From an uncultured bacterium (GTDB lineage Bacteria; Babelota; Babeliae; Babelales; Vermiphilaceae): a stretch of 64,000 nucleotides of DNA. The stretch spans positions 768,001-832,000 of the forward strand of contig OY968764.1 in the NCBI GenBank assembly GCA_963695335.1. The letters are read 5' to 3'. Below, piece by piece: positions 1 through 64,000 of this stretch. The notes under the pieces were generated by a model that made no database searches, was not told the origin of the DNA, and saw only the letters and a list, made by a program, of their open reading frames with translations. Numbering within the stretch: position 1 is the stretch's first letter; each line of letters starts with the position of its first letter. The position numbers were made by a program, and so were the translations under genes.

Positions 1-804
1 ATGGTTGAAGTAGAAGAGCCTGCGTACAAAGTTATGTTGCTGGGTAAACCAAATGTGGGTAAATCATCATTGATGAATTTATTGCTTGAAAAAGAGCGTG
101 CAATTGTGTCTCCTGAAGCCGGAACAACACGCGAAGCACTTGCTGAACGTGTTACGTTTTATCAAGAAGATATTCAACTTTCTGATACCCCTGGTGTACG
201 TAGAATGCGTTCTGTCACCGAACCGCTTGAAGGTATGATGGTACAGAGCACTATGCAAGCTCTCAAAGGTTCTGATATTGTGTTGTTACTTATTGATGCA
301 AGCGCAGAATCAGTTGTGGATCAAGAATTAAAGCTTGCGTTTTATGCATTTGATAGCCAATATAAGGCTCTGATTATTTTATTCAATAAATATGACTTGG
401 TTGATGAAGGAACCAAAGTGCGCTTTGATCATGCTCTTTCAGAGTATGATTTCTTTTTAAAGAAAGTAGTAACGCTTAATATTTCTTGTAAAACAGGAAA
501 AAATGTTGGCAGAATCTTGCCTACGGTAAAAGAAGTGTGGGAGCGCTATTCACGTAAATTTAATCAAAATGAGTTAACGCAACTGTTTAAAGATGCATCG
601 GTAAAACGCCCATTGTACCATAATAAAAATTTGTTAATGTTCTTTTCTGCTCATCAGATCAACACTGCTCCAATTACTATTGTGATGCACGTGAACCAAC
701 CAACATGGTTTGGTGATTCGCAACTTGCGTATTTTGAAAAAGTTTTGCGTCAAGAATATGATTTGCGTGGTGTACCTGTTAAATTTATTGTGCGATCACG
801 GTAA
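1..804 (+). CDS. der: Ribosome biogenesis GTPase Der/EngA, C-terminal part (5'-truncated by window edge)
   Basis: GKPNVGKSS P-loop, GTTRE, DTPG and NKYD motifs of the second G domain, followed by a KH-like domain ending LRGVPVKF. Confidence 0.93.
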   Translation: MVEVEEPAYKVMLLGKPNVGKSSLMNLLLEKERAIVSPEAGTTREALAERVTFYQEDIQLSDTPGVRRMRSVTEPLEGMMVQSTMQALKGSDIVLLLIDASAESVVDQELKLAFYAFDSQYKALIILFNKYDLVDEGTKVRFDHALSEYDFFLKKVVTLNISCKTGKNVGRILPTVKEVWERYSRKFNQNELTQLFKDASVKRPLYHNKNLLMFFSAHQINTAPITIVMHVNQPTWFGDSQLAYFEKVLRQEYDLRGVPVKFIVRSR

Positions 805-837
805 TATAGTTTATTGTAAGTAAAAAAAGGAGTACTT

Positions 838-1188
838 ATGAATAAACGTATTGTTTTTCGTAATATGGATCATTCTGATGTTATGCAAGAGTATGCAAAT
901 GGTCAGCTGGAACGTGTAGTTGAGTTTTTACACGATGATCGTGGGCCAGTATTTATTGATCTTTATCTTGAACCAAGTCGTGTTCATAAGCATCATCGTG
1001 TTGAACTGCATGTTAAAAGTGCTGATTATAGTTTGAATTCATCGTATGAGCATGAAGGTATGGATTTTTATGCTACGCTTGATCGTGTGATTGATAATAT
1101 GTATTTGCAGTTACGTGAAGCAAAGCAGCGACATCATGATGAGAAGAAAAGTTGTGGACGACATGATGAGTTTAAAAAACAGCGTTAA
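838..1188 (+). CDS. hpf: Ribosome hibernation promoting factor / RaiA family
   Basis: FRNMDHSDVMQEYA...DFYATLDRVIDNMYLQL pattern; AGGAG RBS upstream. Confidence 0.85.
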   Translation: MNKRIVFRNMDHSDVMQEYANGQLERVVEFLHDDRGPVFIDLYLEPSRVHKHHRVELHVKSADYSLNSSYEHEGMDFYATLDRVIDNMYLQLREAKQRHHDEKKSCGRHDEFKKQR

Positions 1189-2274
1189 TTAGAGTAAATT
1201 AAATTGTTGATCTGCATATTGCAGCGCTTTAAAAGATAAAAGTAGTGTGCTGCAGATACACAACATTCCTAGAAAAGTACATAAAGTGCGAAGGTTTTTT
1301 GATTGAACCTGCGTACTTTTTTTTGTATAAAACAGTCCAAAAAATAATGCACATATGCTGGCCATGATCATAGTAAGTAATGGTGTGCTGATGATGTATG
1401 TGTATGCCAATAGATACGCCGTAATGATCATCATAAAAAGAGAGATAATGATTTCCAGCAATTCTTTTATTCTGATCTGTTTTTTCAGTTCTTCTCTAAA
1501 GAAATAATAAAAAGTGATAAGTACGCTTAAAAGAAAGAGTAAAATCGCAAAGTATTTTTTATGGTCAACGTGCAGTGATGCAGTAATAATGTACATTGTA
1601 GTGAGTATCATTAAGCTATAACGTTCAATAATTGTTGGTCTATGGCGTTTTTTTATTGGCTCGTAATCATCTATTACTGTAAATGTTGAATCAATTGTTT
1701 CATCGTTTTGTGGAGCTGTAGCGGAAAAAACCAAAGGAAACTGTAGGTGATTAATTTTTTTGTCTGCATGGCGATAATAGCTGCAATAAAGGTAAGCTGA
1801 ATGAGTATTTTTGTCATTTGTTGTCGCTCGTAGAGTGACGATAAAATCCTCATTAAAAATCTGTTTTGCTTCTTTAAATGATGAATCATAATGAGCAACA
1901 GTGGGTTTATTTGCTTTCCATGGCGATAGGGTAATGTGTGGATTATCAATTGAGCATGTAATAAAATCTTTGTAGATGAAATCTTTTTTGGGAATGGTGA
2001 AATTGATTGTTATTTCTTTGGTTTGAGTATCAATATCTGTTGCATTAAAGGATATAAGCCCTGGAGTTGATTTTCCAAGGCTTATGGTGAATAAAGGCAG
2101 TAGGATAATGTAGTTCCACGTTTGAAAAGTGTGTCCCGCGCTCGTCCTGAGCTTGTCGAAGGATTTCTTCGAGCGCTCAAGGATATTCTTCGACAGGCTC
2201 AGAACGAGCGCAATAAAATACAAAGATATAGAATATGCAATAATTACTACTCTATTTAACCGCATTAAATGCAT
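1189..2274 (-). CDS. Membrane protein with a DsbD N-terminal-like domain; carries an in-frame palindromic repeat A near the N-terminus
   Basis: INFTIPKKDFIYKDFI resembles the DsbD-N domain; several C-terminal TM helices; overlaps the bcp stop (start 2274 or 2265). Confidence 0.5.
   Translation of the reverse strand: MHLMRLNRVVIIAYSISLYFIALVLSLSKNILERSKKSFDKLRTSAGHTFQTWNYIILLPLFTISLGKSTPGLISFNATDIDTQTKEITINFTIPKKDFIYKDFITCSIDNPHITLSPWKANKPTVAHYDSSFKEAKQIFNEDFIVTLRATTNDKNTHSAYLYCSYYRHADKKINHLQFPLVFSATAPQNDETIDSTFTVIDDYEPIKKRHRPTIIERYSLMILTTMYIITASLHVDHKKYFAILLFLLSVLITFYYFFREELKKQIRIKELLEIIISLFMMIITAYLLAYTYIISTPLLTMIMASICALFFGLFYTKKSTQVQSKNLRTLCTFLGMLCICSTLLLSFKALQYADQQFNLL
2138..2211. repeat. 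Palindromic repeat family A, 74-bp inverted doublet (intragenic, in frame)
   Basis: GCGCTCGTCCTGAGCTTGTCGAAGGA...TTCTTCGACAGGCTCAGAACGAGCGC. Confidence 0.92.
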
Positions 2275-2773
2275 CTAATATCTGTTGTGCGTGATGTTTT
2301 GTGTCAACATCTTTAATAATTCCAACAATGAGGCCATATTCATTAACTAAAAAAGTCCAACGTTTTGGAAGGCCAAATATGTACCACCAAAATCCACGAT
2401 TAACGCCGTAATCTTTGAGTATTTGTTTTGTAGCAACAAGTAACGTGAATGGTAGACCTTTTTTTGCAATAAATTTCTGTTTACTTTTGACTGATCCTCT
2501 ACTCAAACCAAGAATAGTAATACCAGCTTCAGTTAATGCTGCATAATCATCGCGTAAACTGCATGCTTGTTCTGAGCATCCTGGGGTACTATCTTTTGGA
2601 TAAAAATAGAGTGCCACTTTTTGACCTTTAAAATCATCGAGTGTTACGGTTTCACCATTTTGATTTACTAAAGAAAAATTGGGAGCTCTATTGCCAATTT
2701 GCAGTTGTTTGGCTGAACAATGGAGCGCAGTAAAACAGATGAGGGCAGTGAGAAATAGTACGATCGCTTTCAT
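2252..2773 (-). CDS. bcp: Peroxiredoxin Bcp/PrxQ with signal peptide
   Basis: LYFYPKDSTPGCSEQAC motif. Confidence 0.92.
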   Translation of the reverse strand: MKAIVLFLTALICFTALHCSAKQLQIGNRAPNFSLVNQNGETVTLDDFKGQKVALYFYPKDSTPGCSEQACSLRDDYAALTEAGITILGLSRGSVKSKQKFIAKKGLPFTLLVATKQILKDYGVNRGFWWYIFGLPKRWTFLVNEYGLIVGIIKDVDTKHHAQQILDAFNAVK

Positions 2774-2816
2774 AGTGTTCCTTATATTATGGTTTTTTTA
2801 TTTAGTATACCATATT

Positions 2817-3746
2817 TTATGTTGTTTTGATTTCATTAATTTTCAAATTCCCCTTGATGCTATGAAGCGCAATAGTCGCTTCACCAGTCCCAATGGTTCC
2901 ATCCACCTCTTTTTTGAATTTATTCCATGCAGAGCTATTCAGTTGCGTTGCATAAGGTTTGAGGGTAATAACATGATCAGACAGAAGAGTGCCATGCGTT
3001 GTGTGTCCTTTAATTTCAGCATTGGTGTCTGTTGGTAAAGCAAGGGTGATGTGTCCTGATGTTGTATTCAGATCAATAGCGCTCGTAGATGGTAATTTTT
3101 TGTAAGCGACTGAAATTTTCCCTGATGTTGAATGTGCGTTAAAGCTATGAGCTATATTTTCCCCGTTGATGTTGCCGTAATGAGTATGTGCATCAACAGG
3201 TCCAAGAGCATGAGCAATGTTGATTGTTCCTTTTTTAAGTGTGCGGGCAGATACTGTTTTTTTGCTGTTGGAGATGGTAATATTATCATTGGTGACAACA
3301 TTAATGGATCCATGAACGTTTTTTATAGACGCATCCCCGTTTTCTGACACGTTAACTGTAATATCAAGAGATGCGGGAATAATAAGTTCATATTCAACTA
3401 ATCCGACGAGTTTTTGATTGATATGTTTGGTGGTGATTGCCAGATGGTCAGTTGTGTTTGCATCAACAACAATTTTAATATGATCTAAATCTTCTTCTTT
3501 TTTTGCACGTTTTGTGGTTTTGAGAAATATTGAGTTTTTTTTCCATGTTTTGATACTGATTGGACCATTAATATTATTAATTGATATGTTATGAATTGAT
3601 GTTGTCGGTAATTCGCGTTGATCAACTTTTTCAAGTTTATAACCAGTAAGAAGCGATGTGATTTTTTGCAAAGGGGATTGCTTGTTCGTTGCGCAGAAGG
3701 ATGAGATAGTTGTTGATAAGAGTATTATATATATTGTTTTATTCAT
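2817..3746 (-). CDS. DUF4097 / putative adhesin beta-strand repeat protein, secreted
   Basis: Signal peptide; repeated T-x-x-G-x-I motifs (THYGNI, STSGKI, TTSGHI, TTHGTL, SIKGNL). Confidence 0.7.
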   Translation of the reverse strand: MNKTIYIILLSTTISSFCATNKQSPLQKITSLLTGYKLEKVDQRELPTTSIHNISINNINGPISIKTWKKNSIFLKTTKRAKKEEDLDHIKIVVDANTTDHLAITTKHINQKLVGLVEYELIIPASLDITVNVSENGDASIKNVHGSINVVTNDNITISNSKKTVSARTLKKGTINIAHALGPVDAHTHYGNINGENIAHSFNAHSTSGKISVAYKKLPSTSAIDLNTTSGHITLALPTDTNAEIKGHTTHGTLLSDHVITLKPYATQLNSSAWNKFKKEVDGTIGTGEATIALHSIKGNLKINEIKTT

Positions 3747-3838
3747 CGGGTATCCTTTTTATAAAAGTAATGTGTTTGTAATATACAAAAAATGTTGTGC
3801 TCATTCAAAGAATAGTCGTAGTGCAATCAGGAGATGAA

Positions 3839-5218
3839 ATGAAATTAGTAAGTCAGCAGTCTGAAAAGATATATGCAATTGCGCAGGCAATTGCTCAGCA
3901 CAAAGGACGTGCATTGCTTGTTGGTGGTGCGGTGCGTGATATGACAATGAATCGTCCTGTTAAAGATATAGACATAGAAGTTTATGGTCTCTCTGAACAA
4001 CAATTGGAACAATTGTTATCTCAATTTGGACCAGTGAGCTTGGTAGGTAAAGCGTTTGGAGTGCTACGTATTCATGGTCTTGATGTTGATTGGTCTTTGC
4101 CACGTGCAGATAGTCCAGGACGTAAGCCAACAGTGGTTATTGATCCGCATATGCCAATTGAGGTTGCTGCGCGTCGCAGAGATTTGACGATGAATGCAAT
4201 GGCTTTTGATCTCATGATCAATGAATTAATCGATCCGTGTGATGGAATAAGCGATATTAAACATAAGATATTGCGTACTCCTGATGCACGTTTTTTTATT
4301 CAAGATCCGTTACGTTTTTACCGTGTGATGCAATTTATTGGACGTTTTGAGATGTGCCCCGATGATGAGTTGAATACATTATGTGCGGAAATGGATATTG
4401 CACAGATTTCACGCGAGCGTATTGAAGAAGAATTTAGAAAACTGTTTTTATTTTCACGGCGCCCATCGCTTGGTATCCGTTGGTTGTATACAATTGGACG
4501 TTTACATGATGTACTGCCAGAACTTGCTGCAACTGTTGGCATTGAGCAAGAGCCAAAATGGCATCCAGAAGGCGATGTGTTTGAGCATACAATGCAGGCA
4601 ATTGATGCTGCTGTAGAATTAATAGGCAAGTATGATAATGAATTTGATAAGCTTGTTTTAGTGTACGCCGCATTGTGTCATGATTTGGGAAAAGTTACAA
4701 CAACTATTGAAGTTAATGGTGTTATTAAAAGTATTGGGCATGAAAAAGAGAGTAAAAAGTTTGCGCGTACAATGATGAAGCGTATTACGCATAATGTTGA
4801 TCTGATTAATGCGGTTTCATCGCTTGTGTTGCATCACATGACACCATTGCAGTTTATTACTAATAATGCAAAAATGCCTGCATATAAACGATTGGCAAAT
4901 AAGTTAGCTCATAATGTTAATGTACTCATGCTCATTGATCTGTGCATTGCTGATAAACGTGGCAGAAATGGAAACAGTCATGAACCTTTGACGTGTGATT
5001 TTCCTGATGTAGAACTGTTTAGAGAAAAAGTTTTGCAGGCAGGGGTTTCTACCAGTGCAGTTGAGCCATTATTAAAAGGTGTAGATCTTCTTGATGTTGT
5101 GCAGCCAGGACCAAAAATGGGGCAGTTGTTAAAATTAGCGTATGAAAAGCAGATTGATGATGGTGTTACTGATAAAGACATTTTGAAAGAGTTTGTTAGA
5201 AGAATGGTTAAAAAGTGA
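3839..5218 (+). CDS. cca: CCA tRNA nucleotidyltransferase with HD domain
   Basis: VGGAVRD, DIDIE, RRDLTMNA, DPLR, ERI, HPEGDVFEHT, HDLGK; ATG 3839 chosen after AGGAG. Confidence 0.9.
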   Translation: MKLVSQQSEKIYAIAQAIAQHKGRALLVGGAVRDMTMNRPVKDIDIEVYGLSEQQLEQLLSQFGPVSLVGKAFGVLRIHGLDVDWSLPRADSPGRKPTVVIDPHMPIEVAARRRDLTMNAMAFDLMINELIDPCDGISDIKHKILRTPDARFFIQDPLRFYRVMQFIGRFEMCPDDELNTLCAEMDIAQISRERIEEEFRKLFLFSRRPSLGIRWLYTIGRLHDVLPELAATVGIEQEPKWHPEGDVFEHTMQAIDAAVELIGKYDNEFDKLVLVYAALCHDLGKVTTTIEVNGVIKSIGHEKESKKFARTMMKRITHNVDLINAVSSLVLHHMTPLQFITNNAKMPAYKRLANKLAHNVNVLMLIDLCIADKRGRNGNSHEPLTCDFPDVELFREKVLQAGVSTSAVEPLLKGVDLLDVVQPGPKMGQLLKLAYEKQIDDGVTDKDILKEFVRRMVKK

Positions 5219-5229
5219 TATTTTTCTTA

Positions 5230-5303
5230 GTGCTCATTCTGAGCTTGTCGAAGGATATCTTTGAGCGCTCTAAGATATTCTTCGACAAGCTCAGAATGAG
5301 CAC
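5230..5303. repeat. Palindromic repeat family A doublet (intergenic)
   Basis: GTGCTCATTCTGAGCTTGTCGAAGG...CTTCGACAAGCTCAGAATGAGCAC; outer stem shows compensatory changes relative to other copies. Confidence 0.92.
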
Positions 5304-5372
5304 GGCGATAAATTGTTATGCAAAATATGAAAAAAAAGCTATAATCATGCATAAAATTTACAATATATATTA

Positions 5373-6350
5373 ACGTGAGTTCGATCTAAGAAAATTTTAA
5401 AAAAAAATTCATTACGATATCCTTTTAAAAACAATCAAACTTAAAAAAGGGTATTGTAATGAATTTGACTACTATTTTCTACCATTGTGATGAATTTTGC
5501 AAATTTTTTGAAAAAGAGTTTCCAATCCGTGTTCTTTCTGATGGGAAAAATATTAGAAAAAGGAATGGATCTTTAAAGCTTAGTGAAACTATGACGATTG
5601 TCATTTATTATCAGCAATCTGGCTATAAAACATTCAAGGATTATTACACAAAAAGTGATGAATTAAAATCAGCGTTCCCTGGTCTTACAAGCTATAATCG
5701 TTTTGTAGAATTACAACAAAAAATTACAATGCCTTTAGCTATTTTTACAAAATTATATGCGCTTGGAAAATGTGATGGCAATTCATACATTGACAGTTTT
5801 TCACTGTCTGTAAGTCATCAAAAAAGAATATCTTCTCATAAAACCTTTAAAGGATTAGCCGCTCGAGGAAAAACAAGTGTGGGTTGGTTTTACGGATTCA
5901 AAGTTCATGTAATTATCAATGGTTGGGGAGAAATTATTGATTTTTGTATCACCTCAGGAAATGTTGTTGATAATAATACAAAAGTTATTGAAAAAATAAC
6001 TGAAAAAATTCATGGAAAAGTTTATGGAGATAAAGGCTATTTGCTTAATTCAGAACTGTTTCAAAAGCTTTACTCTAAAGGCATTCATATTGTTACAAAA
6101 ATTCGAAATAATATGAAAAATAAGCTTATGGATGTTAAAGATAAAATCATGTTAAAAAAACGTGGAATCATTGAGTCTGTTGGAGCAATTCTTAAGGAGG
6201 ATCTTAATATTGAACATTCACGATATCGTAGTCCAAGATCATTGATTATAAATGTATTTGCAGCTTTAGCTTCTTACGGATTTCGAAAAAAAAAGCCATC
6301 AATATACAAAAAAAGCTTTTTTCTATTGACGGCTTAGATCGAACTCACGT
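5373..6350 (+). mobile_element. IS982-family insertion sequence, intact
   Basis: 18-bp terminal IRs ACGTGAGTTCGATCTAAG (5373-5390) / CTTAGATCGAACTCACGT (6333-6350); 7-bp TSD TATATTA at 5366-5372 and 6351-6357. Confidence 0.93.
5459..6337 (+). CDS. IS982-family DDE transposase
   Basis: SYNRFVE, IDS, GWFYGFKVH, GDKGY, KRGIIES motifs; stop codon lies within the right IR. Confidence 0.92.
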   Translation: MNLTTIFYHCDEFCKFFEKEFPIRVLSDGKNIRKRNGSLKLSETMTIVIYYQQSGYKTFKDYYTKSDELKSAFPGLTSYNRFVELQQKITMPLAIFTKLYALGKCDGNSYIDSFSLSVSHQKRISSHKTFKGLAARGKTSVGWFYGFKVHVIINGWGEIIDFCITSGNVVDNNTKVIEKITEKIHGKVYGDKGYLLNSELFQKLYSKGIHIVTKIRNNMKNKLMDVKDKIMLKKRGIIESVGAILKEDLNIEHSRYRSPRSLIINVFAALASYGFRKKKPSIYKKSFFLLTA

Positions 6351-6379
6351 TATATTATTAATCAAATGAAGGTTTTCTG

Positions 6380-6883
6380 ATGAATATAGCTTACAAAAAA
6401 CTGTCGGCAGTGATTTTTTCTGCAATGGTAACAGCTTCTATGCATGGTATGGAAGATATGGGAGAAGTAACAATAGAGCAAGTGACTCCTGCTGTGTGGT
6501 ATAGAAAAGGATCAGTGCAAGCTGCAGTGGTGGCAACAACAGCATTGGTTGTGGCTGTGGTAGCTCTTCGTGCAGGAAAATTAGCAATACCAGCTTTTAT
6601 GGCAGTGTTGGTTGGAACATCACAAACTGTTGCGGGCCTAGCACCAAACTCTGATGTTTCTGATGAAATCTCAGGACAAACTACTGAAGTTAACAACCAA
6701 GAGATTAAAGTAGGCGAAACTGCAGGGGCGTTGGAATCAACCAATGTACCTCGTAATGTGTTAGACGAAGTAACGGACTTTGTTAAAAATATAAAAATTC
6801 CGGTATGGAATCATCGTAAAGATGTTACAGAAAGTATGACTGCAGATGAATTTGAGCAAATAAATGAAGAATTAGTAAGATAA
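6380..6883 (+). CDS. Hypothetical exported/membrane protein
   Basis: Signal-like N-terminus ending MHGME; a second hydrophobic segment. Confidence 0.6.
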   Translation: MNIAYKKLSAVIFSAMVTASMHGMEDMGEVTIEQVTPAVWYRKGSVQAAVVATTALVVAVVALRAGKLAIPAFMAVLVGTSQTVAGLAPNSDVSDEISGQTTEVNNQEIKVGETAGALESTNVPRNVLDEVTDFVKNIKIPVWNHRKDVTESMTADEFEQINEELVR

Positions 6884-6907
6884 GTTTCATTCTTATTCAG
6901 CAATTAT

Positions 6908-6955
6908 AAAAGTGTGCTTTTGGGCCTGGCAGGTCTGAAAAAGCACACTTTTTTT
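6908..6955 (+). terminator. Rho-independent terminator-like hairpin
   Basis: AAAAGTGTGCTTTT...AAAAGCACACTTTT followed by a T run. Confidence 0.55.
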
Positions 6956-7015
6956 GTCTATCGCAATATGTATATTTGTGCTAAAATTATTCCTATAAGT
7001 TATAGGAAAATTATT

Positions 7016-8665
7016 ATGAATAGTATTGACCGAATTCAAAAAGCATTTAATGAACACCTTAAACAGTTATTTCAGCATACTGAAATAACTTCTGATCAAA
7101 CCAAGTTACATATCAATGTTGACGAATCAAAGCAGGCGTTTGGCAATCTTTCAACAAGCATAGCATTGGTGTTAGCCAAAGCATTAAAGCGTGTTCCACG
7201 AGAAGTGGCAACGGAAATTGCAACATTTACCCATCCATTAATAGAAAAAATAGAGATAGCAGGTCCTGGGTTTATTAATATTTATTTTAAGCCAGAAACA
7301 TTTAAACTCCTTGCCAAAGAACTGTACGAACAAAAAGAAACATTCTTTAAACCTGACACATTAGAAAAAAAATATAATGTTTCACTTGAATTTGTGAGTG
7401 CAAATCCAACTGGCCCATTGCATTTTGGTCATGGTAGGGGTGGTATTATTGGTGATGTGCTCGGTAATGTACTCCGTTTTGTAGGTCACAATGTTACGAA
7501 AGAATTTTATATCAATGATGCGGGTAACCAGATACAAAAATTAGGCGAATCATTCAAAGTGCGTTGTTTGCAAGCAGCGGGAATGGATGCAACTATCCCA
7601 GAAGATGGGTATCATGGACAGTATTTGGCTGATCTTGCGCAAGACTGTTACGCAGAATTTGGGCAAAAGTTGTTTGAAAAGCCCGATTCTTTTTTTGCTG
7701 AATATGCCAAAGATAATCTTTTGCAGGCACTACAAAATACACTTAAAGATTATGGCATTGAGTATGATGTTTGGTTCTCTGAAAAAACGCTGCATGCAAG
7801 TGATGCAATACCCAAAGCGTTAAAAGTTTTGCAAGCACATGGTTTACTGTTTGAGCACGATGGGGCTTTGTGGTTTAAGACAACTCAATTTGGTGATGAC
7901 AAAGACCGTGTGGTACAAAAATCAACGGGTGAATATACCTATATTGCCGCCGATATTGCGTATCTACAAAATAAGATTGATCGTGGAGCTGATAATGTGA
8001 TGATGGTTCTTGGTCATGATCATCATAGTTATGTAATGCGTCTTAACGCAGTCAAAAATGGACTTGGTTACACAGACCTTCCACTTTCAGTGATTTTGTA
8101 CCAGCTGGTTAAAATATCAGAAGGTGGGGCATTGGTACGTATGTCAAAACGTGCTGGGGCAATTGTTGGTTTGCAAGACATTATCGATACGGTTGGCAAA
8201 GATGTTGCTCGCTTTTTTTATTTAAACCGTAAAGCGGATGCACAGCTTGAGTTTGATCTTGAGTTAGCGCTTAAAAAAACAGAAGAAAATCCGGTGTATT
8301 ATGTACAATATGCATATGTGCGCACGGGTAGTATTTTGGCAAAAGCGGTGGCGCAAACAGAATTGAGTAATATTACCGCTGCAGATGCGCAGCATATTGG
8401 TCAAGAAGAAGCGTTTTTACTCAAAAAGATAGTGTTTCTTGAGCAACTGTTGATGGATATTACCATAAATCATCAGACACATTTGTTGACCTATTATGTG
8501 CTTGAGCTTGCACAGCTGTTCCACCGTTATTATAGTCATGTGCGTGTTATTGATATGGAAAATATTGAAAAAAGCCGAGCACGTTTGCTGATGATCGGTT
8601 TATTAAGAAATACGATTGCGCTTGTCTTGGATATTCTTGGGGTGAGTCATCCAGAAAAAATGTGA
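7016..8665 (+). CDS. argS: Arginine--tRNA ligase
   Basis: EFVSANPTGPLHFGHGR (HIGH), MSKRAG, YVQYAYVR; start taken at ATG 7016. Confidence 0.96.
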   Translation: MNSIDRIQKAFNEHLKQLFQHTEITSDQTKLHINVDESKQAFGNLSTSIALVLAKALKRVPREVATEIATFTHPLIEKIEIAGPGFINIYFKPETFKLLAKELYEQKETFFKPDTLEKKYNVSLEFVSANPTGPLHFGHGRGGIIGDVLGNVLRFVGHNVTKEFYINDAGNQIQKLGESFKVRCLQAAGMDATIPEDGYHGQYLADLAQDCYAEFGQKLFEKPDSFFAEYAKDNLLQALQNTLKDYGIEYDVWFSEKTLHASDAIPKALKVLQAHGLLFEHDGALWFKTTQFGDDKDRVVQKSTGEYTYIAADIAYLQNKIDRGADNVMMVLGHDHHSYVMRLNAVKNGLGYTDLPLSVILYQLVKISEGGALVRMSKRAGAIVGLQDIIDTVGKDVARFFYLNRKADAQLEFDLELALKKTEENPVYYVQYAYVRTGSILAKAVAQTELSNITAADAQHIGQEEAFLLKKIVFLEQLLMDITINHQTHLLTYYVLELAQLFHRYYSHVRVIDMENIEKSRARLLMIGLLRNTIALVLDILGVSHPEKM

Positions 8666-8671
8666 GTTAAC

Positions 8672-8811
8672 GCGCTCGTCCTGAGCTTGTCGAAGGATAT
8701 CTTTGAGTGCGTTTAATTCTTCAACCTGCCTTCGCCAAGGCTATGGCAGGCACGGCAAGTTCTCAAGGCAGGTGTTTACTGCTGAGCTTGACGAAGCATC
8801 AGAATGAGCGC
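8672..8811. repeat. Composite repeat: A doublet whose right arm is interrupted by a B copy (8725-8755) and a further A-like core
   Basis: ...TTCTTCAA|CCTGCCTTCGCCAAGGCTATGGCAGGCACGG...GTTTACTGCTGAGCTTGACGAAGCA|TCAGAATGAGCGC. Confidence 0.85.
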
Positions 8812-8901
8812 CTTGAAGAAAAACTTGATAACTGTTGATAAAATGCCTATTTGTGGCACAATTAAAAATATAAGAATTATATAAATATATAGGAAGATCT
8901 T

Positions 8902-9495
8902 ATGAAAATAGATAAAGAAGTATTGCAAGAATTAAGAGATCATACTGGTCTTGGTCTTATGGATTGCCGTAAAGCATTGGAAGAAACAGCGGGCGATTTT
9001 CAACAAGCATTAGATTTGCTTCGTAAAAAAGGCGCAGCAGTTGCAGCTAAACGTTCTGATAAAGAAACTGGCGAAGGTATTATCAAGGCGTACGTTCATC
9101 CAGGTGATCGCATTGGTGTTTTACTCGAAATTAATTGCGAAACTGATTTTGTTGCAAATACTGAAGCTGTAAGACAGTTTGCACAAGATCTTTGTTTACA
9201 AATTGTTGCAAATAAAGCAATGTATGTATCATCTGAACAAGTTGATCAAGATTTATTAGCAAAAGAAAAAGAGATTTTTAGAGCTCAAATGGTAGATTCA
9301 GGTAAGCCTGACAAGATTATCGACCAAGTAGTTGAAGGTAAAGTTAAAAAACTTTACAGCGATATTTGCCTTCTTGAACAACCGTTTATCAAAAATGACC
9401 AATTCACTGTTAAACAGGTGTTAGAAGACTTGATTGCCAAAACCGGTGAAAGTGTACGTATTAGAAGATTTTGCCGCTTTGAATTAGGCAAGTAA
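8902..9495 (+). CDS. tsf: Elongation factor Ts (short form)
   Basis: LRDHTGLGLMDCRKAL, EINCETDFVA. Confidence 0.97.
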   Translation: MKIDKEVLQELRDHTGLGLMDCRKALEETAGDFQQALDLLRKKGAAVAAKRSDKETGEGIIKAYVHPGDRIGVLLEINCETDFVANTEAVRQFAQDLCLQIVANKAMYVSSEQVDQDLLAKEKEIFRAQMVDSGKPDKIIDQVVEGKVKKLYSDICLLEQPFIKNDQFTVKQVLEDLIAKTGESVRIRRFCRFELGK

Positions 9496-9516
9496 CAGCA
9501 GATAAGGGGCACTATT

Positions 9517-10104
9517 ATGTCAGAGATTATTTTAATAGAAAATGATATAAAAAGTTTCCAAAAACCAATGGAAATTGAGATGGAAAATCCGCTCAGACAT
9601 TTTGAGCGTGAATTGGTTAAAATTCGTACAGGTAGAGCGCATACATCGATGATTGAAGATATTCCTGTGATGGTGTATGGACAAGATTCAGTGCCGCTCA
9701 AAGGGCTTGGCACTGTTTCAGCTCCCGATGCGCGTTTGTTGACAGTACAACCATGGGATTCATCAATTATTTCTGATATTGAAAAAGCGATTGTTGCAGC
9801 AGGTGTTGGTGTTTCTCCAGTTAATGATGGCAAAATCATTAGATTACGTTTGCCTGAGATGAGTTCTGAAAGACGTGAAGAGTTAGTAAAAATGCTTCAC
9901 AAAAAGCTTGAAGAATGCCGAGTTATCATTAGAAACGTTCGTAAAGACTTTAAAAATCTTATTACTGACGCTAAAAAAGATAAGAAAATTTCTGAAAATT
10001 TCTACAATAGATTGGAAGAAGTATTGCAAAAAATTACTGATTCATACATTGAAAAAGTAGAAAGCATGTCTAAGAAAAAAGAAGTAGAATTATCTACGGT
10101 CTAA
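9517..10104 (+). CDS. frr: Ribosome recycling factor
   Basis: IRTGRA, QPWD, NDGKIIR, ERREELVK, IRNVRKD. Confidence 0.96.
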   Translation: MSEIILIENDIKSFQKPMEIEMENPLRHFERELVKIRTGRAHTSMIEDIPVMVYGQDSVPLKGLGTVSAPDARLLTVQPWDSSIISDIEKAIVAAGVGVSPVNDGKIIRLRLPEMSSERREELVKMLHKKLEECRVIIRNVRKDFKNLITDAKKDKKISENFYNRLEEVLQKITDSYIEKVESMSKKKEVELSTV

Positions 10105-10132
10105 AATTCTTAGCAGAATGAATATAAAGAGA

Positions 10133-10166
10133 GCGAGTGATTATTTTTATAATCGCTCGCTTTTTT
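10133..10166 (+). terminator. Rho-independent terminator after frr
   Basis: GCGAGTGATTAT-TTTT-ATAATCGCTCGC followed by T6. Confidence 0.75.
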
Positions 10167-10207
10167 GTTGGTAGAGAGTGTAAGGTAAGCTTAAATTATG
10201 AAATCCT

Positions 10208-10276
10208 GCGCTCATTCTGAACTTGTTGAAGAATTAAGCGCTCGAAGATATCCTTCGACAAGCTCAGGACGAGCGC
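10208..10276. repeat. Palindromic repeat family A doublet (shortened centre)
   Basis: GCGCTCATTCTGAACTTGTTGAAG...CCTTCGACAAGCTCAGGACGAGCGC. Confidence 0.9.
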
Positions 10277-10288
10277 AGCGAAGGAATC

Positions 10289-11575
10289 ATGAAAAGGGCA
10301 ATGATGAAAAAAATGATAGTTATTGCGATGATGGTAATTATTACTAGTAGTTCTGATGCCAAGGTAATGAAAAGAATGAGTGATGTACAAGCAGTGTTAT
10401 CACGTCCTGCCGTGGCACCAGCTCCAATTCCAGTATCTGTGCCAAAAGTTGATCAGGATGCCATTACAAAAAGACTAGACGAACAGTTACGTTTTCCCGT
10501 GGAAAGTGCATGGAATGATAGAATTAATGATTTATTTGATCTTGCGATGGTAAATCGAGAGCTAGCGCGTGATTATTTTATAAAAATGCGATCAAAAATG
10601 GAGAGTGCGGAAGTTAGGCCTCTTGATGTTGAAGAGAAAAAACCAACAGAATCCATGTTGCCGGCAGGCGTAGAACCAATGAAAAAAGGGACAAAGCCTG
10701 CACCTAAACCGGCTGCTCCAAAAGCACAAGTAACTGAAGGTCCTAAAGCTGAAGTAATAGAATCTACATTGCCGGCTGGTGAAGAGCCAATGAAAAAATC
10801 TACAGGAAGACCAGCTCCTCAACGTAAACCAGCTGTACCAAAAGCAGAAGCAACTGAAGCTCCTAAAGTTGAAACACCTGAAATTCCATCTGGTGAAGAA
10901 ATGAAAAAAGGCACCAGACCTGCACCTTCAAGAAAACCTGGTGCTCCATCTGGTGGTCCTAAAAAAGCATTAACACCAGCAAAAGGAGAAGCGGCAAAGC
11001 CTGTGGCTTCTAAAGAGACAGCACCAAAAGTTGTTGAACAAATTTTTAGTGTGTCAAGGTTACAACAATTAGATAATGATAAACTCATGGAATTGTTGAA
11101 TGATCTTTTAGAAAAATTGGGAACAGTGCCAAGTAATTGGAATGGTATGATAGTTGAAAGGGTAGAAGAAAAAACTCAATACAGCTCTAAAATTCGTAAT
11201 GTATATGGAGCCCCGGTTGCAAAATGGACTAACGATATAAATACTTTGAAAAAAGTGATTATTTCTAAAAATATAATGCCTGAAGCAGAAGTTACACAAA
11301 AAATAGCTGATAGGATTGCACAGGTAAGAGCTGAAAAAAATGTAAAGCCTGCAGTGTCTACCCAGCCAGAAGAAAAGCCAAAAGAAGAGTTAACAGAAGA
11401 AGATTTAGTAAAATTGATTAAGGCGCAGTTAGCAGATCCTAAAGCAGATCAAATTGGTTGGGTTGTTTCTATAAAGGGTAATATAAAAGCGCTTGATAAG
11501 TTAAATCATGATGCAGCAATGCAATATCATGATCAATTTATTAAACTTACAAAAGAAAGACCGTTTTTGAAATAA
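10289..11575 (+). CDS. Secreted hypothetical protein with a Pro/Lys/Glu-rich repeat region
   Basis: Signal peptide; three imperfect P(A/S)G(V/E)E-MKK-(K/R)PAP repeats. Confidence 0.7.
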   Translation: MKRAMMKKMIVIAMMVIITSSSDAKVMKRMSDVQAVLSRPAVAPAPIPVSVPKVDQDAITKRLDEQLRFPVESAWNDRINDLFDLAMVNRELARDYFIKMRSKMESAEVRPLDVEEKKPTESMLPAGVEPMKKGTKPAPKPAAPKAQVTEGPKAEVIESTLPAGEEPMKKSTGRPAPQRKPAVPKAEATEAPKVETPEIPSGEEMKKGTRPAPSRKPGAPSGGPKKALTPAKGEAAKPVASKETAPKVVEQIFSVSRLQQLDNDKLMELLNDLLEKLGTVPSNWNGMIVERVEEKTQYSSKIRNVYGAPVAKWTNDINTLKKVIISKNIMPEAEVTQKIADRIAQVRAEKNVKPAVSTQPEEKPKEELTEEDLVKLIKAQLADPKADQIGWVVSIKGNIKALDKLNHDAAMQYHDQFIKLTKERPFLK

Positions 11576-11630
11576 TAGAACTTTATTTTATTTAAATTTG
11601 TGGTACATTATTAACTATATTTTGATCTTT

Positions 11631-11706
11631 GGGTTGCTAGCTCAATTGGCAGAGCAACAGACTCTTAATCTGTGGGTTCTTGGTTCGAGTCCAAGGCAGC
11701 CCACCA
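11631..11706 (+). tRNA. tRNA-Lys (CTT)
   Basis: 76 nt; acceptor GGGTTGC/GCAGCCC; anticodon arm ACAGA-CTCTTAA-TCTGT; GGTTCGAGTCC T-arm; encoded CCA. Confidence 0.96.
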
Positions 11707-11825
11707 GTCTACGCTCTAACGAGCTTCGTCTGGCTGGCGCCGCAAGAAAAGAGCTTAGCAAACACAAAAACTTTGATAAAAACAAGTGTAGACTGTCCGA
11801 CGTAGTTCGCTAGAACGTAGACGGA
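11704..11825. repeat. Inverted pair of B-like palindromes downstream of tRNA-Lys (11704-11733 and 11793-11825)
   Basis: CCAGTCTACGCTCTAACGAGCTTCGTCTGG, and on the minus strand TCCGTCTACGTTCTAGCGAACTACGTCGGACAG. Confidence 0.7.
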
Positions 11826-11874
11826 CGGAAAAACAGAAAAGCGAAGATCAAAGATAATTTTGAAATAAAATAAT

Positions 11875-11959
11875 GCAAGAGTGGCGGAATTGGCAGACGC
11901 GCTGGACTTAGGATCCAGTACCGAAAGGTGTGTGGGTTCAACTCCCTCCTCTTGCACCA
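11875..11959 (+). tRNA. tRNA-Leu (TAG)
   Basis: 85 nt with long variable arm; CTGGA-CTTAGGA-TCCAG anticodon arm; GCAAGAG/CTCTTGC acceptor; encoded CCA. Confidence 0.95.
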
Positions 11960-12054
11960 TACTACGCCAAGGCTTCCTCCTTCGCGTAAAGCTTCGGAGG
12001 ACACAGTCGTTTGGCGCGGTTTACCCTTCGTAGCTCGTTAGAGCGCAGTAGGGC
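11957..12054. repeat. B-family cluster downstream of tRNA-Leu: B nested in B (11957-12014; inner 11975-12006) plus an inverted B-like copy (about 12022-12054)
   Basis: CCATACTACGCCAAGGCT|TCCTCCTTCGCGTAAAGCTTCGGAGGACACAG|TCGTTTGG. Confidence 0.8.
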
Positions 12055-12093
12055 TGGAATTAATAAAAAGTCATAATTTTCGCATATAATTTG

Positions 12094-12119
12094 GATTGGT
12101 GAAAGCCAATCTTTTTTTT
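12094..12119 (+). terminator. Terminator of the tRNA cluster
   Basis: GATTGG-TGAAAG-CCAATC followed by T8. Confidence 0.7.
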
Positions 12120-12204
12120 GTGTCCTATCTCCATTCACATTTCAAATATACCCTTGCAAATTTTGACTAAGTGATGCAGTCTTTAAAAAAAAAGTTTTAA
12201 GGAG

Positions 12205-13533
12205 GTGTTTACGGTGAAGCAAAAAATTACGTTGGATAATAGCTCTCTTTTGAGCATAGAACATAATTATGATCAGTCTAGTTTGTGTCGGGCAACTATA
12301 ACTGTTGCTAAATCTTTAATTAATACTTTTTTTGATGAAACAGCCGTTGCATTACAAAATAATATTCAGGCATATGGCTTTCAACAAGGAGAGGTTCCCG
12401 TAGAATATATTGGTAAACAGTATAAGTTGAACATTACAGAACATCTGAAAGAATTTTTTTTAAAGTTTGGTATTATCAATTTTCTTTTTCAAGAAATACG
12501 AGCGCAAAAGTTACTTGTTGCAGGCGATCCGCGTCTTGTTGATATTTGTTTAGAATATGACCAAGACGCTCGTTTTATTTTTGAATTAAGTGTTTTTCCC
12601 ATGATTGCGTTGAATGAATGGAAATATTTTCCTTTTAAAGCACCTCACAGAAAGAATTATAAAGATTTAGATCGTCAAGTAGAAACATTTGTTCAAGAAG
12701 AGCAAAAAAATTTAGAAAAATATAGTGTTGATAAAGGAATATCGATTGGTGATTGGATAAATTTTACTGTTTCAGTTGTTAATAATAAATATGCGCCTTT
12801 GAATGAAAATTTTTCTCAGAATTTTTGGTTGAAACTCGATAATGAAGATGTTGAAGGTCATTTACAGTCTCTTTTTCTTGGCAAAAAAAAAGGTGATGAG
12901 TTTATTGTTGGCAATAAAGGTTTACAGGATTATTTTAGTGATCAATTACGTGTTTCTTATAATTTTAAAATACATGTTGTTGATGTTGTGCCACATGTTT
13001 ATTTTTGTTTTGATCAATTTAAAGACCATTTTAGAGTAAAAACTAACAAAGATATGCATAAAAAATTGATTGAAGTATTTTCATATCGTAATGATGTTTC
13101 GCAACGTCTTGCAATGGTTGAAGAAGCTTTTAAGTTATTATTGTCACGACATCGTTTTTTTGCACCAAATTATCTTGTTTTGCGTCAACAAAAAATAATT
13201 TTAGGTGCAATTCAGTCTAATCCAGATTATAATGTGTACAGAAAACAAAAAGATTTTAATTTTTGGATTCAACAGTTAGCTGAAAAACAAGTAAAAGAAA
13301 CGTTACTTATTGATCAGCTGATTTATCGTGAAAATATAGTTGTTACGCATGAAGATATCGTAAATTACTTAAATTTAGATAAACGACAACGTATGCGAGA
13401 ATTTATTTATTTTGGTTTACCAGAATCAAAACATTACGGGCAAGAAATGCCGCTGGTAACAAATGAATTAACTCGCGTATGTGCTCGTGAAAAAGCTATA
13501 AATTATGTGATTTACTATTTAACTAAAAAGTAA
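12205..13533 (+). CDS. tig: Divergent trigger factor-like protein
   Basis: GFQQGEVP resembles the GFRxGxxP ribosome-binding motif; GDWINF and FLGKKKGD FKBP-like remnants; typical length; follows tRNA-Leu. Confidence 0.65.
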   Translation: MFTVKQKITLDNSSLLSIEHNYDQSSLCRATITVAKSLINTFFDETAVALQNNIQAYGFQQGEVPVEYIGKQYKLNITEHLKEFFLKFGIINFLFQEIRAQKLLVAGDPRLVDICLEYDQDARFIFELSVFPMIALNEWKYFPFKAPHRKNYKDLDRQVETFVQEEQKNLEKYSVDKGISIGDWINFTVSVVNNKYAPLNENFSQNFWLKLDNEDVEGHLQSLFLGKKKGDEFIVGNKGLQDYFSDQLRVSYNFKIHVVDVVPHVYFCFDQFKDHFRVKTNKDMHKKLIEVFSYRNDVSQRLAMVEEAFKLLLSRHRFFAPNYLVLRQQKIILGAIQSNPDYNVYRKQKDFNFWIQQLAEKQVKETLLIDQLIYRENIVVTHEDIVNYLNLDKRQRMREFIYFGLPESKHYGQEMPLVTNELTRVCAREKAINYVIYYLTKK

Positions 13534-13558
13534 ATATTAATTTAAAAGAAAAACATCG

Positions 13559-14488
13559 ATGGAAAGCAAAACTCACAAACTTATTATTGTTGGTTCAGGA
13601 CCTGCGGGATTAACTGCAGCTATTTATGCGGCCCGTGCAAATCTTGAACCAATTGTTATTGATGGTGATACGCCAGGTGGTCAGTTGATCAAAACATCAT
13701 ATGTTGAAAATTGGCCGGGAGAAAAAAGTATCCTCGGACCACAACTGATGATGAATATGCGTGACCACGCAAAACATTTTGGTACACAATTTGTGTCTGG
13801 CAATGTCACAAGTGTTGATTTTTCACAAAAACCGTTCTCTTTCACCATAGACAATAAAAAAACATTGCGATCCCATGTGGTTATTATTGCAACGGGAGCA
13901 ACTCCAAAACGTCTTGGGGTTCCTGGTGAAGATCAATATTGGGGTAAGGGTGTTACAACCTGCGCGGTGTGTGATGGTGCCTTTTATAAAGATAGAAAAG
14001 TGATTGTTATTGGTGGTGGCGACACAGCCATGGAAGATGCATCATTTTTGAAGAAATTTACCAAAGATATAACCATTATCCATATTTTAGACAAATTTAC
14101 CGCGTCTCATGCTATGCAAGAGCGCGTGATTAATGATCCTGATATTAAGACATATTATAATAGCACTGTTACTGAGATTCATGGCGATGGTAACAAGGTT
14201 ACGGGTGTTACAATGATCAATCAACAAGATGGTACAACGATGCAGCTTGAAGCAGACGGTATTTTTGTGGCTGTTGGGTTGAACCCTAATTCTGCCCCCT
14301 TCAAAGAACATATTACATGCAATAAGGGCGGTTGGATAGAAGTTAATGATCAGACGAGTTCGAACATTAAAGGCGTATTTGTAGCAGGTGATGTACATGA
14401 TTATCGTTATCGTCAAGCAGTAACTGCCGCGGGTGCTGGATGCATGGCAGCGCTTGATGCAGAGCGTTATTTGGCTCATATTGAATGA
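13559..14488 (+). CDS. trxB: Thioredoxin reductase
   Basis: GSGPAG, CAVCDG, GGGDTA, YRQAVTAAG. Confidence 0.97.
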   Translation: MESKTHKLIIVGSGPAGLTAAIYAARANLEPIVIDGDTPGGQLIKTSYVENWPGEKSILGPQLMMNMRDHAKHFGTQFVSGNVTSVDFSQKPFSFTIDNKKTLRSHVVIIATGATPKRLGVPGEDQYWGKGVTTCAVCDGAFYKDRKVIVIGGGDTAMEDASFLKKFTKDITIIHILDKFTASHAMQERVINDPDIKTYYNSTVTEIHGDGNKVTGVTMINQQDGTTMQLEADGIFVAVGLNPNSAPFKEHITCNKGGWIEVNDQTSSNIKGVFVAGDVHDYRYRQAVTAAGAGCMAALDAERYLAHIE

Positions 14489-14510
14489 TTTTATATTTTT
14501 AAGGGGTTTC

Positions 14511-14798
14511 ATGATTAAGAATTTGCAGCTTGTGGCATTAGGGGTAGTAGTTTTGCAAGCAGCGGGTATGAATGCTTCGGAGAATAAGGCAACGAATTGT
14601 CCAAGAAGTCAATTGTCTTTATCGGCTGAAATAGCAAAAAGAGCTACAGTAAAGCATCCAGTTGAAATAAATCAGGTGGAAAAGGGTACAAAAAGACAAT
14701 GTCTTAATTTATCTATACCAAGCTATATTGTATTAGAAAGGCGTGATTGGCACGCAGAGTTACAGAAAAATCCTGATCTTGCATGGTTACCGATTTAA
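14511..14798 (+). CDS. Small secreted hypothetical protein (paralog 1)
   Basis: MIKNLQLVALGVVVLQAAGMNASENK leader; AAGGGG upstream. Confidence 0.65.
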   Translation: MIKNLQLVALGVVVLQAAGMNASENKATNCPRSQLSLSAEIAKRATVKHPVEINQVEKGTKRQCLNLSIPSYIVLERRDWHAELQKNPDLAWLPI

Positions 14799-14806
14799 GG
14801 AATGTT

Positions 14807-15130
14807 ATGTTTAAGAATTTGCAGCTTGTTGTATTAGGAGTAGTAGTCTTGCAAGCAGCGGGTATGAATGCTATGGAAAATAAGTCTCAAACTTCCCCAC
14901 AAACGCCAAGAAGTCCATTGTCTTGTTCACAGCAAGCAAGACGTGATAGCGGTGATTTTCCAACTGTAGCAGGATTGAAACGCTCTCTTGAAAAACGTAA
15001 AGAAGAGCCAAACAGTACCTCATATGCGTATTATCCATGGCCTGGAGGTAACCCGGACTATTTTAACCGCCAGATTAGCGTGACAGACCAAATGAAACCT
15101 TGGTCACCCCATCACTTTTATGGTGTTTAG
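14807..15130 (+). CDS. Small secreted hypothetical protein (paralog 2)
   Basis: MFKNLQLVVLGVVVLQAAGMNAMENK leader; AAGGA upstream. Confidence 0.65.
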   Translation: MFKNLQLVVLGVVVLQAAGMNAMENKSQTSPQTPRSPLSCSQQARRDSGDFPTVAGLKRSLEKRKEEPNSTSYAYYPWPGGNPDYFNRQISVTDQMKPWSPHHFYGV

Positions 15131-15220
15131 ATAAAGACTCTATTCTAAAGTAATAAATTTGAAATTATATCATTTTTGCTTTAGAATAGAGATATAAGTT
15201 GATTTATAGCGGAGAAGATT

Positions 15221-15367
15221 ATGTCATTGACCGTATCCAAAAAAAGTAATATTAAACGTCGCAGAAAGCATGGCTTTCTTAAAAGAATGAGCACAAAAGA
15301 TGGAAGAAAGATCATCAACCGTCGCCGTGCATCAGGTCGTAAACGTTTAGCACCAAGCAAATACTAA
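15221..15367 (+). CDS. rpmH: 50S ribosomal protein L34 (absent from the ORF track)
   Basis: Hand translation [55 protein letters not shown]; upstream of rnpA. Confidence 0.95.
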
Positions 15368-15375
15368 AAAGCTTG

Positions 15376-15442
15376 CCCTTCGTCCTTCGACAGGCGTACA
15401 TCCTTCGCTAAAAGCTTCGGAGCACACGGCAGGATGAGCGGG
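15376..15442. repeat. A monomer interrupted by a degenerate B copy (about 15396-15429)
   Basis: CCTTCGACAGGC|GTACATCCTTCGCTAAAAGCTTCGGAGCACACGG|CAGGATGAGCGGG. Confidence 0.8.
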
Positions 15443-15477
15443 AAGAAGCGAAGTAGGGTTTATCTGAGTAAAATTAT

Positions 15478-15816
15478 ATGTCGGGCATTGTAGGAAAGAT
15501 TTCAAAATTCACCAAACGGGAAATAGATTATCTTTTTAGCAATGCCCGACGTGTTGTTAGAAATCAATTTTGTACTGTTTTGGTTGCTCTTCGTCAAAAA
15601 GAAGATTTTGGCAGAGTTTTGATTGTTGTGTCACGTGCGGTTGGTAATGCTCCGGAACGTAATTTGATCCGACGACGTGTTAAATCTATTTTTTATGAAG
15701 AAAAGTTGTTTGAGCATAATTTTGATTGTGTTGTTATAGCACATAAAAAAATGACAACGCTTTCTTTTGAGCAGATTAAGAAAATGTTGCTAGCGGCGTA
15801 TGAAAATCTTCAATAA
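15478..15816 (+). CDS. rnpA: Ribonuclease P protein component
   Basis: VSRAVGNAPERNLIRRRVK (RNR-like motif); synteny with rpmH. Confidence 0.92.
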   Translation: MSGIVGKISKFTKREIDYLFSNARRVVRNQFCTVLVALRQKEDFGRVLIVVSRAVGNAPERNLIRRRVKSIFYEEKLFEHNFDCVVIAHKKMTTLSFEQIKKMLLAAYENLQ

Positions 15817-15982
15817 ATTAATAATTTTTTTAATTGTCGGCTTTCGTCCATTATTTGGAATAGCTCATTGTAAATATCCTGTAAGTTGTACGCAATTTGC
15901 TACAGAGCAGTTGCAAACCAATTCATTATTGCCGGCGGTGTGGGCAATAATCAAACGTGTTTTGTCGTGTAATCCTTTTTAA
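15800..15982 (+). CDS. yidD: Membrane protein insertion efficiency factor YidD (short)
   Basis: CKYPVSCTQFA...KRVLSCNPF; synteny with rnpA. Confidence 0.82.
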   Translation: MKIFNKLIIFLIVGFRPLFGIAHCKYPVSCTQFATEQLQTNSLLPAVWAIIKRVLSCNPF

Positions 15983-16001
15983 TCCCATTGGGGAGACTCT
16001 T

Positions 16002-17339
16002 ATGTTCGATTTCATCATTTTTGCAGAATTAGCTGCATTTTTTACGTTTGTTACCGTGTTTTTGGTAGCAACATGTTATAAACGTTGCCCTTCAAATAAA
16101 ATTCTGGCGGTGTATGGAAACATTTCCGGTGAACAATCTGTTAAATGTTATCATGGTGGCGGTGCATTTATTTGGCCATTAATCCAAGATTATGCATTTC
16201 TTGATCTGACGCCAATGACATTACACATTCCACTTAAATCAGCATTATCTCAACAAAATATTCGTATTAACGTGCCAAGCACATTCACGGTTGCAATTGA
16301 TACAACGCAAGAAGCGATGAACCATGCAGCAGTACGTTTGCTTGCACTTTCACAAAAAGATATTGAGATGATGGCAACGGAAATTATTATTGGACAGTTG
16401 CGATTAACTATTGCTTCATTAATGATTGAAGAGATTAACCAAGATAGAGAGCGCTTTTTGTTGGAAGTGAGAAAGCATATTGAATCTGAGCTGAAAAAAA
16501 TTGGCCTTATGCTTTTGAACGTGAATATCACCGATATTACTGATGAATCAGGATATATTGAAAGTATTGGCAGAAAGTCAGTTGCCACTGCACTCAATCA
16601 GGCAAAAATTGATGTAGCAAATCAAGAAAAGAGTGGTGATATTGGTAAAACGGAAGCGGAAAAAGAGCGCCGTATCCAAGTAGCTACCTATAATGCTGAT
16701 GCAGTGCAAGGTGAAAATGAAGCCAAAGCAAAAATAGCAAACGTGAATGCGCAGTTGCTTGAGCAAGAAGCTAATGCAAAACGTATTGGGCAAATTGCTG
16801 AACAAAATGCATTTGCAGAGATTTATAAAGCAGCAAGCCTTGCAGAATTAAAACGCCTTGAAGCTGAAGAAATTGTACCCAAAGAAATTGAACGCCGTAA
16901 AATAGAGATTGCAGCAGCAGCTGATGCTGCAAAAAAACGCATTGAAGCAGAGGGTGAAGCTGCAGCAATTTTATCCATTAAACAAGCAGAAGCTGAAGGT
17001 GTGCGTAAAGTATTAGCTGCAAAAGCTGAAGGGTATAAATTGCTTGTGGAAGCGTGTGCAAATAATAGCCAAGATGCAGCAACCATGCTCATGATTGAAA
17101 AGCTAGAAGAAGTTGCAAAACTGCAAGCTGAAGCTATTAAAAATCTTAAGATTGATAAAATCACCGTGTGGGATAGTGGCTCATCTGAAAAGGGCAGTTC
17201 AACAGCTAACTTTGTAAGCAGCATGATTAAATCATTACCGCCACTTCACGAAATTGCCGCAATGTCTGGCGTTAATTTACCGTCATATTTGGGTGATTTG
17301 GAAAAGAAGAGTAATGATGAATGGCAAAAGCAGATTTAA
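16002..17339 (+). CDS. Flotillin / SPFH-domain protein
   Basis: N-terminal TM, HGGGAFIWPLIQ, IEEINQDRERF, AEA-rich coiled coil, IDKITVWD; GGGGAG RBS. Confidence 0.9.
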   Translation: MFDFIIFAELAAFFTFVTVFLVATCYKRCPSNKILAVYGNISGEQSVKCYHGGGAFIWPLIQDYAFLDLTPMTLHIPLKSALSQQNIRINVPSTFTVAIDTTQEAMNHAAVRLLALSQKDIEMMATEIIIGQLRLTIASLMIEEINQDRERFLLEVRKHIESELKKIGLMLLNVNITDITDESGYIESIGRKSVATALNQAKIDVANQEKSGDIGKTEAEKERRIQVATYNADAVQGENEAKAKIANVNAQLLEQEANAKRIGQIAEQNAFAEIYKAASLAELKRLEAEEIVPKEIERRKIEIAAAADAAKKRIEAEGEAAAILSIKQAEAEGVRKVLAAKAEGYKLLVEACANNSQDAATMLMIEKLEEVAKLQAEAIKNLKIDKITVWDSGSSEKGSSTANFVSSMIKSLPPLHEIAAMSGVNLPSYLGDLEKKSNDEWQKQI

Positions 17340-17364
17340 TAATAGATGATCGAAGGGACAAATT

Positions 17365-17739
17365 ATGATGAAAAAAGAAATGTTGTTCATGTTGGTAATT
17401 GGATTTGTAACTCATAATGTATTGATTTATAGCAAGGACTGGGTATTATTGCCAGATAAAATTACATTAAAGAGTCGTTTAGTTGAAAATGGTTTTGAAT
17501 ATTTCGATGAAAGAATGAAATTGACGGATACATTTGGTTCTAAACGCATGAATCCTACTGGGGTTGCTGTAGCATTAGAATTGGTAGTATGTGATTTTTG
17601 TAAAGAATATTCAGCAGTTCATTGTGCCATAGCACAGAAATCAAAAAGGGGGATAATAGAAGTGCTGTTGGAAGATCGTTCAGGTCCAATTCATGAAGCA
17701 TGGAATGAATTGAATTCACTTGAGCGTTTAAAAAAATAA
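17365..17739 (+). CDS. Hypothetical protein
   Basis: ORF with RBS-like AAGGG and hydrophobic N-terminus. Confidence 0.6.
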   Translation: MMKKEMLFMLVIGFVTHNVLIYSKDWVLLPDKITLKSRLVENGFEYFDERMKLTDTFGSKRMNPTGVAVALELVVCDFCKEYSAVHCAIAQKSKRGIIEVLLEDRSGPIHEAWNELNSLERLKK

Positions 17740-17777
17740 ATTATTTATAGCATAATTTTCACAATATTAATGAAATG

Positions 17778-17819
17778 AAAATAAACCCTGACCTGTAAAA
17801 AGAGCAGGGTTTATTTTTT
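17778..17819. terminator. Bidirectional terminator between convergent units
   Basis: AAAATAAACCCTG...CAGGGTTTATTTT. Confidence 0.65.
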
Positions 17820-17821
17820 GA

Positions 17822-18053
17822 TTAACTGTCCATTGTGACATATTCTAAATCTTCTATTTTGGCGCTGTTATAATTCAATCCCAATTCTTTAAGAAAAGAT
17901 GTTAATCCTATAAAATTGCTAATGTCAACTACTTGATTGTTAAGCCCAACAAGCTTCGCATTCATCACATATTTTTATTGTTATTCCTAAATCAACAATT
18001 TTTGCTCTGTAAATATTTCCTTGTCCTTCACATACAGGGCAGAGCATTATCAT
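17822..18053 (-). pseudogene. Frameshifted Zn-ribbon (candidate immunity) gene, paralog of the 18062-18508 N-terminal domain
   Basis: MIMLCPVCEGQGNIYRAKIVDLGITIKICDECEACW, then one extra base near 17945, then LNNQVVDISNFIGLTSFLKELGLNYNSAKIEDLEYVTMDS*. Confidence 0.85.
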
Positions 18054-18061
18054 ATCAATCC

Positions 18062-18508
18062 TTATATTTTTACGGGATAAGCTGTTTTGATTTCAGCTGT
18101 GCCAGGTTTAACAATTATTTTTATTGCGGACTCTCCATTTGTACCAACAATTTTTTTCACGTTTATGATATATGCTCCGGGATCATTGGCTAAAGGGGCA
18201 TCTTTCATCATCCATGCTTCATCAATTAAAGATATTATTTCTTCTCTTGGGACATTAAAGAAGGTTCGTATTCTTTCGTTTGAGGATGCTTCTAGGTAGC
18301 CTAGATCTATTATTTCAGTATCTTGATAAACTAGATTATGTTCCTCAAGAAAAACAGTTAAATCTTTGAAGTTGTTAATGGTTATTTTTTGATTTTCAGG
18401 CCAGCAAGCATCGCATTCATCACATATGTTTAAGATAATCCCTAAATTAAGCACTTTTGCTTTATAGATTAATCCTTGATTATCACATCTTGGGCATAAG
18501 GTTGTCAT
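18062..18508 (-). CDS. Zn-ribbon candidate immunity domain fused to a truncated nuclease-toxin fragment
   Basis: CPRC...CDECDACW N-terminal half; C-terminal half LIDEAW...IVGTNGE...TAYPV aligns with 21126-21659. Confidence 0.7.
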   Translation of the reverse strand: MTTLCPRCDNQGLIYKAKVLNLGIILNICDECDACWPENQKITINNFKDLTVFLEEHNLVYQDTEIIDLGYLEASSNERIRTFFNVPREEIISLIDEAWMMKDAPLANDPGAYIINVKKIVGTNGESAIKIIVKPGTAEIKTAYPVKI

Positions 18509-19041
18509 AAAATATCAACATCCTCGAGTTCTTTCCATAACCCTTTGAGACCAATCGATTTCATAAATTTTTTGTAATCTTGAGCATTGTCCGTTCGAAT
18601 GTCTTCTGTTAGCCATACTAATTTACATGGCTTACAAATATAAATCTGTAAATCTTTGCCAATAACAGTTGCTTTTTCAATTAAGCTAAATTTCATTGCT
18701 ACTTTTGGATCAGGGCAACAGACAGGACAAAAAACAACTTTACAATTTTTTTGGAAATCTTCAGGTTTTACATTGGTAGGTCTATTTATTAATCGGTCAT
18801 ACAGAAACTTAAGAAATTTTTCTGTTTTTTCTATATCAAATATTCTGTTACCATATTTATCAATAAAACGGGATGCAAAGTCATAATTGTTAGTTTGTAT
18901 AATTTGATGAAGCTCTCTAATTAGTCGCAATTGGGTTTCATCATGTTCATGATCTTTAAAATTTTGAATAATCCTATTTAAATCCTTAAAGCCTTCGCTC
19001 TCGTTAAAACAGCACTCAAAAAAGTATTTTAATATTTCCAT
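18505..19041 (-). CDS. Candidate double immunity protein (CdiI-like helical domain plus Zn-ribbon domain)
   Basis: Directly follows the toxin; LKYFFECCFNE N-terminus resembles CdiI_2-type proteins; CPVC...IYICKPCKLVW C-terminal domain. Confidence 0.62.
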   Translation of the reverse strand: MEILKYFFECCFNESEGFKDLNRIIQNFKDHEHDETQLRLIRELHQIIQTNNYDFASRFIDKYGNRIFDIEKTEKFLKFLYDRLINRPTNVKPEDFQKNCKVVFCPVCCPDPKVAMKFSLIEKATVIGKDLQIYICKPCKLVWLTEDIRTDNAQDYKKFMKSIGLKGLWKELEDVDIL

Positions 19042-19059
19042 GATATATTTTTCCTGTAA

Positions 19060-21003
19060 TTACGTTATAACTGGGAAGGCCGTTAATATTTTAAATCCAC
19101 ATTCTTGAGTAATATCTTTTTCTAACACAATTTTTGAATTTATCAAATCATAAAATGGTTTTTTTTTGCCTTTAAGAATTCCATTGCCAATTGAATATTG
19201 ATGCGAAAATTCCAAAACAATTTGATCTTTTAATGGATCGTTAAACCATGAAGCTATTTTTTCTGCATGATGTTTTAAATTTTCTTTTACAGCTTTTGTA
19301 GCTATTCGTTTAGAAGTAAAAGTTGTTGCATTTTTCACTTCATCTTTAATAATTCTGAACATTAACTCATCATATGTTTTAGCAATATGTCTTTCTAGTG
19401 TATGTCCACCAGCTTTTTCCATAATATCCAAAATATCATCGCTAATATGGCGTATTTTTTGAACAATATTTTCCGACCACTTTGCTTGTGTTATTGTATT
19501 TTTTATTTGCGGGGAAATGGCTTCAGTGCTTTTGGCGAAAAGCATAGATTCATTTTTAATAAGATCTGCCACTTTAGTTGATACTTCCGCCCCCTCTTCA
19601 ACAATCAATTTACCAAAACCAGCAACTTCAACAGCATATTGTTCAGTGAGTAGCGCGCCAGATTCGAGTGCGTTGTTTAATTCTTTGATAACCAGATTAC
19701 TTGTTGCACGACTAAAGCCATTAATTGCATTGAGCGCTAAAGTATCCAAGATGAGAGTTGTGCCAATTTCCGTGCCATGTTCAACAATCTCTTGCCAAGA
19801 CATTCTTTTAATTTTTGTATATGTTTCTTGCGCGCATTTATGGATTGCATCTTTTTGTGCTTGTGTATACGAGCAATATTGTTCTGCTGCAACAGTTAAA
19901 GCTTCAGTGTTATCTGTTGTTGCTGATAAAACCATTGCATAATGGAGTGCATCTTCTTGTCCTACCGCATCAGCAAATAATAAACCTAGTTGAAGAGCGC
20001 CAGTCGCCATGCCTTTCCAATGTTCAATAGTTGCAAAATCATGTGCACCTTTTACAATTCCTTTACCAATGGCGGATGATGTATCATAGAGAATGTGCAT
20101 TCCGTTTTCTAAAACTTGCGTAATGGTATGGCAAAAGTCTGAAAGCTCAAATGCTTTTAAAGGGCAGTGTTCGTTTTTTGCTTGTGTAGTATAACGGTAC
20201 ACAACAGGAGCTAAGATTTGCACATGAGGATCATGGGAATATGTGCGTTCAAGATAATTCATTTTGTTGCGCGTGTGGGATAATTCTTTATGCAGTTGGT
20301 TATCAAGCGCTATTTTATTGTTTTTGTGTGTCTGTTCGATTGCAGCAAGACGATTGCGTAGTCGCTCATGATTGTTATTTGAATATGTAGTATCAATTTT
20401 TCGAGTGCAATGATGAGCTAATGTATCAAGAGTTTGAGTGTTATTAATATGTAAAGTTCCTTTTTTTTCAGTAGTTTGATGATTGCGAATAATATTAGTT
20501 TCATGTTCTATAAATTTGTGAAATTCTGACGGATTAAAACCGGGAATATGGGTAGTGTGTGTTTTAAAATTTTTATCGGTTTGTACTTTAGAGTGGAGCG
20601 CGAGTATAAATTCGTTGTAGCATGGCAAATTGCGCGCAAAAGAACGAAAATTTGGGTATGCATATAATGCATAATTGTTTAAAATATCATATTTGTTTGT
20701 AACCGATGCAAATATGTATTGAAAGTCAGACACAGACATATAAGCAATATAGGGATTATAATAACTGTTTTTATTGTATGTGTGATGATTATTGTAGGAA
20801 GGCTGGATAGGGTGAATATTATAACTAAAATTAGTTTTAAGAAAATTTTTACATGTATGATGATTAGTATCAGGATAATTGTCAGAAGTAGACCAATGCA
20901 TTGTAACTTCGGGTGTATCAGATGATTTGCTTAAAGAATATGCACAAGAAAATAAGCTTAAAAGCAAGAAAAGGATGTAATTTTTTTGTAGTAGTTTAAT
21001 CAT
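19060..21003 (-). CDS. Secreted polymorphic toxin with C-terminal CdiA-type RNase A-like domain
   Basis: Signal peptide; C-terminal AGGHTLERHI...L.FR...ATTF...IASW...IG.G...KIVL...GFKILTAFP. Confidence 0.75.
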   Translation of the reverse strand: MIKLLQKNYILFLLLSLFSCAYSLSKSSDTPEVTMHWSTSDNYPDTNHHTCKNFLKTNFSYNIHPIQPSYNNHHTYNKNSYYNPYIAYMSVSDFQYIFASVTNKYDILNNYALYAYPNFRSFARNLPCYNEFILALHSKVQTDKNFKTHTTHIPGFNPSEFHKFIEHETNIIRNHQTTEKKGTLHINNTQTLDTLAHHCTRKIDTTYSNNNHERLRNRLAAIEQTHKNNKIALDNQLHKELSHTRNKMNYLERTYSHDPHVQILAPVVYRYTTQAKNEHCPLKAFELSDFCHTITQVLENGMHILYDTSSAIGKGIVKGAHDFATIEHWKGMATGALQLGLLFADAVGQEDALHYAMVLSATTDNTEALTVAAEQYCSYTQAQKDAIHKCAQETYTKIKRMSWQEIVEHGTEIGTTLILDTLALNAINGFSRATSNLVIKELNNALESGALLTEQYAVEVAGFGKLIVEEGAEVSTKVADLIKNESMLFAKSTEAISPQIKNTITQAKWSENIVQKIRHISDDILDIMEKAGGHTLERHIAKTYDELMFRIIKDEVKNATTFTSKRIATKAVKENLKHHAEKIASWFNDPLKDQIVLEFSHQYSIGNGILKGKKKPFYDLINSKIVLEKDITQECGFKILTAFPVIT

Positions 21004-21075
21004 GGATATTTCCCTTTTTATGTTTTGGGGAAGTATACATAATTAAACTATTTTTTGCTAAATTTACTTTATAAG

Positions 21076-21105
21076 AGGGTGATCAATGATCACCCTTATT
21101 TTTTT
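21076..21105. terminator. Hairpin between the two toxin genes
   Basis: AGGGTGATCA-A-TGATCACCCT with a T run on the plus strand. Confidence 0.45.
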
Positions 21106-21125
21106 GAGTTTTGATTACAAATAAC

Positions 21126-21659
21126 TTATTTCACAGGATATGCTGATATAACCTCTGGTGTACCTTGAAATGTATTTATTTGTATTTTTGTTTCGCCTTT
21201 TGTTCCAACAACTCTTCCCATATTTATGATATATATATCACCTTTGCCGTTGGGGTTTGCCTGTGGATTGCCTCTGTTACTCCATGCTTCATCAACCAAA
21301 TCTAATATTTGGTAGTCAGGAACACTAAAAACAGTATGATTTGCTTTTTTAGGATCAGCTTTAGCATGTGCCAATACATGATTGATTCGATTATGTAAGT
21401 TTTGATTTGATTTATACACTAATCCAGCTGATGATGTCCATGTATTTGTACCCACTGGAGCAGGTTGAACCTGTATAGGTTGAACTGGCGCTGGTTGAAT
21501 TGGTGCTGGAATTATTGGTATTACAGGTTGTGTTGGCATCGGTTGAATTGGCGCTGGACGAGTCGGCTGTGCTGTTGGTTTGCCCATTTGTTTAGTATGG
21601 GTTGGTGTGATGATGAAAAAGGTTGTGAGCAGCACTATTTTTTTGAAAATAGTTTTCAT
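21126..21659 (-). CDS. Small secreted protein: signal peptide, Pro/Gln linker and nuclease-toxin-like domain
   Basis: NRINHVLAH...HTVF...LVDEAW...VGTKGE...VISAYPV, a pattern resembling C-terminal domains of RHS/CDI-type toxins. Confidence 0.62.
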   Translation of the reverse strand: MKTIFKKIVLLTTFFIITPTHTKQMGKPTAQPTRPAPIQPMPTQPVIPIIPAPIQPAPVQPIQVQPAPVGTNTWTSSAGLVYKSNQNLHNRINHVLAHAKADPKKANHTVFSVPDYQILDLVDEAWSNRGNPQANPNGKGDIYIINMGRVVGTKGETKIQINTFQGTPEVISAYPVK

Positions 21660-21708
21660 AAGAATTTCCTTTTTTTGTAATTAGAGTTTGTTTGAAAATT
21701 TTAACCCT

Positions 21709-21857
21709 CCGCTCGTCCTGAGTGTTTTTTTGTCTTCAAAAAAATGTATCGAAGGATGCGGATCAACAAAAATATTGAATTAAAAAAATCTTTTTCATGT
21801 TGCACCCTTCGATACATTTTACTACGTTTCACTTCGTAAAACACTCAGGGCGAGCGG
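21709..21857. repeat. Long variant of repeat A (inverted pair with extended internal hairpins)
   Basis: CCGCTCGTCCTGAGTGTTTT...TGTATCGAAGG ... CCTTCGATACA...AAAACACTCAGGGCGAGCGG. Confidence 0.8.
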
Positions 21858-21940
21858 CGGGGAAGTAATTAAAAAATTTAGTTTTAAGTTAAGTTTTTAA
21901 CAGCCTGACATAAATGTACACCAGGCTGTTTTTGATTTGT

Positions 21941-23350
21941 TTAGAGTAGCTCACCTGCAAGTCGACTTAATTCACTACGCTCACTGACAGGCAAGAACAC
22001 TGAACCAAACAGTGGTTGTCCTTTGAAGCGTTCACTGGCAACAACCAAACCGTTGCTTGCAAAATCAAGATATGGTGAATCAATTTGATATGGATCACCG
22101 GTTAAAATGATTTTACTTCCTTCACCAACACGCGTAACTAATGTTTTAATTTCATGCGGTGTTAAGTTTTGCGCTTCATCAATTAAAATGAGTTGATAAG
22201 GAATAGTACGCCCACGCATGTAGGTGATAGCTTCGAGTGAAATTTTGCCTTGATGAATTAAATCTTCAAAGGTAATACCGTGATGTTTTTTGTGTTTATG
22301 TTTACCTTTATGATTGTGATTATGTTTACCACCACCTTTATGACTCGGTTCATCTTCTTCTTTTGTTTCTTGAAATTTATTTGATTTGTTGATGGTGTGC
22401 ATGATGTATTGCATATTATCATAAATTGGCATCATCCAGCTTTGCAATTTTTCTGCCACAGTTCCTGGTAAAAATCCAATATCACGACCAAGTGGAACAA
22501 CAGGACGGGAAATAATCATGCGATCATAATTTTTGTTCACAAAGAGTGAATGTAATCCTGCAAGAAGCGCTAAGAATGTTTTACCGGTACCAGCTGGACC
22601 AAATAAACATGCAAATTGAATGCTCGGGTCGAGCAGAAGTTCCAAAGCCATTAACTGTTGTGCATTACGTGCTGCAATTGGCCAGTTGAGTGTTGGGTTG
22701 ACTATTGGTTTAAATTTATCACCACCAAGATAACGGAACACGCGATTATTATGTGGGTTGTTGTTGCTTTCTACTAAAACAAATTCATTTGGTGTAATTA
22801 TTTTATCTTTAGCAAGTCCGACAAGTTGTGGAGGGAAATCTTTTTTGAGTTCTACTGCAGGGACAGATATTTGTACCCATCCTTGGTAGAATACTTTTTC
22901 TGTTACTGTTTCTTTTGAATAATCTTCTGTTGCAATCCCGATAGCATCTGCCTTAACACGCGCATTAAGATCTTTAGAAATAAAGATCACATCGTACCCA
23001 TCTTGTTTCATACCAAGCGCGGTAAGTAAAATGGTGTTGTCTTCAGTTGCTGCTCTGATAAGGGGAGTTTTTTCTAATTTAGTATCATCATAAAAAAGAA
23101 TTTGGAGGGTACCTCCACCCTCCAAAGTAACTCCATCACGTAAAGATCCTCGTTCTCGTAGCTCATCGAGGGATCGTATAGTTTGGCGTGAATTACGACC
23201 GCGTTCAGTTCCCTCCCCTTTGAATTGATCAAGCTCCTCAAGAACAGTTGCTGGTATACCAACATGCGCACCATCAAAGCTGAACATTGCTTTTGGGTCA
23301 TGTATGAGAACATTGGTATCCAGAATAAAGATTTTTTTGTCTTTAGGCAT
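21941..23350 (-). CDS. PhoH-family protein (PIN domain plus PhoH ATPase)
   Basis: LDTNVLIHDP, GPAGTGKT, RGRT, IDEAQN, GDPYQID, RSELS. Confidence 0.92.
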   Translation of the reverse strand: MPKDKKIFILDTNVLIHDPKAMFSFDGAHVGIPATVLEELDQFKGEGTERGRNSRQTIRSLDELRERGSLRDGVTLEGGGTLQILFYDDTKLEKTPLIRAATEDNTILLTALGMKQDGYDVIFISKDLNARVKADAIGIATEDYSKETVTEKVFYQGWVQISVPAVELKKDFPPQLVGLAKDKIITPNEFVLVESNNNPHNNRVFRYLGGDKFKPIVNPTLNWPIAARNAQQLMALELLLDPSIQFACLFGPAGTGKTFLALLAGLHSLFVNKNYDRMIISRPVVPLGRDIGFLPGTVAEKLQSWMMPIYDNMQYIMHTINKSNKFQETKEEDEPSHKGGGKHNHNHKGKHKHKKHHGITFEDLIHQGKISLEAITYMRGRTIPYQLILIDEAQNLTPHEIKTLVTRVGEGSKIILTGDPYQIDSPYLDFASNGLVVASERFKGQPLFGSVFLPVSERSELSRLAGELL

Positions 23351-23511
23351 CTTTCATCCCATGTTTAAGGGTTATCACTACTCTCGCTTGCAGCGTAGCA
23401 CAATGAGTTTGAGTGAAGCAATGGATGCGCTCCCCCTTATCTGTTTTTAATCTTTGTGGTATTCTTTACGTATATTTGAAAAAATAATTATTTTAAAATA
23501 TTTGATGGTTA

Positions 23512-23685
23512 CCGTTCGATATGTTTCGACCCGCCTTCGCTAAAGCTGCGACGGGCAGGCGGGCGTTTACTACTGAGTAAAGACGAAGTGTCAACACGAA
23601 CGGGTTAATTTAGTTTAATTAGTTCGTCCTGCTATGTCCTACGAAGCCTTGGCGAAGTAGGAAGCCTGTCGAAGGATATACGAAC
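23512..23685. repeat. Two nested A/B composite repeats in the thrS leader (23512-23603; 23622-23685)
   Basis: B copies at 23530-23560 and 23632-23662 interrupt A arms. Confidence 0.85.
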
Positions 23686-23701
23686 GATAATAGGATTCAT
23701 T

Positions 23702-25405
23702 ATGCACGAAAAAGATTTATCAGTATTGCGCCATTCGGCAGCCCATCTCCTTGCACATGCAGTTAAAGAACTGTTTCCGTCAACAATTTTAACCATCGGT
23801 CCAGCAACAAAAGAAGGTTTTTTTTATGATATGTTGCCGGAAAGAAATTTTAAAGATGAAGATTTAGTTCGCATAGAAGAAAAAATGCATGAACTTTCAC
23901 GTCAAAATATTCCGCTGACGCATAAACAAATTTCAAAAGATGTTGCGCGTGAAATGTATAGTAACAATCCATTCAAACTTGAACTGATTAATGACATTCC
24001 TGGTGATACAGTAGGTCTTGCCGAGCAAGGTGATTTTTATGATCTGTGCCGCGGTGGGCATGTTGCATCAACAGGTGATATTAAGTTTTTCAAATTACTT
24101 TTCATTTCTGGTTCTTACTGGCGCGCAGATAAAGATAAACAACCGTTGCAACGTATCACCGGTACAGCATTTTTTACACAAGAAGATTTGCAAGCATTTT
24201 TACAACAACGTGAAGATGCGATTCAATTTGATCACCGGAGACTTGGTAAAGAGCTGGATCTCTTTTCATTTCATGAAGAAGGTGTTGGGTTTCCGTTTTT
24301 CCATCCACGTGGAACCATTGTTTTGAATGAATTAATGGCTCATGTCAGAAAATATTTAAGAAAAGCTCGCTATCAAGAACTTTCAACTCCCGTTATGTTG
24401 AGTGATGAATTATGGCGTAGATCTGGGCATTATCAACATTATAAAGATAATATGTATTTTTCTATGGTTGAGGGGCATTCTTATGCACTCAAACCAATGA
24501 ACTGTCCTGCAGCTATTTTGGTATATAAAGAACGCCCACATTCGTATCGTGAATTACCATTACGTTGGTCAGATTTTGGAACTTTGCATCGCCATGAACT
24601 TTCTGGAGTTTTGAGTGGACTGTTTAGAGTACGTTCATTCCGTCAAGATGACGCGCACATTTTTTGTACGCCAGAACAGATAGAAAAAGAGATCGTAGAT
24701 TTTATTGCAGTGCATGATGAAGTTCTTAAACCGTTTGGGTTTGGCAATATTGTGATAGGTGTTTCCACTCGTCCTGCAAAAGCTATGGGGAGTGATGAGT
24801 TATGGGAAGTTGCAACAAAAGCTTTGATCAATGGACTTGATAAAGCGGGAAAAACATACGCAATCTATGAAGGTGAAGGCGCGTTTTATGGGCCTAAAAT
24901 AGAGTTTGGTATTGAAGATTCATTAAAACGTGTGTGGCAATGTGGTACTATTCAAGTTGATTTCTTTCAACCGGAAAATTTTGATTTGAGTTACATTTCT
25001 CCTGAAGGTACAAAGGCACGACCAGTCATGTTGCATCGCGCAATTTATGGATCATTTGAACGTTTCTTTGGAATTATTTTAGAACATTTTAAAGGTCGTT
25101 TACCATTCTGGTTGTCACCAGTTCAGATGAAAATTTTAACAATTACTGATGAACAAAAAGAGTATGCGCACCAGATTATGAATCAGCTGTTTGATTATGG
25201 TGTGCGTGTAGAAATTGATAACTCTTCTGATCCTATTGCTGGTCAAATTAAACGTGCGCAACTTGAGCGTGTGCCGTTGATGGTTGTGATTGGTAAAAAA
25301 GAGGTGGAAAATAAAACGGTCACATTGCGTGATTTGGATGGCAAGCAAGAATTTGGAGTCAGTTTTGAAGCATTATTGCAAAAAATTGATGCGCTCAAAA
25401 TATAG
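23702..25405 (+). CDS. thrS: Threonine--tRNA ligase (no N-terminal TGS domain)
   Basis: RHSAAHLLA, DLCRGGH, DHRRLG, KPMNCP, QDDAHIF, FYGPK, HRAIYGSFERF. Confidence 0.97.
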   Translation: MHEKDLSVLRHSAAHLLAHAVKELFPSTILTIGPATKEGFFYDMLPERNFKDEDLVRIEEKMHELSRQNIPLTHKQISKDVAREMYSNNPFKLELINDIPGDTVGLAEQGDFYDLCRGGHVASTGDIKFFKLLFISGSYWRADKDKQPLQRITGTAFFTQEDLQAFLQQREDAIQFDHRRLGKELDLFSFHEEGVGFPFFHPRGTIVLNELMAHVRKYLRKARYQELSTPVMLSDELWRRSGHYQHYKDNMYFSMVEGHSYALKPMNCPAAILVYKERPHSYRELPLRWSDFGTLHRHELSGVLSGLFRVRSFRQDDAHIFCTPEQIEKEIVDFIAVHDEVLKPFGFGNIVIGVSTRPAKAMGSDELWEVATKALINGLDKAGKTYAIYEGEGAFYGPKIEFGIEDSLKRVWQCGTIQVDFFQPENFDLSYISPEGTKARPVMLHRAIYGSFERFFGIILEHFKGRLPFWLSPVQMKILTITDEQKEYAHQIMNQLFDYGVRVEIDNSSDPIAGQIKRAQLERVPLMVVIGKKEVENKTVTLRDLDGKQEFGVSFEALLQKIDALKI

Positions 25406-25460
25406 AATATGATCTGCATATCACAATCCCTTGTTATCATTATGATGGTGGCAAGGGATT

Positions 25461-26432
25461 TTATTTTTCAGCAGGCGTAATTAAATTTTTACAAACCATT
25501 TTTTGTGCAAAATAATAGTTCAATGTTTTTTGTGGTAGTGTATTATTTGCTAATGTTGTGGTGAGTGGAATTATTGCGTGATGTAGAACATCTTTATTAG
25601 TGCTACGATCGCGGTCGACTTTGTGCATAATCAGATGAGTACCTTGTTTATTAAATGCTATGGTTTCGCAAGAACCAGGAATTTTAGGAAAAATAGGGTA
25701 TTCTTTTTTTTGAGTGAGTAAGTTTTTGATTTTTATGGGAGTTTTCCATCCAATTATATTATCTATTTTTTTAAGATAGAGTATTGCATAAATGTTGCCG
25801 CAAGAAGAAATAGTCAGATTCTGAAAATATTTTTCTCGACGTTTTGTCTTATCTTTTTTGTAAGCAGAAATATTATGAATTTCTTCATTTGTTTTGGTAT
25901 TAACAATTGATAAGGTGTCAACTTTAAAGCTTTTATGAGAAACATATGTCATGGCGCACATATTTTTGTCTGGGGAATACACAGTTAAAAGGACATGAGT
26001 ACCTAAAATCGCTTTATGTTTTAGTAACCAGGTCAATGGCATAACCCTATCTTTACGAAACCTTTCTTCTGTTGGTTCTTCTGGAGAGACCTCTTCTTGA
26101 GAGTTTTCTACTTCTTTTTTGTACATTCTTATAAATATTGGTTTGGAACCTTCTGAGTCAGAACCAAAGTCCATTTCTTCTTCTTTCTCTATGACAACTG
26201 TTTTTGTTTTAGAGTAGAAAGATTTGGGGTACGATGAAGGGCCTTTTTTACGGTTAATAAATTCTTCTTCTGTTTCAACATCATCAAATGTCAAAAAGCT
26301 GGCGATATAATTCATGAGATCAGCCGGCATGTTTGCAAAAAAACATGGAGGGTTTTCTGGCTGCATGGCATTGAGGTGTGTGGAAATAGTGAGTGTGATG
26401 ATAAAGATGAATATATTGTTTTTCATGAGCAT
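25461..26432 (-). CDS. Secreted protein with F-box-like motif and WD40/beta-propeller-like segments
   Basis: Leader ending LNAMQ; FANMPADLMNYIASFL; YSPDKN, ISSCGN, AFNKQGTHL. Confidence 0.5.
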   Translation of the reverse strand: MLMKNNIFIFIITLTISTHLNAMQPENPPCFFANMPADLMNYIASFLTFDDVETEEEFINRKKGPSSYPKSFYSKTKTVVIEKEEEMDFGSDSEGSKPIFIRMYKKEVENSQEEVSPEEPTEERFRKDRVMPLTWLLKHKAILGTHVLLTVYSPDKNMCAMTYVSHKSFKVDTLSIVNTKTNEEIHNISAYKKDKTKRREKYFQNLTISSCGNIYAILYLKKIDNIIGWKTPIKIKNLLTQKKEYPIFPKIPGSCETIAFNKQGTHLIMHKVDRDRSTNKDVLHHAIIPLTTTLANNTLPQKTLNYYFAQKMVCKNLITPAEK

Positions 26433-26493
26433 TTCTTTATTATGTATTTTACATTGCCCATAAGTATAATGCTTAAATTGTCATAAAAAAAGT

Positions 26494-27363
26494 CTATTCT
26501 TGTTGCCAACTATCTTGTGCAACTAATGCTACAACCACCGGAATAGATACACCTTTTCTTTCCCACCACACAATGTATGGTTGATCAATAACAAGATTAT
26601 TGGAACAACATATAGATTCCATCAATGCAATTGCAACCGCACTTTTCACTTCAGCGCCAGTTTCATCAAGAGTAAACTTTGTTTGTTGTTTTGCTTGTTC
26701 TATGCTGTAGGTATCAAATCCCATGCCTAAAAGCCATGATACATCTGGCTGATGATCAATACATGCTTTGGGGAAAATAAGTTTGCCATTGTAATCATAT
26801 GATTCTGTGAGATCTCTTTTGATGGTGTTGACAGTATCAAGCAGTTCAAAACCACTTTGTTGTTCTGTTGCTTTGGTAAGATAAATAATGTCACCTGATT
26901 GCGTGCATAGTTGTGCAATAGGATGTTCATGGTTGGCAGATGAAAAAACTTTATACCCTTTAGAAATTTCAACACCATCATATGTTTGTCCATTATCTGG
27001 GCATAAAATAGTAGTTGGTGTTCCTGCATGCAACCATTCTGTTTTGATATCAAGTATAGATACCACACCAAAACCACGGTCGAAAGGTTCTAGGCGTATA
27101 TCAAAATCTTTGCTTGCAAGAATATTGTTAAGTTCTTCATAACTTCTTGAAGCCCATGCGCCGAGTTCATTTTGCGTGAAATGTGATAGTTCTTTGTGTG
27201 CTGGAGCATACGTGTTAATTAATGTGTGTTGCTGGTGATTGGTTGTAAAAAATTGTTGATACCATGTATCAGATATGTTTTGTGTCCCTGATGCAAAAAT
27301 GATTGATTGTGCTAATGCTTTGATGATCGGTAAGAGAGCGACTGTTTCTGTTGTCATTATCAT
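26494..27363 (-). CDS. Serpin-like protein
   Basis: C-terminal QQTKFTLDETGAEVKSAVA...LVIDQPYIVW resembles the serpin hinge and signature; upstream IFPK. Confidence 0.55.
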   Translation of the reverse strand: MIMTTETVALLPIIKALAQSIIFASGTQNISDTWYQQFFTTNHQQHTLINTYAPAHKELSHFTQNELGAWASRSYEELNNILASKDFDIRLEPFDRGFGVVSILDIKTEWLHAGTPTTILCPDNGQTYDGVEISKGYKVFSSANHEHPIAQLCTQSGDIIYLTKATEQQSGFELLDTVNTIKRDLTESYDYNGKLIFPKACIDHQPDVSWLLGMGFDTYSIEQAKQQTKFTLDETGAEVKSAVAIALMESICCSNNLVIDQPYIVWWERKGVSIPVVVALVAQDSWQQE

Positions 27364-27473
27364 GAATGTCCCTTTAACAAATAATGTTAATGTTAATTAT
27401 TCCTGTTTATATAATACCATACAGGTGAAATGGTGTCGAAAGGGGGTATTTTTGATATTTTTTCTAATGAAAA

Positions 27474-28151
27474 TTAACGATGTCGTGTAACGCCAACTTG
27501 TGGGCAGAGTGGCAGCAGCGGGCAGATTGAGCATTTGGGAGAAATGGGCACACAGATATTTTGTCCCCACATGACCATCAGTTTGTTATATTCTGACCAA
27601 TATTTTTGCGGTAACAGTTTTTTGAGCGCTTCTTCTGTTTGCTCAGGGGTTTCTGTTTTTACCAAGCCTAGGCGGTTAGAGATGCGGTGGACATGAGTAT
27701 CAACGCAGATGGCAGGGATGCCAAAGCCTTCAGCAAGGGTCAGATTGGCAGTTTTGGGCCCTACGCCGGGCAATTCGATAAGTTTTTCATACGTATTGGG
27801 GACTTTGCCATTGTACTGTTTGAGTAAGATGGTACAAATTTTTAAGATTTGTGTCGTTTTCTGGCGATAAAAGCCGGTTGGGTAGATCAATTTTTGAATG
27901 GTTGCAGGAGATAAAAGTAGTAATGCTTGCGGGGTTTGAGCATGCTCAAATAAGCGCTGTGATGCAGGTAATGAAACAGAATCTTTTGTCCGTAAACTTA
28001 AAATACAACTGACAAGAATTAAAAAAGGGTTGCGCCCGTAGAGCTCAGTGATGCTGGTTGCGGCTGGTTGAACCATGCCTTTTGTTGCATCCTGCAATAT
28101 TTCTATTATAGAAATTGCGCGTTTTTTTAAATTGTCTTGTCCTTTTGCCAC
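27474..28151 (-). CDS. nth: Endonuclease III
   Basis: LPGVGPKTA HhH, VDTHVHRI, C-x6-C-x2-C-x5-C Fe-S motif. Confidence 0.95.
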   Translation of the reverse strand: MAKGQDNLKKRAISIIEILQDATKGMVQPAATSITELYGRNPFLILVSCILSLRTKDSVSLPASQRLFEHAQTPQALLLLSPATIQKLIYPTGFYRQKTTQILKICTILLKQYNGKVPNTYEKLIELPGVGPKTANLTLAEGFGIPAICVDTHVHRISNRLGLVKTETPEQTEEALKKLLPQKYWSEYNKLMVMWGQNICVPISPKCSICPLLPLCPQVGVTRHR

Positions 28152-28207
28152 ATTACTACTCTCATTATTTGGTATAGCTGTGAAATTATGTTAGGATGAG
28201 AATTATG

Positions 28208-28288
28208 TTAGCATCCTGGAGGCATTTCTCCGAATATGAGTGCGAATGCTGCTATGATAAGTGTAGCGAAATTGAAATAGTTTTTCAT
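28208..28288 (-). CDS. Putative 26-aa small peptide MKNYFNFATLIIAAFALIFGEMPPGC (absent from the ORF track)
   Basis: Hand translation; GGAG RBS at 28297-28294 just upstream of ATG; signal-peptide-like n/h regions. Confidence 0.55.
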   Translation of the reverse strand: MKNYFNFATLIIAAFALIFGEMPPGC

Positions 28289-28371
28289 AATGACTCCAAA
28301 TAGGGTTTTTACAATTTCTTGATTAAATAAAAGAAAGTATAATAAAGCCCTTTTAAAAGCGCAATATAATT

Positions 28372-31065
28372 ATGTTTTTTTTAGAATATATAGAATCAAT
28401 CCTTGGTTCTTTTTACTTTATTTTACCAGCCACTCTTTTATCTTTTTTTCTTAAACTAGGTATTTTAATTGCTTTAGTAAGAAAAACTGCGCATATGGAA
28501 AGAGTAATTAAACCACTCTTCTTCTTGGTTGCCATTCTTATTGGTAATATGTTTTCCGATTTAGCTTGGATATTAAAATTATCACAATTACTTTTTCTAC
28601 CTCAATTGAGTTATCAGATTATTTTATTTATCATACGTTCTGCATGGATATTTTTTATGGTTCAATACCAATCCATGTCATTATTTGTAGAAAGTTTGGT
28701 GACTGATAGATATATTATTTCCCTAAGACAAAAATGTTTGGTCTTTATTAGTAGTATATTTGGTTTATTTTTTGCAATAGCAGCTATTGTTGATTTTAAT
28801 TGTATAGACCCATCCCGTAGAAAATTTAGTTTTGAGCCAACAATTCAAAATCTTGCTACATTTTATGCCTTATTTATTGTTGTGTTGCCAAGTTTGTGTA
28901 TAGCAGTGCAAAAAATTAGATCTTCCGAGTTGCCTCATTTGCTCAAAAAGCAACTTAAATTGTTAATGCAAGGTCTTATAGCGCCTGTTTTTATGGCAGA
29001 TTTAATTCAAGGGTTTCCTTTTAAGATATATGGCATTACATGGATTGCACATACTTATGCGGGCGTTGGGTTTTCCACGATCCTTATTACGTGTGCCATT
29101 TATTTCTGCGCCCGTAAAATTTTTGGATTACGTTTCTTGAATCTCAAAAACCATGTATATCAGCCGATGAATATTAATTTTATTGATGAATTTAAAGGCG
29201 TGTTAGAAAAGTTGAGTAATGTGACTAATTTGCGTGAGCTTGGTCATATTACCCAAAATTTTTGCAAAGAAACCTTTGGTATTCCTGCCAATAAAACACG
29301 TCTTTATTTAAGAAAGATGGATCCAGTTGAAGATAGTACAACATCTCTTGTAGAAACATTCTTGGTAACACATAGCGAGATCATTGAACGTGCTATGCGT
29401 AATGAAAAAGTTCTTATTTATGATGAGATCGATTTTACTCATTTTTACCATGCATGTGAAAAAAGTGAGATTATTCTGAAATTCTTGGGCACGATTAATG
29501 CCGACATTTTCTTGCCGATTTATGAGAATGAAAAACTGATAGCATACATTATTGTTGAGCGGCATGCGCGTAAGCAGCATTTTTATAGTAATGTTGAGCG
29601 TGATGAACTTATTGTTTTCGCAAGTTACCTCGGCAATATCATTAACTTATTGCAGAATAAAAATTTGGACCTTCTCCTTGAACAATCACAGCTCTTGCGT
29701 GATGAGTTGTATGGTAAACATCAAGAGATTGAGCAATATAAAGAAAGTATGCGATCATTTTTGCGTAGGCATAAAACAAAACATATTGGCATTCTGTTTT
29801 ATAAAAACAGACAATTTTCATATGGTAATCATGCCGCTAAAGAGTTGGTTGATGTTAATATTAATCAGCAGCATGGCCATCCATTGGTACAATGTTTGCG
29901 TGATTTGGTGAGGCAAGTTGAATCATTTAAAGCACCAAAGACGGTGTTTGTCAGGGACGGTAGTGATAATCAGCTTGTTGTTTCTGCAGTACCGCATTTA
30001 GAAAAAAGTACTATTATTATCACTGTTTCATACCCATCTATTGCTGACACCATCAAGCACCATGTTGATTTATTAAAAGATCCAAGCGAATGGGATTATT
30101 TGCTGTATTTGCAAACAACACAATCTGGTAAGCTGATCAATCAGCTGATTCCTGGATCGGGGCCAATATTATTGAATTTTAAGATACAGCTGCTGAAAAT
30201 TGCATTGAGTAAAAAGGCTATTTTACTCGAGATGCCTGAACAAGATTTACAGCCTATGGCGGAGATTTTGCATCATATTAGCATGCGAGACGATTTGCAT
30301 GTGATAACGTTGCAAGGCCCATCACACAATTATGATATTGCGATTACATTGTTTGGTATTAATCCAGTTTTTGGCGTGCAAGAAAAATATGGCCAACCGT
30401 TGCTGGAAAAGCTTGATAACGTTGGTACCTTATTTATAAAAAATATTCACTTCCTTGATTTGGAAACGCAAGAATGTTTGGCAACATGTATCCGGTCTGG
30501 CACGTATAATTTGTTCAAAAGCGACCAGAGAATGACAAGTAATGTGCGTATTATGTGCTCAACTAATCAGAATTTAAACGTGTTGATGCAAGAAGGTAAA
30601 TTCAGTAAGGCACTGCTCCAAGAACTTAAATCAACGGTGGTAACCATGCCTTCATTGCTCACACTTCCTGAAGATGAGTTGCTTTCTTTAACAGAAGGTT
30701 TTACACAACAGGCATTGATGTCAGATGCTTTGCAACATGTGTTAGCACTCACTGATAAAGAAAAAGATTCACTTGCTGATCATCGGCCAATCAGTTTGCA
30801 AGAGCTGAAATCTCGTATCCAGCAACTTCTTGTTAAAAAGTCTAAGAAAAATCATATCTATCAAGAAGTTGAGTTTGATCCTACGTATGATATTACCGAT
30901 CCTGGTCTTGTTGAAGCTGCACGTCTTGGTAAAAAAGCATTGCAAGAGCCACGGGTGATGGCATTGCTGTGGAATAAGTTCAAAAATCAAAATAAAATCG
31001 CATTTTTCTTGGGTGTTAATCGTTCTTCTGTTAATCGTCGCTGTAAAGAGTATAATTTAATTTAG
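28372..31065 (+). CDS. Multi-TM membrane sensor fused to GAF-like, degenerate sigma54-activator AAA+ and HTH domains
   Basis: About 7 hydrophobic helices in the first ~250 aa; IFLPIYENEKLIAYI GAF-like strands; GTLFIKNI and VRIMCSTNQNL...GKF; C-terminal NQNKIAFFLGVNRSSVNRR HTH. Confidence 0.75.
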   Translation: MFFLEYIESILGSFYFILPATLLSFFLKLGILIALVRKTAHMERVIKPLFFLVAILIGNMFSDLAWILKLSQLLFLPQLSYQIILFIIRSAWIFFMVQYQSMSLFVESLVTDRYIISLRQKCLVFISSIFGLFFAIAAIVDFNCIDPSRRKFSFEPTIQNLATFYALFIVVLPSLCIAVQKIRSSELPHLLKKQLKLLMQGLIAPVFMADLIQGFPFKIYGITWIAHTYAGVGFSTILITCAIYFCARKIFGLRFLNLKNHVYQPMNINFIDEFKGVLEKLSNVTNLRELGHITQNFCKETFGIPANKTRLYLRKMDPVEDSTTSLVETFLVTHSEIIERAMRNEKVLIYDEIDFTHFYHACEKSEIILKFLGTINADIFLPIYENEKLIAYIIVERHARKQHFYSNVERDELIVFASYLGNIINLLQNKNLDLLLEQSQLLRDELYGKHQEIEQYKESMRSFLRRHKTKHIGILFYKNRQFSYGNHAAKELVDVNINQQHGHPLVQCLRDLVRQVESFKAPKTVFVRDGSDNQLVVSAVPHLEKSTIIITVSYPSIADTIKHHVDLLKDPSEWDYLLYLQTTQSGKLINQLIPGSGPILLNFKIQLLKIALSKKAILLEMPEQDLQPMAEILHHISMRDDLHVITLQGPSHNYDIAITLFGINPVFGVQEKYGQPLLEKLDNVGTLFIKNIHFLDLETQECLATCIRSGTYNLFKSDQRMTSNVRIMCSTNQNLNVLMQEGKFSKALLQELKSTVVTMPSLLTLPEDELLSLTEGFTQQALMSDALQHVLALTDKEKDSLADHRPISLQELKSRIQQLLVKKSKKNHIYQEVEFDPTYDITDPGLVEAARLGKKALQEPRVMALLWNKFKNQNKIAFFLGVNRSSVNRRCKEYNLI

Positions 31066-31066
31066 A

Positions 31067-31237
31067 CGCTCGAAGATACCCTTCGACAGGCTCAGGGCGA
31101 GCGCCTAAAATATTGTTGTATAGATCAATAAATTTATATTTCTTAGAGTTCGTATGCTTCGACAGGCTCAGCACGAACGGGACAAGATCTATTTTCCCGC
31201 GCTCGTCCTGAACTTGTTGAAGGATATCTTCGAGCGC
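31067..31237. repeat. Cluster of three repeat-A monomers (31067-31104, 31148-31180, 31199-31237)
   Basis: CTTCGACAGGCTCAG core twice, and inverted GCGCTCGTCCTGAACTTGTTGAAGGATATCTTCGAGCGC. Confidence 0.88.
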
Positions 31238-31253
31238 TAAAAAGAGAGTAGTT

Positions 31254-32171
31254 ATGAAAAAAGAAGAATTTGAACAACATAAAGAAGCATTCTTATTACA
31301 CCTTAAAGCGGAGCGTAATTTCTCGGAACATACGCTGCGCGCTTATTTTTTAGACTTAAATCAATTTATTTCTTTTTGGTCAGACATGTCTGATTATGAT
31401 ATGCAAAATCTTGGATTGCGGCAAATCATTGAACGGTATTTAGTAGCACTGTTTTATAAAAAAATAAGTAAGACTTCCATTGCACGTAAATTTTCCTGTT
31501 TTACATCATTTGAACGTTTTCTTGAAACACGTGGCATTGAGCTTAATTTAAATTTAAAACGGCCACGTATCGATAAAAAATTACCTATCTACTTTAGTGT
31601 TGATGAACTTTGTTATCTTTTGGATGGGATTAAAAATGAATCGCTACCAACCAAATATCCCGTGCGTGATAAAACGATATTTGAACTGCTGTATGCAACC
31701 GGTGTGCGTTGTTCGGAACTGGTTAATATCTGCATTCAAGATGTTAATATGGATGAACGCACTATTCGTATCTTGGGTAAAGGAAAGCGAGAGCGGATTG
31801 TACTGTTTGGTGATAAAGCGCGTGAGAAAATTTTGTATTATTATAAAGCAGAACGGCCTGTGATACAAAATCAAGAAGAAGCACTGTTTTTGAACTATCG
31901 ATATGAAAAACTGACAACGCGTTCTGTGCAGCGCATTATCAAAATGTTTAGAGCATTTCTGCCCATAGATCGGCAACTGACACCTCATAAATTGCGTCAC
32001 TCTTTTGCCACCCATCTACTCAATCAAGGTGCTGATTTACGTGCAGTGCAAGAATTGCTTGGACATAAAACTCTTGCAACAACGGAGAAATATACGCATG
32101 TTTCTTTAGAAAAAATTTCTCAATTATGTGAAAGTGTTCATCCCATTAATAAGATGATGAAGAAGAAATAA
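31254..32171 (+). CDS. xerC: Tyrosine recombinase XerC/XerD
   Basis: SEHTLRAY, LYATGVRCSEL, GKGKRER, HKLRHSFATHLL, LLGH, TEKYTH; XerC vs XerD not resolved. Confidence 0.8.
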   Translation: MKKEEFEQHKEAFLLHLKAERNFSEHTLRAYFLDLNQFISFWSDMSDYDMQNLGLRQIIERYLVALFYKKISKTSIARKFSCFTSFERFLETRGIELNLNLKRPRIDKKLPIYFSVDELCYLLDGIKNESLPTKYPVRDKTIFELLYATGVRCSELVNICIQDVNMDERTIRILGKGKRERIVLFGDKAREKILYYYKAERPVIQNQEEALFLNYRYEKLTTRSVQRIIKMFRAFLPIDRQLTPHKLRHSFATHLLNQGADLRAVQELLGHKTLATTEKYTHVSLEKISQLCESVHPINKMMKKK

Positions 32172-32175
32172 CGGT

Positions 32176-33894
32176 ATGATGTTATCAACTGCAACGATTA
32201 ATAAAAAAAATATTATTATTTTTGCTGTGACGGCTTTGAGCTTTGGAATTATTTTTTTGCGTCTTATGTTTTTGCAAATTTATTGTGGTGAATATTTTGT
32301 ATCACGCAGTGAGAAAAACTTTATTCGATACACAACGGTTGATTCTCCGCGTGGCAGTATTCGTGATGTGAATGGTAATTTGTTAGCAACAAACCGTCCC
32401 GTAGCTGCGCTCTATTGGCAAGGGACGGGCAATAAAACTTTATCGCAAGAACAATTAGTAATTCTAAAAACAGTGGAAGATATTACCGGTACTGTGCTTA
32501 CATCAGGAGCATTATATGATGCAATTACAGCTGCTGAAAAGAAGAGAAAAAAAACAGAACTGCTCGTAGACATCGATTTTATTTGTCTGAGTAAATTAGC
32601 AGAAGCGTTTCCTAATCATGAAAATATTATTATCGATACTCATTTTAAACGGTTTTATCCGTATAATGCATGTGGAAGTCACATTGTTGGATATTTGGGT
32701 AATATGACTGCACGTACACATGGTCAGTTTGGGTTAGAAAAAATATTGAATGATGATTTGACGGGCAAAAAAGGGCTTGTGCGTAATGTGGTTAATTCAA
32801 CAGGGCAATGCATATCGCAAGAAGAGCTTGAAAGTGCTCTTATTGGAAGTGATATTCAAACAACTCTTGATATTAATATGCAAGATTTGTGCGAAAAAGT
32901 GTTTCCCGAACATTGCACAGGAAGCTTTATTTTGCTCAACCCCGCAGATGGTTCTATTGTTGCGCTTGTGTCTCGTCCTAATTTTGATCCAAATATTTTT
33001 CTTGATCCTATGTCATACCAAACATGGCAGGGATTGCAAGAAAAGAATCCATTTATTAATCGTGCCTTTGACGCAAGTTATCCTTCAGGTTCTACCTTTA
33101 AGCTTGTCACTATTAGCGCTGCACTTGAACATGGAATGATTACTGAACATGATACATGGAATTGCAAAGGGTATACGTTATTTGGCAAGCGCAAATATTG
33201 GTGTGCGCATCGAGCTGGGCATGGTGAAATAAGCATTAAAAAAGCTGTCGCGCAATCGTGTAATACACTGTTTTATGAAATAGGTAAAAAAATAGATATT
33301 GATACGCTTGCTGAGTATGCATATAAATTTGGATTAGGTAAAAAAACGAACATGCTTTTTCCAGAAAAAATGGGATTGATTCCTAACCGAGCATGGAAGT
33401 TTGATTATAAAGGTGAGCGCTGGTGGCCGGGAGAAACATTATCTGTCACCATTGGCCAAAGTTTTTTGCTCGTGACACCAATTCAAATTGCATGTATGAT
33501 TGCGAGTATTTTTAGTGGATATCTTACCGTGCCACGTTTACTTATTGATGAACCTGTTGTGTCGACTCCTTTAGAATTGAAACCAGAGACAATTAATTTT
33601 TTAAAGAAATCGATGAAAGCGGTGATTAAAAGTGGTACAGGTAAAAGTATTAAGGCGGTGAAAGATATTACGATCTATGCAAAGACAAGTACAGCGCAAA
33701 CAAGTGATATTAGTAAACGTAAACTTGATAGAAGGTATTTAGAGCATGGATGGTTTGTGGGCCATTTTCAGTATAAAGAACATGACCCACTTGTTATTGT
33801 TATTCTTGTTGAACATATTGGAACTGCGCAAGTTGCAACAACAGTTGCTAAGAATTTTTTGGTTGAATATAAGAAGTATATGAATGCTTGCTAA
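32176..33894 (+). CDS. mrdA: Penicillin-binding protein 2
   Basis: N-terminal TM, PRGSIRD..G..LA, STFK, SCN, KTS (KTG variant). Confidence 0.85.
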   Translation: MMLSTATINKKNIIIFAVTALSFGIIFLRLMFLQIYCGEYFVSRSEKNFIRYTTVDSPRGSIRDVNGNLLATNRPVAALYWQGTGNKTLSQEQLVILKTVEDITGTVLTSGALYDAITAAEKKRKKTELLVDIDFICLSKLAEAFPNHENIIIDTHFKRFYPYNACGSHIVGYLGNMTARTHGQFGLEKILNDDLTGKKGLVRNVVNSTGQCISQEELESALIGSDIQTTLDINMQDLCEKVFPEHCTGSFILLNPADGSIVALVSRPNFDPNIFLDPMSYQTWQGLQEKNPFINRAFDASYPSGSTFKLVTISAALEHGMITEHDTWNCKGYTLFGKRKYWCAHRAGHGEISIKKAVAQSCNTLFYEIGKKIDIDTLAEYAYKFGLGKKTNMLFPEKMGLIPNRAWKFDYKGERWWPGETLSVTIGQSFLLVTPIQIACMIASIFSGYLTVPRLLIDEPVVSTPLELKPETINFLKKSMKAVIKSGTGKSIKAVKDITIYAKTSTAQTSDISKRKLDRRYLEHGWFVGHFQYKEHDPLVIVILVEHIGTAQVATTVAKNFLVEYKKYMNAC

Positions 33895-33895
33895 T

Positions 33896-34903
33896 TCACT
33901 GCACCAAATAACGTCTAAAACTTGCTTCATTCCATTGATTGTACGTACATGAATGATCTGCATTTGTACCGTATCGTGTATCCTGTGTTAATATTGATGT
34001 AGAATAAATAGGCATATCCATTGGTGCTCCATAAAAGAGTGCAATGGTATAACGTTCAATAGCACCATGCGCTTTGTCTACGCGGTGTTCTGTTGCGCGA
34101 ATTGCATCATTTTTCACCAACTGTCCAAATTCTCCCACTTGAAACATCATAACATCCAAATCGTTAGCCATTATTTTTTTAAAAGGAACATCTGCAGATG
34201 TTCTGACAAAAAGCCCAGCTTCTTCTGGTTCAGTGATTTGTTCATCATTTACAAAATAAACAGCAGGAAGAACTACCGTAAATAAACCATGATCAAAATG
34301 TGCGCCACACCAATGAGGATTTTGGTTGTTTTCACTTTTGCGATAATACAACATTCTGCCGGTGCATGCATTATCTTCTAGATGTAATCCTGTAGCATCA
34401 CCCAGAAGGCCTATTTTGTACATGACCATTTCGCCCGTTTCAGCCATTAAGGTTCCTAATGTTTCAAATGGATCTTGTAAATTCACTTCATGTGGCCATT
34501 TATTGTGGGCATAGTTGGGGAGAAGTGCATAGTAAGATGTTTTTAAATCATCAACAATCCAGTTGCCATCTGTATTTTGGAATTTTTCTTTTCCTACTTC
34601 ATATCCAAGAAACGTGTCTCCAGCTTCTCTGTTTGGTTTGTATTGTTCTTTTATCTCTTCAGGTAATGCATGGAATGCTCGTGATGCGCTAATGAACTGT
34701 TCATATTTTTCTTTGTATCCAGGTACACCTCTGACCCCCACAATTCCTTTTGTATGCAAAGCATTGTGTAGTATTTCCAATGCGTGTGGATCTTCTTGTA
34801 TAAGTTGTTCGTATGAAATAATATCAAGATCGAGTATTTCTACTGTTTGCGCTGTTGCAAAACTATTGAGTAATAAAAAAGTCATCAGAAATGATCGCGA
34901 CAT
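33896..34903 (-). CDS. 2-oxoglutarate/Fe(II)-dependent oxygenase (IPNS/DIOX-like) with signal peptide
   Basis: HFD...TEHRV...RYTIALF iron and 2OG motifs. Confidence 0.82.
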   Translation of the reverse strand: MSRSFLMTFLLLNSFATAQTVEILDLDIISYEQLIQEDPHALEILHNALHTKGIVGVRGVPGYKEKYEQFISASRAFHALPEEIKEQYKPNREAGDTFLGYEVGKEKFQNTDGNWIVDDLKTSYYALLPNYAHNKWPHEVNLQDPFETLGTLMAETGEMVMYKIGLLGDATGLHLEDNACTGRMLYYRKSENNQNPHWCGAHFDHGLFTVVLPAVYFVNDEQITEPEEAGLFVRTSADVPFKKIMANDLDVMMFQVGEFGQLVKNDAIRATEHRVDKAHGAIERYTIALFYGAPMDMPIYSTSILTQDTRYGTNADHSCTYNQWNEASFRRYLVQ

Positions 34904-35056
34904 AGTAATCCTTTGATTTTTTGTGATGTTAATGGTGTATATTGTACTGAGTTTTATAAGAAAATTAAGTATTATTGTTGCGAAAAACTTTTTGATTGAA
35001 TATAAAAAGTATATGGATTTAACTTGTTGATGATATTTTTTATAAGGAGAGAGAGT

Positions 35057-35473
35057 ATGACTAAGAAAATAACTTTATTTGTTGGACTGTTTTTATTATC
35101 AGCTATGCCAGCATCTTGCGATGCAGCACCTACGCTTGCACACAGAAATTTAAAAGATAATGCAACGTTTAAAAGATTTTGTGCATCGTATTTGGGATCA
35201 GCTGTATTGGGTGGTGGAGTAGGGATGATTACTGGGAGCTTAATAAAATATTTAGAAAGTGAAATGCAAAATTATTTTTCACAAAAATTAAAAACAAATG
35301 AATTAGTTACCTTTGCGTTAATATTGTTAGGTTGGGCGCTCGAATCAGAAGTGCGTAATGATATTGTTACAGGATTGCAGGGTGATTTGGATCAATATCA
35401 GATCGATTATAAAAAAATAGTTATGTTGAGATCAGCATGGATTGCTTCATGGATTTCTTATCTTGGGTTATAG
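35057..35473 (+). CDS. Hypothetical membrane protein
   Basis: AAGGAG RBS; signal peptide and hydrophobic segments. Confidence 0.65.
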   Translation: MTKKITLFVGLFLLSAMPASCDAAPTLAHRNLKDNATFKRFCASYLGSAVLGGGVGMITGSLIKYLESEMQNYFSQKLKTNELVTFALILLGWALESEVRNDIVTGLQGDLDQYQIDYKKIVMLRSAWIASWISYLGL

Positions 35474-35578
35474 ATGCATTTGCTGAAAATATAATGTATC
35501 CTATTTTTTGATTTTGTATGATAGATGTTTTTGTAATGAAAACATCTATTTTTGTTGTTTTATCATGATAAGTAAAAA

Positions 35579-37234
35579 ATGAATAAAAAAGTTGTACTAG
35601 CTTTGCTGTGTATGAGTAGTCATTGTATTGGAATGCGTCAATTATCCTATTCTAAGTCAGGTCCTGAGCAAAAGCACGTTCGCTATCGCCGTAAAATAAC
35701 TGAGTTTTCAGGTAATGAAAAAAAATATGTTTGTACATTGTTAGATTATGTTCAGCATAATGGAGTGGGCCCTTTGCGAACATGGTTAAAAGATAAAGCT
35801 GAGAGAGCGTGCTGTGGTCCTGGTATGATGATTCCTTTGCCAGATATTTTACAGCGTGTATTGCGTCATCCATCAAGTGCACACATATTGCATGAAGCAG
35901 TGAAGCGTTGTTATTACAATTGTGCTGAATTGTTGCTTACATATAATGCCCATCCGAATGCAGTAGTAAAGGGAGGTGACACACCTCTTCATGTAGTCCG
36001 TAGCAGTGTGATAGTGCAGTTATTAATGGATCATGGTGCGTGTATAGAACAAAAAAATGATGCGGGTGAAACACCGTTTTTTAAATGTATTAAAAATTCG
36101 TGTTTAGATAGAGCGCGTATTTTGTACGACGCTGGTGCAGACGTTAATGCATATAATAAAGCTGGTAACACTCCTTTGCATTATGCAGCTAAGTATTTAA
36201 AGCAGGATGTAATACAATTTTTATTATATCGTGGGTCGAATATTGATTGTGTGAATACAGTTGGCGAAACGCCTTATCAAATTATACACAAACGTGGTGG
36301 ATCTGTTTTAAAAGCATTTCGAGAGTGGAAAAAATTTTTCCGCGTGATTAATGCTACCGCAAAAGAAAATAAATCTTTGTCGATTATGAGTTTGTTAGCT
36401 CATGATGCAAAGCAGTTAAAACATATTCTTATACACAATTCTGATGGATATTGTTCTCAGGATATAGCTATTGCTGAAAAATTATTTAATCAGTGCAGTG
36501 ATGAGGTTTGGGATGCATTAACATCTAACAGTTCTCAGGCTCATAAAAAATCTTTAATGCTTGCACGGTTTATACAAAATAGGTCTCGGCATCGAAAATG
36601 TTTTTTGGATGCATTGCGGAGTAATGATTTTCGTGAGGCTCATCATTATGTAGAAATAAATCCTCATTTGTTACATACATATGAAGGTGAGTATGAAAAA
36701 GATGAAGTTAATGCTCTTTTTGCGGATAAAGTTATTTATTCCTGCATAAATAATGATCAATATCATTATTTGCAAACAATGATGTATAGTGGCTTTTTTG
36801 ATCTTGATTATTGTGATGAATGGGGAACTCCGCTACTTTCTCTAGTTATTCAAAATGCTGATGGTGGTAGTAAATATCTTGAGCTATTAAAAGCTGGTGC
36901 GCCGGTGAATATAAAGGATAACTATGGTAGAACACCACTGTTTTATGCCGTAATACTGGAAAATAAAGATATGATATCACATTTATTATTATACGGTGCA
37001 GTTGTTAATCAAGATTTTGCTGAATTACTTAATTTGTCGGATGAAATGTGGATATTGATGAATGATGCATATGGCAAACAAAAATGTGTTAAATGCGAAA
37101 CTCATGATCATGATCTGGCTAGTATCCCTTGTGTGAATAGACACTTGGGACATTTTATTTGTAAGCATTGTTATAAGAAATGTTTTGGAAGATGTCCCAT
37201 GTGCCGACGTTCTATGGGAACGTTTGGTTTGTAA
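35579..37234 (+). CDS. Secreted ankyrin-repeat protein with C-terminal RING-like finger
   Basis: GDTPLH, GETPF, GNTPLHYA, GRTPLFYA; CVKC...PC...H..C..C...CPMCR. Confidence 0.85.
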   Translation: MNKKVVLALLCMSSHCIGMRQLSYSKSGPEQKHVRYRRKITEFSGNEKKYVCTLLDYVQHNGVGPLRTWLKDKAERACCGPGMMIPLPDILQRVLRHPSSAHILHEAVKRCYYNCAELLLTYNAHPNAVVKGGDTPLHVVRSSVIVQLLMDHGACIEQKNDAGETPFFKCIKNSCLDRARILYDAGADVNAYNKAGNTPLHYAAKYLKQDVIQFLLYRGSNIDCVNTVGETPYQIIHKRGGSVLKAFREWKKFFRVINATAKENKSLSIMSLLAHDAKQLKHILIHNSDGYCSQDIAIAEKLFNQCSDEVWDALTSNSSQAHKKSLMLARFIQNRSRHRKCFLDALRSNDFREAHHYVEINPHLLHTYEGEYEKDEVNALFADKVIYSCINNDQYHYLQTMMYSGFFDLDYCDEWGTPLLSLVIQNADGGSKYLELLKAGAPVNIKDNYGRTPLFYAVILENKDMISHLLLYGAVVNQDFAELLNLSDEMWILMNDAYGKQKCVKCETHDHDLASIPCVNRHLGHFICKHCYKKCFGRCPMCRRSMGTFGL

Positions 37235-37241
37235 AATAAAA

Positions 37242-37266
37242 AAAGGTACCATTTTCAGGTACCTTT
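37242..37266. terminator. Hairpin between convergent genes
   Basis: AAAGGTACC-ATTTTCA-GGTACCTTT. Confidence 0.6.
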
Positions 37267-37277
37267 AAATTTTTTAA

Positions 37278-37303
37278 TCCTTCGACAAGCTCAGGACGAT
37301 CGG
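37278..37303. repeat. Repeat-A half copy
   Basis: TCCTTCGACAAGCTCAGGACGATCGG. Confidence 0.8.
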
Positions 37304-37312
37304 AGGTTGCTT

Positions 37313-37585
37313 TTACGCGTTTTTTGAAGCGGCTGCAACTTTTTGAGCTAATTTGCTGATTTTGCGAGCAGCGGTATTGCGGTGCAATAAACCTTTACCT
37401 TTTGCGCGAGCGATTTTGCTTTCAGCTTCAACAAGCAATGTTTTTGATGCTGCAATATTACCAGCTTCAATTGCTGCGATAACTTTTTTAACAGCAGTTT
37501 TGAGAGAAGATTTTCTTGCTTGGTTGCGAGATTGGCGTTTTACGGTTTGTAAAACACGTTTTTTTGCGGATTTAATATTTGCCAT
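37313..37585 (-). CDS. rpsT: 30S ribosomal protein S20
   Basis: MANIKSAKKR...HRNTAARKISKL. Confidence 0.97.
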   Translation of the reverse strand: MANIKSAKKRVLQTVKRQSRNQARKSSLKTAVKKVIAAIEAGNIAASKTLLVEAESKIARAKGKGLLHRNTAARKISKLAQKVAAASKNA

Positions 37586-37610
37586 AGTACATCTGACCTT
37601 GACTTAAATT

Positions 37611-37814
37611 TTAGAGAACTTTTTTAACTTTGCCTGATTTGAGGCATTTTGTGCAAACTTTTGTGCGGTGAACGTGATTTTTTGCGTCACCGGTCACAGT
37701 ATAGCGCATTGTATGCACGTTCGGGTATACCCAACGTTTTACTTTGTTATTTGCGTTACTGACCAAATTTGCTACTTGTGGGCCCTTTGAGCACACTCCA
37801 CAGATTCTTGACAT
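37611..37814 (-). CDS. rpmB: 50S ribosomal protein L28 (Zn-binding form)
   Basis: MSRICGVC...[15 protein letters not shown]...VCTKCLKSG. Confidence 0.93.
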
Positions 37815-37948
37815 GATGAATACCTTACTTTAAAGCCTATTTATTTATCTTTTAAGATATCAAAAAGAGAAAATTTTACAAGTTTTTTCCCTAATCTCCA
37901 CTGGGGTCCCCATTGTAATGAAGTGAAAATGGGGTTTAAAAGATGGGG

Positions 37949-39781
37949 TTAAATTAACTTATGTGCCTGTCTTGGCTCTATACCCAATAAAGCATAGATT
38001 TCATCAGCATGCATGGTCTCTTTTTCAATCAAAGCGTTAGCCAATATATCCAGCTTATCACGATTGTTTTTAAGCAATGCGTACGTCTGTTCGTGATAAA
38101 GTTTGGTTAAACGTTGTACCTCAGCATCGATTTTTTCAGCAGTTTTTTGAGAATATTCAAAATCACCATGTTGCTGGCTATAGATGATGGTACCTAATTC
38201 ATCGGACATACCATAATGGGTTACCATATTACGAACTATGCGGTTTGCTGCCTGAAAATCGCTATATGCGCCCGTGGTGAGCTTATTGAATATTATTTCT
38301 TCTGCCACGCGGCCACCAAGTGCCGACATGACTGATGCTTCCATCTCTTCTTTGCTCGTGATGTATTTTTCACGTTCAGGTAAGAAATGTGTGACACCTA
38401 ATGCAGATCCACGAGGGATAATGGTTACTTTGTGCAGCGGATCAGATGTTTCCGGTAATAAAAGACGCACAAGGGCATGGCCAGCTTCATGGTACGCGAT
38501 GAGTTTTTTGTCTTCATCAGTGAGCATGATACTTTTACTTTCTTTACCGAGCATCACTTTATCGCGTGCTGCATCAAAATCATGGATAGTTACGATATCT
38601 TTATTTTCTTTTGAAGCAATGATAGTAGCTTCATTAACCAAGTTGGCAAGATCTGCGCCAGAAAACCCTGGGGTTCCTTGAGCGATCTTTTTGACATCAA
38701 GACCTTCTTCAGCCATAACATTCTTGATGTGTACGCCAAGAATTGCTTCACGGCTTTTTAAATCTGGGTAAGGAACAGTCACGATGCGGTCAAATCTTCC
38801 TGGGCGCAAGAGTGCTTTATCCAAGACATCTTTTCTATTGGTTGCAGCAATAACAATTACCGGAGTTGGAGATGTTTCAAAACCATCCATTTCAGCAAGG
38901 AGCTGGTTGAGCGTTTGTTCGCGCTCATCATTGCCGCCACCCATGCCACTGCCACGATGACGTCCAACAGCATCAATTTCATCAATAAAGATGATGCTTG
39001 GAGCATGTTTGCGTGCTTGTGCAAAAAGATCACGGACACGTGCAGCGCCTACGCCAACAAATACTTCGATAAAATTTGAACCGCTGATACTAAAGAATGG
39101 ACAGTTTGCTTCACCAGCAACGGCGCGTGCTAATAATGTTTTGCCGTTTCCTGGTTCACCCACCAGTAATACTCCGCGAGTAATTTTGGCACCAAGGCGT
39201 TCGTACTTCTGAGGATTTTTAAGAAAGTCGATAACATCTGCAAGCTCTTCTTTTGCTTCATCAGCACCAGCTACAGAGCTAAAGCGTTCTTTGATGCTTG
39301 CAGGCAAGAACATACGAGCACCACTTTTACCCATAGTAAAAATATTGCCACCACCACCATTGGCACCAGCGCTGCGAGAGCGGATAAAGTACCAAATAGC
39401 CCAGATAGCAACAAATAAACATGAGAATAAAAAGAGGTACCAGATACCCAGTTGATTGGTTGGTGAAATGACTGAAAATTCTACATTATGTTTACGTAGA
39501 CGGTCCCAATCACTCGCATTATTACCAATAACTGTTTCAAAGCGATTACCATCAGTAAAGAGACCTTCAACATCTTGCCCCGAAATATATACTTTTTTAA
39601 TGAGGTTTTGGTCGATCTTTTCTAAGAAGGTGGAATAAGAGATAACTTGAACATTTCTGCCGAGCTCAGTTAATTTATGCAGCACTAAAAGGACGCCTGC
39701 AAGAATAACAAAGGTAACGATAGCATTTTTGAGATTTTTTGGACTTGGGGTCCAGAATTTATTATTTTTGGGTTTTTTCAT
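37949..39781 (-). CDS. ftsH: ATP-dependent zinc metalloprotease FtsH
   Basis: Two TMs, [25 protein letters not shown]. Confidence 0.97.
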
Positions 39782-39869
39782 ACAAATTCATCTGCTTTTT
39801 GAGGTTTATGAGGATATTACGAGTAAAATACCATTCTTATAGTAACACAATCATGAATTTTGTCGATGC

Positions 39870-41150
39870 CTAGCTTACCACAGGAAAATTCTGATACGTT
39901 GGTCCCCAGTGAGGGTAACTGCAAATATCTTGAGCATTTGTTATATATTTTGTTGTATGCGTGAGGAGATTAAGCGTGCAAAGTTGACTGTTTTTACCTG
40001 GAATTTCATGCGCAAACAGCAGCTGCGTTCCACAGGGCGACCAACTGGCTTCATGTTTATCGCCCGCGTTTTTAGTTAATTGTGTATGTGTTTTGGTTGC
40101 GCAATCATAGACCATAACTTGCATGGCACCTTGAATCATTTTGTGATAAGAAATTTTATGAGTCTTTGGGCAGTAGCTTGGTGTGGTGCAATATCCGCCA
40201 TGAGTGATGCGTTGTAAATGTCCTGTTTGCAGATTGCCGATATAAATTTGTGGATTACCTTTTTGAAAATCTGAACAAAAGCAAAGATGATGTTCATCAA
40301 TAAAAATAGGTGACGTATTATTTCCCGTGTTTTGTGTGCACCGTTTTAAGTTGCCATCATCAACAAGATAAATCTGACAACTTCCACTGCCGCGAGAAGA
40401 GCAATAAGAATATGATTTTCCATTCGGGGAATAGCAAGCAAGCATGTTGATACCATCAAAATTGGCAACTGGTTTTCTTTTCTTATTCATAGTAACGGAC
40501 ATCAATTCAACATTGGTGTTGGCATACTCTGAATATAAAATACGTGGTTCTGTGGTGTGCCAACGTGGTGCAACCGTAATAGTTGGTAGATTAACGAGTA
40601 ATTCTTCATTGCTGCCATCAAAATCTGCTATATAAATTTTTCGTAATGATTTACCGGCATCATTTTTTGAATCTTTACAATATGCAATGCGTGAACTGAA
40701 AAAGCCTTGATTCCCGGTTAATTTTTGGAATGTTTCATTTGCAACCGTATGCGCCCATTCACGTGCAAGAGTATTTTTTTTACTTTGTTTTTTTCCACAT
40801 ATCATAGTGCATTGCATGGTATCATATAATCGCCATGCGATACTGTTTTTTGATTCGCTGCTGATACATAAGGCAAGCGGTGTTCCGCAATTGCACAGTT
40901 GTTGCATATTTTTTTTGAGAACTTTGCTTGATGTATTTGCATCGTATTTTGTGATGGTAGCTTTAAATTGATCGGTAAATTGTAAATCTTTTTTGATAGT
41001 TGCGGCAATATCATTGAGCTGATTGTTTTTGCCATCAAGTACGATGATTGCGATTGGCATTTGCGTTTGTTGTGCACCAGAAATGGTTAATGCAATATCA
41101 TTTGCTTGCGCAGAAAATATGATCCATAAAAAGAGATACAATTTTTTCAT
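39870..41150 (-). CDS. tolB: Tol-Pal beta-propeller protein TolB
   Basis: Signal peptide from MKKLY; LTGNQGFFSSRIAY, IADFDG, PD40-like repeats; synteny. Confidence 0.85.
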   Translation of the reverse strand: MKKLYLFLWIIFSAQANDIALTISGAQQTQMPIAIIVLDGKNNQLNDIAATIKKDLQFTDQFKATITKYDANTSSKVLKKNMQQLCNCGTPLALCISSESKNSIAWRLYDTMQCTMICGKKQSKKNTLAREWAHTVANETFQKLTGNQGFFSSRIAYCKDSKNDAGKSLRKIYIADFDGSNEELLVNLPTITVAPRWHTTEPRILYSEYANTNVELMSVTMNKKRKPVANFDGINMLACYSPNGKSYSYCSSRGSGSCQIYLVDDGNLKRCTQNTGNNTSPIFIDEHHLCFCSDFQKGNPQIYIGNLQTGHLQRITHGGYCTTPSYCPKTHKISYHKMIQGAMQVMVYDCATKTHTQLTKNAGDKHEASWSPCGTQLLFAHEIPGKNSQLCTLNLLTHTTKYITNAQDICSYPHWGPTYQNFPVVS

Positions 41151-41158
41151 GAAATTCC

Positions 41159-41791
41159 TTATATGCATTCAAGTTCTTTAATTTTTGCATCTATTTTTTG
41201 CAATAGAACTCTACTTTCGTAGAGAGCAAGGTCATTAGTACCAAGAATAAACCAAATGCATTGCTCAAATATTTCATCAATAGACATTTGAGTAAGTTCA
41301 ATAGGGAGATTGCTGTTGCGGCATATTTGACAATGTTTAGTGAAAAGAGACTGTAATAATGTTTGTAACTGTCTTGTTGTGTCTTTATCAAATTTTGACT
41401 TTGCATACGGAAGAAGATGATGAGATATTTCATCGAGAGTAAGAGGTTTTATATGAGTGCATATGAAGTTAAAGGCAGGAGTTACTCGTTCTGATGTCTT
41501 TTGTTGTAAGTGAATAGAGCTTTTGTAAAAATCGTCACTCAGGTTGCAACAAAAAATCATTCCCGTTACTTCTTCTATATCTTCTGGTGATTCGCAATCA
41601 TCGAAATCCAGCATAAGTTCTTCCCATCTATCATGCATAGTTTTCAGATGCTTTTGTAATGTAGCTTTAACATTTTGCAAATGTTTCAATAATTGGGTTT
41701 TGTTTATTTGTTTGCTTGGTATGGGATTGGTAATGGCAAAAAATGAGATAGAGCTCAGTGTTAAAAAAGCTGCGAATAGATGCTTGTTCAT
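41159..41791 (-). CDS. Hypothetical exported protein
   Basis: Signal peptide; GGAG RBS. Confidence 0.6.
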   Translation of the reverse strand: MNKHLFAAFLTLSSISFFAITNPIPSKQINKTQLLKHLQNVKATLQKHLKTMHDRWEELMLDFDDCESPEDIEEVTGMIFCCNLSDDFYKSSIHLQQKTSERVTPAFNFICTHIKPLTLDEISHHLLPYAKSKFDKDTTRQLQTLLQSLFTKHCQICRNSNLPIELTQMSIDEIFEQCIWFILGTNDLALYESRVLLQKIDAKIKELECI

Positions 41792-41847
41792 CGTGGTTCT
41801 CCAAATGTTTTAAAAATGTTTGTGCGTAATTGTATCATGCCTGTTTA

Positions 41848-42697
41848 GGTTCTGTTGAGTTTTTGAAAAGATAAGTTTTGAAGTATGATAACACCGAAAA
41901 AGCAAAAACCAAATCACTAAAACGGTGCTATCATGAAAAAAGAGTATATCAGCGAAATGGCCTGGAGCAAAATTTTTAATTTTTTAAAACAGCAAAAAAA
42001 CATTTATATAAAAGAAGAAAAGGACTGTAAAAAGTTTATAGAAGGGACATTTTGGATGGCAAGAACAGGAGCACAATGGAGAGAGTTGCCGGAAAAATAT
42101 GGAAATTGGAATAGTGTGTTCAGCAGATTTAATGCTTGGTCAAAAAAACATATTTGGGAAAAATTACTCAGTTTTTGTGCAGAGGATCCCGATATGGAAT
42201 ATGTAATGATTGATGCCACGATAGTCCGCGCACATGCCTGTTCTGCTGGATATGATCAATTTAAAAATGAAGGACTGGGAAGAAGTAAAGGTGGTTTTAC
42301 AAGTAAGATACATGCAACAGTAGATGCTTTAGGCAATCCTTTAAGATTTGTTATTACTCCTGGTCAGCGTAATGATATTACTCAGGCTGATATTTTATTA
42401 AAAGATATTTCTGAATCATATGTAATAGCGGATAAAGGATATGATTCCACTGAATTACGTTCGAAATTAATAGAAAAAAATTGTGTTCCCGTTATTCCTC
42501 CAAGATCCAATCGTAAAGAACAATATCAATATGATGAACATCTATATAAAGAGAGACATGCGATTGAATGCTTGTTTTCAAAGATAAAACACTTTAGAAG
42601 AGTGTTTGCTCGTTTTGATAAATCGGCACGAAATTTTTTATCTTTTCTTTCTTTTGTGGGAACTTGCATATGGTTACGATGAAAACTCAACAGAACC
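41848..42697 (+). mobile_element. IS5-family (IS427-like) insertion sequence, intact
   Basis: IR GGTTCTGTTGAGTTTT / AAAACTCAACAGAACC; TA on both sides (41846-47, 42698-99); exact ends ambiguous by a few bases because the palindrome extends into the flanks. Confidence 0.88.
41933..42682 (+). CDS. IS5-family transposase (single ORF)
   Basis: RTGAQWRELP..YG.W, IDATIVRAH, GRSKGG.TSKIH, ADKGYD, YKERHAIE. Confidence 0.93.
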   Translation: MKKEYISEMAWSKIFNFLKQQKNIYIKEEKDCKKFIEGTFWMARTGAQWRELPEKYGNWNSVFSRFNAWSKKHIWEKLLSFCAEDPDMEYVMIDATIVRAHACSAGYDQFKNEGLGRSKGGFTSKIHATVDALGNPLRFVITPGQRNDITQADILLKDISESYVIADKGYDSTELRSKLIEKNCVPVIPPRSNRKEQYQYDEHLYKERHAIECLFSKIKHFRRVFARFDKSARNFLSFLSFVGTCIWLR

Positions 42698-42718
42698 TAA
42701 AATCAGTAAGTTTTTCAT

Positions 42719-43519
42719 TTAATCAAATTTATATATTTCTAAAAGATTTTCTTGAGGGTTAGAAAGATTGCTACTTAAGATGACAAAATGATTATCATTA
42801 AGAAATTTTGCTCTTAAAAAGATATAATCTACATGAGGTTTTAAAATAATTTTGTCTTGCTCGTTAATTATTTCTATTTTTTTTTCATGAATAAATAAAA
42901 ATATATTATTACTACATTCAACGTCATGCCATCCCTTACTGAATCCCGTAACAATATGTTGCTTGTCTTGTTGGAAATTAAAAAAACTTACAATACTACT
43001 GCTTTGGAAAATGAAAGATTGTTTGTTTGGATAAAATGTTAAAATATTGTATTTCCTGCATATATTCCAAAAATCAAAAAATGAAGGATAATCTTTTTCT
43101 ACTGTATCGCTAGATACGGGATGTAATTTGTTTGATGTAAAATCCAATTGATAAAAGTTATCATTAAGGGTTGTTAGGATAAGAGTATTATTATTCCAGT
43201 AATAATTTGGTGAAAGTATTTCTTCGTTAAAATCTTTAGGTAGAGTGATGGTATAGGGGGTAGGTGTTTTTAGATCTGTATAAATTATTTGATGAGCATC
43301 TGGTAAATAGAGAATAATAGCGCTACCATCATATTTTTTGTAGACAGAATATATAGAGGCTTTTTGTGGAATAACTAATTTTCTTTGAATGTGTAACGAA
43401 TTATCAAGTAGTAGTAGTCCTTGATTGTTATCGTTAATAATGATTGTGTTATCATAATTATCTAAAATATAGATATCATTTTTTTTAAAGTACAATTCAG
43501 CCGTTTTTTGAGTTGTCAT
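42719..43519 (-). CDS. Candidate immunity protein (beta-strand rich, no signal peptide)
   Basis: Starts 8 bp after the toxin stop; very AT-rich; no recognisable family. Confidence 0.5.
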   Translation of the reverse strand: MTTQKTAELYFKKNDIYILDNYDNTIIINDNNQGLLLLDNSLHIQRKLVIPQKASIYSVYKKYDGSAIILYLPDAHQIIYTDLKTPTPYTITLPKDFNEEILSPNYYWNNNTLILTTLNDNFYQLDFTSNKLHPVSSDTVEKDYPSFFDFWNICRKYNILTFYPNKQSFIFQSSSIVSFFNFQQDKQHIVTGFSKGWHDVECSNNIFLFIHEKKIEIINEQDKIILKPHVDYIFLRAKFLNDNHFVILSSNLSNPQENLLEIYKFD

Positions 43520-43527
43520 ATTATTGC

Positions 43528-45387
43528 TTATTTCAGATTTAGTTTTTTATTTTTGTCTGCAGTATTTTTGATCAATTGTCCTGTAATAGGATCAGCTTCT
43601 CCAAGATGTATTCCCTGTTTGTTATAAACTTCTAAATGGGCACCTTTTCCTCTGTGAAGAGTGTCTCGGTGATAGAATAAGTTGTCTTTTGTATATACTT
43701 GAGCACCTTTTACTGGGGCTATTTTTGTTTTTTTAAAATGAGTGCTATGCAAAACGATTTCTCGATCTAAAGGTATGCGGTTTTGTTGAATAAATTCTGG
43801 AATTATTTTTTCAATACTATTCTTTAAACCTGATGCCGTAGCTTGTCCCGATCGCTTTAACTTATTGGCATTTGTTGTGGCTTTAAACAGCAACCCTTCA
43901 GGGGTTGTAAGATATTCTTGTGGATTGAACAGAGAACTGTTTTTTGCAAAGGTAATACTTTTTTGTTTAATTGTGTTGCAGAATTTTCCTAATCCACCAA
44001 GTAATCTACTTTGCGCCATTAAGCTGACGCCAACCGCGGTACCATTTTTAACTGCATCGCGTAATGATATTTCTTTGTTATAGATTCTATCAATGACACT
44101 GTTTAATGGTTCAGCGTAATGATTCCATTTATCCTTTGCTTTATCAATATTGGTTATTGCAGTAAACCCAATATCTGCAACGTTATAAAGAACTTTGGAG
44201 AGTTGATATGCAAGTAACGGTTTGCTTGCAACCATAGAAACTGTTGCTTCAATAGGATTGTTCAGAATATCAGTGACTGCTGATTGTATGCCAATTGCAG
44301 CACCTTCAGCAACTGCTTGGCCGTAATCAAGCAGTGTCCAACAAAAATCGGCAATAGTAGTTGCTTTATCGGTAAGACCTTTATGGTTGCAATCAACCAT
44401 TGCCACAGTAAAATCGATTAATGCTTCTTGATGATCATACAAAACTGAAGTTGGTGATAGATGATCAATACGATTAAGTAAATCGAGTGATTCTTGATGA
44501 AGTGCATGTTGTAGTTTATTACCAGAGCATTGTGTAAAACATACTGCGTCATAGTTATATTTATGCAATAATTGCTTAACATTGTTATTGAGATTGTATG
44601 ATGTACTTGTGTAGTGCAGAAAATTATCAGCTCCTGACAAATTATGATATGCATCTAACCGTTTATTAATTGCGGCTGATAATGAAGGCGCATATTCTTG
44701 ATAAATAGATTGTAATTCTTTGTATTCAGATGTTTGTGTTTGAAATGTCTCAAGAGAATGATCGCGCAGAACTGGTTCATTACAAACTGGTTGCTCATGC
44801 TTAAGGTTCTTTAATTGATTGTATAAATAGTGGATGCGTTCTTGTAGGCCTGAGCAATAAGTACCTTTGATGGAGTACCAAATTTTTTGCAACCAATGAA
44901 GATTTTTTAATTCAGCATGTAGCTGTTGGATGGTGCATTTGTAACCTGAATATGTTTGTGTATATTTTACGAATTCATCAAACATATACAAACAGCGCTG
45001 ATTAAGTATTTGGCTTTCTGTGTATCCGTGTGACGAAAAATGTTTTTGAAAATCTTGAGCGTTATATTGTTTAAAATGCTGTTTATAAGAAGGTGATGTG
45101 TTGATATTGTTCCGTAATGGATCATGGGAAAAATCAGCATGTGATGTATGTCTATCATTTTTATAATTTGTTTGATGCCAGGAGTGAACTATTGTGGCAT
45201 GAGAATCTTTTGCAGTGATGGGGATAGATAATAGAGTGACAAAAAATGTATATGATAGATTCCTCTTTGCGCTCGTTCTGAACTTGTTGAAGAATATCTT
45301 CGAGCGCTCTAAGATACCCTTCAACAGGTTCAGGGTGAGCGCATAGATTGTAAAGATAGGTTTATATGGTGCATTCATTTTCATCAC
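43528..45387 (-). CDS. Secreted polymorphic toxin with C-terminal colicin E3-like rRNase domain
   Basis: C-terminal YHRDTLH...HLEVYNKQGIHLGEADPITGQ; trunk aligns with 19060-21003. Confidence 0.75.
   Translation of the reverse strand: MMKMNAPYKPIFTIYALTLNLLKGILERSKIFFNKFRTSAKRNLSYTFFVTLLSIPITAKDSHATIVHSWHQTNYKNDRHTSHADFSHDPLRNNINTSPSYKQHFKQYNAQDFQKHFSSHGYTESQILNQRCLYMFDEFVKYTQTYSGYKCTIQQLHAELKNLHWLQKIWYSIKGTYCSGLQERIHYLYNQLKNLKHEQPVCNEPVLRDHSLETFQTQTSEYKELQSIYQEYAPSLSAAINKRLDAYHNLSGADNFLHYTSTSYNLNNNVKQLLHKYNYDAVCFTQCSGNKLQHALHQESLDLLNRIDHLSPTSVLYDHQEALIDFTVAMVDCNHKGLTDKATTIADFCWTLLDYGQAVAEGAAIGIQSAVTDILNNPIEATVSMVASKPLLAYQLSKVLYNVADIGFTAITNIDKAKDKWNHYAEPLNSVIDRIYNKEISLRDAVKNGTAVGVSLMAQSRLLGGLGKFCNTIKQKSITFAKNSSLFNPQEYLTTPEGLLFKATTNANKLKRSGQATASGLKNSIEKIIPEFIQQNRIPLDREIVLHSTHFKKTKIAPVKGAQVYTKDNLFYHRDTLHRGKGAHLEVYNKQGIHLGEADPITGQLIKNTADKNKKLNLK
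45269..45342. repeat. Repeat-A doublet, in frame in the toxin N-terminus
   Basis: GCGCTCGTTCTGAACTTGTTGAAG...CCTTCAACAGGTTCAGGGTGAGCGC. Confidence 0.9.
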
Positions 45388-46355
45388 TGTTTAAAATCAA
45401 TTGTAAATGGTTTTCCATATGTCCATTGCGGCATTTTCATTGCAAAAAGCGCTTGACGTACAGAGATATCAAACATCATAACACCTGAGTTTTTTATCAT
45501 TTTTATATTTTCTATTTTTCCCTTTGATGTAACAAAAAAAGATATTTCACACATACAATCTGGCGATACTCCAATGGGAGGTTTCCATGTTTGAACAATT
45601 TCTTTCTGCAGCTGTGCTTGTTTGCGCAGTGCTTCTACTTCGCGATAGTTATGAGAAATTTGCGCGTTGTCTGGGATAATTGCTGCGCCCTCTGGAGCTT
45701 TAGCGAAGGATTGCGGGATAATTGTCTGGTTAGTGTCTAAAGCTTGTGCAATAGGTGTAGGATTTATATATGCTGGTTTAACTATTTCTTTTTTTTCTTC
45801 AATCTTTGGTTCTAGTTTTTTCACATCTGTTTTAGCAGATGTGTCCGCCGAAGCTTTAGCGAAGGAGGATGGAGCTTGTTTTGGAAGTGCTGGTTTTACG
45901 GGTTCAGTTTTCTGCGCAATTTCCTGTTTTGGGATTTCTTGTTTAGCTGGTTCTATCTTTTTTATATCCGCCGTCTTGTCCGAAGAAGCCTTGGCGGAGT
46001 CGGAAGTTTTAACGGAGGAGGAGGGTACAGCAGCAACAGTTGTTGGTTTTTTGGTATCAGTTTTACCGGGTGTTGCTGGAGTTGCGGGTTTTGGCTTGTT
46101 CACAGTAGCTTTTTGAGGGACTACTTTTGTTGGAGTTGTTTTTATAGGCGTTGTAGTAATGCCAAGTGGTACAAAAAAAATGGGCGTAGAATAACCCAGT
46201 TTTTTGTTTATAGACAGTGACAGCATGTAACTGTTGTCACGATATACGCAAAACACCCAAAATAAAAAAACAAGATGTAAAAAAAGACAAGAGCCTAAAA
46301 GTTTAACCCAAAGCAGGTGTCTTTTGTGAATGTTTTTGAGTTGCAAGAGCCACAT
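45384..46355 (-). CDS. tolA: TolA/TonB-like protein with in-frame B repeats
   Basis: N-terminal TM with S-x3-H (SCLFLHL), Pro/Lys/Thr linker, C-terminal W.PP...SG...FD.SVRQAL domain; synteny. Confidence 0.75.
   Translation of the reverse strand: MWLLQLKNIHKRHLLWVKLLGSCLFLHLVFLFWVFCVYRDNSYMLSLSINKKLGYSTPIFFVPLGITTTPIKTTPTKVVPQKATVNKPKPATPATPGKTDTKKPTTVAAVPSSSVKTSDSAKASSDKTADIKKIEPAKQEIPKQEIAQKTEPVKPALPKQAPSSFAKASADTSAKTDVKKLEPKIEEKKEIVKPAYINPTPIAQALDTNQTIIPQSFAKAPEGAAIIPDNAQISHNYREVEALRKQAQLQKEIVQTWKPPIGVSPDCMCEISFFVTSKGKIENIKMIKNSGVMMFDISVRQALFAMKMPQWTYGKPFTIDFKQ
45685..46022 (-). repeat. Four B-family copies inside tolA (45685-45714; 45839-45869; 45963-46022 containing nested 45975-46004)
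   Basis: TCCTTCGCTAAAGCT and ACTCCGCCAAGGCTT cores on the minus strand. Confidence 0.82.
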
Positions 46356-46749
46356 ATTTTATACCACCAACAGATTTAATATCATCAACTAATTCAATTA
46401 CAGTTCCGTATGAAATTGCTGTATCAGCTTTGACGTATACGGTTTTTTCATGATCATTGCCAACAGTTTTTTTGATATGAGGGATAAGGTCTGCTTTGGC
46501 AATTTTTTCTTTATTAACATAAAAATCACCTTGCTTATCAATAAAGACAATTAACTCAGTTGGTTGATTATTTGTATCTTCTTGAGCATTACCACGTGGC
46601 AACGTTACTTTGATTGCATTTTGCAAAACGGGTGTTGCAACCATAAAAATAATTAATAACGTGAGTGCAGTATCAATCAATGGTGTCATAGAAAGATCGT
46701 GTAAGATGCTTTGTTTTCTGCGAGATCGTCTATTGTTACGTATGCGCAT
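46303..46749 (-). CDS. tolR: TolR/ExbD
   Basis: MTPLIDTALTLLIIFMVATP, KAD...YG. Confidence 0.88.
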   Translation of the reverse strand: MRIRNNRRSRRKQSILHDLSMTPLIDTALTLLIIFMVATPVLQNAIKVTLPRGNAQEDTNNQPTELIVFIDKQGDFYVNKEKIAKADLIPHIKKTVGNDHEKTVYVKADTAISYGTVIELVDDIKSVGGIKYVALATQKHSQKTPALG

Positions 46750-46755
46750 GAGCTA

Positions 46756-47433
46756 TTACCTTTCACGATGATACTGGAAAACAAAAGTGATGCGGTCAGC
46801 GAGTGTAATAAGTTGTTGTTCTAATGCGCGTGTTTTTGTATGTAAATAGTTGAACATAACAAGCGCTGGAATTGCAACAAGTAAACCTGCAAGTGTTGTG
46901 ATAAGAGCTTCTGCAATACCTGGTGCAATAGTGGCAATATCAGCAACTTGTGTTTCACTGATGCGTATGAATGCATGAATAAGTCCCCATACGGTTCCAA
47001 AAAGACCAAGCAATGGCGCCACGGCAGCGCTTGATGATAATATTGGTATGTATTCTTCATTGTGCGTGAGCATTGCATCAATTGTATTATCGATATTTCT
47101 TTCTAACAGTTCCCATTCATAGGGATTGATTTTTTGATTGATGTCACTCACTATTTCTTTTAAAAAACTGAGATTTCTGGAGATAAAATAAGCTGGAGCA
47201 GTATTGCGTGCGCTACTGGTTATTTCAACAAGTGTTGTAACTGTTTTTGCAGCTTGAGCTTTTTTATTGATGTTTTTGAATTGTTGTTCTTTGATGCGCA
47301 GCAGTGCAAGTTTGCCCAAAAATACAGCCCAACATGCAATGGACATGCCGAGTAATATGAGAAGTACAATTTTACTCACCGTATCGGATTGATATACCAG
47401 TTGCCAGAGAGAGTTGCCAGAGAAAATGTTCAT
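46756..47433 (-). CDS. tolQ: TolQ/ExbB (MotA/TolQ/ExbB family)
   Basis: APLLGLFGTVWG, APGIAEALITT.AGL.VAIPA. Confidence 0.9.
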   Translation of the reverse strand: MNIFSGNSLWQLVYQSDTVSKIVLLILLGMSIACWAVFLGKLALLRIKEQQFKNINKKAQAAKTVTTLVEITSSARNTAPAYFISRNLSFLKEIVSDINQKINPYEWELLERNIDNTIDAMLTHNEEYIPILSSSAAVAPLLGLFGTVWGLIHAFIRISETQVADIATIAPGIAEALITTLAGLLVAIPALVMFNYLHTKTRALEQQLITLADRITFVFQYHRER

Positions 47434-47638
47434 ATGCGAGTTTCCTTTTTTTATGCTGAAAAATGAAGTTTGAGAAGTGATTTGAGTTTAGCAAAAGGTA
47501 TATGTTTTGAAAAATAAAATAGACAAAATAGCATTGTTAGAGTTGTGATAGGATTGTGTTGTAATTAAATGTATAATGAAAGAATTGTTTTAATAAATAA
47601 TTTAGCTTCTTGTTATTTCGATTGGAATTATAAAAATC

Positions 47639-48955
47639 ATGATAGATGTTTTTAAAAAGATAACTCTTCTGGTTGCTTTATTCGTTGGTGTTGTTAATGC
47701 AATGGATCATAGCATCTCTAGAAAAGAATCAAAATTTGATTTTTTGAAGTTGCATGAATTACAACCTTGGTATGAAACGTTGTCTCATGAACAAAAAGAT
47801 GCAATACAAAGTAATCTGAAAAAGCAGAATGAAAAAACTGTAGCACTTTTTAAAGTTACTACTGAGCTACCATTGGATGTACAAAAACTTGTTATTGCGC
47901 ATATGTTTGATGGTTATAGTTATACACGTTGTTATAAAGATGATCCTAATAAACATTTTGGTAAGTATGAAGGCGCTGTCAATAAATTTTATGCAAAGCC
48001 TATACGAGTTGTTTTTGATAATCAGAATAAGGCAGTAAAATTTCTTAATTTTTTGAAAGAAGATAGAGAGCGAGATTATAAATGTTTACATCCTCTTATA
48101 GATGATCCTAAAGCGCAACAGCATGTTATTTTTGAATTGTTAGAAGATATTCTTGTTTTTAATGCATGGCGGGGGAGTGAATGGCGCGGAATGGAAAGGG
48201 TTTGTTGTAAGAAAAGTGAATTGCAATCTATAGAGCGAGTTGTTAATACGTTCCCTACGATGATGCAACAAGTAAATTGGATAAATTTTAGATGTCATGA
48301 TTTGTCTACGCTTGATAATTTTAAAAAACGGTTTAGTAGAGAGCAATGGGTATTGTTGCCGCTTTGCTTACTTCCATTCGCTTCAAAATTGATTGCAAAA
48401 CCTTGGTATGAAGATTATGACTATATTGATCAAAATATTGTTGAGAAAAATAGTATAAAAAATTTTATTAATGCACATTTACAAGATAAATATAATGAAA
48501 CGGGTGATTTTGTCTGGTTATCTGGAATAAAACAACTCAAAAATCCTTTAGTAGAGACATGGAAGATTAATAGTGATGCTTTAGTTAAAAAAATAGCAAT
48601 ATATGCATCGGGAGGTTTTTTATTGGCTATGATTGGAGATAGCAACTTTTTCTCCAGAATGAAACAAATGAAACAAGATGGGCGTTTGTTGGAGAATGGG
48701 CAAGAAGTTGGAGTGTTTAGTATTATAAGTGGTGGGGTTGTCTTTGGAATAAAAACATTTTTTGAATATATTGCACCAAGAGTCATGGAACCATTATTGG
48801 AGCATCCTTTGTTGAGTATTGGTTGTATAACAGGTTGGTATGCTGTGAATGTTGCTCTTTATAATTTTATAAAAATGAGATCTTGGCGTGAAGATCATAT
48901 TGCAGGTAAGGATCTTTCTGCTTTATTACGACGTACTGATATTGAGATCGAATAG
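47639..48955 (+). CDS. Lineage-specific exported membrane protein, paralog 1 (F-box-like motif)
   Basis: Leader ending VNAMD; LPLDVQKLVIAHMF; C-terminal LLRRTDIEIE. Confidence 0.65.
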   Translation: MIDVFKKITLLVALFVGVVNAMDHSISRKESKFDFLKLHELQPWYETLSHEQKDAIQSNLKKQNEKTVALFKVTTELPLDVQKLVIAHMFDGYSYTRCYKDDPNKHFGKYEGAVNKFYAKPIRVVFDNQNKAVKFLNFLKEDRERDYKCLHPLIDDPKAQQHVIFELLEDILVFNAWRGSEWRGMERVCCKKSELQSIERVVNTFPTMMQQVNWINFRCHDLSTLDNFKKRFSREQWVLLPLCLLPFASKLIAKPWYEDYDYIDQNIVEKNSIKNFINAHLQDKYNETGDFVWLSGIKQLKNPLVETWKINSDALVKKIAIYASGGFLLAMIGDSNFFSRMKQMKQDGRLLENGQEVGVFSIISGGVVFGIKTFFEYIAPRVMEPLLEHPLLSIGCITGWYAVNVALYNFIKMRSWREDHIAGKDLSALLRRTDIEIE

Positions 48956-49010
48956 TATTGCATTGCTATTTTCTGAAAAACTTTTTTATCGTAAGGAAAA
49001 AAGGGAAGAT

Positions 49011-49376
49011 ATGTACGTAAATCCAAAAGAGTTTTTTAATCAAAATATTTTTGATATCGCGATAGAAAATGCATTTTATAGAAAAGAAATTGTAACTGGT
49101 CCGCATAGCCAAGTTGTTATCATGTGCCTTGAACAAGGACAAGAAATTGGTGCAGAAGCGCACACGGTTGATCAGATATTTATTTTTGTGCAAGGGCGCG
49201 GTCAAGTGATTATTAATGATGTTGTTTCTGAGGTGAAAGAACATCATTTAGTTTTTGTGCCTGCGGGAACAACGCATAATATTAAAAATATGGGCGCTGA
49301 TTATCTTAAGTTGATTACTATTTACGCTCCGGCAGAAGATGCAGTTGGGACGCTTGAGCAGAAAAAGGGTGAGTAG
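49011..49376 (+). CDS. Cupin domain protein
   Basis: EIGAEAH..DQ...V.G.G; VPAGTTHNI. Confidence 0.88.
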   Translation: MYVNPKEFFNQNIFDIAIENAFYRKEIVTGPHSQVVIMCLEQGQEIGAEAHTVDQIFIFVQGRGQVIINDVVSEVKEHHLVFVPAGTTHNIKNMGADYLKLITIYAPAEDAVGTLEQKKGE

Positions 49377-49379
49377 AAG

Positions 49380-49934
49380 TTGAAGAAGAAAATAACTGTA
49401 TTCACCATCGGGCATTCAACGCGATCAATTGATGAATTTGTAGAAATTCTTAAGCATTATCATATAACTGAATTGATCGATATTCGTACAATACCAAAAT
49501 CACGCCATAATCCGCAATTTAATGAGCATGAATTGGCGCACGCTTTACGTAATCATCATATTGGTTATCGTCATGAAAAACATTTGGGTGGGCTACGTCA
49601 TGCACATAAAGATTCAATTAATATGGCATGGGAAAATCTTTCCTTTCGTGGTTTTGCTGATTATATGCAGAGGGATGAATTTCATGAAGCTTTGCAAAAA
49701 CTTATAGAAATTGCGCATGAAAAAACAGTTGCAATTATGTGTGCTGAAGCGGTGCCATGGCGGTGTCACCGATCATTAATTGGCGATGCATTATTGGTGT
49801 ATGATATAGATGTTGAAGATATTTTTAGTGTAACATCAGTTAAGCCACACACGTTAACGCCATGGGCTGTTGTGCATGGTAAAAAGATAACATATCCTTT
49901 GCACTTCTACGCAAAAGTTACGAAAGGTGCTTGA
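49380..49934 (+). CDS. DUF488 family protein
   Basis: TIGHS, DIRT.P.SR..PQF, LGG.R, MCAE...WRCHR. Confidence 0.88.
   Translation: MKKKITVFTIGHSTRSIDEFVEILKHYHITELIDIRTIPKSRHNPQFNEHELAHALRNHHIGYRHEKHLGGLRHAHKDSINMAWENLSFRGFADYMQRDEFHEALQKLIEIAHEKTVAIMCAEAVPWRCHRSLIGDALLVYDIDVEDIFSVTSVKPHTLTPWAVVHGKKITYPLHFYAKVTKGA
49901..49930 (+). repeat. Degenerate B copy forming the DUF488 C-terminus (LHFYAKVTKGA)
   Basis: GCACTTCTACGCAAAAGTTACGAAAGGTGC. Confidence 0.55.
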
Positions 49935-49952
49935 GATAAAAAAGGGAGATGT

Positions 49953-50459
49953 ATGATCAAGTATCAAGTTGGTTATGGATTAAAAATTGTATTTGTTGGT
50001 ATTAATCCTCATCCAGGTTCATATAAGCGTGGCGTCCCATTTTCTAATAATAAAATGTTTTGGTATTTATTGAGTGATGCAGGACTTATTGATGAACCAC
50101 GAGAATTTTTAAAAGATGATAAAAAATTAAAACATTTTTATACGTATGAATTTAAAAAAAAATATCATTTTGGCATATTGAATTTAGTTGATAGACGAAC
50201 AAAGACAACCTCTGAGCTTAAAAAAAGTGAAGCGATACCTGGAAGAAAGCAGATATTAGCAGCAATACATAAGTATCAACCAGAAGTTGTCTGTTTTGTT
50301 GGTAAAATTACGTATCAATTGTTTAGTGATTTGAACGATGTTTCGTATGGTTGGCAGGCTGATATTGCATCATCGAAAATATATGTCATGCATGCACCTC
50401 ATCGTGGTGCTGCTCAGGAGCGCATTAAACAGCTTAAAGAGATTGCTAGAGCTTTATAG
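49953..50459 (+). CDS. mug: Mismatch-specific uracil-DNA glycosylase (family 2)
   Basis: VFVGINP, N.MFW, GILNLVDR.T....EL, VCFVGK. Confidence 0.8.
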   Translation: MIKYQVGYGLKIVFVGINPHPGSYKRGVPFSNNKMFWYLLSDAGLIDEPREFLKDDKKLKHFYTYEFKKKYHFGILNLVDRRTKTTSELKKSEAIPGRKQILAAIHKYQPEVVCFVGKITYQLFSDLNDVSYGWQADIASSKIYVMHAPHRGAAQERIKQLKEIARAL

Positions 50460-51534
50460 TGTTGAAATTAATTTCGGTTGAATTGTTTATATCAGATAAA
50501 GCGGCAGTTAGAATACCTGTATTATCTTCATCAAGTTTTTTTAACCAAGCGGTTTTTGCATTAGAGTTGTTTGTTAATGTTTTTATACAGAGTAATTGAT
50601 AATCATTATGGCTTTTCATTTTCAGACTTTGATCATCATCAATATCTGCAGTGGTAACAATATCTGCATGGGCAAACCCGTTTTTTTTCAGAAAATCGTA
50701 ATAACTATCAATTTGATCGTGAATATATAAAGAAATGTGTGCCAGGGGAAATTGTTGTGTTAGCCATGATAAGAATTGTTTACATTGTACTTCTTTGAAA
50801 AGATAGTTCAAGAGGAATTGTTTATATAATTGCCCAGTTGTTAGTGCCCATATATATTGAATTCTTAAAACATCTTTTGTTTGATTGCGTGCATGTTTTA
50901 CGTATTCTTCTACGCGAGAACTTAGATCAAAAGATATTGGATCGGTTGTTATTCTTCGTGAATTGTTCAAGAAGTCTATCGCATTTACATAGCAGGTATT
51001 TCTGTCATCTATGCAATGAATAGTGATGTGTGCCTTTGGTAGCTCTATGAGTGTTTTTGTAGCAGTAATCAGAGTTTGGAATATGTCACCAGAGGCAAAG
51101 TCTGTATACGTAACAGAATTGGTTGGAGACGTTTGTAATTTGTTGATTAATAATTGACTTGCATATTTTTCAAAAGATGCTCTTGAGTGTGGTTTATAAA
51201 GTCTACTTAAGAGGCAATGATCATTATGTTTTGGATTATCATCTTCGGTGCATTCTCTAATGAAAAATAAAGGAAATTCCTGTCCATGTTTTTGAGCGAG
51301 TGTGCTGTAATCTTGTATGAATGCTGTGAGATCAAGGGAATAGTCTTTCTGGTTGAGAAGAATGTGAGCATTTGTGCAAAATTTATCAGATGCCGCTTTG
51401 TTTTTTATAAGATACTCTACGGGATTGGCAACTAATGCATCAGCCGTATAGGCTGTTTCCATGCTTATGAGGTTAAAACTGAGATTGAGTAGAAGAGTAA
51501 TAGATAGTATGAGATTTGTTTTTTGTAATATCAT
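50446..51534 (-). CDS. Secreted hypothetical protein
   Basis: Leader ending LISME; YTDFASGD weakly resembles a SAM-binding motif. Confidence 0.6.
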   Translation of the reverse strand: MILQKTNLILSITLLLNLSFNLISMETAYTADALVANPVEYLIKNKAASDKFCTNAHILLNQKDYSLDLTAFIQDYSTLAQKHGQEFPLFFIRECTEDDNPKHNDHCLLSRLYKPHSRASFEKYASQLLINKLQTSPTNSVTYTDFASGDIFQTLITATKTLIELPKAHITIHCIDDRNTCYVNAIDFLNNSRRITTDPISFDLSSRVEEYVKHARNQTKDVLRIQYIWALTTGQLYKQFLLNYLFKEVQCKQFLSWLTQQFPLAHISLYIHDQIDSYYDFLKKNGFAHADIVTTADIDDDQSLKMKSHNDYQLLCIKTLTNNSNAKTAWLKKLDEDNTGILTAALSDINNSTEINFNTIKL

Positions 51535-51614
51535 AATGTTCTTTTTCTTTATAATAGTGTATTTTGGTCACCATTATAATGGCATATACGTAAGTAAGCA
51601 ATTGAGAATTTACA

Positions 51615-52856
51615 ATGAAAGTAGTAAGAGTGTCTGTTTTTCAAAAAATAATTATATTGTGTTGTATTTTGGTGCTAAGTTCTACTCATGCAATGGAGTG
51701 TGAACATGAGCTTATCTCTTTTAAATCATTATATGGTGCTCCTTTAATAAGCTTGCATAATGGCAAGCAATGGTTTGCAACATTATCACAAGAAAAACAG
51801 CAACGGATATGTGATCAAATAGAATCGCAAAAAAATAAAGGGCTTACTGCGTTATTGCATATGGTTGCATTACCACAAGATATACAAAAATCTATAGTAG
51901 CGCATTTATTTGAAAATGGTGAATGTCACAAAGCTGCAGATATATTTTGTAAAATTCCTCTCTGTGATGCGCTTAATCGATATCAAGTATCAAGAAAAAT
52001 AGTTCAAAATCCGGAAGCATTTAGTTTTTATAAGGAATCTTCTTTTCCATTGCACGTTATTTTTGAGTATGCAGATGATATCAAGGTATATCATAAGACC
52101 ATGGAGTATCATGACATTGGTTATTCCTCAAGAAAAGAGTTGGAAAGTTTGGAAAGAGTGATGCGAGTATTTAAAAACGCTGTTGGACGAACTAGATATT
52201 TGAAATATCAATTTTATAATAAGCACATTACTTTTGATCATATTAAAAAAGAGTTTTGTGATCAGATGTTGTTGTTGCCGATTGTTATATCGGCATATAT
52301 ATTTTTGATGTTTCCTTTAAGATGGCAGCGAGTTTGTAATCGGTGTAATATTGAGTATAATGCCGCAGCTGATGATTTGAATAAAGCAATCAGTGTTTTT
52401 AATGATAAAGTTGGATATCTGCGTCAAATAACGGGTGGTGATTATGAGTATTGTTCATATACTTACAAGCAAGAGGAAGAACCTATTATTTGGCATGGCG
52501 CGCACTATAAAAAGTGGTCTGGTGTTTTGGGGGTAACGTGGATAGCTTTTCTTTTGGGACTTAAGCATCGAGAGATAGATCGTGCAGTGGGCAAGTTTGG
52601 TGACAAAAATAGTTCTCAAAAAGTACGTTCTATTCTGACTACATTGTCTGGTATGTGTGGTGTGTATACAACAATGTCATGTATTGCGGCACAGTTTGAA
52701 GAAAATTCATTCTATGGGGTTGGTTGTATGACAAGTTTATATATGCTGCTTTGTTCTTGTTATAATGTCTACAAGGTGAAAAGTTTGCAAGAAGATGAGG
52801 TCTCAAGTTGGGATATTCAACCATTATTACAACGTATTAGTATTGAGATAATTTAA
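51615..52856 (+). CDS. Lineage-specific exported membrane protein, paralog 2
   Basis: THAME; ELISFKSL.G.PLISL.NG..W; LPQDIQKSIVAHLF; LLQRISIEII. Confidence 0.7.
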   Translation: MKVVRVSVFQKIIILCCILVLSSTHAMECEHELISFKSLYGAPLISLHNGKQWFATLSQEKQQRICDQIESQKNKGLTALLHMVALPQDIQKSIVAHLFENGECHKAADIFCKIPLCDALNRYQVSRKIVQNPEAFSFYKESSFPLHVIFEYADDIKVYHKTMEYHDIGYSSRKELESLERVMRVFKNAVGRTRYLKYQFYNKHITFDHIKKEFCDQMLLLPIVISAYIFLMFPLRWQRVCNRCNIEYNAAADDLNKAISVFNDKVGYLRQITGGDYEYCSYTYKQEEEPIIWHGAHYKKWSGVLGVTWIAFLLGLKHREIDRAVGKFGDKNSSQKVRSILTTLSGMCGVYTTMSCIAAQFEENSFYGVGCMTSLYMLLCSCYNVYKVKSLQEDEVSSWDIQPLLQRISIEII

Positions 52857-52858
52857 TT

Positions 52859-54202
52859 ATGAATAATAAAAATCTGTTGTTACTTATTTTGATGTTTGTG
52901 AATACAGCATCTGCTATGAAGCGTAAAGGTGAGCCACATCGCTGTGAGACTTATGAAAAAAGAAATGAGCTTATTTCGTTTAAATCATTACAAGGTTTTC
53001 CTTTAATAAGTTTGGATAATGGGCAAAAATGGGCAGAAAGATTGTCGGAAACAGAGTTGAAAAAAGTACGTAAACAGATTATGTGGCAAAAAGATGAGCG
53101 GCTTACAGCTTTGTTGCATATGATTGAGCTACCACAAGAGCTACAAAGGCTTATAGCAGCGCATATTTTTGAAGGCTATAAAAAAGTTACCAATCGATCA
53201 AATCCGCTAGAGGTACATATTTTTGACCTTTGTAAAAAAGTTATTAATCTATCAAATCTGCAGGTTTTTGCTGAATATAAAAATGCTGCAGATTTGTTTT
53301 GTACAATGCCTTTATGTGATGTTCTTGATCAATATGATTTATCAATGCAAATATTTCAAGATCCAGAAAAATATAGTGTTAAACCAAATCTTCTTCCATT
53401 GCATCTGATTTTTGAATATGCGCGTGATATCAAGGTGAATCATAATATTCAGGAACGTAAATGCAATATTTGTTCTCAACAAGAGTTGGAGAGCGTGGCA
53501 CGGGTTATGAATGTATTTGGTAAGTATGTTGATCATTATGATTGTCGATATCAATTTTATGATCAACCAATTATGACCATCAATAATTTTAAAAAGCAAT
53601 GGAATGGAGATCAGTTTTGTTTATTACTAGTTTTTTTAGCGACGTATGTGCTTTCAACTTTTCCTGATGGATGCGATTATGTCCTTAATCAAGATAATAT
53701 TGAATTCAATAAGGTGGTATATGAGTTTAATCAAGACCTGAGTCTTTTAGTTCAGAAAACAGGACGCAAATCTTTTTGGGAATCACGTGTTAAAGGGTTG
53801 GATCCGCATGATTGCTTTATAAATGATTTTGGGGCTTGTAAAATTTCTGCTGGAATTGTGATGGCGACCGTGGTTCTCTATTATTGCCATCGGTATCATG
53901 AGTATTGGAGAACAAGTGCTATAGCGATAAGGGAGAGATATTCGCTGAGATTCACCGGAGCTCTTGTGGGATGCTTGGCTTGGGGCACTCTTATTGGATG
54001 GAAAGCTTCATTTTCTATGTTGCTGTACCTTTCATCATGTTTTCCAGGAGGATCTTTTGTTGGCACTGGTTGTATGGCGCTTGTTTATGCAATGGCGTGT
54101 AGTGGTTATAACATACATAAAATGAATCGGTTGCAAGAAGGCTGTGTTTGGCGGCAACATATTCCTGAGTTATTGCAACGTACTGATATTCAAATAATTT
54201 AA
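52859..54202 (+). CDS. Lineage-specific exported membrane protein, paralog 3
   Basis: ASAMK; ELISFKSLQGFPLISLDNG; LPQELQRLIAAHIF; LLQRTDIQII. Confidence 0.7.
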   Translation: MNNKNLLLLILMFVNTASAMKRKGEPHRCETYEKRNELISFKSLQGFPLISLDNGQKWAERLSETELKKVRKQIMWQKDERLTALLHMIELPQELQRLIAAHIFEGYKKVTNRSNPLEVHIFDLCKKVINLSNLQVFAEYKNAADLFCTMPLCDVLDQYDLSMQIFQDPEKYSVKPNLLPLHLIFEYARDIKVNHNIQERKCNICSQQELESVARVMNVFGKYVDHYDCRYQFYDQPIMTINNFKKQWNGDQFCLLLVFLATYVLSTFPDGCDYVLNQDNIEFNKVVYEFNQDLSLLVQKTGRKSFWESRVKGLDPHDCFINDFGACKISAGIVMATVVLYYCHRYHEYWRTSAIAIRERYSLRFTGALVGCLAWGTLIGWKASFSMLLYLSSCFPGGSFVGTGCMALVYAMACSGYNIHKMNRLQEGCVWRQHIPELLQRTDIQII

Positions 54203-54211
54203 TACTGTTTT

Positions 54212-55936
54212 CTATCCAAACGTAAATACATATGCATCGATACCTTTTGAACATTGCAGTGTTAGTGTATGTCTGCCATATTTTTCTTTTACATCAATAA
54301 TTTCATACATTTGTGGTTGATGAATTTTGATTGAAGAAACTGGTTTTCCGTCAAGGAAAACCATAATTTGTTGTGGTGTATCGGATTGCGCAACAAGATA
54401 GACATGTGTTGCGATGAAATTTAAGATGATTTCACTGGTATCTTGTTCGCTATGAATATGATCAGGTGCAATGGTCCAGGTGCCTGTTAGGCCAACTTGA
54501 TCATTGCCAAGAGGTTGTGTTGGATATGATTGTTTGCCACGTTCAGAGCCAAGGTAAGTTTCTTGAGTGATGTGTTGTCCTTCGACAGCTTCCGACTTCG
54601 CCAAGGCTTCGTCGGACACGGCAGGACGAGCGGGGGATGGGGTAGGTTTTTTCTCGATAGAAGGCATGTTGAGCAATGCACGGATTGCATTTTCCATTTC
54701 TACGTAATCACCTTCACCAAAATGTGTTTTGACAATGTTGCCATCTTGATTAATCAGATAATGTGCAGGCCAATAATGATTATTGTATGCTTGCCATGTT
54801 TGATAATTATTATCAAGTGCCACAGGATAGGTGATATTAAATCTTTTAACAGCATCTTCTACATGTTGTTTATTTTTTTCAAAAGCAAATTCTGGTGTAT
54901 GAATACCGATGATTTCTAAACCTTTATCTTTGTATTCTTTGTACCATTCAGTAACATGTGGTAATGTGCGAACGCAATTGATACATGAATATGTCCAAAA
55001 ATCGAGAAGTACAACTTTTCCCTTGAGTTGTGCAAGCGTGAGTGGTTTTGAATTAATCCAATCAGTGATGCCAACAAGTTCAGGAGCTTGACGTTCGCTT
55101 TCAGAGCGAACGTAATTTGATTTTTTGAGCATAGTAAGTTCCTTTTGTAGTTTGCTACTGTTTTCGATAGTAATGGAGGGGAATAGGTGCGCAACTTTTT
55201 CTTGGATGAATGTATCAACGTGGAATATCATCGCGAGAGCACTTACGATAATAATGATTCCAAAAATTTGTCTGATGGTATGAGTGTAAGGTGTAAGGGC
55301 AGTCGTTGATTGTATAATTTTTGTGCCACCAAAAGAGATTAATAACATTGGTATTGCTGCGCCGAGGCTATAAGAAAGTGTCATAAGTATGGTGGTAAGC
55401 GTAATTCCTTTTGTTGCAGCAATGACGGTGATGGTTGCCAAAATGGGCCCTGCACAGGGAGTCCAGATAAGACCAAGAGCAATTCCTACAATAAGGCCAG
55501 TAAAAAATTCTACGTACCCCTTGTTTTGCGGTTCAATGTTGGCAGGGGTTTGGCTTGAAGCATTTATTGGTGAGCTTGACGATGTATCGGGAACAATTTT
55601 CTTTTCGATTGAACTGCCAAGTTGCGCTATAAAACTGGTCATTATAGTAAACTTATTTTCTAACCATGGAATGATCATGGTAAGTCCAAAGAAAATTACA
55701 ATCCCGAGTGCAATAGCGCGGAAGATATCAGGAGATATGCCAGTTGCTTCTACAATTGCAGTCATTGCAAGGGTAAAGAATGAGAAGCTTGTAACAAAGC
55801 CGGCAATAATTCCAAATGGTTTAGAATGTGTTCCGTTGCTGCTTGTTGCAAGCAAAAGGGGCGCAATAGAGAGAATGCATGGTGAAAGTATGGTAATAAA
55901 ACCGGCTATAAATGCGAAGATGAGAAGTATGATCAT
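54212..55936 (-). CDS. dipZ: DipZ-like protein (CcdA/DsbD TM domain, thioredoxin and C-terminal domain)
   Basis: SPCIL, WTPCAGPILA, DFWTYSCINC, HTPEF, YWPAHYL, ETYLG, FTFG. Confidence 0.88.
   Translation of the reverse strand: MIILLIFAFIAGFITILSPCILSIAPLLLATSSNGTHSKPFGIIAGFVTSFSFFTLAMTAIVEATGISPDIFRAIALGIVIFFGLTMIIPWLENKFTIMTSFIAQLGSSIEKKIVPDTSSSSPINASSQTPANIEPQNKGYVEFFTGLIVGIALGLIWTPCAGPILATITVIAATKGITLTTILMTLSYSLGAAIPMLLISFGGTKIIQSTTALTPYTHTIRQIFGIIIIVSALAMIFHVDTFIQEKVAHLFPSITIENSSKLQKELTMLKKSNYVRSESERQAPELVGITDWINSKPLTLAQLKGKVVLLDFWTYSCINCVRTLPHVTEWYKEYKDKGLEIIGIHTPEFAFEKNKQHVEDAVKRFNITYPVALDNNYQTWQAYNNHYWPAHYLINQDGNIVKTHFGEGDYVEMENAIRALLNMPSIEKKPTPSPARPAVSDEALAKSEAVEGQHITQETYLGSERGKQSYPTQPLGNDQVGLTGTWTIAPDHIHSEQDTSEIILNFIATHVYLVAQSDTPQQIMVFLDGKPVSSIKIHQPQMYEIIDVKEKYGRHTLTLQCSKGIDAYVFTFG
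54578..54634. repeat. A monomer with inserted B copy (54591-54621), translated in frame in DipZ
   Basis: CCTTCGACAGCT|TCCGACTTCGCCAAGGCTTCGTCGGACACGG|CAGGACGAGCGG; peptide PARPAVSDEALAKSEAVEGQ. Confidence 0.88.
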
Positions 55937-55942
55937 ATCTAT

Positions 55943-56143
55943 TTATTTTTTAAACCATGCGTAGTGGATGAGGAAAACTGCTATAGCTGCCCAAATTATT
56001 AACATCCAAAAATTGTAATCAGTAGAAATAGTAAATCCTAAAAGCGTGATTGGTAATACATTGCTTGCTGCTAATACACCATGAAATCCTACTTTAGCAA
56101 CGGCTACGCCAGAAAAAAATTTAGCGAGTTCTCTTTTATGCAT
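55943..56143 (-). CDS. Small two-TM membrane protein
   Basis: MHKRELAKFFSG..., AGGA RBS; coupled to dipZ. Confidence 0.65.
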   Translation of the reverse strand: MHKRELAKFFSGVAVAKVGFHGVLAASNVLPITLLGFTISTDYNFWMLIIWAAIAVFLIHYAWFKK

Positions 56144-56296
56144 ATTCGATCCTTTTTTTTGAAGAAAATGTACTTTGATTACGTTATATAATGAATATGT
56201 TCCTAAAATCAATAGAATTGTTCTTTAGGACAAATTGAAAATTTTAATAAAAATGATACGATAAAGGGAGCAAGTTATTGGATTGTCAGGGGAAAA

Positions 56297-57346
56297 ATGA
56301 AAAAAATGAAGGTTGCGGTTCTTGTTTCTGGTGGAGTTGATAGCTCCGTTGCGCTGCAATTGCTCAAAAACCAGGGGCATGATGTAACCGCCTTTTATCT
56401 TAAAATTTGGCTTGAAGATGAACTTTCTTATTTGGGTGATTGCCCATGGGAAAATGATTTGAACTTTGTAAAACAGGTGTGCGATCAGCTGGAAGTTCCG
56501 CTTGAAGTGGTATCTTTGCAAAAAGAGTATAAAGATGAAGTGGTAGCCTATACTGTTGCAGAGGTTGAGGCAGGCCGCACCCCAAATCCTGATATTTTAT
56601 GTAATCAACGTATTAAATTTGGTCTTTTCTTGGATAAAATAGATGCAAGCTTTGAAAAAGTTGCTTCTGGGCATTATGCACAAAGCCGTGAAAAAGATGG
56701 CATTGTTGAACTTGTGCAATCGCCGGATCCAGTTAAAGATCAAACTTATTTTTTATCCCATTTGAGTCAACAACAGTTGCAACGTGTGATGTTCCCCATT
56801 GGCCATTTACAAAAAAGTGAAGTGCGTGCATTAGCGCATGAATTTAATTTACCCAATAAAGATCGCAAAGATAGCCAGGGAATATGCTTTTTAGGCAAGT
56901 TTAAGTTTAGTGATTTTATTAAACATCATCTTGGTACGCAAACTGGTGCTATGATAGAAGTTGAAACCGGTAAACTCATGGGAACTCACAATGGATTCTG
57001 GTTTTATACCATTGGCCAACGGCAAGGTCTTGGGCTTGGTGGCGGACCGTGGTATGTTGTTGCAAAAGATATTGATAAAAATATCGTTTTCATTTCCCGT
57101 AATTATTATGATGATGCAAAAGAACGTAATAGTTTCAGTATCAAAAAAATTCACTGGTTGAGTGAGTTGCATTCAGGGAAAAACAATTTTGCAGTTAAAT
57201 TGCGTCACGGAGCACAGCGTTATGAATGTATTATTAACGGGCAAGTAGTGACACTTTCTGGGCGTGACCAGGGGATTGCTCCGGGGCAGTATGCAGTGTT
57301 TTATGATGGTGATGTATGTGTGGGTAGTGCGGTAATTACACAGTAG
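56297..57346 (+). CDS. mnmA: tRNA 2-thiouridylase MnmA
   Basis: SGGVDS, TPNPDILCN, SGHYA, KDQTYFL, DSQGICF, TIGQR, PGQ. Confidence 0.96.
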   Translation: MKKMKVAVLVSGGVDSSVALQLLKNQGHDVTAFYLKIWLEDELSYLGDCPWENDLNFVKQVCDQLEVPLEVVSLQKEYKDEVVAYTVAEVEAGRTPNPDILCNQRIKFGLFLDKIDASFEKVASGHYAQSREKDGIVELVQSPDPVKDQTYFLSHLSQQQLQRVMFPIGHLQKSEVRALAHEFNLPNKDRKDSQGICFLGKFKFSDFIKHHLGTQTGAMIEVETGKLMGTHNGFWFYTIGQRQGLGLGGGPWYVVAKDIDKNIVFISRNYYDDAKERNSFSIKKIHWLSELHSGKNNFAVKLRHGAQRYECIINGQVVTLSGRDQGIAPGQYAVFYDGDVCVGSAVITQ

Positions 57347-57350
57347 TATC

Positions 57351-57962
57351 ATGAAAAAAATTAATCTTAAAAAATTTACGCTTGCCATATTTCAGCATCT
57401 GCCTGAAACAGAAAAGCGTATCACTATTCCAACACTTTTCACGCTTTCACGCATTGTTGTTATTCCGATTATCATTGGCGCTATGATTACAAATTCATGG
57501 GGATGTGCATTTTTTTTCTTTGTTTTCGCATGTTTGACTGATGTTGTTGATGGTCTTTTGGCGCGCTATTTGAATGAGAAAACATTTCTTGGTGCATGTC
57601 TTGATCCAATAGCGGATAAACTGTTATTGATATCATGTTTTTTTACATTGGCTTTTATATCAACGCCACTGTTTTCTATTCCACGCTGGTTTGTTTTGTT
57701 TGTCGTAAGTAAAGAAGTTATTCAAATAGCTGGAGCAATTATTATTTATGCGATTCGTGGTCACCTGAATGTGCAGCCGACAATTTTGGGTAAAACAACA
57801 ACTTTTATCCAGATGCTTTTTATTATATGGCTTTTTGCATGCTACTTTTTTTGTTGGGTGCCTATTAAAACGTATTACACAATGCTTGGTATTATGATAT
57901 TTTTTATGAGTGGTACATTTATGCAATATGCACGCATTGGTTTATTTAAAACAGTAAGATAA
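57351..57962 (+). CDS. CDP-alcohol phosphatidyltransferase (PgsA-like)
   Basis: TD..DG.LAR.....TFLG..LDPIADK. Confidence 0.9.
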   Translation: MKKINLKKFTLAIFQHLPETEKRITIPTLFTLSRIVVIPIIIGAMITNSWGCAFFFFVFACLTDVVDGLLARYLNEKTFLGACLDPIADKLLLISCFFTLAFISTPLFSIPRWFVLFVVSKEVIQIAGAIIIYAIRGHLNVQPTILGKTTTFIQMLFIIWLFACYFFCWVPIKTYYTMLGIMIFFMSGTFMQYARIGLFKTVR

Positions 57963-57965
57963 TTC

Positions 57966-58385
57966 ATGAAAAAATACGTTGGTTTTTTTGCCCTTATGAT
58001 TGGCATCTGTAGTGCTTGTTCTTTGGAGCAAGAGCAAGAGCTTATTATTGTTCCCAAAAATAAAAAAAAATATGTTTCAAAAGAGCAATGTATAGAGCTT
58101 AAAATAGATGCAGTTGTTGTGTTGAACGAACTTAATAGATCACTTAATAATTTGCGGCAAACCGTTGATGCTATTCAAAAAGAAGATCTGCAGATGTTGA
58201 GTGATTATGCTGATGGTGAAAAGGAATGCTTTTTCAAGCGTGCAGGTAAAGTTGGGTTGACCAATTATCATGCTAAAGAAACAAAAAAAACGCATGATTT
58301 AGAGCGATATGCACGTAAAATTAATAAAATACAGCAAGATCTTCATTTTCTCTGCATGGAAATGCAAAAAATTCAGTCTGAATAA
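57966..58385 (+). CDS. Hypothetical exported coiled-coil protein
   Basis: Signal peptide, possibly lipoprotein. Confidence 0.6.
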   Translation: MKKYVGFFALMIGICSACSLEQEQELIIVPKNKKKYVSKEQCIELKIDAVVVLNELNRSLNNLRQTVDAIQKEDLQMLSDYADGEKECFFKRAGKVGLTNYHAKETKKTHDLERYARKINKIQQDLHFLCMEMQKIQSE

Positions 58386-58477
58386 ATCACTATCCCCATT
58401 TCTTAATTTCGGCTTTTCTGGTATAATATACTGTATAATACGTAGTTTTGCATGCATTTTATACAAGGAAAACAGCC

Positions 58478-60250
58478 GTGAATAGAGTAAGAAATTTATT
58501 ATTATTTTTATCTTTGGTCATAGTACCTTTTTGTGGTGCATCTTATGCATCTTCCCCTCTCGAATTTAAGCAGGCAGTAGCACGATATATAAAACATACA
58601 GATATTGATTGTTTGCAACATGTTCAACGCCATGTTGATGACAATGTGCCGTATAAAAAAGAGTTACGATATTTACTGAAAAACTATAATACCATTTCTA
58701 CGTCTGCTTTGCTTTCTCGTCTCCGTTCAGCTCATCAAGAAATGGTCAAGTATGAATCTGATGTTACGAGTGATGTTTATAAAAAATATGAGCAAATATC
58801 AAGCGCACTTTTATTAATTTGTGCGCAATCTTTTTTTTATGATGTGCGTAACCAAATTTTGAATGCATTGGATGAAATTGATCAGCTTATGATGTATTGG
58901 CGCTATCAGCAGCATCATCAACTGAGTTATTTTTTTAGCAAATCTCCAACCAAATGGATTATGGGAAAGTCTCAAGCAAAAGAGATTGCATATAATATTG
59001 TTCAATTAGAGCGTAAGCAGAGTGAATTATATACATTGTTGGGAGCATTAGCTGGGCATGCGCATGCGTTAACGGTTTGTAATGTTACGTATGATGAATG
59101 TTATAAGTGGGTAAATGGATTGTTGACGGTTTTATCTCATAATCATGATGCTTCTGCTGATAATGTTCAATTTGATGATATTGCAGCTCAATTAGCATTG
59201 AGAATGAAAAAGGTAGATTCATTTGCGCATGATCTTTTACGATCGCTTAATGCTGTAAGAAAATCGAGTCATTTTACGCAACATTGGATGGCATATACAG
59301 CAATGTTGGCGGCAACTGGATATGTGGCGCATTATCATGCGAATAATCCTGATGTTATACCAGCCGCAGTTCAAAGAACAGGGGCTTTTGCACAAGGCGT
59401 AGTTACGAGTGTGGTTGTTGATCCATTGACCGATCTTTATAAAGTCTTCTTTGGAATAGATGCTAAAGGAGCAGTTGATAATATAGAGAAACGCGTTGAT
59501 GAGATAGAAAAGTTAGCAAGTAATGTCAAAGCAAATGTAGCAAATATAAGTAAAGATAATGCTAAATCTTTACGGCAATATGCTGAAGATATTTTAGAGC
59601 AAACACTGACAAAAATGAATATTGCTAATAAAGATCAGATACTTTCAGATGTAGCAAATAATGATTTAGCTTCATTGAACGCATTGTGTGAAAAAACTGG
59701 CTGGTCAGCATGGACGTTTGATAATCGTCTTGATCAAGAGACTGTTCGTATTCTTTTGTTGGTGGATGAAATATTGAATTTATTGATACCATATCTTGAT
59801 TTATTAGACCAAAATATTTTGCCATTAACTCAGGAAATAGGATTGTTATTTGTTGATTTGGGGCATATCGTTGGTGATTTTATTAAAAATAATTTTTGGA
59901 CGGCTAAACTTACTGCATTTACCCCATTAGCTGCTGCATGTATTGGTACGGTTAAAACATATAAATGGGCAACAGCTCGTGATTATTCACCAATACGTAT
60001 TGCACTTGCAGATGTTAATGCTTTATTAATAGAATCGGGAACACAGCTGAATGATTATGCTTACGGGAAATTGCTGTATTTGGTATTTAAATTACGTCAT
60101 AGAGCAAGTTCATTAAAAGATCCGTTAGCGCATGAATTTTTAGCTGATGTAGCAAAACTTGAATCTAAACAGTATGGATCGGATACAAAACATAGTATTG
60201 TTGAGAACATGTTTAATAAGTATGCGTTTTTAGGACGTATTTCTGTGTAA
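58478..60250 (+). CDS. NCA2/DGS1-like membrane protein, paralog 1
   Basis: LDEID...YWRYQ...K.P.KW; HWMAY TM; YGKLLYL...EFLAD...L...K..IV..MF.KY.FL; GTG start after AAGGA. Confidence 0.55.
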   Translation: MNRVRNLLLFLSLVIVPFCGASYASSPLEFKQAVARYIKHTDIDCLQHVQRHVDDNVPYKKELRYLLKNYNTISTSALLSRLRSAHQEMVKYESDVTSDVYKKYEQISSALLLICAQSFFYDVRNQILNALDEIDQLMMYWRYQQHHQLSYFFSKSPTKWIMGKSQAKEIAYNIVQLERKQSELYTLLGALAGHAHALTVCNVTYDECYKWVNGLLTVLSHNHDASADNVQFDDIAAQLALRMKKVDSFAHDLLRSLNAVRKSSHFTQHWMAYTAMLAATGYVAHYHANNPDVIPAAVQRTGAFAQGVVTSVVVDPLTDLYKVFFGIDAKGAVDNIEKRVDEIEKLASNVKANVANISKDNAKSLRQYAEDILEQTLTKMNIANKDQILSDVANNDLASLNALCEKTGWSAWTFDNRLDQETVRILLLVDEILNLLIPYLDLLDQNILPLTQEIGLLFVDLGHIVGDFIKNNFWTAKLTAFTPLAAACIGTVKTYKWATARDYSPIRIALADVNALLIESGTQLNDYAYGKLLYLVFKLRHRASSLKDPLAHEFLADVAKLESKQYGSDTKHSIVENMFNKYAFLGRISV

Positions 60251-60272
60251 AAAAAATGATTTGATGACGAGT

Positions 60273-60302
60273 AAAGGTGTAACTTTGAGTTGCACCTTTT
60301 TT
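60273..60302 (+). terminator. Rho-independent terminator
   Basis: AAAGGTGTAAC-TTTGA-GTTGCACCTTTTTT. Confidence 0.7.
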
Positions 60303-60318
60303 AATGAATTTTTATTCC

Positions 60319-60393
60319 GCGCTCGTCCTGAGCTTGTCGAAGGATTTCTTCGAGCGCTCGAAAGATATCCTTCGACAAGCTCAGGACGAGCGC
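60319..60393. repeat. Repeat-A doublet, closest to consensus
   Basis: GCGCTCGTCCTGAGCTTGTCGAAGGA...TCCTTCGACAAGCTCAGGACGAGCGC with perfectly complementary 26-bp arms. Confidence 0.93.
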
Positions 60394-60505
60394 AGAGAGT
60401 AGTATGTTGTTTAGTGAAAGATGTTATAAGCTAGCTTGTTCAGCAGTATATTGACTATACTGCTTGTAAGATATTTTATTCTTATATAAAAAAAGGGGGG
60501 TAGTC

Positions 60506-62023
60506 GTGAAATTATATAGTAAAAGTTTATCTATTTTGTTGGTAATCATTTCTTTTTCTCTGTACACATCTCAAAGGCTACCAGTTGTTCCCATTATTTC
60601 AACCGTTCCAGAAGCAATTGTTGCGTTGCGAAAGATTATTATAAGTGTTCCAATTGATGATGCTGTAGCTTTACAAAGTTATGAAAAAGCACAAAGTAAT
60701 GCGATTGTTCAGTGTGCAAAAGTTTTATATGATGCTGCTTATGCGCAAATTTTAGATGCATTGCAAGAAATAGATGCTCGTCTTGTGTATTGGAGATACC
60801 AAAAGAATCATCCATGGAGATATTTTGTGACAAAAAACCCGGTGAAATGGGTTACGGGCGCTTCTCAGGATGTTGAGATCAATAATAATATTGAGCAATT
60901 ACAAAGCCATCAGGGAGAGCTGTATGTTCTTTTGGGACAACTTTCTGAGTATGGTAATGTGTACGATCATAAACATAAAACTTTATTCAGGAGCGATTAC
61001 GTACAAGGTTATGCGTGGGTTGATGGATTGTTGGATATATTGGTACGCATAAAAGTTTCAGTAAAAAGTTTTGATGGCATGTCAGCATTTATTGCTCGAG
61101 TAACGCTGTTAAAAGCAAAACTTGAACGCGTGCGTTTTTTCAAAAATCAGATTTTATCAGAGATGAATGATACCCAAATGCCAGCGCATCTTGAGCGTAA
61201 TTGGTTAAAGTATGGTGCTGTAGCAGCCATGTTAGGATGGGGATATCAAGCAAATGCATTGGAAAAATTATCAAATGCTTTTGCGTATGTAACAAATGGA
61301 ATGAAAGAATATGTTATTACTCCTGTGGAAAATGTGATGAAAGATGTTTTTGGTAGAAGTAATCATGATGTGAGTAATGAATTATTGGTATCTCAAGAAG
61401 AAATTACTATAGCTCAAAATACAATTGCAAAGTTTCTTTCAGATTTAGTGACTAGTGGTGATATTACTGCAGAACAAGAGAAAGTAATGCTGAGTACAAT
61501 AGAATCAGGTAAAAGTGAATCTTTATATGCATTAATGAATGAGTTGTGGGATAAGGGTCTTTTTTATAAAAGTAAATTTTTGACTTCGGGGCTTTTGTGG
61601 GGAGAGTTTAAATTTTTAATGACAGGAAAACGGTTACAAGAGAAGCTTGCAAATATTGAAAATCAGTATATTGGAATTGGTAAAATTGCAGTTTTAACAC
61701 CGACTCTTTTGAGCAGTTGGCTTGCTTATAGAGGTTATAAAGTCTTTACCGAAAAAGATTATACACCAATACGCCGAGCACTTGTTGATATTAATTCTCT
61801 TTTTGTTGATGCAACAAGACCACTCGATGATGAACAGTATGGTAAAATGTTGTATTTAATTTTTGATCTTAAAAAACGAGCAGTGATTGATGTGCCATTA
61901 ACAGATCGTGCTGATTTTATTAATGATTTAAATCGTATTGAATCAAAAGAGTTTAATGTTGCTGCTAAGCGAGCGATTGTCGATGATATGTTTAGAAAAT
62001 ATTCATTTCTGAAGTTAAGTTAA
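60506..62023 (+). CDS. NCA2/DGS1-like membrane protein, paralog 2
   Basis: LQEIDARLVYWRYQ, RNWLKY, DYTPIRRALVDIN, YGKMLYL, IVDDMFRKYSFL. Confidence 0.55.
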   Translation: MKLYSKSLSILLVIISFSLYTSQRLPVVPIISTVPEAIVALRKIIISVPIDDAVALQSYEKAQSNAIVQCAKVLYDAAYAQILDALQEIDARLVYWRYQKNHPWRYFVTKNPVKWVTGASQDVEINNNIEQLQSHQGELYVLLGQLSEYGNVYDHKHKTLFRSDYVQGYAWVDGLLDILVRIKVSVKSFDGMSAFIARVTLLKAKLERVRFFKNQILSEMNDTQMPAHLERNWLKYGAVAAMLGWGYQANALEKLSNAFAYVTNGMKEYVITPVENVMKDVFGRSNHDVSNELLVSQEEITIAQNTIAKFLSDLVTSGDITAEQEKVMLSTIESGKSESLYALMNELWDKGLFYKSKFLTSGLLWGEFKFLMTGKRLQEKLANIENQYIGIGKIAVLTPTLLSSWLAYRGYKVFTEKDYTPIRRALVDINSLFVDATRPLDDEQYGKMLYLIFDLKKRAVIDVPLTDRADFINDLNRIESKEFNVAAKRAIVDDMFRKYSFLKLS

Positions 62024-62162
62024 AGAAAAATACCGCTTAGCAAAAGATATTTTTTTGCTATTATCAGAAAAGGTGATATCGTAAAAATGGTATAACGATA
62101 TCATCTTTTTTTTGATAAAATATAAGTATTATACACATCCTAGTATTAGTGAAAGGCCAAAC

Positions 62163-62723
62163 ATGGCAGCATTTAATCGTATTATTATTGTTGGTAATTT
62201 AACCAGAGATCCTGAGTATCGCACACTTCCGTCTGGACAAGGCGTATCTCGTCTTGGATTAGCAACTAATCGTCAATTTAAAAATAAGCAAACTGGCAGC
62301 TTGGTACAAGAAGTATGCTACATCGATGTTGATGTGTGGGGAGCACAAGCAGAAAGTTGTCGTCAGTATTTGCAAAAAGGTCGTCCAGTGTTGATTGAAG
62401 GTCGTCTTAAATTAGATTCATGGGATGATCAAACAGGGCAAAAGCGCAGCAAGCATTCTATTGTTGCAGAACGTGTTGTGTTTTTATCAAATGGAGCTTC
62501 TGCTGAAGCATCATTTGGTGGATCTATGGCAGATGATGCTGACAATGGTGTTCAGCTTAACCCAAATAATCCGGTTGAACGTGATTTGCTTGCGCAATTA
62601 GAAAAAGCACAAACAAGGGTGAAAGCAACTAAAGCTGCTAAAAAAGAAGAAGCTCCTGCCCCTTCAACAGGTGAAATTGATTTTCAGGATGAGCCCCCAT
62701 TTGAAGATAACTTACCATTCTAA
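62163..62723 (+). CDS. ssb: Single-stranded DNA-binding protein
   Basis: NRIIIVGNLTRDPE, KGRPVLIEGRL, acidic tail ending DNLPF. Confidence 0.96.
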   Translation: MAAFNRIIIVGNLTRDPEYRTLPSGQGVSRLGLATNRQFKNKQTGSLVQEVCYIDVDVWGAQAESCRQYLQKGRPVLIEGRLKLDSWDDQTGQKRSKHSIVAERVVFLSNGASAEASFGGSMADDADNGVQLNPNNPVERDLLAQLEKAQTRVKATKAAKKEEAPAPSTGEIDFQDEPPFEDNLPF

Positions 62724-62750
62724 GTTACTTTTTTTGAGTAATTAGTATAT

Positions 62751-62778
62751 GCCCCGCTCCACAAAAGCGGGGTTTTTT
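62751..62778 (+). terminator. Terminator after ssb
   Basis: CCCCGCT-CCACAAA-AGCGGGG followed by T6. Confidence 0.75.
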
Positions 62779-62879
62779 ATGTTAAGACAAATTTCTAACT
62801 GAAAATTTTCATTGACTATAAAGTCCAATATTTGTAATAATAAAAGCGAAAAGGGGCGTTGTAATAAAGAAGGATTATC

Positions 62880-63308
62880 ATGAAAAGAATAGGTTTTTTG
62901 ACGAGTTTTGTAATGCTTTTTTGCGTAACATCGGTAAAAACCTATCAGGTTAATCTTTCTTTTGACTCTCTTTTTCCTAAAACATGGTATCAAAAGGGGT
63001 TAGAAGCATCGATGCATGTGTGGCAATCGTTGGCTACTGTGTTTGAAAAGCAGAGCGACGGGGCAATGCTATCGTTGGATTTATTGTTAGGACGTTTGGC
63101 TTTTGCACAATTTTGCATTAATCGTATGCATAAAGAGGGTGCGCAGCAATTGGCAGATGATACTGCTTATTTTTCTGCTGTTTTAGATAGAGTTAAGCGG
63201 TTACTTGCATTAGTGAATCTTACTCCCAAAACATATGATTTTGTTCTGTGTGCTGAAGATATGATTGAAGAGATGGAGAGACAGTTGGGTTCTACATACT
63301 TAAACTAA
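62880..63308 (+). CDS. Hypothetical exported protein
   Basis: AAGGA RBS; signal peptide. Confidence 0.6.
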   Translation: MKRIGFLTSFVMLFCVTSVKTYQVNLSFDSLFPKTWYQKGLEASMHVWQSLATVFEKQSDGAMLSLDLLLGRLAFAQFCINRMHKEGAQQLADDTAYFSAVLDRVKRLLALVNLTPKTYDFVLCAEDMIEEMERQLGSTYLN

Positions 63309-64000
63309 TATCAAGCCCGTACATTCCGCCCGCAATATTTGTGTTAAATGTTCTTTTACCCGCTATTTCGAGATTATAAAATACGCCAATTCGGTTGCCA
63401 ACCTTGTTTCCTTCACGTGCAAAATCATATTCAAGAATAAAGTTAAATGTATGCATATTCCATCCAGCAAGCGTTGGATCGCTGTTGATGATAGCACAAT
63501 TAAATTGTGTTGAGTCGCATAGCCTGCCCGTCGAAGCCTTGGCGAAGTCGGGGGTTAAGTTGGATTTTTGTTGGGAAGCAAAAGAATATGCTGAAGTAAA
63601 TGAAAATCCATGACCAAAGTGATCTGCTTTAAGATAAAGTCCAGTGTGAACCAATGGTCCCCTGTGGACTGAAACATTGCCAGATGCAAGTTTGATGATA
63701 CCGCTCTGGTCTGCATCTGTTTTCAGGCGCATTGTTTTGTCTTTGTTGAGGAAAAACAGTGAGTTTACATATCCACCAAACGTAATCCATTCATAGTGTC
63801 CTATAGAGAGCATAGCGCAGAGGGGGAATGCCCAGTGCCCATTATAGCCTGTTGGCAATGAAAATGGGTTGAGTTCGTTTTTTTGTTTGCCGGTAGGGCT
63901 GAGCAAGCCTGCCATCAAGGTAACATCAACAAAATCGATTGTGGTTGTTTCTTGGTAGTTATGTGTCCAGCCCAGGTAAGAAGAAAAGTCCCCAACACCA
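63292..64000 (-). CDS. Probable outer-membrane beta-barrel-like protein, 5'-truncated by window edge
   Basis: Frame stays open to the window end (GVGDFSSYLGWTHNY...); alternating aromatic/polar strands. Confidence 0.55.
   Translation of the reverse strand, partial: GVGDFSSYLGWTHNYQETTTIDFVDVTLMAGLLSPTGKQKNELNPFSLPTGYNGHWAFPLCAMLSIGHYEWITFGGYVNSLFFLNKDKTMRLKTDADQSGIIKLASGNVSVHRGPLVHTGLYLKADHFGHGFSFTSAYSFASQQKSNLTPDFAKASTGRLCDSTQFNCAIINSDPTLAGWNMHTFNFILEYDFAREGNKVGNRIGVFYNLEIAGKRTFNTNIAGGMYGLDISLSM
63522..63552 (-). repeat. B copy in frame within the beta-barrel gene (PDFAKASTGR)
   Basis: Minus strand CCCGACTTCGCCAAGGCTTCGACGGGCAGGC. Confidence 0.85.

Follow-up and report, generated by a model that had tools for sequence, protein, structure and literature searches.

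Results

Organization of the T1 and T2 loci

The window (the whole stretch of DNA analysed, 64,000 nucleotides) contains two genes encoding full-length toxins, T1 (19060..21003, 647 aa) and T2 (43528..45387, 619 aa), both on the minus strand at the coordinates given in the initial annotation. T1 is composed of a leader, a trunk, a linker and an RNase A-like tip. Its leader (20929..21003), with a basic start and a hydrophobic stretch, is likely a Sec signal peptide on heuristic grounds; the trunk (residues ~85-466, 19606..20751) is predicted to be all-helical and lacks ~28 aa of its core; and the tip (residues 533-644, 19072..19407) is a bacterial CdiA-CT RNase A-like domain. The gene for the likely cognate immunity protein, I1 (18505..19041), starts 18 bp past T1 and encodes a CdiI_2-like N-terminal part fused to a CxxC domain. 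It is followed by orphan tip and immunity cassettes (17822-18508), namely a remnant in which a CxxC immunity domain is fused to the C-terminal half of a tip of cluster 12 (18062..18508), and a second copy of the CxxC immunity domain (17822..18053) frameshifted near codon 37 by either decay or sequencing error. On the other side of T1, a trunk-less secreted protein (21126..21659) carries a leader, a proline-rich linker and a complete cluster-12 tip. All these features are on the minus strand.

The second toxin, T2, interrupts the host operon tolQ-tolR-tolA-[insert]-tolB (39870..47433, minus strand), which is genomic context outside the toxin system, and the beginning of its reading frame overlaps with the stop codon of tolA. 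Its trunk (residues ~103-502, 43882..45081) comprises an N-terminal helical domain, a core helical bundle and Gly-rich amphipathic helices, ends at a conserved TPEG junction and precedes a colicin E3-like nuclease tip (43531..43812). Both toxins had been annotated with hydrophobic leaders; in T2 the hydrophobic stretch begins only near residue 46 because a genomic palindromic repeat of ~80 bp (45256..45350) sits in frame within the leader. The leaderless I2 (42719..43519, 266 aa, no Pfam family) starts 8 bp past T2, so that the reported spacing of 8-18 bp to the downstream genes was accurate, and is the likely cognate immunity protein for E3-like tips. A gene for a hypothetical secreted protein (41159..41791, minus strand) also belongs to the tolA/tolB insert, and an IS5-family transposase gene (41933..42682) lies within the T2 cassette on the plus strand.

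The trunk is a conserved, predicted helical region

Pairwise BLAST of T1 against T2 gave a best E-value of 0.021, which is not significant, so two sequences alone were insufficient to establish homology and family profiles were used instead. Profile-profile comparison of the T1 and T2 family alignments (hhalign, A2 vs A3) aligned 356 columns with 99.0% probability and an E-value of 5.5e-18, and the cross-matching HMMs recovered the other toxin in both directions (T1-family HMM to T2, E 2.2e-13; T2-family HMM to T1, E 1.4e-8). Judged from these profiles, the two trunks are homologous, and their similarity, on which the initial annotation had made its proposal depend, is significant. The colinearity that it had described from motif pairs stood for the five inner pairs, which hhalign placed in register, and the outermost N-terminal pair was recovered only through a weak BLAST segment and, loosely, by global hhalign.

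Full-length models predicted both trunks to be all-helical and were uncertain overall (pTM 0.50 for T1 and 0.32 for T2). The best 19-residue hydropathy window of the trunk was 1.0-1.1, with no strongly hydrophobic segment. Searches against PDB sequences, NCBIfam and Pfam (to E 5) returned no credible match, nor did Foldseek with the full-length models. The best fold match in the PDB (VIA-align, full-length models) was a generic helical bundle with Z 6.8 and rmsd 2.6 Å over 93 residues, none reaching Z≥8. Thirteen PHROGs families were matched, each in at most 3 of 59 members. ESM Atlas leads to PT-TG (0.87) and MafB (0.85) were both under the 0.9 mark, and the core alone gave at most 0.77. Among the matches listed, Pfam scans bore out the annotated lack of RHS/YD, PAAR, LXG and MafB signatures in the trunk; the claimed lack of a Hint domain was correct for T1 and T2 and failed for 3 of the 96 homologs scanned, where the Hint match lies ahead of the trunk and not ahead of the tip. 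Three long fused forms are known in the family, and a dedicated search for such forms recovered none and is hence insensitive.

The tips of T1 and T2

The assignment of the T1 tip to the CdiA-CT RNase A-like family was confirmed by its match to PF18431 (E 9.6e-24) and by its similarity to the Yersinia kristensenii CdiA-CT structure 5E3E, both in sequence (E 3.5e-13) and in fold (TM 0.92, rmsd 1.6 Å). The His, Arg and Thr residues of 5E3E are retained, and the Tyr in the last strand is replaced by Phe; all four are residues that we take to belong to the active site. Because of this replacement and the ~28-aa core deletion, T1 may be weakened. The T2 tip matched PF09000 at 23.2 bits, the cut-off being 22 (E 9.1e-5), in agreement with its annotation as a colicin E3 cytotoxic rRNase. 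No match to PDB sequences was obtained with phmmer, and fold matches were weak (4UDM, probability 0.97, E 0.77). Residues R574, D575, H578, E586 and H594 are invariant in the 12 sequences aligned, and the tip contains the motif 'R, Dxx+[HK], E, H' that a section of PMC3482391 gives for Tox-ColE3. These family assignments and models support RNase folds for both tips.

One reading of these data is that the family is real and the T1 and T2 copies are decaying. The core deletion and the Tyr-to-Phe change in T1, the repeat in the T2 leader with an IS element adjacent to the gene, and the frameshifted immunity copy at 17822-18053 would fit such decay, which we nevertheless regard as very improbable. 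Neither reading frame is disrupted, homolog P0002 has the T1 deletion too and several others have a similar one, Phe occupies the same position in P0003 and P0004, the T2 motif residues are invariant, and leaders bearing the repeat also occur in P0041, P0047 and P0048.

Polymorphism and distribution of the family

The trunk was found in 94 of the 261 genomes of the phylum Babelota/Dependentiae, in 15 of its 21 families. A GTDB-wide pattern scan returned matches from Babelota only, Babeliales was the sole organism name obtained for 20 distant trunk representatives by taxon, and a plasmid tblastn gave no match. Profile searches yielded 973 hits in total. The C-termini were highly variable rather than invariant, the 228 tips falling into 31 clusters, 22 of them with at least two members. 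Among pairs with 70-89% trunk identity, which are not independent of each other, 250 of 319 differed in their tips, and mapping 30 tip states onto a tree of 209 trunks required 130 tip changes (minimum possible 29; at least 159 with shuffled labels). The exchange point lies just after the conserved TPEG/EVAG junction. Eight Pfam toxin families were found at or above cut-off among the tips (RNAse_A_bac, Cytotoxic, Ntox17, Ntox21, Ntox35, EndoU_bacteria, CdiA_C and Colicin_D), and the analysed genome has four trunk genes at once, each bearing a different tip. Comparative genomics shows a constant trunk of ~400 aa with interchangeable C-terminal domains, each with its own downstream gene. Altogether, trunk homology, variable C-termini and a trunk that matches no known delivery domain (PDB sequences, NCBIfam and Pfam, together with the PT-TG and MafB tests described below) support the polymorphic-toxin architecture and lineage-specific delivery class that the initial annotation had proposed.

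Immunity genes and orphan cassettes

Of the 48 trunk genes that were complete and distinct, 44 had an adjacent open reading frame behind them (-50 to +60 bp), and 41 of these 44 products had no hydrophobic leader. The downstream family was common to 35 of 49 same-tip pairs vs 6 of 897 different-tip pairs, a difference matched by none of 1000 shuffles; on this comparison, the family of the neighbour follows the tip and not the trunk. One downstream neighbour in the family scored above the CdiI_ImmP cut-off. The N-terminal part of I1 resembled CdiI_2 (E 8e-4, under the cut-off), and its CxxC domain is a separate gene in loci L043 and L085. When the T2 tip was modelled in complex with I2, the prediction passed with a score of 0.80 vs 0.01 for the best control, with runs agreeing in at least 90% of contacts and a partner pLDDT of 90; the mark used for such predictions is attained by 116 of 157 solved pairs and 2 of 215 mismatched pairs. 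The model supports binding of I2 to the T2 tip across the DxxH motif.

Immunity genes were also found away from trunk genes. The fetched loci contained 59 distinct immunity-family reading frames not directly behind a trunk gene, some of them behind trunk-less tips, and cassettes of truncated trunk plus tip were present at loci L026 and L030. The cluster-12 tip is borne elsewhere on T1-type trunks and at locus L074 is followed by a CxxC gene; the ortholog of the 21126..21659 protein in genome G257 is solitary, with no adjacent immunity gene. Across loci, comparative genomics shows the remnants of displaced tips and immunity genes accumulating behind toxin genes, and some of the extra immunity genes may be mere leftovers of displacement.

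The T2 site and mobile elements

The tolA-tolB insert is carried by 2 of the 11 genomes of the genus, and in the other 9 the tolR-to-tolB spacing is at most 1.25 kb. In genome G251 the same tolA-toxin-hypothetical-tolB arrangement holds a toxin whose tip and downstream gene both differ, an in-place swap. The hypothetical secreted protein, also present in G251, is missing from this position in G257 and G253. The palindrome of the T2 leader occurs at 76 loci genome-wide, forms a hairpin of -45.2 kcal/mol and is absent from the close homologs P0039 and P0040. A functional link by Tol-dependent import, considered because an E3-like toxin lies within the tol operon, was rejected, since the tolR-to-tolB interval is that short in 9 of 11 genomes, G251 has a different tip there and most trunk loci are elsewhere.

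IS elements were found inside or beside several trunk loci. Together with the patchy appearance of cassettes at new sites, as in the tol operon, and with the host-addiction idea put forward for Ca. Bodocaedibacter vickermanii in part of PMC8163844, they are compatible with selfish or host-addiction modules, in which the pair would mainly maintain itself, or make the host dependent on the symbiont, and the trunk would not serve delivery. We consider this explanation improbable, given that addiction has no need for a conserved, secreted 400-aa trunk retained in so many families and that immunity proteins without leaders would leave the host unprotected.

Leader and export

A hydrophobic leader was found in 144 of 173 near-full-length homologs vs 5, 0 and 0 in control windows by a heuristic that is not SignalP, and a lipobox-like motif in 2 of the 173. 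The genome encodes two secretins and two T2SSE-family ATPases; the T6SS sheath protein VipB was not found in genome G000 (94% complete).

Discussion

We propose that T1 and T2 probably belong to a Babelota polymorphic toxin-immunity system whose main targets are other bacteria, most likely Babelota relatives that compete for the protist host. In the proposed mechanism, the leader would direct Sec export of the toxin, which may exit the cell in outer-membrane vesicles or through a machinery of the type II or type IV-pilus-like kind; the trunk would bind the target, its Gly-rich amphipathic helices helping the tip across membranes; the tip would cleave rRNA or tRNA, and cytoplasmic immunity would shield the producer and its clones. 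More speculatively, the trunk could conceivably be a phylum-wide module for receptor binding and membrane crossing, one whose fold is uncharacterised and which enters targets by a mechanism of its own. It would let the obligately intracellular Babelota deliver any of at least 30 nucleases, many from unnamed families, into rival bacteria within one protist cell, and possibly into the surrounding bacterium-like mitochondrion.

The target is not readable from sequence, as a producer of host-directed tips would also need immunity before export. The nucleases might instead be effectors that are exported into the protist and cleave RNA of the host or its mitochondria, for nutrient release, shut-off or lysis, with immunity guarding only the producer and several tips acting side by side, an idea put forward for the APD proteins of Amoebophilus. 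Such a role would suit the strictly intracellular life of Babelota isolates (PMC12172432). It would also suit Chromulinavorax, which replicates enveloped by the host mitochondrion, has signal peptides in 44% of its proteins and apparently sheds vesicles (PMC6561590), as well as the four tips in one genome; in G257, a cluster-12 tip borne on a different leader has no immunity gene beside it, which fits host use of at least some tips. We nonetheless judge it rather unlikely. According to a section of PMC3482391, intracellular bacteria that aim toxins at their host usually have no immunity genes for them, whereas here nearly all trunk genes have a neighbour that tracks the tip; the fast exchange of tips and the surplus of immunity genes are in keeping with an arms race between bacteria, and the named tips all come from families known in interbacterial systems. 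Since the toxins come with immunity genes that match their tips, and with additional ones, we favour a bacterial target over a host organelle.

A trunk with swappable RNA-cutting tips and an antidote gene suggests that these parasites fight rival bacteria with a toxin-delivery scaffold of their own. Parts of PMC3482391 express the view that intracellular bacteria seldom retain toxin-immunity arsenals, and the relevant part of a 2025 survey (PMC12644861) reports its Babelota genomes to be without classical toxin-antitoxin systems. A dedicated polymorphic scaffold in about a third of the genomes of the phylum makes competition within the host cell directly testable. Since many tip clusters and most immunity partners have no Pfam family, the trunk can also serve as a discovery bait yielding candidate new nucleases and antidotes.

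Comparison with known systems

No description of the trunk family was found in the literature searched, mostly openly available articles. The closest parallels in architecture are Neisseria MafB, Microscilla-N and Amoebophilus APD1/APD2, which, as a section of PMC3482391 describes them, also combine a signal peptide, a lineage-restricted constant domain and a variable tip. They draw with the Babelota family on a common pool of tips (Ntox17, Ntox21, Ntox35 and EndoU), and MafB shares with it cognate immunity and orphan cassettes. The constant domains of this group are confined to one genus or species, whereas the Babelota trunk spans the whole phylum. Identity with MafB was rejected: PF06255 (MafB-N/DUF1020) had no match at E≤1 on the trunk genes of five trunk-bearing genomes, the one match at E 0.13 lying elsewhere, and it was not among the 25 families listed of 49 in a Pfam scan of 41 members. 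Upstream of trunk genes we found tolA, a 177-aa tip protein or varying genes, with no constant MafA-like partner in the loci inspected. APD proteins have a lipobox after the signal peptide and no immunity, unlike the Babelota toxins, in which a lipobox-like motif is rare and immunity is present. Identity with PT-TG/LXG toxins of the T7SS was likewise rejected, with PF14449 matching in none of five genomes at E≤1 and no LXG match listed in the Pfam scans.

The fold of the T1 tip is shared with the CdiA/CdiI system, as are the CdiI_2-like neighbour of T1 and the CdiI_ImmP member elsewhere in the family. Unlike CdiA, the Babelota toxins measure ~620 aa rather than thousands, and no CdiB-like gene is adjacent in the window; Pfam detected no TPS domain, haemagglutinin repeats or VENN in T1 and T2 (tips only) or in 96 homologs, and no RHS/YD repeats, PAAR or VgrG in T1, T2 and the homologs scanned. 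Nuclease colicins (E3, D) resemble the Babelota toxins in size, in a helical body with a C-terminal RNase and in adjacent immunity, and E3-like and colicin D-like tips are both found on the Babelota trunk. These colicins are freed by lysis, in contrast to the signal peptide of the Babelota toxins; the trunk could not be matched to the translocation or receptor domains of colicins (Foldseek against colicin E3, E 0.05, TM 0.09), and I2 is larger than the small Im3 of colicin E3.

Two further systems share parts of the pattern. The Gram-positive ABP/BetaH (S8-PepSY) toxins, as outlined in part of PMC13460014, are also Sec-exported, with a constant N-terminal domain, ColD, Ntox21 and Ntox35 RNase tips and cytoplasmic immunity. 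BetaH is described there as a beta-sheet around a helix that needs a co-encoded serine protease, whereas the Babelota trunk is predicted to be all-helical, no protease gene was found among the window neighbours of T1 and T2 scanned, and an outer membrane encloses the producer. Ca. Bodocaedibacter vickermanii, as presented in part of PMC8163844, and Odyssella are also protist-intracellular bacteria with toxin-immunity loci and orphan modules; they are alphaproteobacteria with few such loci, and the GTDB-wide pattern scan returned Babelota only. The combination of signal peptide, lineage-specific constant domain and variable tip is already a named category in section 37 of PMC3482391, and the novelty of the Babelota family therefore lies in its scaffold and not in its principle.

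Trunk homology of the two putative toxin genes

The open reading frames T1 (19060-21003, minus strand, 647 aa) and T2 (43528-45387, minus strand, 619 aa) were found as described in the initial annotation, with their hydrophobic leaders and downstream neighbours at 18 and 8 bp, respectively. Its tip assignments were also recovered with Pfam: the RNase A-like family PF18431 was located at the C-terminus of T1 (E = 9.6e-24) and the E3-like family PF09000 at that of T2 (23.2 bits vs a cut-off of 22); the remainder of the two proteins had no Pfam coverage. RNase folds are supported for both tips. Direct pairwise alignment of T1 and T2 gave only E = 0.021. Trunk-only searches retrieved 37 homologs for T1 and 109 for T2, and the resulting family profiles matched the opposite query at E = 2.2e-13 and 1.4e-8. 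In the profile-profile alignment of both families (99.0%, E = 5.5e-18, 356 columns), the inner motif pairs proposed as colinear fell in register. The two trunks are homologous.

A heuristic search detected a hydrophobic leader in 144 of 173 near-full-length homologs, vs 5, 0 and 0 in control windows, and a lipobox-like motif in 2 of the 173. Predicted models contain, from N to C, a disordered stretch, an N-terminal helical domain and a core bundle in which R, G, H, E and D residues are near-invariant, followed by moderately hydrophobic Gly-rich helices, partly of low confidence, up to a TPEG-like junction. The trunk obtained no name from Pfam, NCBIfam or PDB fold searches, in which folds were queried as full-length models rather than separate domains. 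The reported absence of Hint holds for T1 and T2, where Pfam detects only the tips, but not for the family, since 3 of 96 scanned homologs carry Hint N-terminal to the trunk. In these proteins (P0142, P0244 and the 2093-aa P0224) Hint directly precedes neither tip, standing ahead of the trunk instead.

Tip exchange and neighbouring genes

The proposed combination of a conserved trunk and variable tips was borne out. From 235 proteins with a complete trunk end (7 tips under 90 aa were left out), 228 tips fell into 31 clusters, 22 of them with at least two members; some singletons are perhaps truncated, and E3-like tips make up two of the clusters. Eight Pfam toxin families were above cut-off among the tips, and many clusters had no Pfam family at cut-off. 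Tips differed in 250 of 319 pairs at 70-89% trunk identity, and the nearest trunks to T1 (85%) and T2 (83%) both carry other tips. A FastTree phylogeny of 209 trunks required 130 tip-label changes (minimum 29; at least 159 with shuffled labels). The genome of the window, G000, carries four trunk genes, each with a tip of its own type. The tolA-toxin-hypothetical-tolB site of T2 recurs in G251, a genome of the same genus, with a different tip and a different neighbour, and G232 has a tandem of four full-length trunk genes with three tip types. This tandem (G232:C1 1004000-1020000) lies beside HTH and SpoVG-like genes, surroundings that suggest a mobile island.

An adjacent immunity gene had also been proposed, and a neighbour whose family tracks the tip was indeed observed: among the fetched loci, 44 of 48 distinct complete trunk genes had an adjacent ORF (-50 to +60 bp), and the other four either have cut-off tips or lie at a locus edge. 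No hydrophobic leader was present in 41 of the 44 neighbours. A neighbour family was common to 35 of 49 same-tip pairs vs 6 of 897 different-tip pairs, kin pairs not being independent; all six were between the two E3-like clusters. The association was reached in 0 of 1000 shuffles.

Homologs of I2 (42719-43519, minus strand), the gene downstream of T2, occur in 15 of 261 phylum genomes. They lie directly behind E3-like tips at five loci and the window's own; several others are within arrays behind other tips, and two are beside unrelated genes. Complex prediction for the T2 tip and I2, using alignments built in the present analysis, scored 0.80 (best control, 0.01), with at least 90% of contacts agreeing between runs and a partner pLDDT of 90; the score mark is reached by 116 of 157 solved pairs and 2 of 215 mismatched pairs. 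The predicted interface spans the DxxH motif, and the model supports binding of the T2 tip by I2.

Distribution and locus history

The joint trunk profile matched 94 of 261 phylum genomes at E<=1e-8, spanning 15 of 21 families; it contains tip columns, and among the matches listed (58 were outside the list) the alignment was on the trunk. Among 50%-identity representatives it retrieved 973 proteins at E<=1e-3 (657 at 1e-10), taxa being available for the matches listed, 150 of the 973; homologs with names were 'Candidatus Babeliales'. When all GTDB species were scanned with a pattern, 13 loci were retrieved, eight titled Babeliales or Dependentiae and five with coordinates coinciding with phylum-search genomes, two of these labelled Pseudomonadota. 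The latter two, titled 'uncultured Pseudomonadota' (L010 and L011), have the coordinates of G216 and G199, in the same family according to GTDB. The trunk is likely confined to the phylum Babelota (Dependentiae), a statement made no firmer because the scan reaches close relatives only.

In three relatives phoH and a flotillin gene are 73-229 bp apart, whereas here a 4.6-kb insert containing T1 separates them. T1 is followed by a gene that fuses a CdiI-like part to CxxC, by one that fuses CxxC to half a tip, and by a CxxC copy with a frameshift, CxxC being a putative immunity domain. This half tip is of the cluster-12 type, found elsewhere on T1-type trunks and with a CxxC gene behind it. The simplest reading is that an RNase A cassette displaced a cluster-12 cassette. 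The phoH-flotillin interval (17340-21940; L068-L071 in relatives) is a hot spot of short variable secreted proteins starting MMKK, and in G254 the phoH 3' end is duplicated there. Of 11 genomes in the genus, two have tolA and tolB separated at the T2 locus; this split is read as an insertion site rather than a functional link to the tol operon.

Other elements were observed in G000. Three genes outside the window (G000:C1 619859-621034, 942418-943617 and 1061958-1063787) form a second scaffold with no match to the trunk, comprising a leader, a Hint-like domain (assigned by eye, ending HN), a linker and tips from the same pool (E3-like cluster 18, Ntox21-like), with small genes behind each. At G000:C1 511698-517024, two insertion sequences interrupt a toxin gene with an EndoU-like tip, an immunity gene and a body weakly similar to long trunk proteins; at 1172322-1173171, a cluster 14 tip stands alone without trunk, followed by a fused immunity-like gene. 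A palindromic repeat of ~80 bp occurs at 76 loci genome-wide (in the window at 45256-45350, 2137-2214, 5221-5309, 10206-10283, 31061-31242 and 60316-60403) and within 12 ORFs of at least 200 aa, frequently close to the N-terminus; it is similar to coding palindromes of Rickettsia.

Putative mechanism and targets

The family combines a constant trunk, swapped tips, tip-matched neighbours and remnants. The leader would direct Sec export, and outer-membrane exit would proceed via secretin-type machinery or, alternatively, vesicles. G000 encodes two secretins and two T2SSE-family ATPases, and no VipB was found in it; Chromulinavorax seems to shed vesicles, according to PMC6561590. The trunk may then mediate entry into the target.

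These proteins probably kill rival bacteria. Against this reading count a Tyr-to-Phe change in the T1 tip, a deletion in the T1 trunk core, the lack of a strongly hydrophobic segment in the trunk and one tip without an adjacent immunity gene in G257; that the family is directed at the host instead appears unlikely. The neighbouring gene 21126-21659 and its G257 counterpart (L066, with no adjacent immunity) place a nuclease-like tip on a leader and proline-rich linker common to other G000 secreted proteins (248467, 865421, 388297), and its product is a candidate for a toxin tip reused against the host.

Comparison with known systems

Single members are already labelled after their tips in NCBI annotation. 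No account of the family was found in the literature, although subscription journals and supplements, outside the scope of the search, could hold one; PMC8163844, PMC12999062, PMC12172432, PMC12644861 and PMC13460014 served for comparison. In agreement with the absence of known delivery signatures in the initial annotation, tests for the defining domains of PT-TG/LXG and CdiA, and for the defining domain of MafB, RHS and ABP, were negative in the family. By genomic criteria its organization is that of a polymorphic toxin system. Among such systems it resembles those that join a signal peptide to an N-terminal domain specific to one lineage, a class that the authors of PMC3482391 expected to occur more widely. 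The family is real and large, and its polymorphic toxin scaffold, from a phylum of obligate intracellular bacteria, appears not to have been described before.

Follow-up and report, generated by a model that had tools for sequence, protein, structure and literature searches.

The 64,000-nucleotide stretch of DNA analysed in this work (hereafter the window) carries a small open reading frame (ORF) lying divergently to the gene of an 897-aa membrane regulator (P0001), the ATG codons of the two genes being 83 nt apart (Table 1). The translation of the ORF, the GGAG motif ahead of its start codon and the spacing to the divergent gene agree with the initial annotation, which had described all three. 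Its product reads as MKNYFNFATLIIAAFALIFG|EMPPGC, i.e. a basic N-terminal end, a hydrophobic core some 16 residues long and the tail E-M-P-P-G-C. The ORF sits between nth and the regulator gene, on the nth strand, an arrangement missing from that annotation. Endonuclease III is encoded by nth from a GTG codon 56 nt downstream of the end of the small ORF (56-70 nt across the genus), being its downstream neighbour and lying outside the module. The conserved block separating them is an imperfect inverted repeat, with the form TAGCAT-N7-ATGCTA in relatives, and may be either the nth promoter or a hairpin. Besides nth, the neighbours of the regulator gene are a Xer-type recombinase and PBP2.

Table 1. 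Features of the divergent locus and domains of the regulator (window coordinates).
Feature	Position	Strand	Basis or remarks
nth, endonuclease III	27474..28151	-	HhH-GPD E 7e-25; TIGR01083 191.9 bits
Conserved block	28168..28199		Between small ORF stop and nth start
Small ORF	28208..28288	-	26 codons plus stop, ATG start; product MKNYFNFATLIIAAFALIFGEMPPGC
SD-like GGAG	28294..28297 (plus-strand numbering)	-	5 nt ahead of small ORF ATG
Conserved AGTATAAT	28336..28343		TATAAT on plus, TATACT on minus
Conserved GCAATATAATT	28361..28371	+	Directly precedes regulator ATG
897-aa membrane regulator P0001	28372..31065	+	ORF, profile searches, AlphaFold model
Seven-helix membrane domain, residues 14-258	28411..29145	+	Predicted N-out/C-in, GPCR-like helix arrangement (model)
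GAF-like domain 270-428, coiled coil 432-466, PAS-like domain 473-553	29179..30030	+	Cytoplasmic; model secondary structure
Degenerate sigma-54-activator-type AAA+ module, residues 572-830	30085..30861	+	PF00158
C-terminal HTH, residues 844-893	30901..31050	+	Model, alignments

The AlphaFold model of P0001 comprises seven long helices (14-258), an alpha/beta domain (270-428), a long helix (432-466), a second alpha/beta domain (473-553), an AAA+-like domain (572-830) and a helical tail (844-893) and, together with the Pfam Sigma54_activat match, upholds in outline the domain order proposed previously (about seven transmembrane helices, GAF-like region, coiled coil, AAA+ and HTH). Modelled separately, the transmembrane domain (7TM) reached a pLDDT of 85 and a pTM of 0.83. 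Its comparison with 48,161 chains by VIA-align returned GPCR-fold proteins as all of the best 50 matches, at Z scores of 15.7 to 13.8 that are close to the value of about 14 reached by helical bundles through arrangement alone; the best match (Z 15.7) had an rmsd of 4.3 over 234 residues, and sequence identity to the matches was 4-12%. Foldseek gave a single match at E<=0.001 (E 9e-4, TM 0.55). Lysine and arginine residues, as counted on the sequence, are biased to the predicted cytoplasmic side of the domain (16 vs 5 on the other). No Pfam family matched it, nothing consistent appearing even at E<=10, and the HisKA_7TM assignment suggested by an ESM Atlas lead (score 0.91) was not confirmed, this profile being matched by none of 56 family TM domains at E<=10. 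The domain is private to the regulator family: searches retrieved 396 representatives at E<=0.001, the long ones all of about 900 aa. In the cytoplasmic linker GAF_2 matched below threshold (E 0.014, 16 bits vs a cut-off of 28.6), and the second alpha/beta domain can be termed PAS-like by the fold pattern of the model.

The AAA+ module scores 40.9 bits on PF00158 (Sigma54_activat; cut-off 20.2, E 2.2e-10), over profile positions 38-165 only. Foldseek related this part of the model to NtrX, PspF, NtrC4, FlrC, FleQ and VpsR, with E values of 1e-8 to 1e-7 for NtrX, PspF and NtrC4 and with NtrX (5m7n) as the best match. However, the places of the Walker A, GAFTGA and Walker B (hhhhDE) motifs are occupied in P0001 by LLEMPEQDL, FGINPVFG and LFIKNI (within GTLFIKNI), respectively. 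Neither GxxxxGK[ST] nor a GAFTGA-like motif was found in two sets of full-length relatives (0/92 and 0/116); KN, QN or EN are the commonest pairs after the GTLF-type motif, and DE occurs in none of the 92. Sigma-54 itself, searched as Sigma54_DBD (PF04552), was found neither in the own genome, which is one closed contig, nor in any of 41 related genomes, the same search giving matches in control genomes. The homology to the PF00158 domain stands, but the earlier label 'sigma54-activator-like AAA+' calls for correction, as all ATPase and sigma-54-contact motifs (Walker A, Walker B and GAFTGA) are lost and no sigma-54 was found in the lineage; the database label 'sigma-54-interacting regulator' is corrected by the same observations. 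The C-terminal HTH (FLGVNRSSVNRRCK) hardly varies across the family. It matched HTH_8 below threshold (E 0.096, 12.9 bits vs a cut-off of 22), and NCBIfam alignments of P0001 to NtrX, TyrR and AtoC extend to residues 892-896.

Homologues of the regulator were found in 35 of the 41 related genomes searched, some of them with two or three copies. Among 78 distinct genes of regulator homologues in Dependentiae/Babeliales genomes, 65 are accompanied by a divergent small hydrophobic ORF with Pro-Pro among its last residues, at a median start-to-start distance of 84 nt (60-110 nt in 54/65). In a smaller set of 63 distinct genes such an ORF was present beside 54, compared with 1 of 240 small ORFs in the same-strand control, and 8 of the 9 misses hold a variant at the same place, with either a single-Pro tail (e.g. 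YPGGS) or a long Pro-rich one; one clade has single-Pro tails (e.g. YPGGS, TPGGR, MPGSS). At the remaining 13 of the 78 regulators our filter found no canonical PP-tail ORF, locus L098 having no variant of it either, and L108 carries two small ORFs in tandem. Paralogous regulators without nth (L025, L026, L027, L029, L034, L038 and L040), either in tandem or dispersed, each have their own small ORF; thus, the small ORF travels with the regulator and not with nth. The pairing of a peptide gene with the membrane regulator, put forward in the initial annotation, is at the genetic level well supported by this recurrence beside homologues, including paralogues with other neighbours. The absence of a small ORF beside homologues, which that annotation had named as refuting, is the opposite of what was observed.

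Several further features are those of a real gene. An SD-like motif occurs at -16..-4 in 58 of the 65 family ORFs vs 497 of 5293 (9%) other small ORFs at the same loci. The two Pro codons vary synonymously (CCT, CCA, CCG) within the genus with the Pro residues fixed, and the family peptides differ in length (20-64 aa) with no loss of the reading frame. A C-terminal PP followed by 1-3 residues is shared by 83 of the 20,686 ORFs of 18-80 aa in the own genome; 6 of the 83 are also hydrophobic, and among these six only the small ORF at 28208-28288 overlaps no ORF of at least 120 aa; the same scan revealed no unlinked copies. Pfam and NCBIfam searches with 39 family peptides yielded only scattered matches (E>0.02), in 1-2 of the 39, and of 10 family peptides looked up four were present in the protein collection, none of them named. 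A look-up of sequencing runs listed no RNA run, and ten DNA runs with only small shares. Given the recurrence beside homologues, the SD-like motif, the synonymous Pro codons and the kept frame, sequence comparison lends good support to the small ORF being a real, conserved gene.

The intergenic region contains two further conserved elements. TATAAT, on the plus strand of AGTATAAT, lies 28 nt ahead of the regulator ATG, and TATACT, on its minus strand, about 45 nt ahead of that of the small ORF. AGTATAAT is invariant in 9/9 loci of the genus, and in 73 upstream regions AGTATA was present in 44 (vs 7.0 in shuffles, by k-mer enrichment) and TATAAT clustered at -40..-31. We infer that AGTATAAT could be the shared, overlapping -10 core of both divergent genes; against this reading stands a sigma-70 promoter and terminator scan of positions 28050-28450, which found no site. 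The second element, GCAATATAATT, shows no SD-like motif ahead of the regulator ATG, and the CAATA pentamer lies within 20 nt of that codon in 36 of its 46 occurrences in the 73 regions. The k-mer enrichment in these regions made no palindromic operator evident, yielding AGTATAAT and (G/T)CAATA.

Within the peptide family the hydrophobic part is conserved in character only, being variable in both length and sequence, and the short tail is the conserved unit; M1 and the two Pro are the sole positions without variation across 39 aligned peptides. In 43 of 55 peptides one or two residues separate the Pro-Pro pair from the stop, and an acidic residue occupies -2 in 27 of these 55. D or E precedes PP by 2-3 residues in 41 of 78 peptides (R, Q or none in the others), this acid class having tails of 6 residues in 23 cases and of 7 in 9. 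The tail motif is tandemly duplicated in L104, L105, L089 and L030. One regulator clade (L021, L025, L026, L027, L034 and L085), as assigned from a FastTree tree with local support values only and two long branches, has R-[WYFM]-PP tails in place of (D/E)-x-PP, and acidic tails go with the first regulator copies of the same genomes. Leader-like features are mixed. The mean net charge falls from +1.35 over the first 10 residues to -0.37 over the last 8, the shortest leaders (seven cases) are 20 aa long, and signal peptidase I is encoded in the own genome. The -3/-1 rule demands small residues at the cleavage site of this enzyme. In the acid class the position before the acidic residue holds G, A, S, T or C in 31/41, -3 is not small but aliphatic (L, I or V) in 33/41, and neither a polar c-region nor a classical A-x-A site was found. 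Several basic-tail peptides (L034, L085 and L021) have no clear hydrophobicity, making Sec export doubtful for them.

We consider as the best explanation, with a probability of roughly 45%, that the peptide is exported and that its (D/E)xPPxx tail serves as the ligand of the regulator 7TM domain. The basic N-end and hydrophobic core would insert N-in/C-out as a Sec-type leader, and signal peptidase I would cut ahead of the acidic residue to deliver a peptide of 5-7 residues (here EMPPGC) into the periplasm, unless the tail remains tethered. The tail would bind the 7TM bundle on its outward side, and the signal would be relayed through the GAF-like domain, the coiled coil, the PAS-like domain and the dead AAA+ scaffold to the HTH, which might work with the housekeeping sigma factor at the shared bidirectional core AGTATAAT to exert feedback, as well as on other targets. 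Once released, so small a peptide could build up in a closed space, for instance a host vacuole, and thereby report confinement or density. That paralogous regulators each have their own peptide gene and a clade-specific tail fits cognate pairs better than a generic effector. When receptor columns were searched, with phylogenetic control, for co-variation with tail class (acidic or not), the result was nothing beyond chance in 294 tests, the best being position 215 (aromatic; 6.3 same vs 0 opposite, 14 independent pairs). The basic-tail clade has an acidic insertion of about 10 residues in extracellular loop 2 (ECL2), which is absent from a second basic-tail lineage (L078/L080); hence, charge complementarity between basic tails and this insertion is only hinted at. 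Co-folding was done with the TM domain and the 36-aa peptide of the relative L004, in place of the 26-aa peptide of the window, which falls below the 30 residues advised as minimum for the tool, and its score of 0.02 vs a mark of 0.32 is no evidence either way. It is tempting to speculate further on a secreted (D/E)xPPxx hexapeptide read by a GPCR-fold 7TM receptor that is the transcription factor itself, i.e. a one-protein pathway, duplicated in some genomes as orthogonal peptide-receptor pairs, by which an obligate intracellular parasite would sense confinement or its own density within the compartment that it occupies in the host and set the timing of its developmental cycle; as a whole we hold this extended version to be rather doubtful.

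The peptide could instead stay uncleaved as a single-pass membrane micro-protein modulating the regulator by helix-helix contact, as modelled by the small membrane protein MgrB, which acts on PhoQ. This would suit a short, hydrophobic product with a positive N-end, strictly linked to a polytopic membrane protein and devoid of the classical A-x-A site and polar c-region. Nonetheless, we find it unlikely: the conserved part is the extramembrane tail rather than the hydrophobic segment, tandem tail duplications better fit a displayed or released motif than a packing helix, and some basic-tail peptides are not clearly membrane-spanning. Divergent regulator-target gene pairs are common in bacteria, and the small ORF might be a mere target or co-regulated neighbour expressed from a bidirectional promoter, its peptide acting elsewhere (e.g. 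on the envelope or the host) with no regulator binding. The conserved AGTATAAT core common to both genes, between their start codons, speaks for this possibility. Its probability is nevertheless low, since a separate peptide gene, with a tail particular to the clade, is retained beside every paralogous regulator and the own genome lacks unlinked copies.

Pro-Pro codons pause ribosomes, a stalling relieved by EF-P, and their place near the stop, in an ORF that precedes nth on the same strand within the genus, raises the question of whether the ORF is a cis-acting leader, pausing at which would control nth or the overlapping promoter. As a leader peptide for nth it is ruled out by the paralogue pairs without nth. 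More generally, such a role is very improbable: these pairs have no downstream gene so oriented (the L025 ORF points at the second regulator copy, facing its 3' end), the tails of one clade have a single Pro, the conservation of the acidic residue and of the hydrophobic leader would be left unexplained, and a candidate promoter of nth's own, the conserved inverted-repeat block, lies between the two genes. Finally, a chance ORF in the intergenic region, conceivable for only 26 codons in a segment (25000-34000) overlapped by 136 ORFs of at least 20 aa, is ruled out by the recurrence at 65/78 homologous loci vs backgrounds of at most 0.4%, together with the SD motif and the synonymous codon variation.

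Several known systems share parts of this arrangement. In the Rgg/SHP systems of streptococci and enterococci the regulator gene lies divergent from one encoding a short hydrophobic peptide (about 20-35 aa), and the active part is the C-terminal end of the peptide, starting at a conserved Asp or Glu, the residue by which the groups differ (PMC13361665). The short hydrophobic peptide gene described here is likewise divergent (65/78, median spacing 84 nt). However, Rgg is cytoplasmic, of TPR type and with an N-terminal HTH, whereas the candidate receptor has a 7TM domain, carries its HTH at the C-terminal end and matched neither TPR nor Rgg in Pfam or NCBIfam; Rgg/SHP needs export (PptAB), processing (Eep) and re-import (Opp); and the tail motif is P-P instead of the aliphatic run of SHP, in Dependentiae, which are diderm, instead of Firmicutes. 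PrgX/iCF10 of enterococci resembles Rgg/SHP in these peptide-gene features. The regulator shares its AAA+ fold and C-terminal HTH with the bEBP family and resembles the atypical members NtrX, VpsR and TyrR, which lack GAFTGA and act independently of sigma-54; many regulator homologues are labelled 'regulator of aromatic amino acid metabolism' (a TyrR-type label) at JGI. These atypical proteins are all soluble, and ATP binding is retained in several, unlike the present family with its N-terminal 7TM domain and without Walker A and Walker B (0/92, 0/116). AgrC, ComD and ComP are multi-helix membrane sensors encoded beside a small peptide precursor gene, a likeness to the polytopic protein adjoining a small peptide gene described here. 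They are histidine kinases with a separate response regulator and a dedicated processing/export gene, in contrast to P0001, which has no HisKA or HATPase_c match in Pfam, carries the DNA-binding domain on the same chain and is encoded near nth, the Xer-type recombinase and PBP2. In ToxR, CadC and BcrR, membrane-bound one-component regulators with 1-4 helices and an N-terminal DNA-binding domain, one protein also spans the membrane and binds DNA, as putatively does P0001; we know of no 7TM bundle, dead AAA+ module or paired peptide gene in any of the three.

The architecture of the candidate receptor, which combines a 7TM bundle, a dead AAA+ scaffold and an HTH on one chain, has no characterised member. 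A literature search, with most subscription journals outside its reach, found no publications on the regulator family or the peptide, nor any joining Dependentiae with sigma-54. The small ORFs add an unnamed small-protein family that annotation captures only partly. Dependentiae are widespread obligate protist parasites whose genomes, about 1 Mb in size, encode very few regulators. For Chromulinavorax, its description mentions only merR, yebC and fmdB as regulators and reports no quorum-sensing mechanisms, stating their absence (PMC6561590). Given this paucity of regulators, and because the module is widespread (35/41 genomes) and sometimes multicopy, the regulator with its private peptide gene is a prime candidate for how Dependentiae sense their environment. 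Were the peptide the ligand, peptide signalling would extend beyond the paradigm set by Firmicutes and, as the regulator's own signal, the peptide would make the pair a one-protein peptide-sensing switch for intracellular parasites.

The initial annotation described a 26-aa ORF with a GGAG ribosome-binding site, divergent from an 897-aa protein gene at a distance of 83 bp, and the ORF and start coordinates bear out this layout: the GGAG lies 5 nt 5' of the small ORF's ATG, 83 nt separate this start from the ATG of the 897-aa ORF (hereafter the regulator), and the small ORF is placed between the regulator gene and nth, 56 nt upstream of the GTG start of the latter. A Xer-type recombinase gene and then PBP2 follow 3' of the regulator gene. 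The genome carrying the window is closed (1.37 Mb, 36% G+C), and the names under which its closest homologues are recorded assign it to Candidatus Dependentiae/Babeliales (formerly TM6).

Features of the locus and of the predicted regulator model
Feature	Position	Strand	Remark
PIN-PhoH (PhoH2-type) protein	21941-23350	-	region flank
ORF, 323 aa	25461-26432	-	between thrS and nth
ORF, 289 aa	26494-27363	-	between thrS and nth
Endonuclease III, nth	27474-28151	-	GTG start
Conserved block	28168-28199		between small ORF stop and nth start
Small ORF	28208-28288	-	product MKNYFNFATLIIAAFALIFGEMPPGC
AGTATAAT	28336-28343		between divergent start codons; invariant in genus
Regulator, 897 aa	28372-31065	+
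2OG-Fe(II) oxygenase-like protein	33896-34903	-	region flank
Ankyrin-repeat protein, 551 aa	35579-37234	+
Seven long helices	residues 14-258		predicted model
Alpha/beta domain	residues 270-428		predicted model
One long helix	residues 432-466		predicted model
Second alpha/beta domain	residues 473-553		predicted model
AAA+-like part	residues 572-830		predicted model
Helical tail	residues 844-893		predicted model

Other features of the region are recorded here as observations in their own right. The strongly conserved block ahead of nth forms an inverted repeat, TAGCAT-N7-ATGCTA, in relatives, imperfect in the window, and could serve as the promoter of nth itself or form a hairpin in RNA. Neither Pfam nor NCBIfam yields a match at E<=0.01 for the 323-aa and 289-aa ORFs. 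The 551-aa protein combines several ankyrin repeats (Ank_2, E 4e-28) with a C-terminal RING-type zinc finger of sub-threshold score (zf-C3HC4_3, E 1e-4, 22.4 bits vs a cut-off of 27) and looks like a candidate eukaryote-like E3-ligase-type effector.

Regulator homologues were collected from related genomes (35 of 41 with one) and from a species-representative genome collection (166 confirmed stretches, 73 loci kept). One of the loci with the module, L088, belongs to the complete genome AP025250.1. A minus-strand ORF occupies the same position in 18 of the first 19 loci having upstream sequence, each encoding a hydrophobic stretch, then (D/E)-x-P-P and 1-3 further residues. At the nineteenth, L007 (G008:C1:575209-580926, from the same genus), an indel shifts the small ORF frame just before the tail GDAPPGC, four in-frame stops interrupt the regulator and nth is split; either the locus has decayed as a whole or the assembly is prone to errors. 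Of 63 distinct regulator genes, 54 are accompanied by a divergent 18-75-aa ORF that has Pro-Pro (PP) among its last residues; eight of the nine misses have a variant peptide at the same distance, either with a single-Pro tail (WPTGC, YPGGS, TPGGR or MPGSS, all in one clade) or with a long Pro-rich tail holding 2-3 PP motifs, L098 being the sole locus among those nine lacking any such variant ORF. A second filter kept 78 distinct regulator ORFs of at least 780 aa with an LRFLN-type motif, leaving out truncated or motif-less genes; the conserved divergent ORF with a similar tail, which the initial annotation had proposed to look for beside homologues, was found with a PP tail at 65 of them, the others showing a single-Pro tail (3), a hydrophobic ORF only (7) or none (3). 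An SD-like motif precedes 58 of these 65 family ORFs vs 497 of 5293 other small ORFs at the same loci. Within the genus the Pro codons CCT, CCA and CCG interchange, as do Gly and Asp codons, while the residues are fixed, and a public protein collection contains 4 of 10 peptides looked up, all unnamed. We conclude that the small ORF is in all probability a translated gene.

The peptides measure 20-64 aa (median 33), and when 39 of them were aligned with MAFFT, no position other than M1 and the two Pro proved invariant. Anchored on PP, positions -4 to -8 are all five aliphatic, E or D stands at -2 in 27 of 55 peptides and the stop follows 1-2 residues past PP in 43 of 55. In the 41 acid-class peptides, those with D or E 2-3 residues ahead of PP, the acidic residue to the end spans six residues in 23 cases and seven in 9, the acidic residue follows G, A, S, T or C in 31, L, I or V occupies position -3 in 33, and the shortest leaders are of exactly 20 aa (seven cases). 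Net charge is +1.35 over the first ten residues and -0.37 over the last eight. The tail motif is tandemly repeated in some relatives (SVFPPIS-SVFPPIS in L105, TWPPIL-SVFPPIL in L104, two GGPPG in L089, three PP motifs in L030), and at L108 (1170-1342) two tandem small ORFs lie ahead of one regulator. Pfam and NCBIfam searches with the peptides returned no fitting family. Because the leader varies freely, the conserved C-terminal unit is short and this unit is occasionally multiplied, the pattern fits a predicted N-in/C-out leader displaying or releasing a tail of 5-7 residues; signal peptidase I is encoded in the genome, and its cleavage would be compatible with the -1 residues.

Our preferred reading, at a probability of roughly 0.45, is that the regulator's 7TM domain binds the predicted extracytoplasmic tail of the peptide as its ligand. 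The tail would be freed by signal peptidase or act while still tethered, and the cytoplasmic domains would relay the signal from the 7TM domain to the HTH. The hydrophobic part of the peptides is conserved in character and not in sequence, next to a short conserved tail; that the product is a membrane-resident micro-protein working through helix contacts seems unlikely to us.

Tail types cluster when the 78 regulators are arranged in a FastTree tree, and one clade unites the second copies of five same-family genomes (L021, L025, L026, L027, L034) with L085 and L049; its tails are R-[W/Y/F/M]-P-P, except in L049 (WPPPP-type), and in those five genomes the tails that go with the first copies are acidic or neutral. 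On the tree, 4 changes account for the label 'basic at -2' vs 7.7 in shuffles, and tail type is retained across long branches inside each clade. Since linked genes are co-inherited, such clustering alone does not prove specificity. A controlled co-variation scan of tail class against receptor columns found nothing beyond chance, and the acidic insertion that the basic-tail clade carries in one loop has no counterpart in the second basic-tail lineage.

The regulator was modelled at full length with pLDDT 75, and the approximately seven TM helices of the initial annotation correspond to seven long helices. Modelled alone (pLDDT 85, pTM 0.83), the TM domain gave a best 50 of 48,161 chains that were all GPCR-fold, from the TRH receptor (Z 15.7, rmsd 4.3 over 234 residues) to rank 50 at Z 13.8, although helical bundles can attain about Z 14 through arrangement alone; Foldseek gave one match at E<=0.001. 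We therefore call the modelled arrangement GPCR-like and claim no homology to GPCRs. HisKA_7TM identity, a lead from the ESM Atlas, was not confirmed by HMM search. K/R residues number 16 on the side set as cytoplasmic by the C-terminal domains and 5 opposite, which fits an N-out/C-in topology. Among 1.84 billion proteins the TM-domain profile found 396 representatives at E<=0.001, and the best 150 comprise 92 of at least 850 aa, one of them >1000 aa, and a fragment-like remainder; the domain is, as far as these matches indicate, private to this architecture. The match to the regulator in L094, from a MAG and contig labelled Acidobacteriaceae, extends over 3.8 kb (1501-5317) vs the usual 2.7 kb or so; inserted DNA, gene fusion or misbinning may account for the difference.

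The cytoplasmic half resembles that of atypical enhancer-binding proteins. Kinship of the sigma54-activator-like AAA+ domain annotated initially held at the level of the fold (PF00158, matched from profile position 38 only; Foldseek matches NtrX, PspF, NtrC4, DmpR, FlrC, FleQ and VpsR). Family alignments show LLEMPExDL in the Walker A place, FGINPxFG for GAFTGA and GTLFIKNI for Walker B, a GxxxxGK[ST] or GAFTGA-like motif occurs in 0 of 92 full-length representatives and 0 of 116 full-length near homologues, and none of 41 genomes, among them the closed one that holds the window, matched Sigma54_DBD, with positive controls. The module is therefore predicted to be a dead scaffold, and these losses exclude the regulator as a putative sigma-54 activator. 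TyrR, NtrX and VpsR work with the housekeeping sigma factor, and by analogy the regulator presumably does so too. ToxR, CadC and BcrR carry a membrane sensor and DNA binding on one chain, as the regulator does.

A literature search found no paper on the regulator family or the peptide. The gene layout and peptide design of our pair recall the Rgg/SHP systems of streptococci, in which the gene of a short hydrophobic peptide is transcribed divergently and the peptide's C-terminal active part begins at a conserved D/E (PMC13361665); in our family, 41 of 78 peptides hold D/E ahead of PP. The receptor class is entirely other. The Chromulinavorax genome paper, which names Chromulinavorax destructans and two isolates that infect amoebae, reports quorum-sensing mechanisms as absent (PMC6561590).

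The peptide ORF is kept by regulator paralogues with other neighbours (tandem second copies L025, L026, L027 and L034; dispersed third copy L029) and likewise by the distant family members L038 and L040, and the peptide and regulator starts lie 60-110 nt apart in 54 of 65 pairs (median 84). The partner of the peptide gene is thus, to judge from its genomic company, the regulator; that it is merely a co-regulated target we consider improbable. A role as nth leader, conceivable in this genus, is ruled out by peptide ORFs at regulator paralogues with no nth beside them. At L025 what lies ahead of the ORF is the 3' end of the genome's other copy of the regulator, and the ORF thus has nothing downstream to control; a cis-acting leader with pausing at the Pro-Pro is very improbable. 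A chance ORF is a negligible prospect, as the upstream regions hold PP-ended ORFs at a rate of 55 in 195 small ORFs on the divergent strand vs 1 in 240 on the regulator's strand, and among the 20,686 own-genome ORFs measuring 18-80 aa, 83 end in PP plus 1-3 residues, six of them also hydrophobic and the small ORF the only intergenic one among the six.

Between the two genes, 44 of 73 upstream regions contain AGTATA (7 in shuffles), located -40 to -31 relative to the regulator ATG, and the invariant element gives TATAAT when read in the direction of the regulator and TATACT in that of the small ORF. The regulator ATG has no SD-like motif; a (G/T)CAATA conserved family-wide stands within 20 nt of it instead (28361-28371 in the window), often as AAGATCAATA or ATAGCAATA. 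A consensus scan of 28050-28450 detected no full sigma-70 promoter. We infer that the invariant element holds the overlapping -10 elements of a putative promoter firing in both directions; if real, it would couple the expression of the peptide and regulator genes.

Follow-up and report, generated by a model that had tools for sequence, protein, structure and literature searches.

Within a 64,000-nt stretch of DNA from an uncultured bacterium of the Babeliales (assembly GCA_963695335.1, contig OY968764.1, positions 768,001 to 832,000; this whole stretch is referred to as the window), a gene for a toxin likened to colicin E3 stands between tolA and tolB. Group A colicins enter cells by the Tol machine, and the location raises the question of whether the toxin is functionally tied to Tol or occupies a spacer prone to insertion.

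Gene order at the tol locus

The tol genes were assigned by profile matches, and the inserted DNA was delimited by blastn against genome G037:

46756 to 47433, minus strand: tolQ (PF01618, 3.7e-33; TIGR02796, 1.8e-42, 145.5 bits, below the cut-off of 221)
46303 to 46749, minus strand: tolR (PF02472, 4.3e-24; TIGR02801, 4.5e-26)
45384 to 46355, minus strand: tolA-like gene (PF13103, TonB_2, 1.2e-6)
41160 to 45385, minus strand: inserted islet as a whole (toxin gene, immunity gene, IS5 element, 210-aa gene)
39870 to 41150 (ORF to 41168), minus strand: tolB (TIGR02800, 1.9e-68; PF04052 and PF07676)

The Pfam domains of the Tol proteins score above their cut-offs and the NCBIfam equivalogs below theirs. 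The TolA-like protein, aligned with nine orthologs, has an N-terminal membrane anchor (hydrophobic segment at residues 19-37), a Lys/Pro/Thr-rich linker and a TonB_2-type C-terminal domain. The ATG at 41150, which is the start in relatives, is the more likely start of tolB. The ORF list and profile matches bear out the gene order and coordinates of the original prediction, which on the minus strand run tolQ, tolR, tolA, toxin gene, 266-aa ORF, IS5 element (on the plus strand), 210-aa ORF and tolB. The predicted 4-nt overlap of the toxin start with the tolA stop is likewise present for a GTG start at 45387; the codon that follows is an ATG (45384), which overlaps the tolA TGA by 1 nt.

The tolA-tolB interval in related genomes

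The genes tolQ, tolR, tolA and tolB lie in one block, in an order common to 127 genomes of the order (those with tolQ and tolB both present on one contig and one strand). The expectation that tolQRA and tolB are normally contiguous holds for 124 of these, in which tolQ and tolB form a compact arrangement, 1106-2003 bp apart. The three exceptions have wider distances: 5590 bp in this genome, 5465 bp in G146 and 3097 bp in G048. From the tolA stop to the tolB start there are 13 nt in G037 versus 4226 bp (4.2 kb) in the window, and window positions 37481-41159 and 45386-45677 directly adjoin in G037 by blastn. The spacer measures ~12-190 nt in all nine other species of the genus examined. The segment 41160-45385 is an insertion relative to congeners.

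The islet is present in none of the nine other species representatives of the genus examined, and its range rests on four unplaced metagenome contigs (L043, L046, L047 and L057). In these, 4 of the 19 loci that could be evaluated, a trunk-family toxin gene comes directly after tolA in the same orientation, and at least three different C-terminal tips occur among them; the insertion is thus not unique to this genome, and trunk homologs are linked to tol elsewhere. In all four contigs the islet genes share one strand and are separated by no more than ~80 nt. As in the window, L046 has the toxin start coupled to the end of tolA by a 4-nt overlap; in L043, L047 and L057 a spacer of 9-19 nt intervenes. 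The remaining 15 loci are not tol-linked and are located among unrelated genes; in G019 and G140 all copies of the trunk gene lie outside tol. The islet is recurring but dispensable. Since the embedding in the tol operon recurs in four other loci, co-expression of the toxin with tol is plausible. The prediction had also offered an insertion hotspot between tolA and tolB as an alternative to co-expression, and this gains support from palindromic repeats in the spacer of four of the nine islet-free congeners and from the unrelated gene sets that occupy it in G146 and G048.

The toxin: N-terminus and trunk

The following features were distinguished in the toxin gene:

43528 to 45387, minus strand: polymorphic toxin gene, ORF of 619 codons whose start overlaps the stop of tolA (108 homologs share its trunk and vary in their tips)
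45268 to 45343, minus strand: 75-bp palindromic repeat, in frame in the toxin 5' end (89 sites in the genome)
45208 to 45249, minus strand: predicted Sec signal-peptide core (YTFFVTLLSIPITA, then KDSHA), assessed by eye from the N-termini of homologs
43828 to 45081, minus strand: conserved helical trunk, residues ~103-520 (alignment of homologs; AlphaFold model)
43531 to 43839, minus strand: colicin-E3-type rRNase tip (PF09000, 6.6e-6, 26.8 bits; Foldseek; VIA-align)

The toxin family is restricted to Babeliales and has a common layout of predicted Sec signal, helical trunk of ~460 aa and swappable tip. In the window copy the palindromic repeat begins 50 nt after the start and would form an RNA hairpin of -47.5 kcal/mol (z -6.0). 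The signal-peptide core beyond it aligns with plain N-terminal signal-like sequences of homologs (e.g. P0004 and L046). No ATG, GTG or TTG lies between repeat and core in the window toxin, which places a 45-residue extension ahead of the core and makes export uncertain. After the signal peptide comes a disordered region rich in His, Asn and Ser, in which an SH-DFSH motif is semi-conserved, and then the trunk, modelled by AlphaFold at pLDDT 73-93 over residues 103-360 and lower further on. The trunk ends at a boundary motif (TPEGLLFKAT..NKLKQSGQ), beyond which identity between homologs collapses.

The trunk has no known fold. Residues 1-530 match no Pfam family, colicin E3 chains 2b5u_A and 1jch_A are listed for the whole toxin model in Foldseek only at E 0.27-0.51, and the VIA-align hits for the trunk are generic helical bundles, none above Z 6.6. 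No similarity of the trunk to colicin translocation or receptor domains was found by Pfam, Foldseek or VIA-align. The description of the toxin as colicin E3-like is correct only for the tip (residues ~530-619); the trunk is not colicin-like in any test run.

The colicin-E3-type tip

Only the last ~90 residues resemble colicin E3. PF09000 (gathering score 22) scores 23.2 bits on the whole protein and 26.8 bits on the tip alone; the full-length L047 ortholog, at 18.3, falls short of the gathering score. All 11 tips of the E3 type match the profile at E up to 1 (best 5.1e-6). For the tip model (pLDDT 74.8), the top four Foldseek matches are colicin E3 RNase chains (1jch_A, 4udm_B, 1e44_B and 2b5u_A), with probability 1.00 at an E-value of only 0.013-0.03, TM 0.42-0.51 and 24-28% identity. 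VIA-align against 48,161 chains placed 4v5k_AY first (Z 7.3, rmsd 3.7, 80 residues aligned) and 4ntq_A second (Z 5.0), with all others at 4.4 or less. Sequence searches of the PDB gave no matching chain. In an alignment of the 11 E3-type tips among themselves, R-D-x-x-H and A-H-L-E are invariant; the catalytic Asp, His and Glu of colicin E3 itself are D510, H513 and E517. Between the window and P0002 the tips are 97% identical, and none of the 30 invariant tip residues is changed in the window. In both sequence signature and predicted fold, the tip matches the rRNase domain of colicin E3, and it would cleave 16S rRNA in the decoding centre.

Tip exchange and the candidate immunity gene

The 108 homologs share one trunk and carry at least six tip types, including tips annotated as PF15534, PF15524, PF15526, PF18451 and PF14436; the E3 tip is found in 10 of the 107 homologs other than the window toxin. 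Identity of the window toxin to L046 and L043 is 70-93% before the boundary motif and 13-33% after it. With L047, the tip is shared at 79-86% identity, and identity along the trunk is 20-80%, mostly 53-73%. The family has a conserved trunk with exchangeable tips and is a polymorphic toxin system.

The gene behind the toxin gene was examined in the same loci:

42719 to 43519, minus strand: 266-aa candidate immunity gene, 8 nt after the toxin stop (no signal peptide; GC 0.26-0.27)

The kind of gene downstream of the toxin gene differs from one tip type to another. E3 tips pair with the 266-aa family (window, L047 and L096), Ntox35 tips with a TPR protein of ~245-270 aa (L049, L054 and L055) and Ntox17 tips with a 134-139-aa ORF (L063, L071 and L074). 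Six of the 21 homologs of the 266-aa gene lie on contigs equal in size to those of E3-tip toxins. Because homologs follow E3-type tips directly on the 3' side elsewhere (L047 and L096), the 266-aa product is likely the cognate immunity protein, on the basis of gene order and covariation. Genes of these kinds also occur apart from their tips: L047 has an orphan TPR ORF of the Ntox35-immunity kind behind the E3 immunity gene, G210 has two genes of the 266-aa family behind a different tip, and G019 has a broken remnant of an immunity gene. No orphan immunity or tip cassette is present in the window itself.

These data are best explained, at a probability of about 60%, by an accessory islet at 41160-45385 that encodes a polymorphic toxin with an E3 tip, a likely immunity protein and a predicted exported 210-aa protein, and that probably has a role in competition and not in Tol function. 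The islet would probably be co-transcribed with the tol operon, and the competition that it serves is probably between related bacteria. The toxin would be translated from the start coupled to the tolA stop, exported by Sec and brought to a rival cell by some route provided by the trunk, and in the producer the tip would be blocked by the 266-aa protein in the cytoplasm.

Babeliales are intracellular parasites of protists, and the toxin might instead be mainly an effector against the host, its tip acting on host ribosomes while the immunity gene shields those of the producer before export. The E3-type RNase target in the decoding centre is conserved in all ribosomes, and ankyrin-repeat and other eukaryote-like proteins are abundant beside the toxin cassettes of the window and related loci. 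However, the polymorphism of tip and immunity gene and the orphan immunity genes, which would be useless against a host, are the signature of conflict between related bacteria, and no host-delivery system is evident in linkage with the toxin gene; a primary role against the host is considered unlikely.

The IS5 element and the 210-aa gene

Two further features lie between the immunity gene and tolB:

41846 to 42699, plus strand: IS5-family insertion sequence, 854 bp (transposase 41933-42682; NF033580, 4.2e-79)
41159 to 41791, minus strand: 210-aa islet-specific gene, ending 8 nt short of the tolB ATG (product predicted to be exported, with a hydrophobic segment at its N-terminus)

The transposase scores 265.7 bits against NF033580 (cut-off 110), and the element has inverted ends of 16 bp (GGTTCTGTTGAGTTTT / AAAACTCAACAGAACC). 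It is a recent, genome-specific addition: five other copies, 99.9-100% identical, lie elsewhere in the genome, and the islets of L043 and L047 lack it. It may uncouple tolB from upstream transcription; a promoter-like site, a weak match to consensus, extends across the IS5 end and faces tolB.

With the palindromic repeat and this element in place, the window copy could be a decaying remnant in which export and operon read-through have been disabled and the cassette is inert. The hairpin so close to the start, the lack of an alternative start codon ahead of the signal-peptide core, the recency of IS5 and the broken immunity gene in G019 agree with decay, but the 619-codon toxin frame is intact and of full length, its tip has been kept almost unchanged relative to P0002 with every invariant residue, and the immunity and 210-aa genes are intact. 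The repeat is also read through in frame in L043/P0007 and in P0015, which suggests that it is tolerated. Decay is accordingly regarded as highly improbable.

Homologs of the 210-aa gene stand at the same place before tolB in L043 (65%) and L047 (56%), the two loci whose contigs reach tolB. Elsewhere there is one weak match in 151 genomes, and 14 representatives were found in 1.84 billion proteins. The gene occurs in tol-linked islets only and independently of the tip type.

Origin and inheritance of the islet

The trunk tree groups the window with L046 and L043 in one clade (support 100/98), consistent with the tolQ-tolR trees, in which the islet-free G037 is nested within islet-bearing lineages (support 92/92 and 93/86). 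The placement of L047 and L057 is not resolved by the tolQ-tolR trees. The five tol-linked genes require three changes in the trunk tree, of which well-supported branches force at least two, so that the trunks do not show a single origin; the presence of the 210-aa gene before tolB in L043 and L047, and its near absence otherwise, argues for one. The islet may have arisen once within the genus, been inherited along with the tol genes and sometimes been lost (G037), with recombination at the boundary motif (TPEGLL...KLKQSGQ) exchanging tip and immunity gene. The site would be favoured as a spacer that is permissive and constitutively transcribed, and that draws in other DNA as well. IS5 and the palindromic repeat are later additions.

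Comparison with known toxin systems

The C-terminal tip of ~90 residues corresponds to the cytotoxic rRNase domain of colicin E3 and cloacin DF13 (PF09000; 1JCH, 1E44, 2B5U and 4V5K), and in colicin E3, as here, the immunity gene is behind the toxin gene. Unlike colicin E3, the window toxin has a Sec-like N-terminus and no match to colicin translocation or receptor domains. Its gene is chromosomal and within the tol operon, whereas colicin genes are plasmid-borne with an SOS promoter and a lysis gene, and the candidate immunity protein (266 residues, of no family) contrasts with the small Im3 (~85 residues).

The next-best structural match is CdiA-CT/CdiI of Enterobacter cloacae (4NTQ), fifth in Foldseek (E 0.1) and second in VIA-align, which follows the same logic: an E3-type tip is joined to a delivery trunk of unrelated type, and the immunity protein is not related to Im3. 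CdiA is, however, a very large two-partner-secretion filament that works with CdiB; the toxin here has a helical trunk of ~460 residues, Sec-dependent by prediction, and no partner transporter gene nearby.

The window toxin family shares its layout with the MafB proteins of Neisseria: a signal peptide, then a conserved domain at the N-terminus and a variable toxin at the C-terminus, with an immunity gene directly behind the toxin gene and orphan cassettes. The family differs from MafB in having no Pfam family on the trunk, no sequence relation found, no MafA-like lipoprotein gene and a tol-operon location.

A possible link to Tol function

A mechanistic link between the islet and Tol was weighed against the competition islet. 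The trunk, perhaps with the 210-aa protein, would bind TolA/TolB to leave the periplasm or to enter a rival, and the coupling to tolA would be kept for stoichiometric co-production. The toxin start is coupled to or within 19 nt of the tolA stop in all five lineages, and the arrangement has been retained across lineages in which TolB is only 65-81% identical, although the tip differs. The confinement of the 210-aa gene to tol-linked islets, whatever their tip, agrees with such a link, as does the formal resemblance of the SH-DFSH stretch to the short Tol-binding epitopes that colicins carry. Together, the persistence of the islet, its tight coupling to tolA and the 210-aa gene could signify more than position. 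Most members of the family, however, have the same trunk and SH-DFSH motif away from tol, the islet is lacking in all nine other species representatives examined in the genus, the tolA-tolB spacer also accepts unrelated DNA, and the trunk gave no match to colicin translocation or receptor domains. A tentative idea of low probability is that the islet functions within the Tol machine itself and encodes a chromosomal, Sec-exported, colicin-like weapon whose trunk and 210-aa partner use TolA/TolB. If true, it would explain why the translational coupling to tolA is kept while the killing tip is swapped, and the toxin would be the first to be encoded inside the operon that colicins themselves exploit, and this in a phylum whose bacteria are obligately intracellular.

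Gene order between tolA and tolB

Gene calls in the window were taken from an ORF listing and HMM scans; the genome carrying the window is a single contig of 1,366,684 bp, which the names of homologs assign to Babeliales (Dependentiae).

Features of the tol region, in window coordinates (genes from the ORF listing, with HMM scans in addition where marked HMM)
46756-47433, minus strand: tolQ (HMM)
46303-46749, minus strand: tolR (HMM)
45384-46355, minus strand: TolA-like gene (HMM)
43528-45387, minus strand: toxin ORF, 619 codons
45268-45343, minus strand: palindromic repeat, 75 bp
42719-43519, minus strand: 266-codon ORF, candidate immunity gene
41846-42699, plus strand: insertion sequence (IS) with 16-bp inverted ends
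41933-42682, plus strand: IS5 transposase (HMM)
41159-41791, minus strand: 210-codon ORF
39870-41168, minus strand: tolB (HMM)

The order originally observed, tolQ-tolR-tolA-toxin-candidate immunity-IS5-210-aa gene-tolB with a 4-nt overlap of toxin and tolA, was borne out by the ORFs and HMMs. The first toxin start is a GTG at 45387, which gives the 4-nt overlap with the tolA stop, and the ATG right after it overlaps that stop by 1 nt. The start of tolB is more likely to lie at 41150 than at 41168.

Comparison with compact relatives

The order-wide sample comprised 151 genomes; in 127 of these, tolQ and tolB share a contig and have the same orientation. The two genes formed a compact block with a distance of 1106–2003 bp in 124 of these 127, in agreement with the expectation that tolQRA and tolB are normally contiguous; the outliers were the window's genome (5590 bp), G146 from another family of the order (5465 bp) and G048 (3097 bp). 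In the closest species representative, G037 (TolB 84% identical), adjoining DNA was matched by window positions 37481–41159 and 45386–45677 (blastn), and the tolA stop lies 13 nt from the tolB start. The islet of toxin, candidate immunity gene, IS5 and 210-aa gene was absent from nine of nine congeners (G019, G037, G090, G116, G206, G207, G209, G210 and G211; G208, 73% complete, was left out of the count), and the tolA-tolB spacers of these nine are ~12–190 nt long.

Recurrence and phylogeny of the islet

A metagenome scan with an alignment of the trunk, the conserved helical part of the toxin, yielded 41 loci and a genome scan with a single protein one more (42 in total), 19 of which were evaluable, their trunk being nearly complete and preceded by no less than 900 bp of sequence. 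The insertion was not unique to the window's genome: a trunk toxin lay directly 3' of tolQ-tolR-tolA on the same strand in four of the 19 (L043, L046, L047 and L057). The toxin overlaps tolA by 4 nt in L046, where it has a plain, signal-like N-terminus, and is separated from it by 9 nt in L057, 10 nt in L043 and 18 nt in L047. IS5 was present in none of the four. L043 and L047 extend to tolB, and in both a homolog of the 210-aa protein (65% and 56% identical, respectively) stands directly before it. This family is tiny, with 14 cluster representatives among 1.84 billion proteins and, across the 151 genomes of the order, one weak match beyond the window's genome, away from tol; the protein had no family in Pfam, NCBIfam or PADLOC and no usable match in the ESM Atlas. 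The recurrence of so rare a gene before tolB points to a single origin for the islets in the window, L043 and L047.

The exchangeable C-terminal tips of the five tol-linked toxin genes are of at least three types. The window and L047 have the E3 tip, a colicin-E3-type rRNase domain, and L043 and L046 each have another; that of L057 breaks off, and its beginning resembles the tip of database homolog P0017.

In the trunk tree, the window, L046 and L043 formed a clade (support 100/98). The tolQ-tolR trees likewise grouped the three, and G037, which lacks the islet, was nested within that group (support 84–90 for protein, 92/92 and 93/86 for nucleotide), a pattern that would fit descent with loss. 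Against a simple history count L047 and L057, which the tolQ-tolR trees did not place, and the trunk tree itself, in which the five tol-linked genes require three changes, at least two of them forced by well-supported branches. Possible causes are exchange between paralogs, spread of the tol-linked copy to other loci, or repeated capture in the tol operon.

Toxin trunk and tip

The toxin had 108 homologs at E ≤0.001, all named ones from Babeliales or Dependentiae, which have the trunk in common and differ in their last 80–130 residues. Precomputed tip domains among them were PF15534 (Ntox35), PF15524 (Ntox17) and PF14436 (EndoU by source name); PF15526 and PF18451, which we take to be Ntox21 and a CdiA C-terminal domain, also occurred. 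The boundary between trunk and tip is a conserved TPEGLLFKAT..NKLKQSGQ motif, and identity to L046 and L043 falls from 70–93% before it to 13–33% beyond. Judged by reading, the N-termini of the homologs look like Sec signal peptides. An AlphaFold model of the whole toxin (pLDDT 60.9) was disordered at residues 23–102, confidently helical at 103–360 and less confidently so up to ~530, and ended in a small beta-rich tip. With this weak model, Foldseek gave nothing at E ≤0.001 and VIA-align generic helical bundles only (Z ≤6.6); the trunk had no Pfam family.

Residues ~62–105, after the signal peptide, form a disordered His/Asn/Ser-rich stretch with a semi-conserved SH-DFSH motif, found across the trunk family whether tol-linked or not. 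A second trunk-family protein, of 502 aa and distantly related, is encoded elsewhere in the window's genome (G000:C1:1261565-1263626; L002 1129–3190); it is 33% identical over residues 262–515, carries a different tip and is followed by a 178-aa ORF.

PF09000 scored 23.2 bits against the whole toxin (cut-off 22) and 26.8 bits against the tip alone, and matched 11 of 11 tips of the E3 type. For a tip-only model (pLDDT 74.8), the four best Foldseek matches were to the colicin E3 RNase domain (prob 1.00, TM 0.42–0.51, 24–28% identity, E 0.013–0.03), followed by the E3-like CdiA-CT of Enterobacter cloacae; an independent VIA-align search against representatives gave colicin E3 at Z 7.3, CdiA-CT at Z 5.0 and others at ≤4.4. 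PDB sequence searches gave no match for the tip, its profile or the profile of the whole protein. The 11 tips keep an invariant R-D-x-x-H and A-H-L-E, which may correspond to the catalytic residues of colicin E3. The description "colicin E3-like" thus stands for the tip but not for the rest of the toxin, whose trunk is without a family or an informative fold match. PADLOC models named NsnC matched residues 534–618, the E3-like tip (5.4e-11); NsnC, a candidate phage-defence protein, therefore seems to have a C-terminal domain of this type.

Candidate immunity gene

The 266-aa ORF starts 8 nt past the toxin stop and lies in the lowest-GC stretch of the region (0.26–0.27); its product lacks a hydrophobic N-terminus and had no family in Pfam, NCBIfam or PADLOC. 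Homologs lie directly 3' of E3-type tips in L047 and in genome G181 (L096), and six of the 21 database homologs are on contigs equal in length to those of E3-tip toxins, which by these lengths would place them beside such toxins. Other tips have followers of their own, Ntox35 a TPR protein and Ntox17 a 134–139-aa ORF. Orphans were found in L047, where the candidate E3 immunity gene is followed by a TPR ORF, and in G210, where two genes of the 266-aa family follow a different tip; G019 retains a broken remnant of an immunity gene. ESM Atlas features of the 266-aa protein led to beta-propeller-like clusters (DUF5050, DUF4915; score 0.95), which is no more than a lead.

More distant 266-aa-family genes stand in G090 and G211 behind tips only weakly E3-like. 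These were rejected as E3 tips, Pfam showing no PF09000 on the whole proteins; hhalign against the tip profile was weak (Prob 34–45%, E 2–4e-4, 24–28 columns over the D-x-x-H..HLE motif).

Insertion sequence and palindromic repeats

IS5 and the palindromic repeat are later additions to the islet. The IS, with five further copies in the genome at 99.9–100% identity, interrupts a spacer that would measure 73 nt without it. At its end, a promoter-like site (41829–41858, minus strand; TCAACA in the IS5 end, TACAAT in the flank, 18-nt spacer), a consensus match only, points towards the 210-aa gene and tolB, which it could bring back into transcription despite the IS upstream; promoter-like sites overall were not above shuffles (37 vs 36.6).

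The repeat occurs at 89 sites in the 1.37-Mb genome, 32 of them of at least 65 bp, and its predicted hairpin has an energy of -47.5 kcal/mol. Twelve of the 32 long copies are contained in open reading frames of 150 codons or more, nine of these copies at the very 5' end. In the window the repeat is in frame between the toxin start codon and the signal-peptide core, with no start codon after it, and in-frame read-through is also seen in L043/P0007 and P0015, making three toxin genes in which the frame stays open. It is reminiscent of Rickettsia palindromic elements, which insert in frame into genes.

Permissive site or Tol mechanism

Repeats of the same kind fill tolA-tolB spacers of ~170–190 nt in four islet-free congeners (L039 4545–4733 in G090, L041 ~4110–4250 in G116, and in G210 and G211); insertions have thus landed in this spacer more than once. 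Together with six unrelated genes, one encoding a WapI-like immunity protein, in the spacer of G146 and an LRR gene in that of G048, they favour the proposal that the tolA-tolB gap is an insertion hotspot. Most trunk genes lie elsewhere amid unrelated genes, for example between znuB and znuA (L049), and the trunk copies of G019 and G140 are far from tol. We consider it probable (about 0.6) that the islet is an accessory one exploiting a permissive, transcribed spot. A mechanistic link to Tol, which could draw on the coupling to tolA kept in five lineages and on a 210-aa gene that occurs whatever the tip type and is confined to tol-linked islets, is unlikely. A role of the toxin as a host effector is somewhat more doubtful still, and decay of the window's islet is improbable; these two and explanations not considered here jointly take up the minor remaining weight. 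No RNA sequencing run was listed for the stretch, and four DNA runs of one study contained 0.08–0.19 of its words.

The G146 insert (L044 2719–6643) comprises three ~270-aa paralogs, the WapI-like protein (PF24716, 6.7e-21) and two small ORFs, with no trunk toxin among the six, and possibly represents an island of immunity genes in the corresponding position; kinship of the paralogs with the window's 266-aa ORF was rejected, as they are unrelated. At L049 (7976–12494), znuC/znuB and znuA are separated by an Ntox35-tipped trunk toxin and its TPR follower, which makes this the second envelope-transport gene cluster to harbour a cassette. Window positions 35579–37234 encode a 551-aa protein with ankyrin-like repeats and a Cys/His-rich C-terminus that by reading resembles a RING-type finger; toxin cassettes in related loci likewise have eukaryote-like neighbours of this kind, namely ankyrin proteins at L054, L063 and L071.

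Significance

Polymorphic toxins and E3-type rRNase tips are already well known. The locus encodes a polymorphic toxin system whose trunk is undescribed and which, unusually, is found repeatedly within the tol operon. Three elements appear to be unpublished so far: a Babeliales/Dependentiae delivery trunk without a Pfam family or informative structural relative; a toxin-immunity module that in at least five lineages stands in the tol operon and is coupled to tolA, its tip being replaced in place; and a tiny family of predicted exported proteins (210 aa) tied to the tol location. No relevant publication on toxins or Tol in Dependentiae/Babeliales was found in the portion of the literature covered by a full-text search. 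We take the locus to show that presumed intracellular parasites with reduced genomes retain and diversify weapons against kin. It offers a natural test of Tol-gene linkage as a regulatory convenience versus a delivery mechanism, and should the trunk prove to interact with Tol proteins, the locus would provide a colicin-independent example of Tol-dependent protein traffic.
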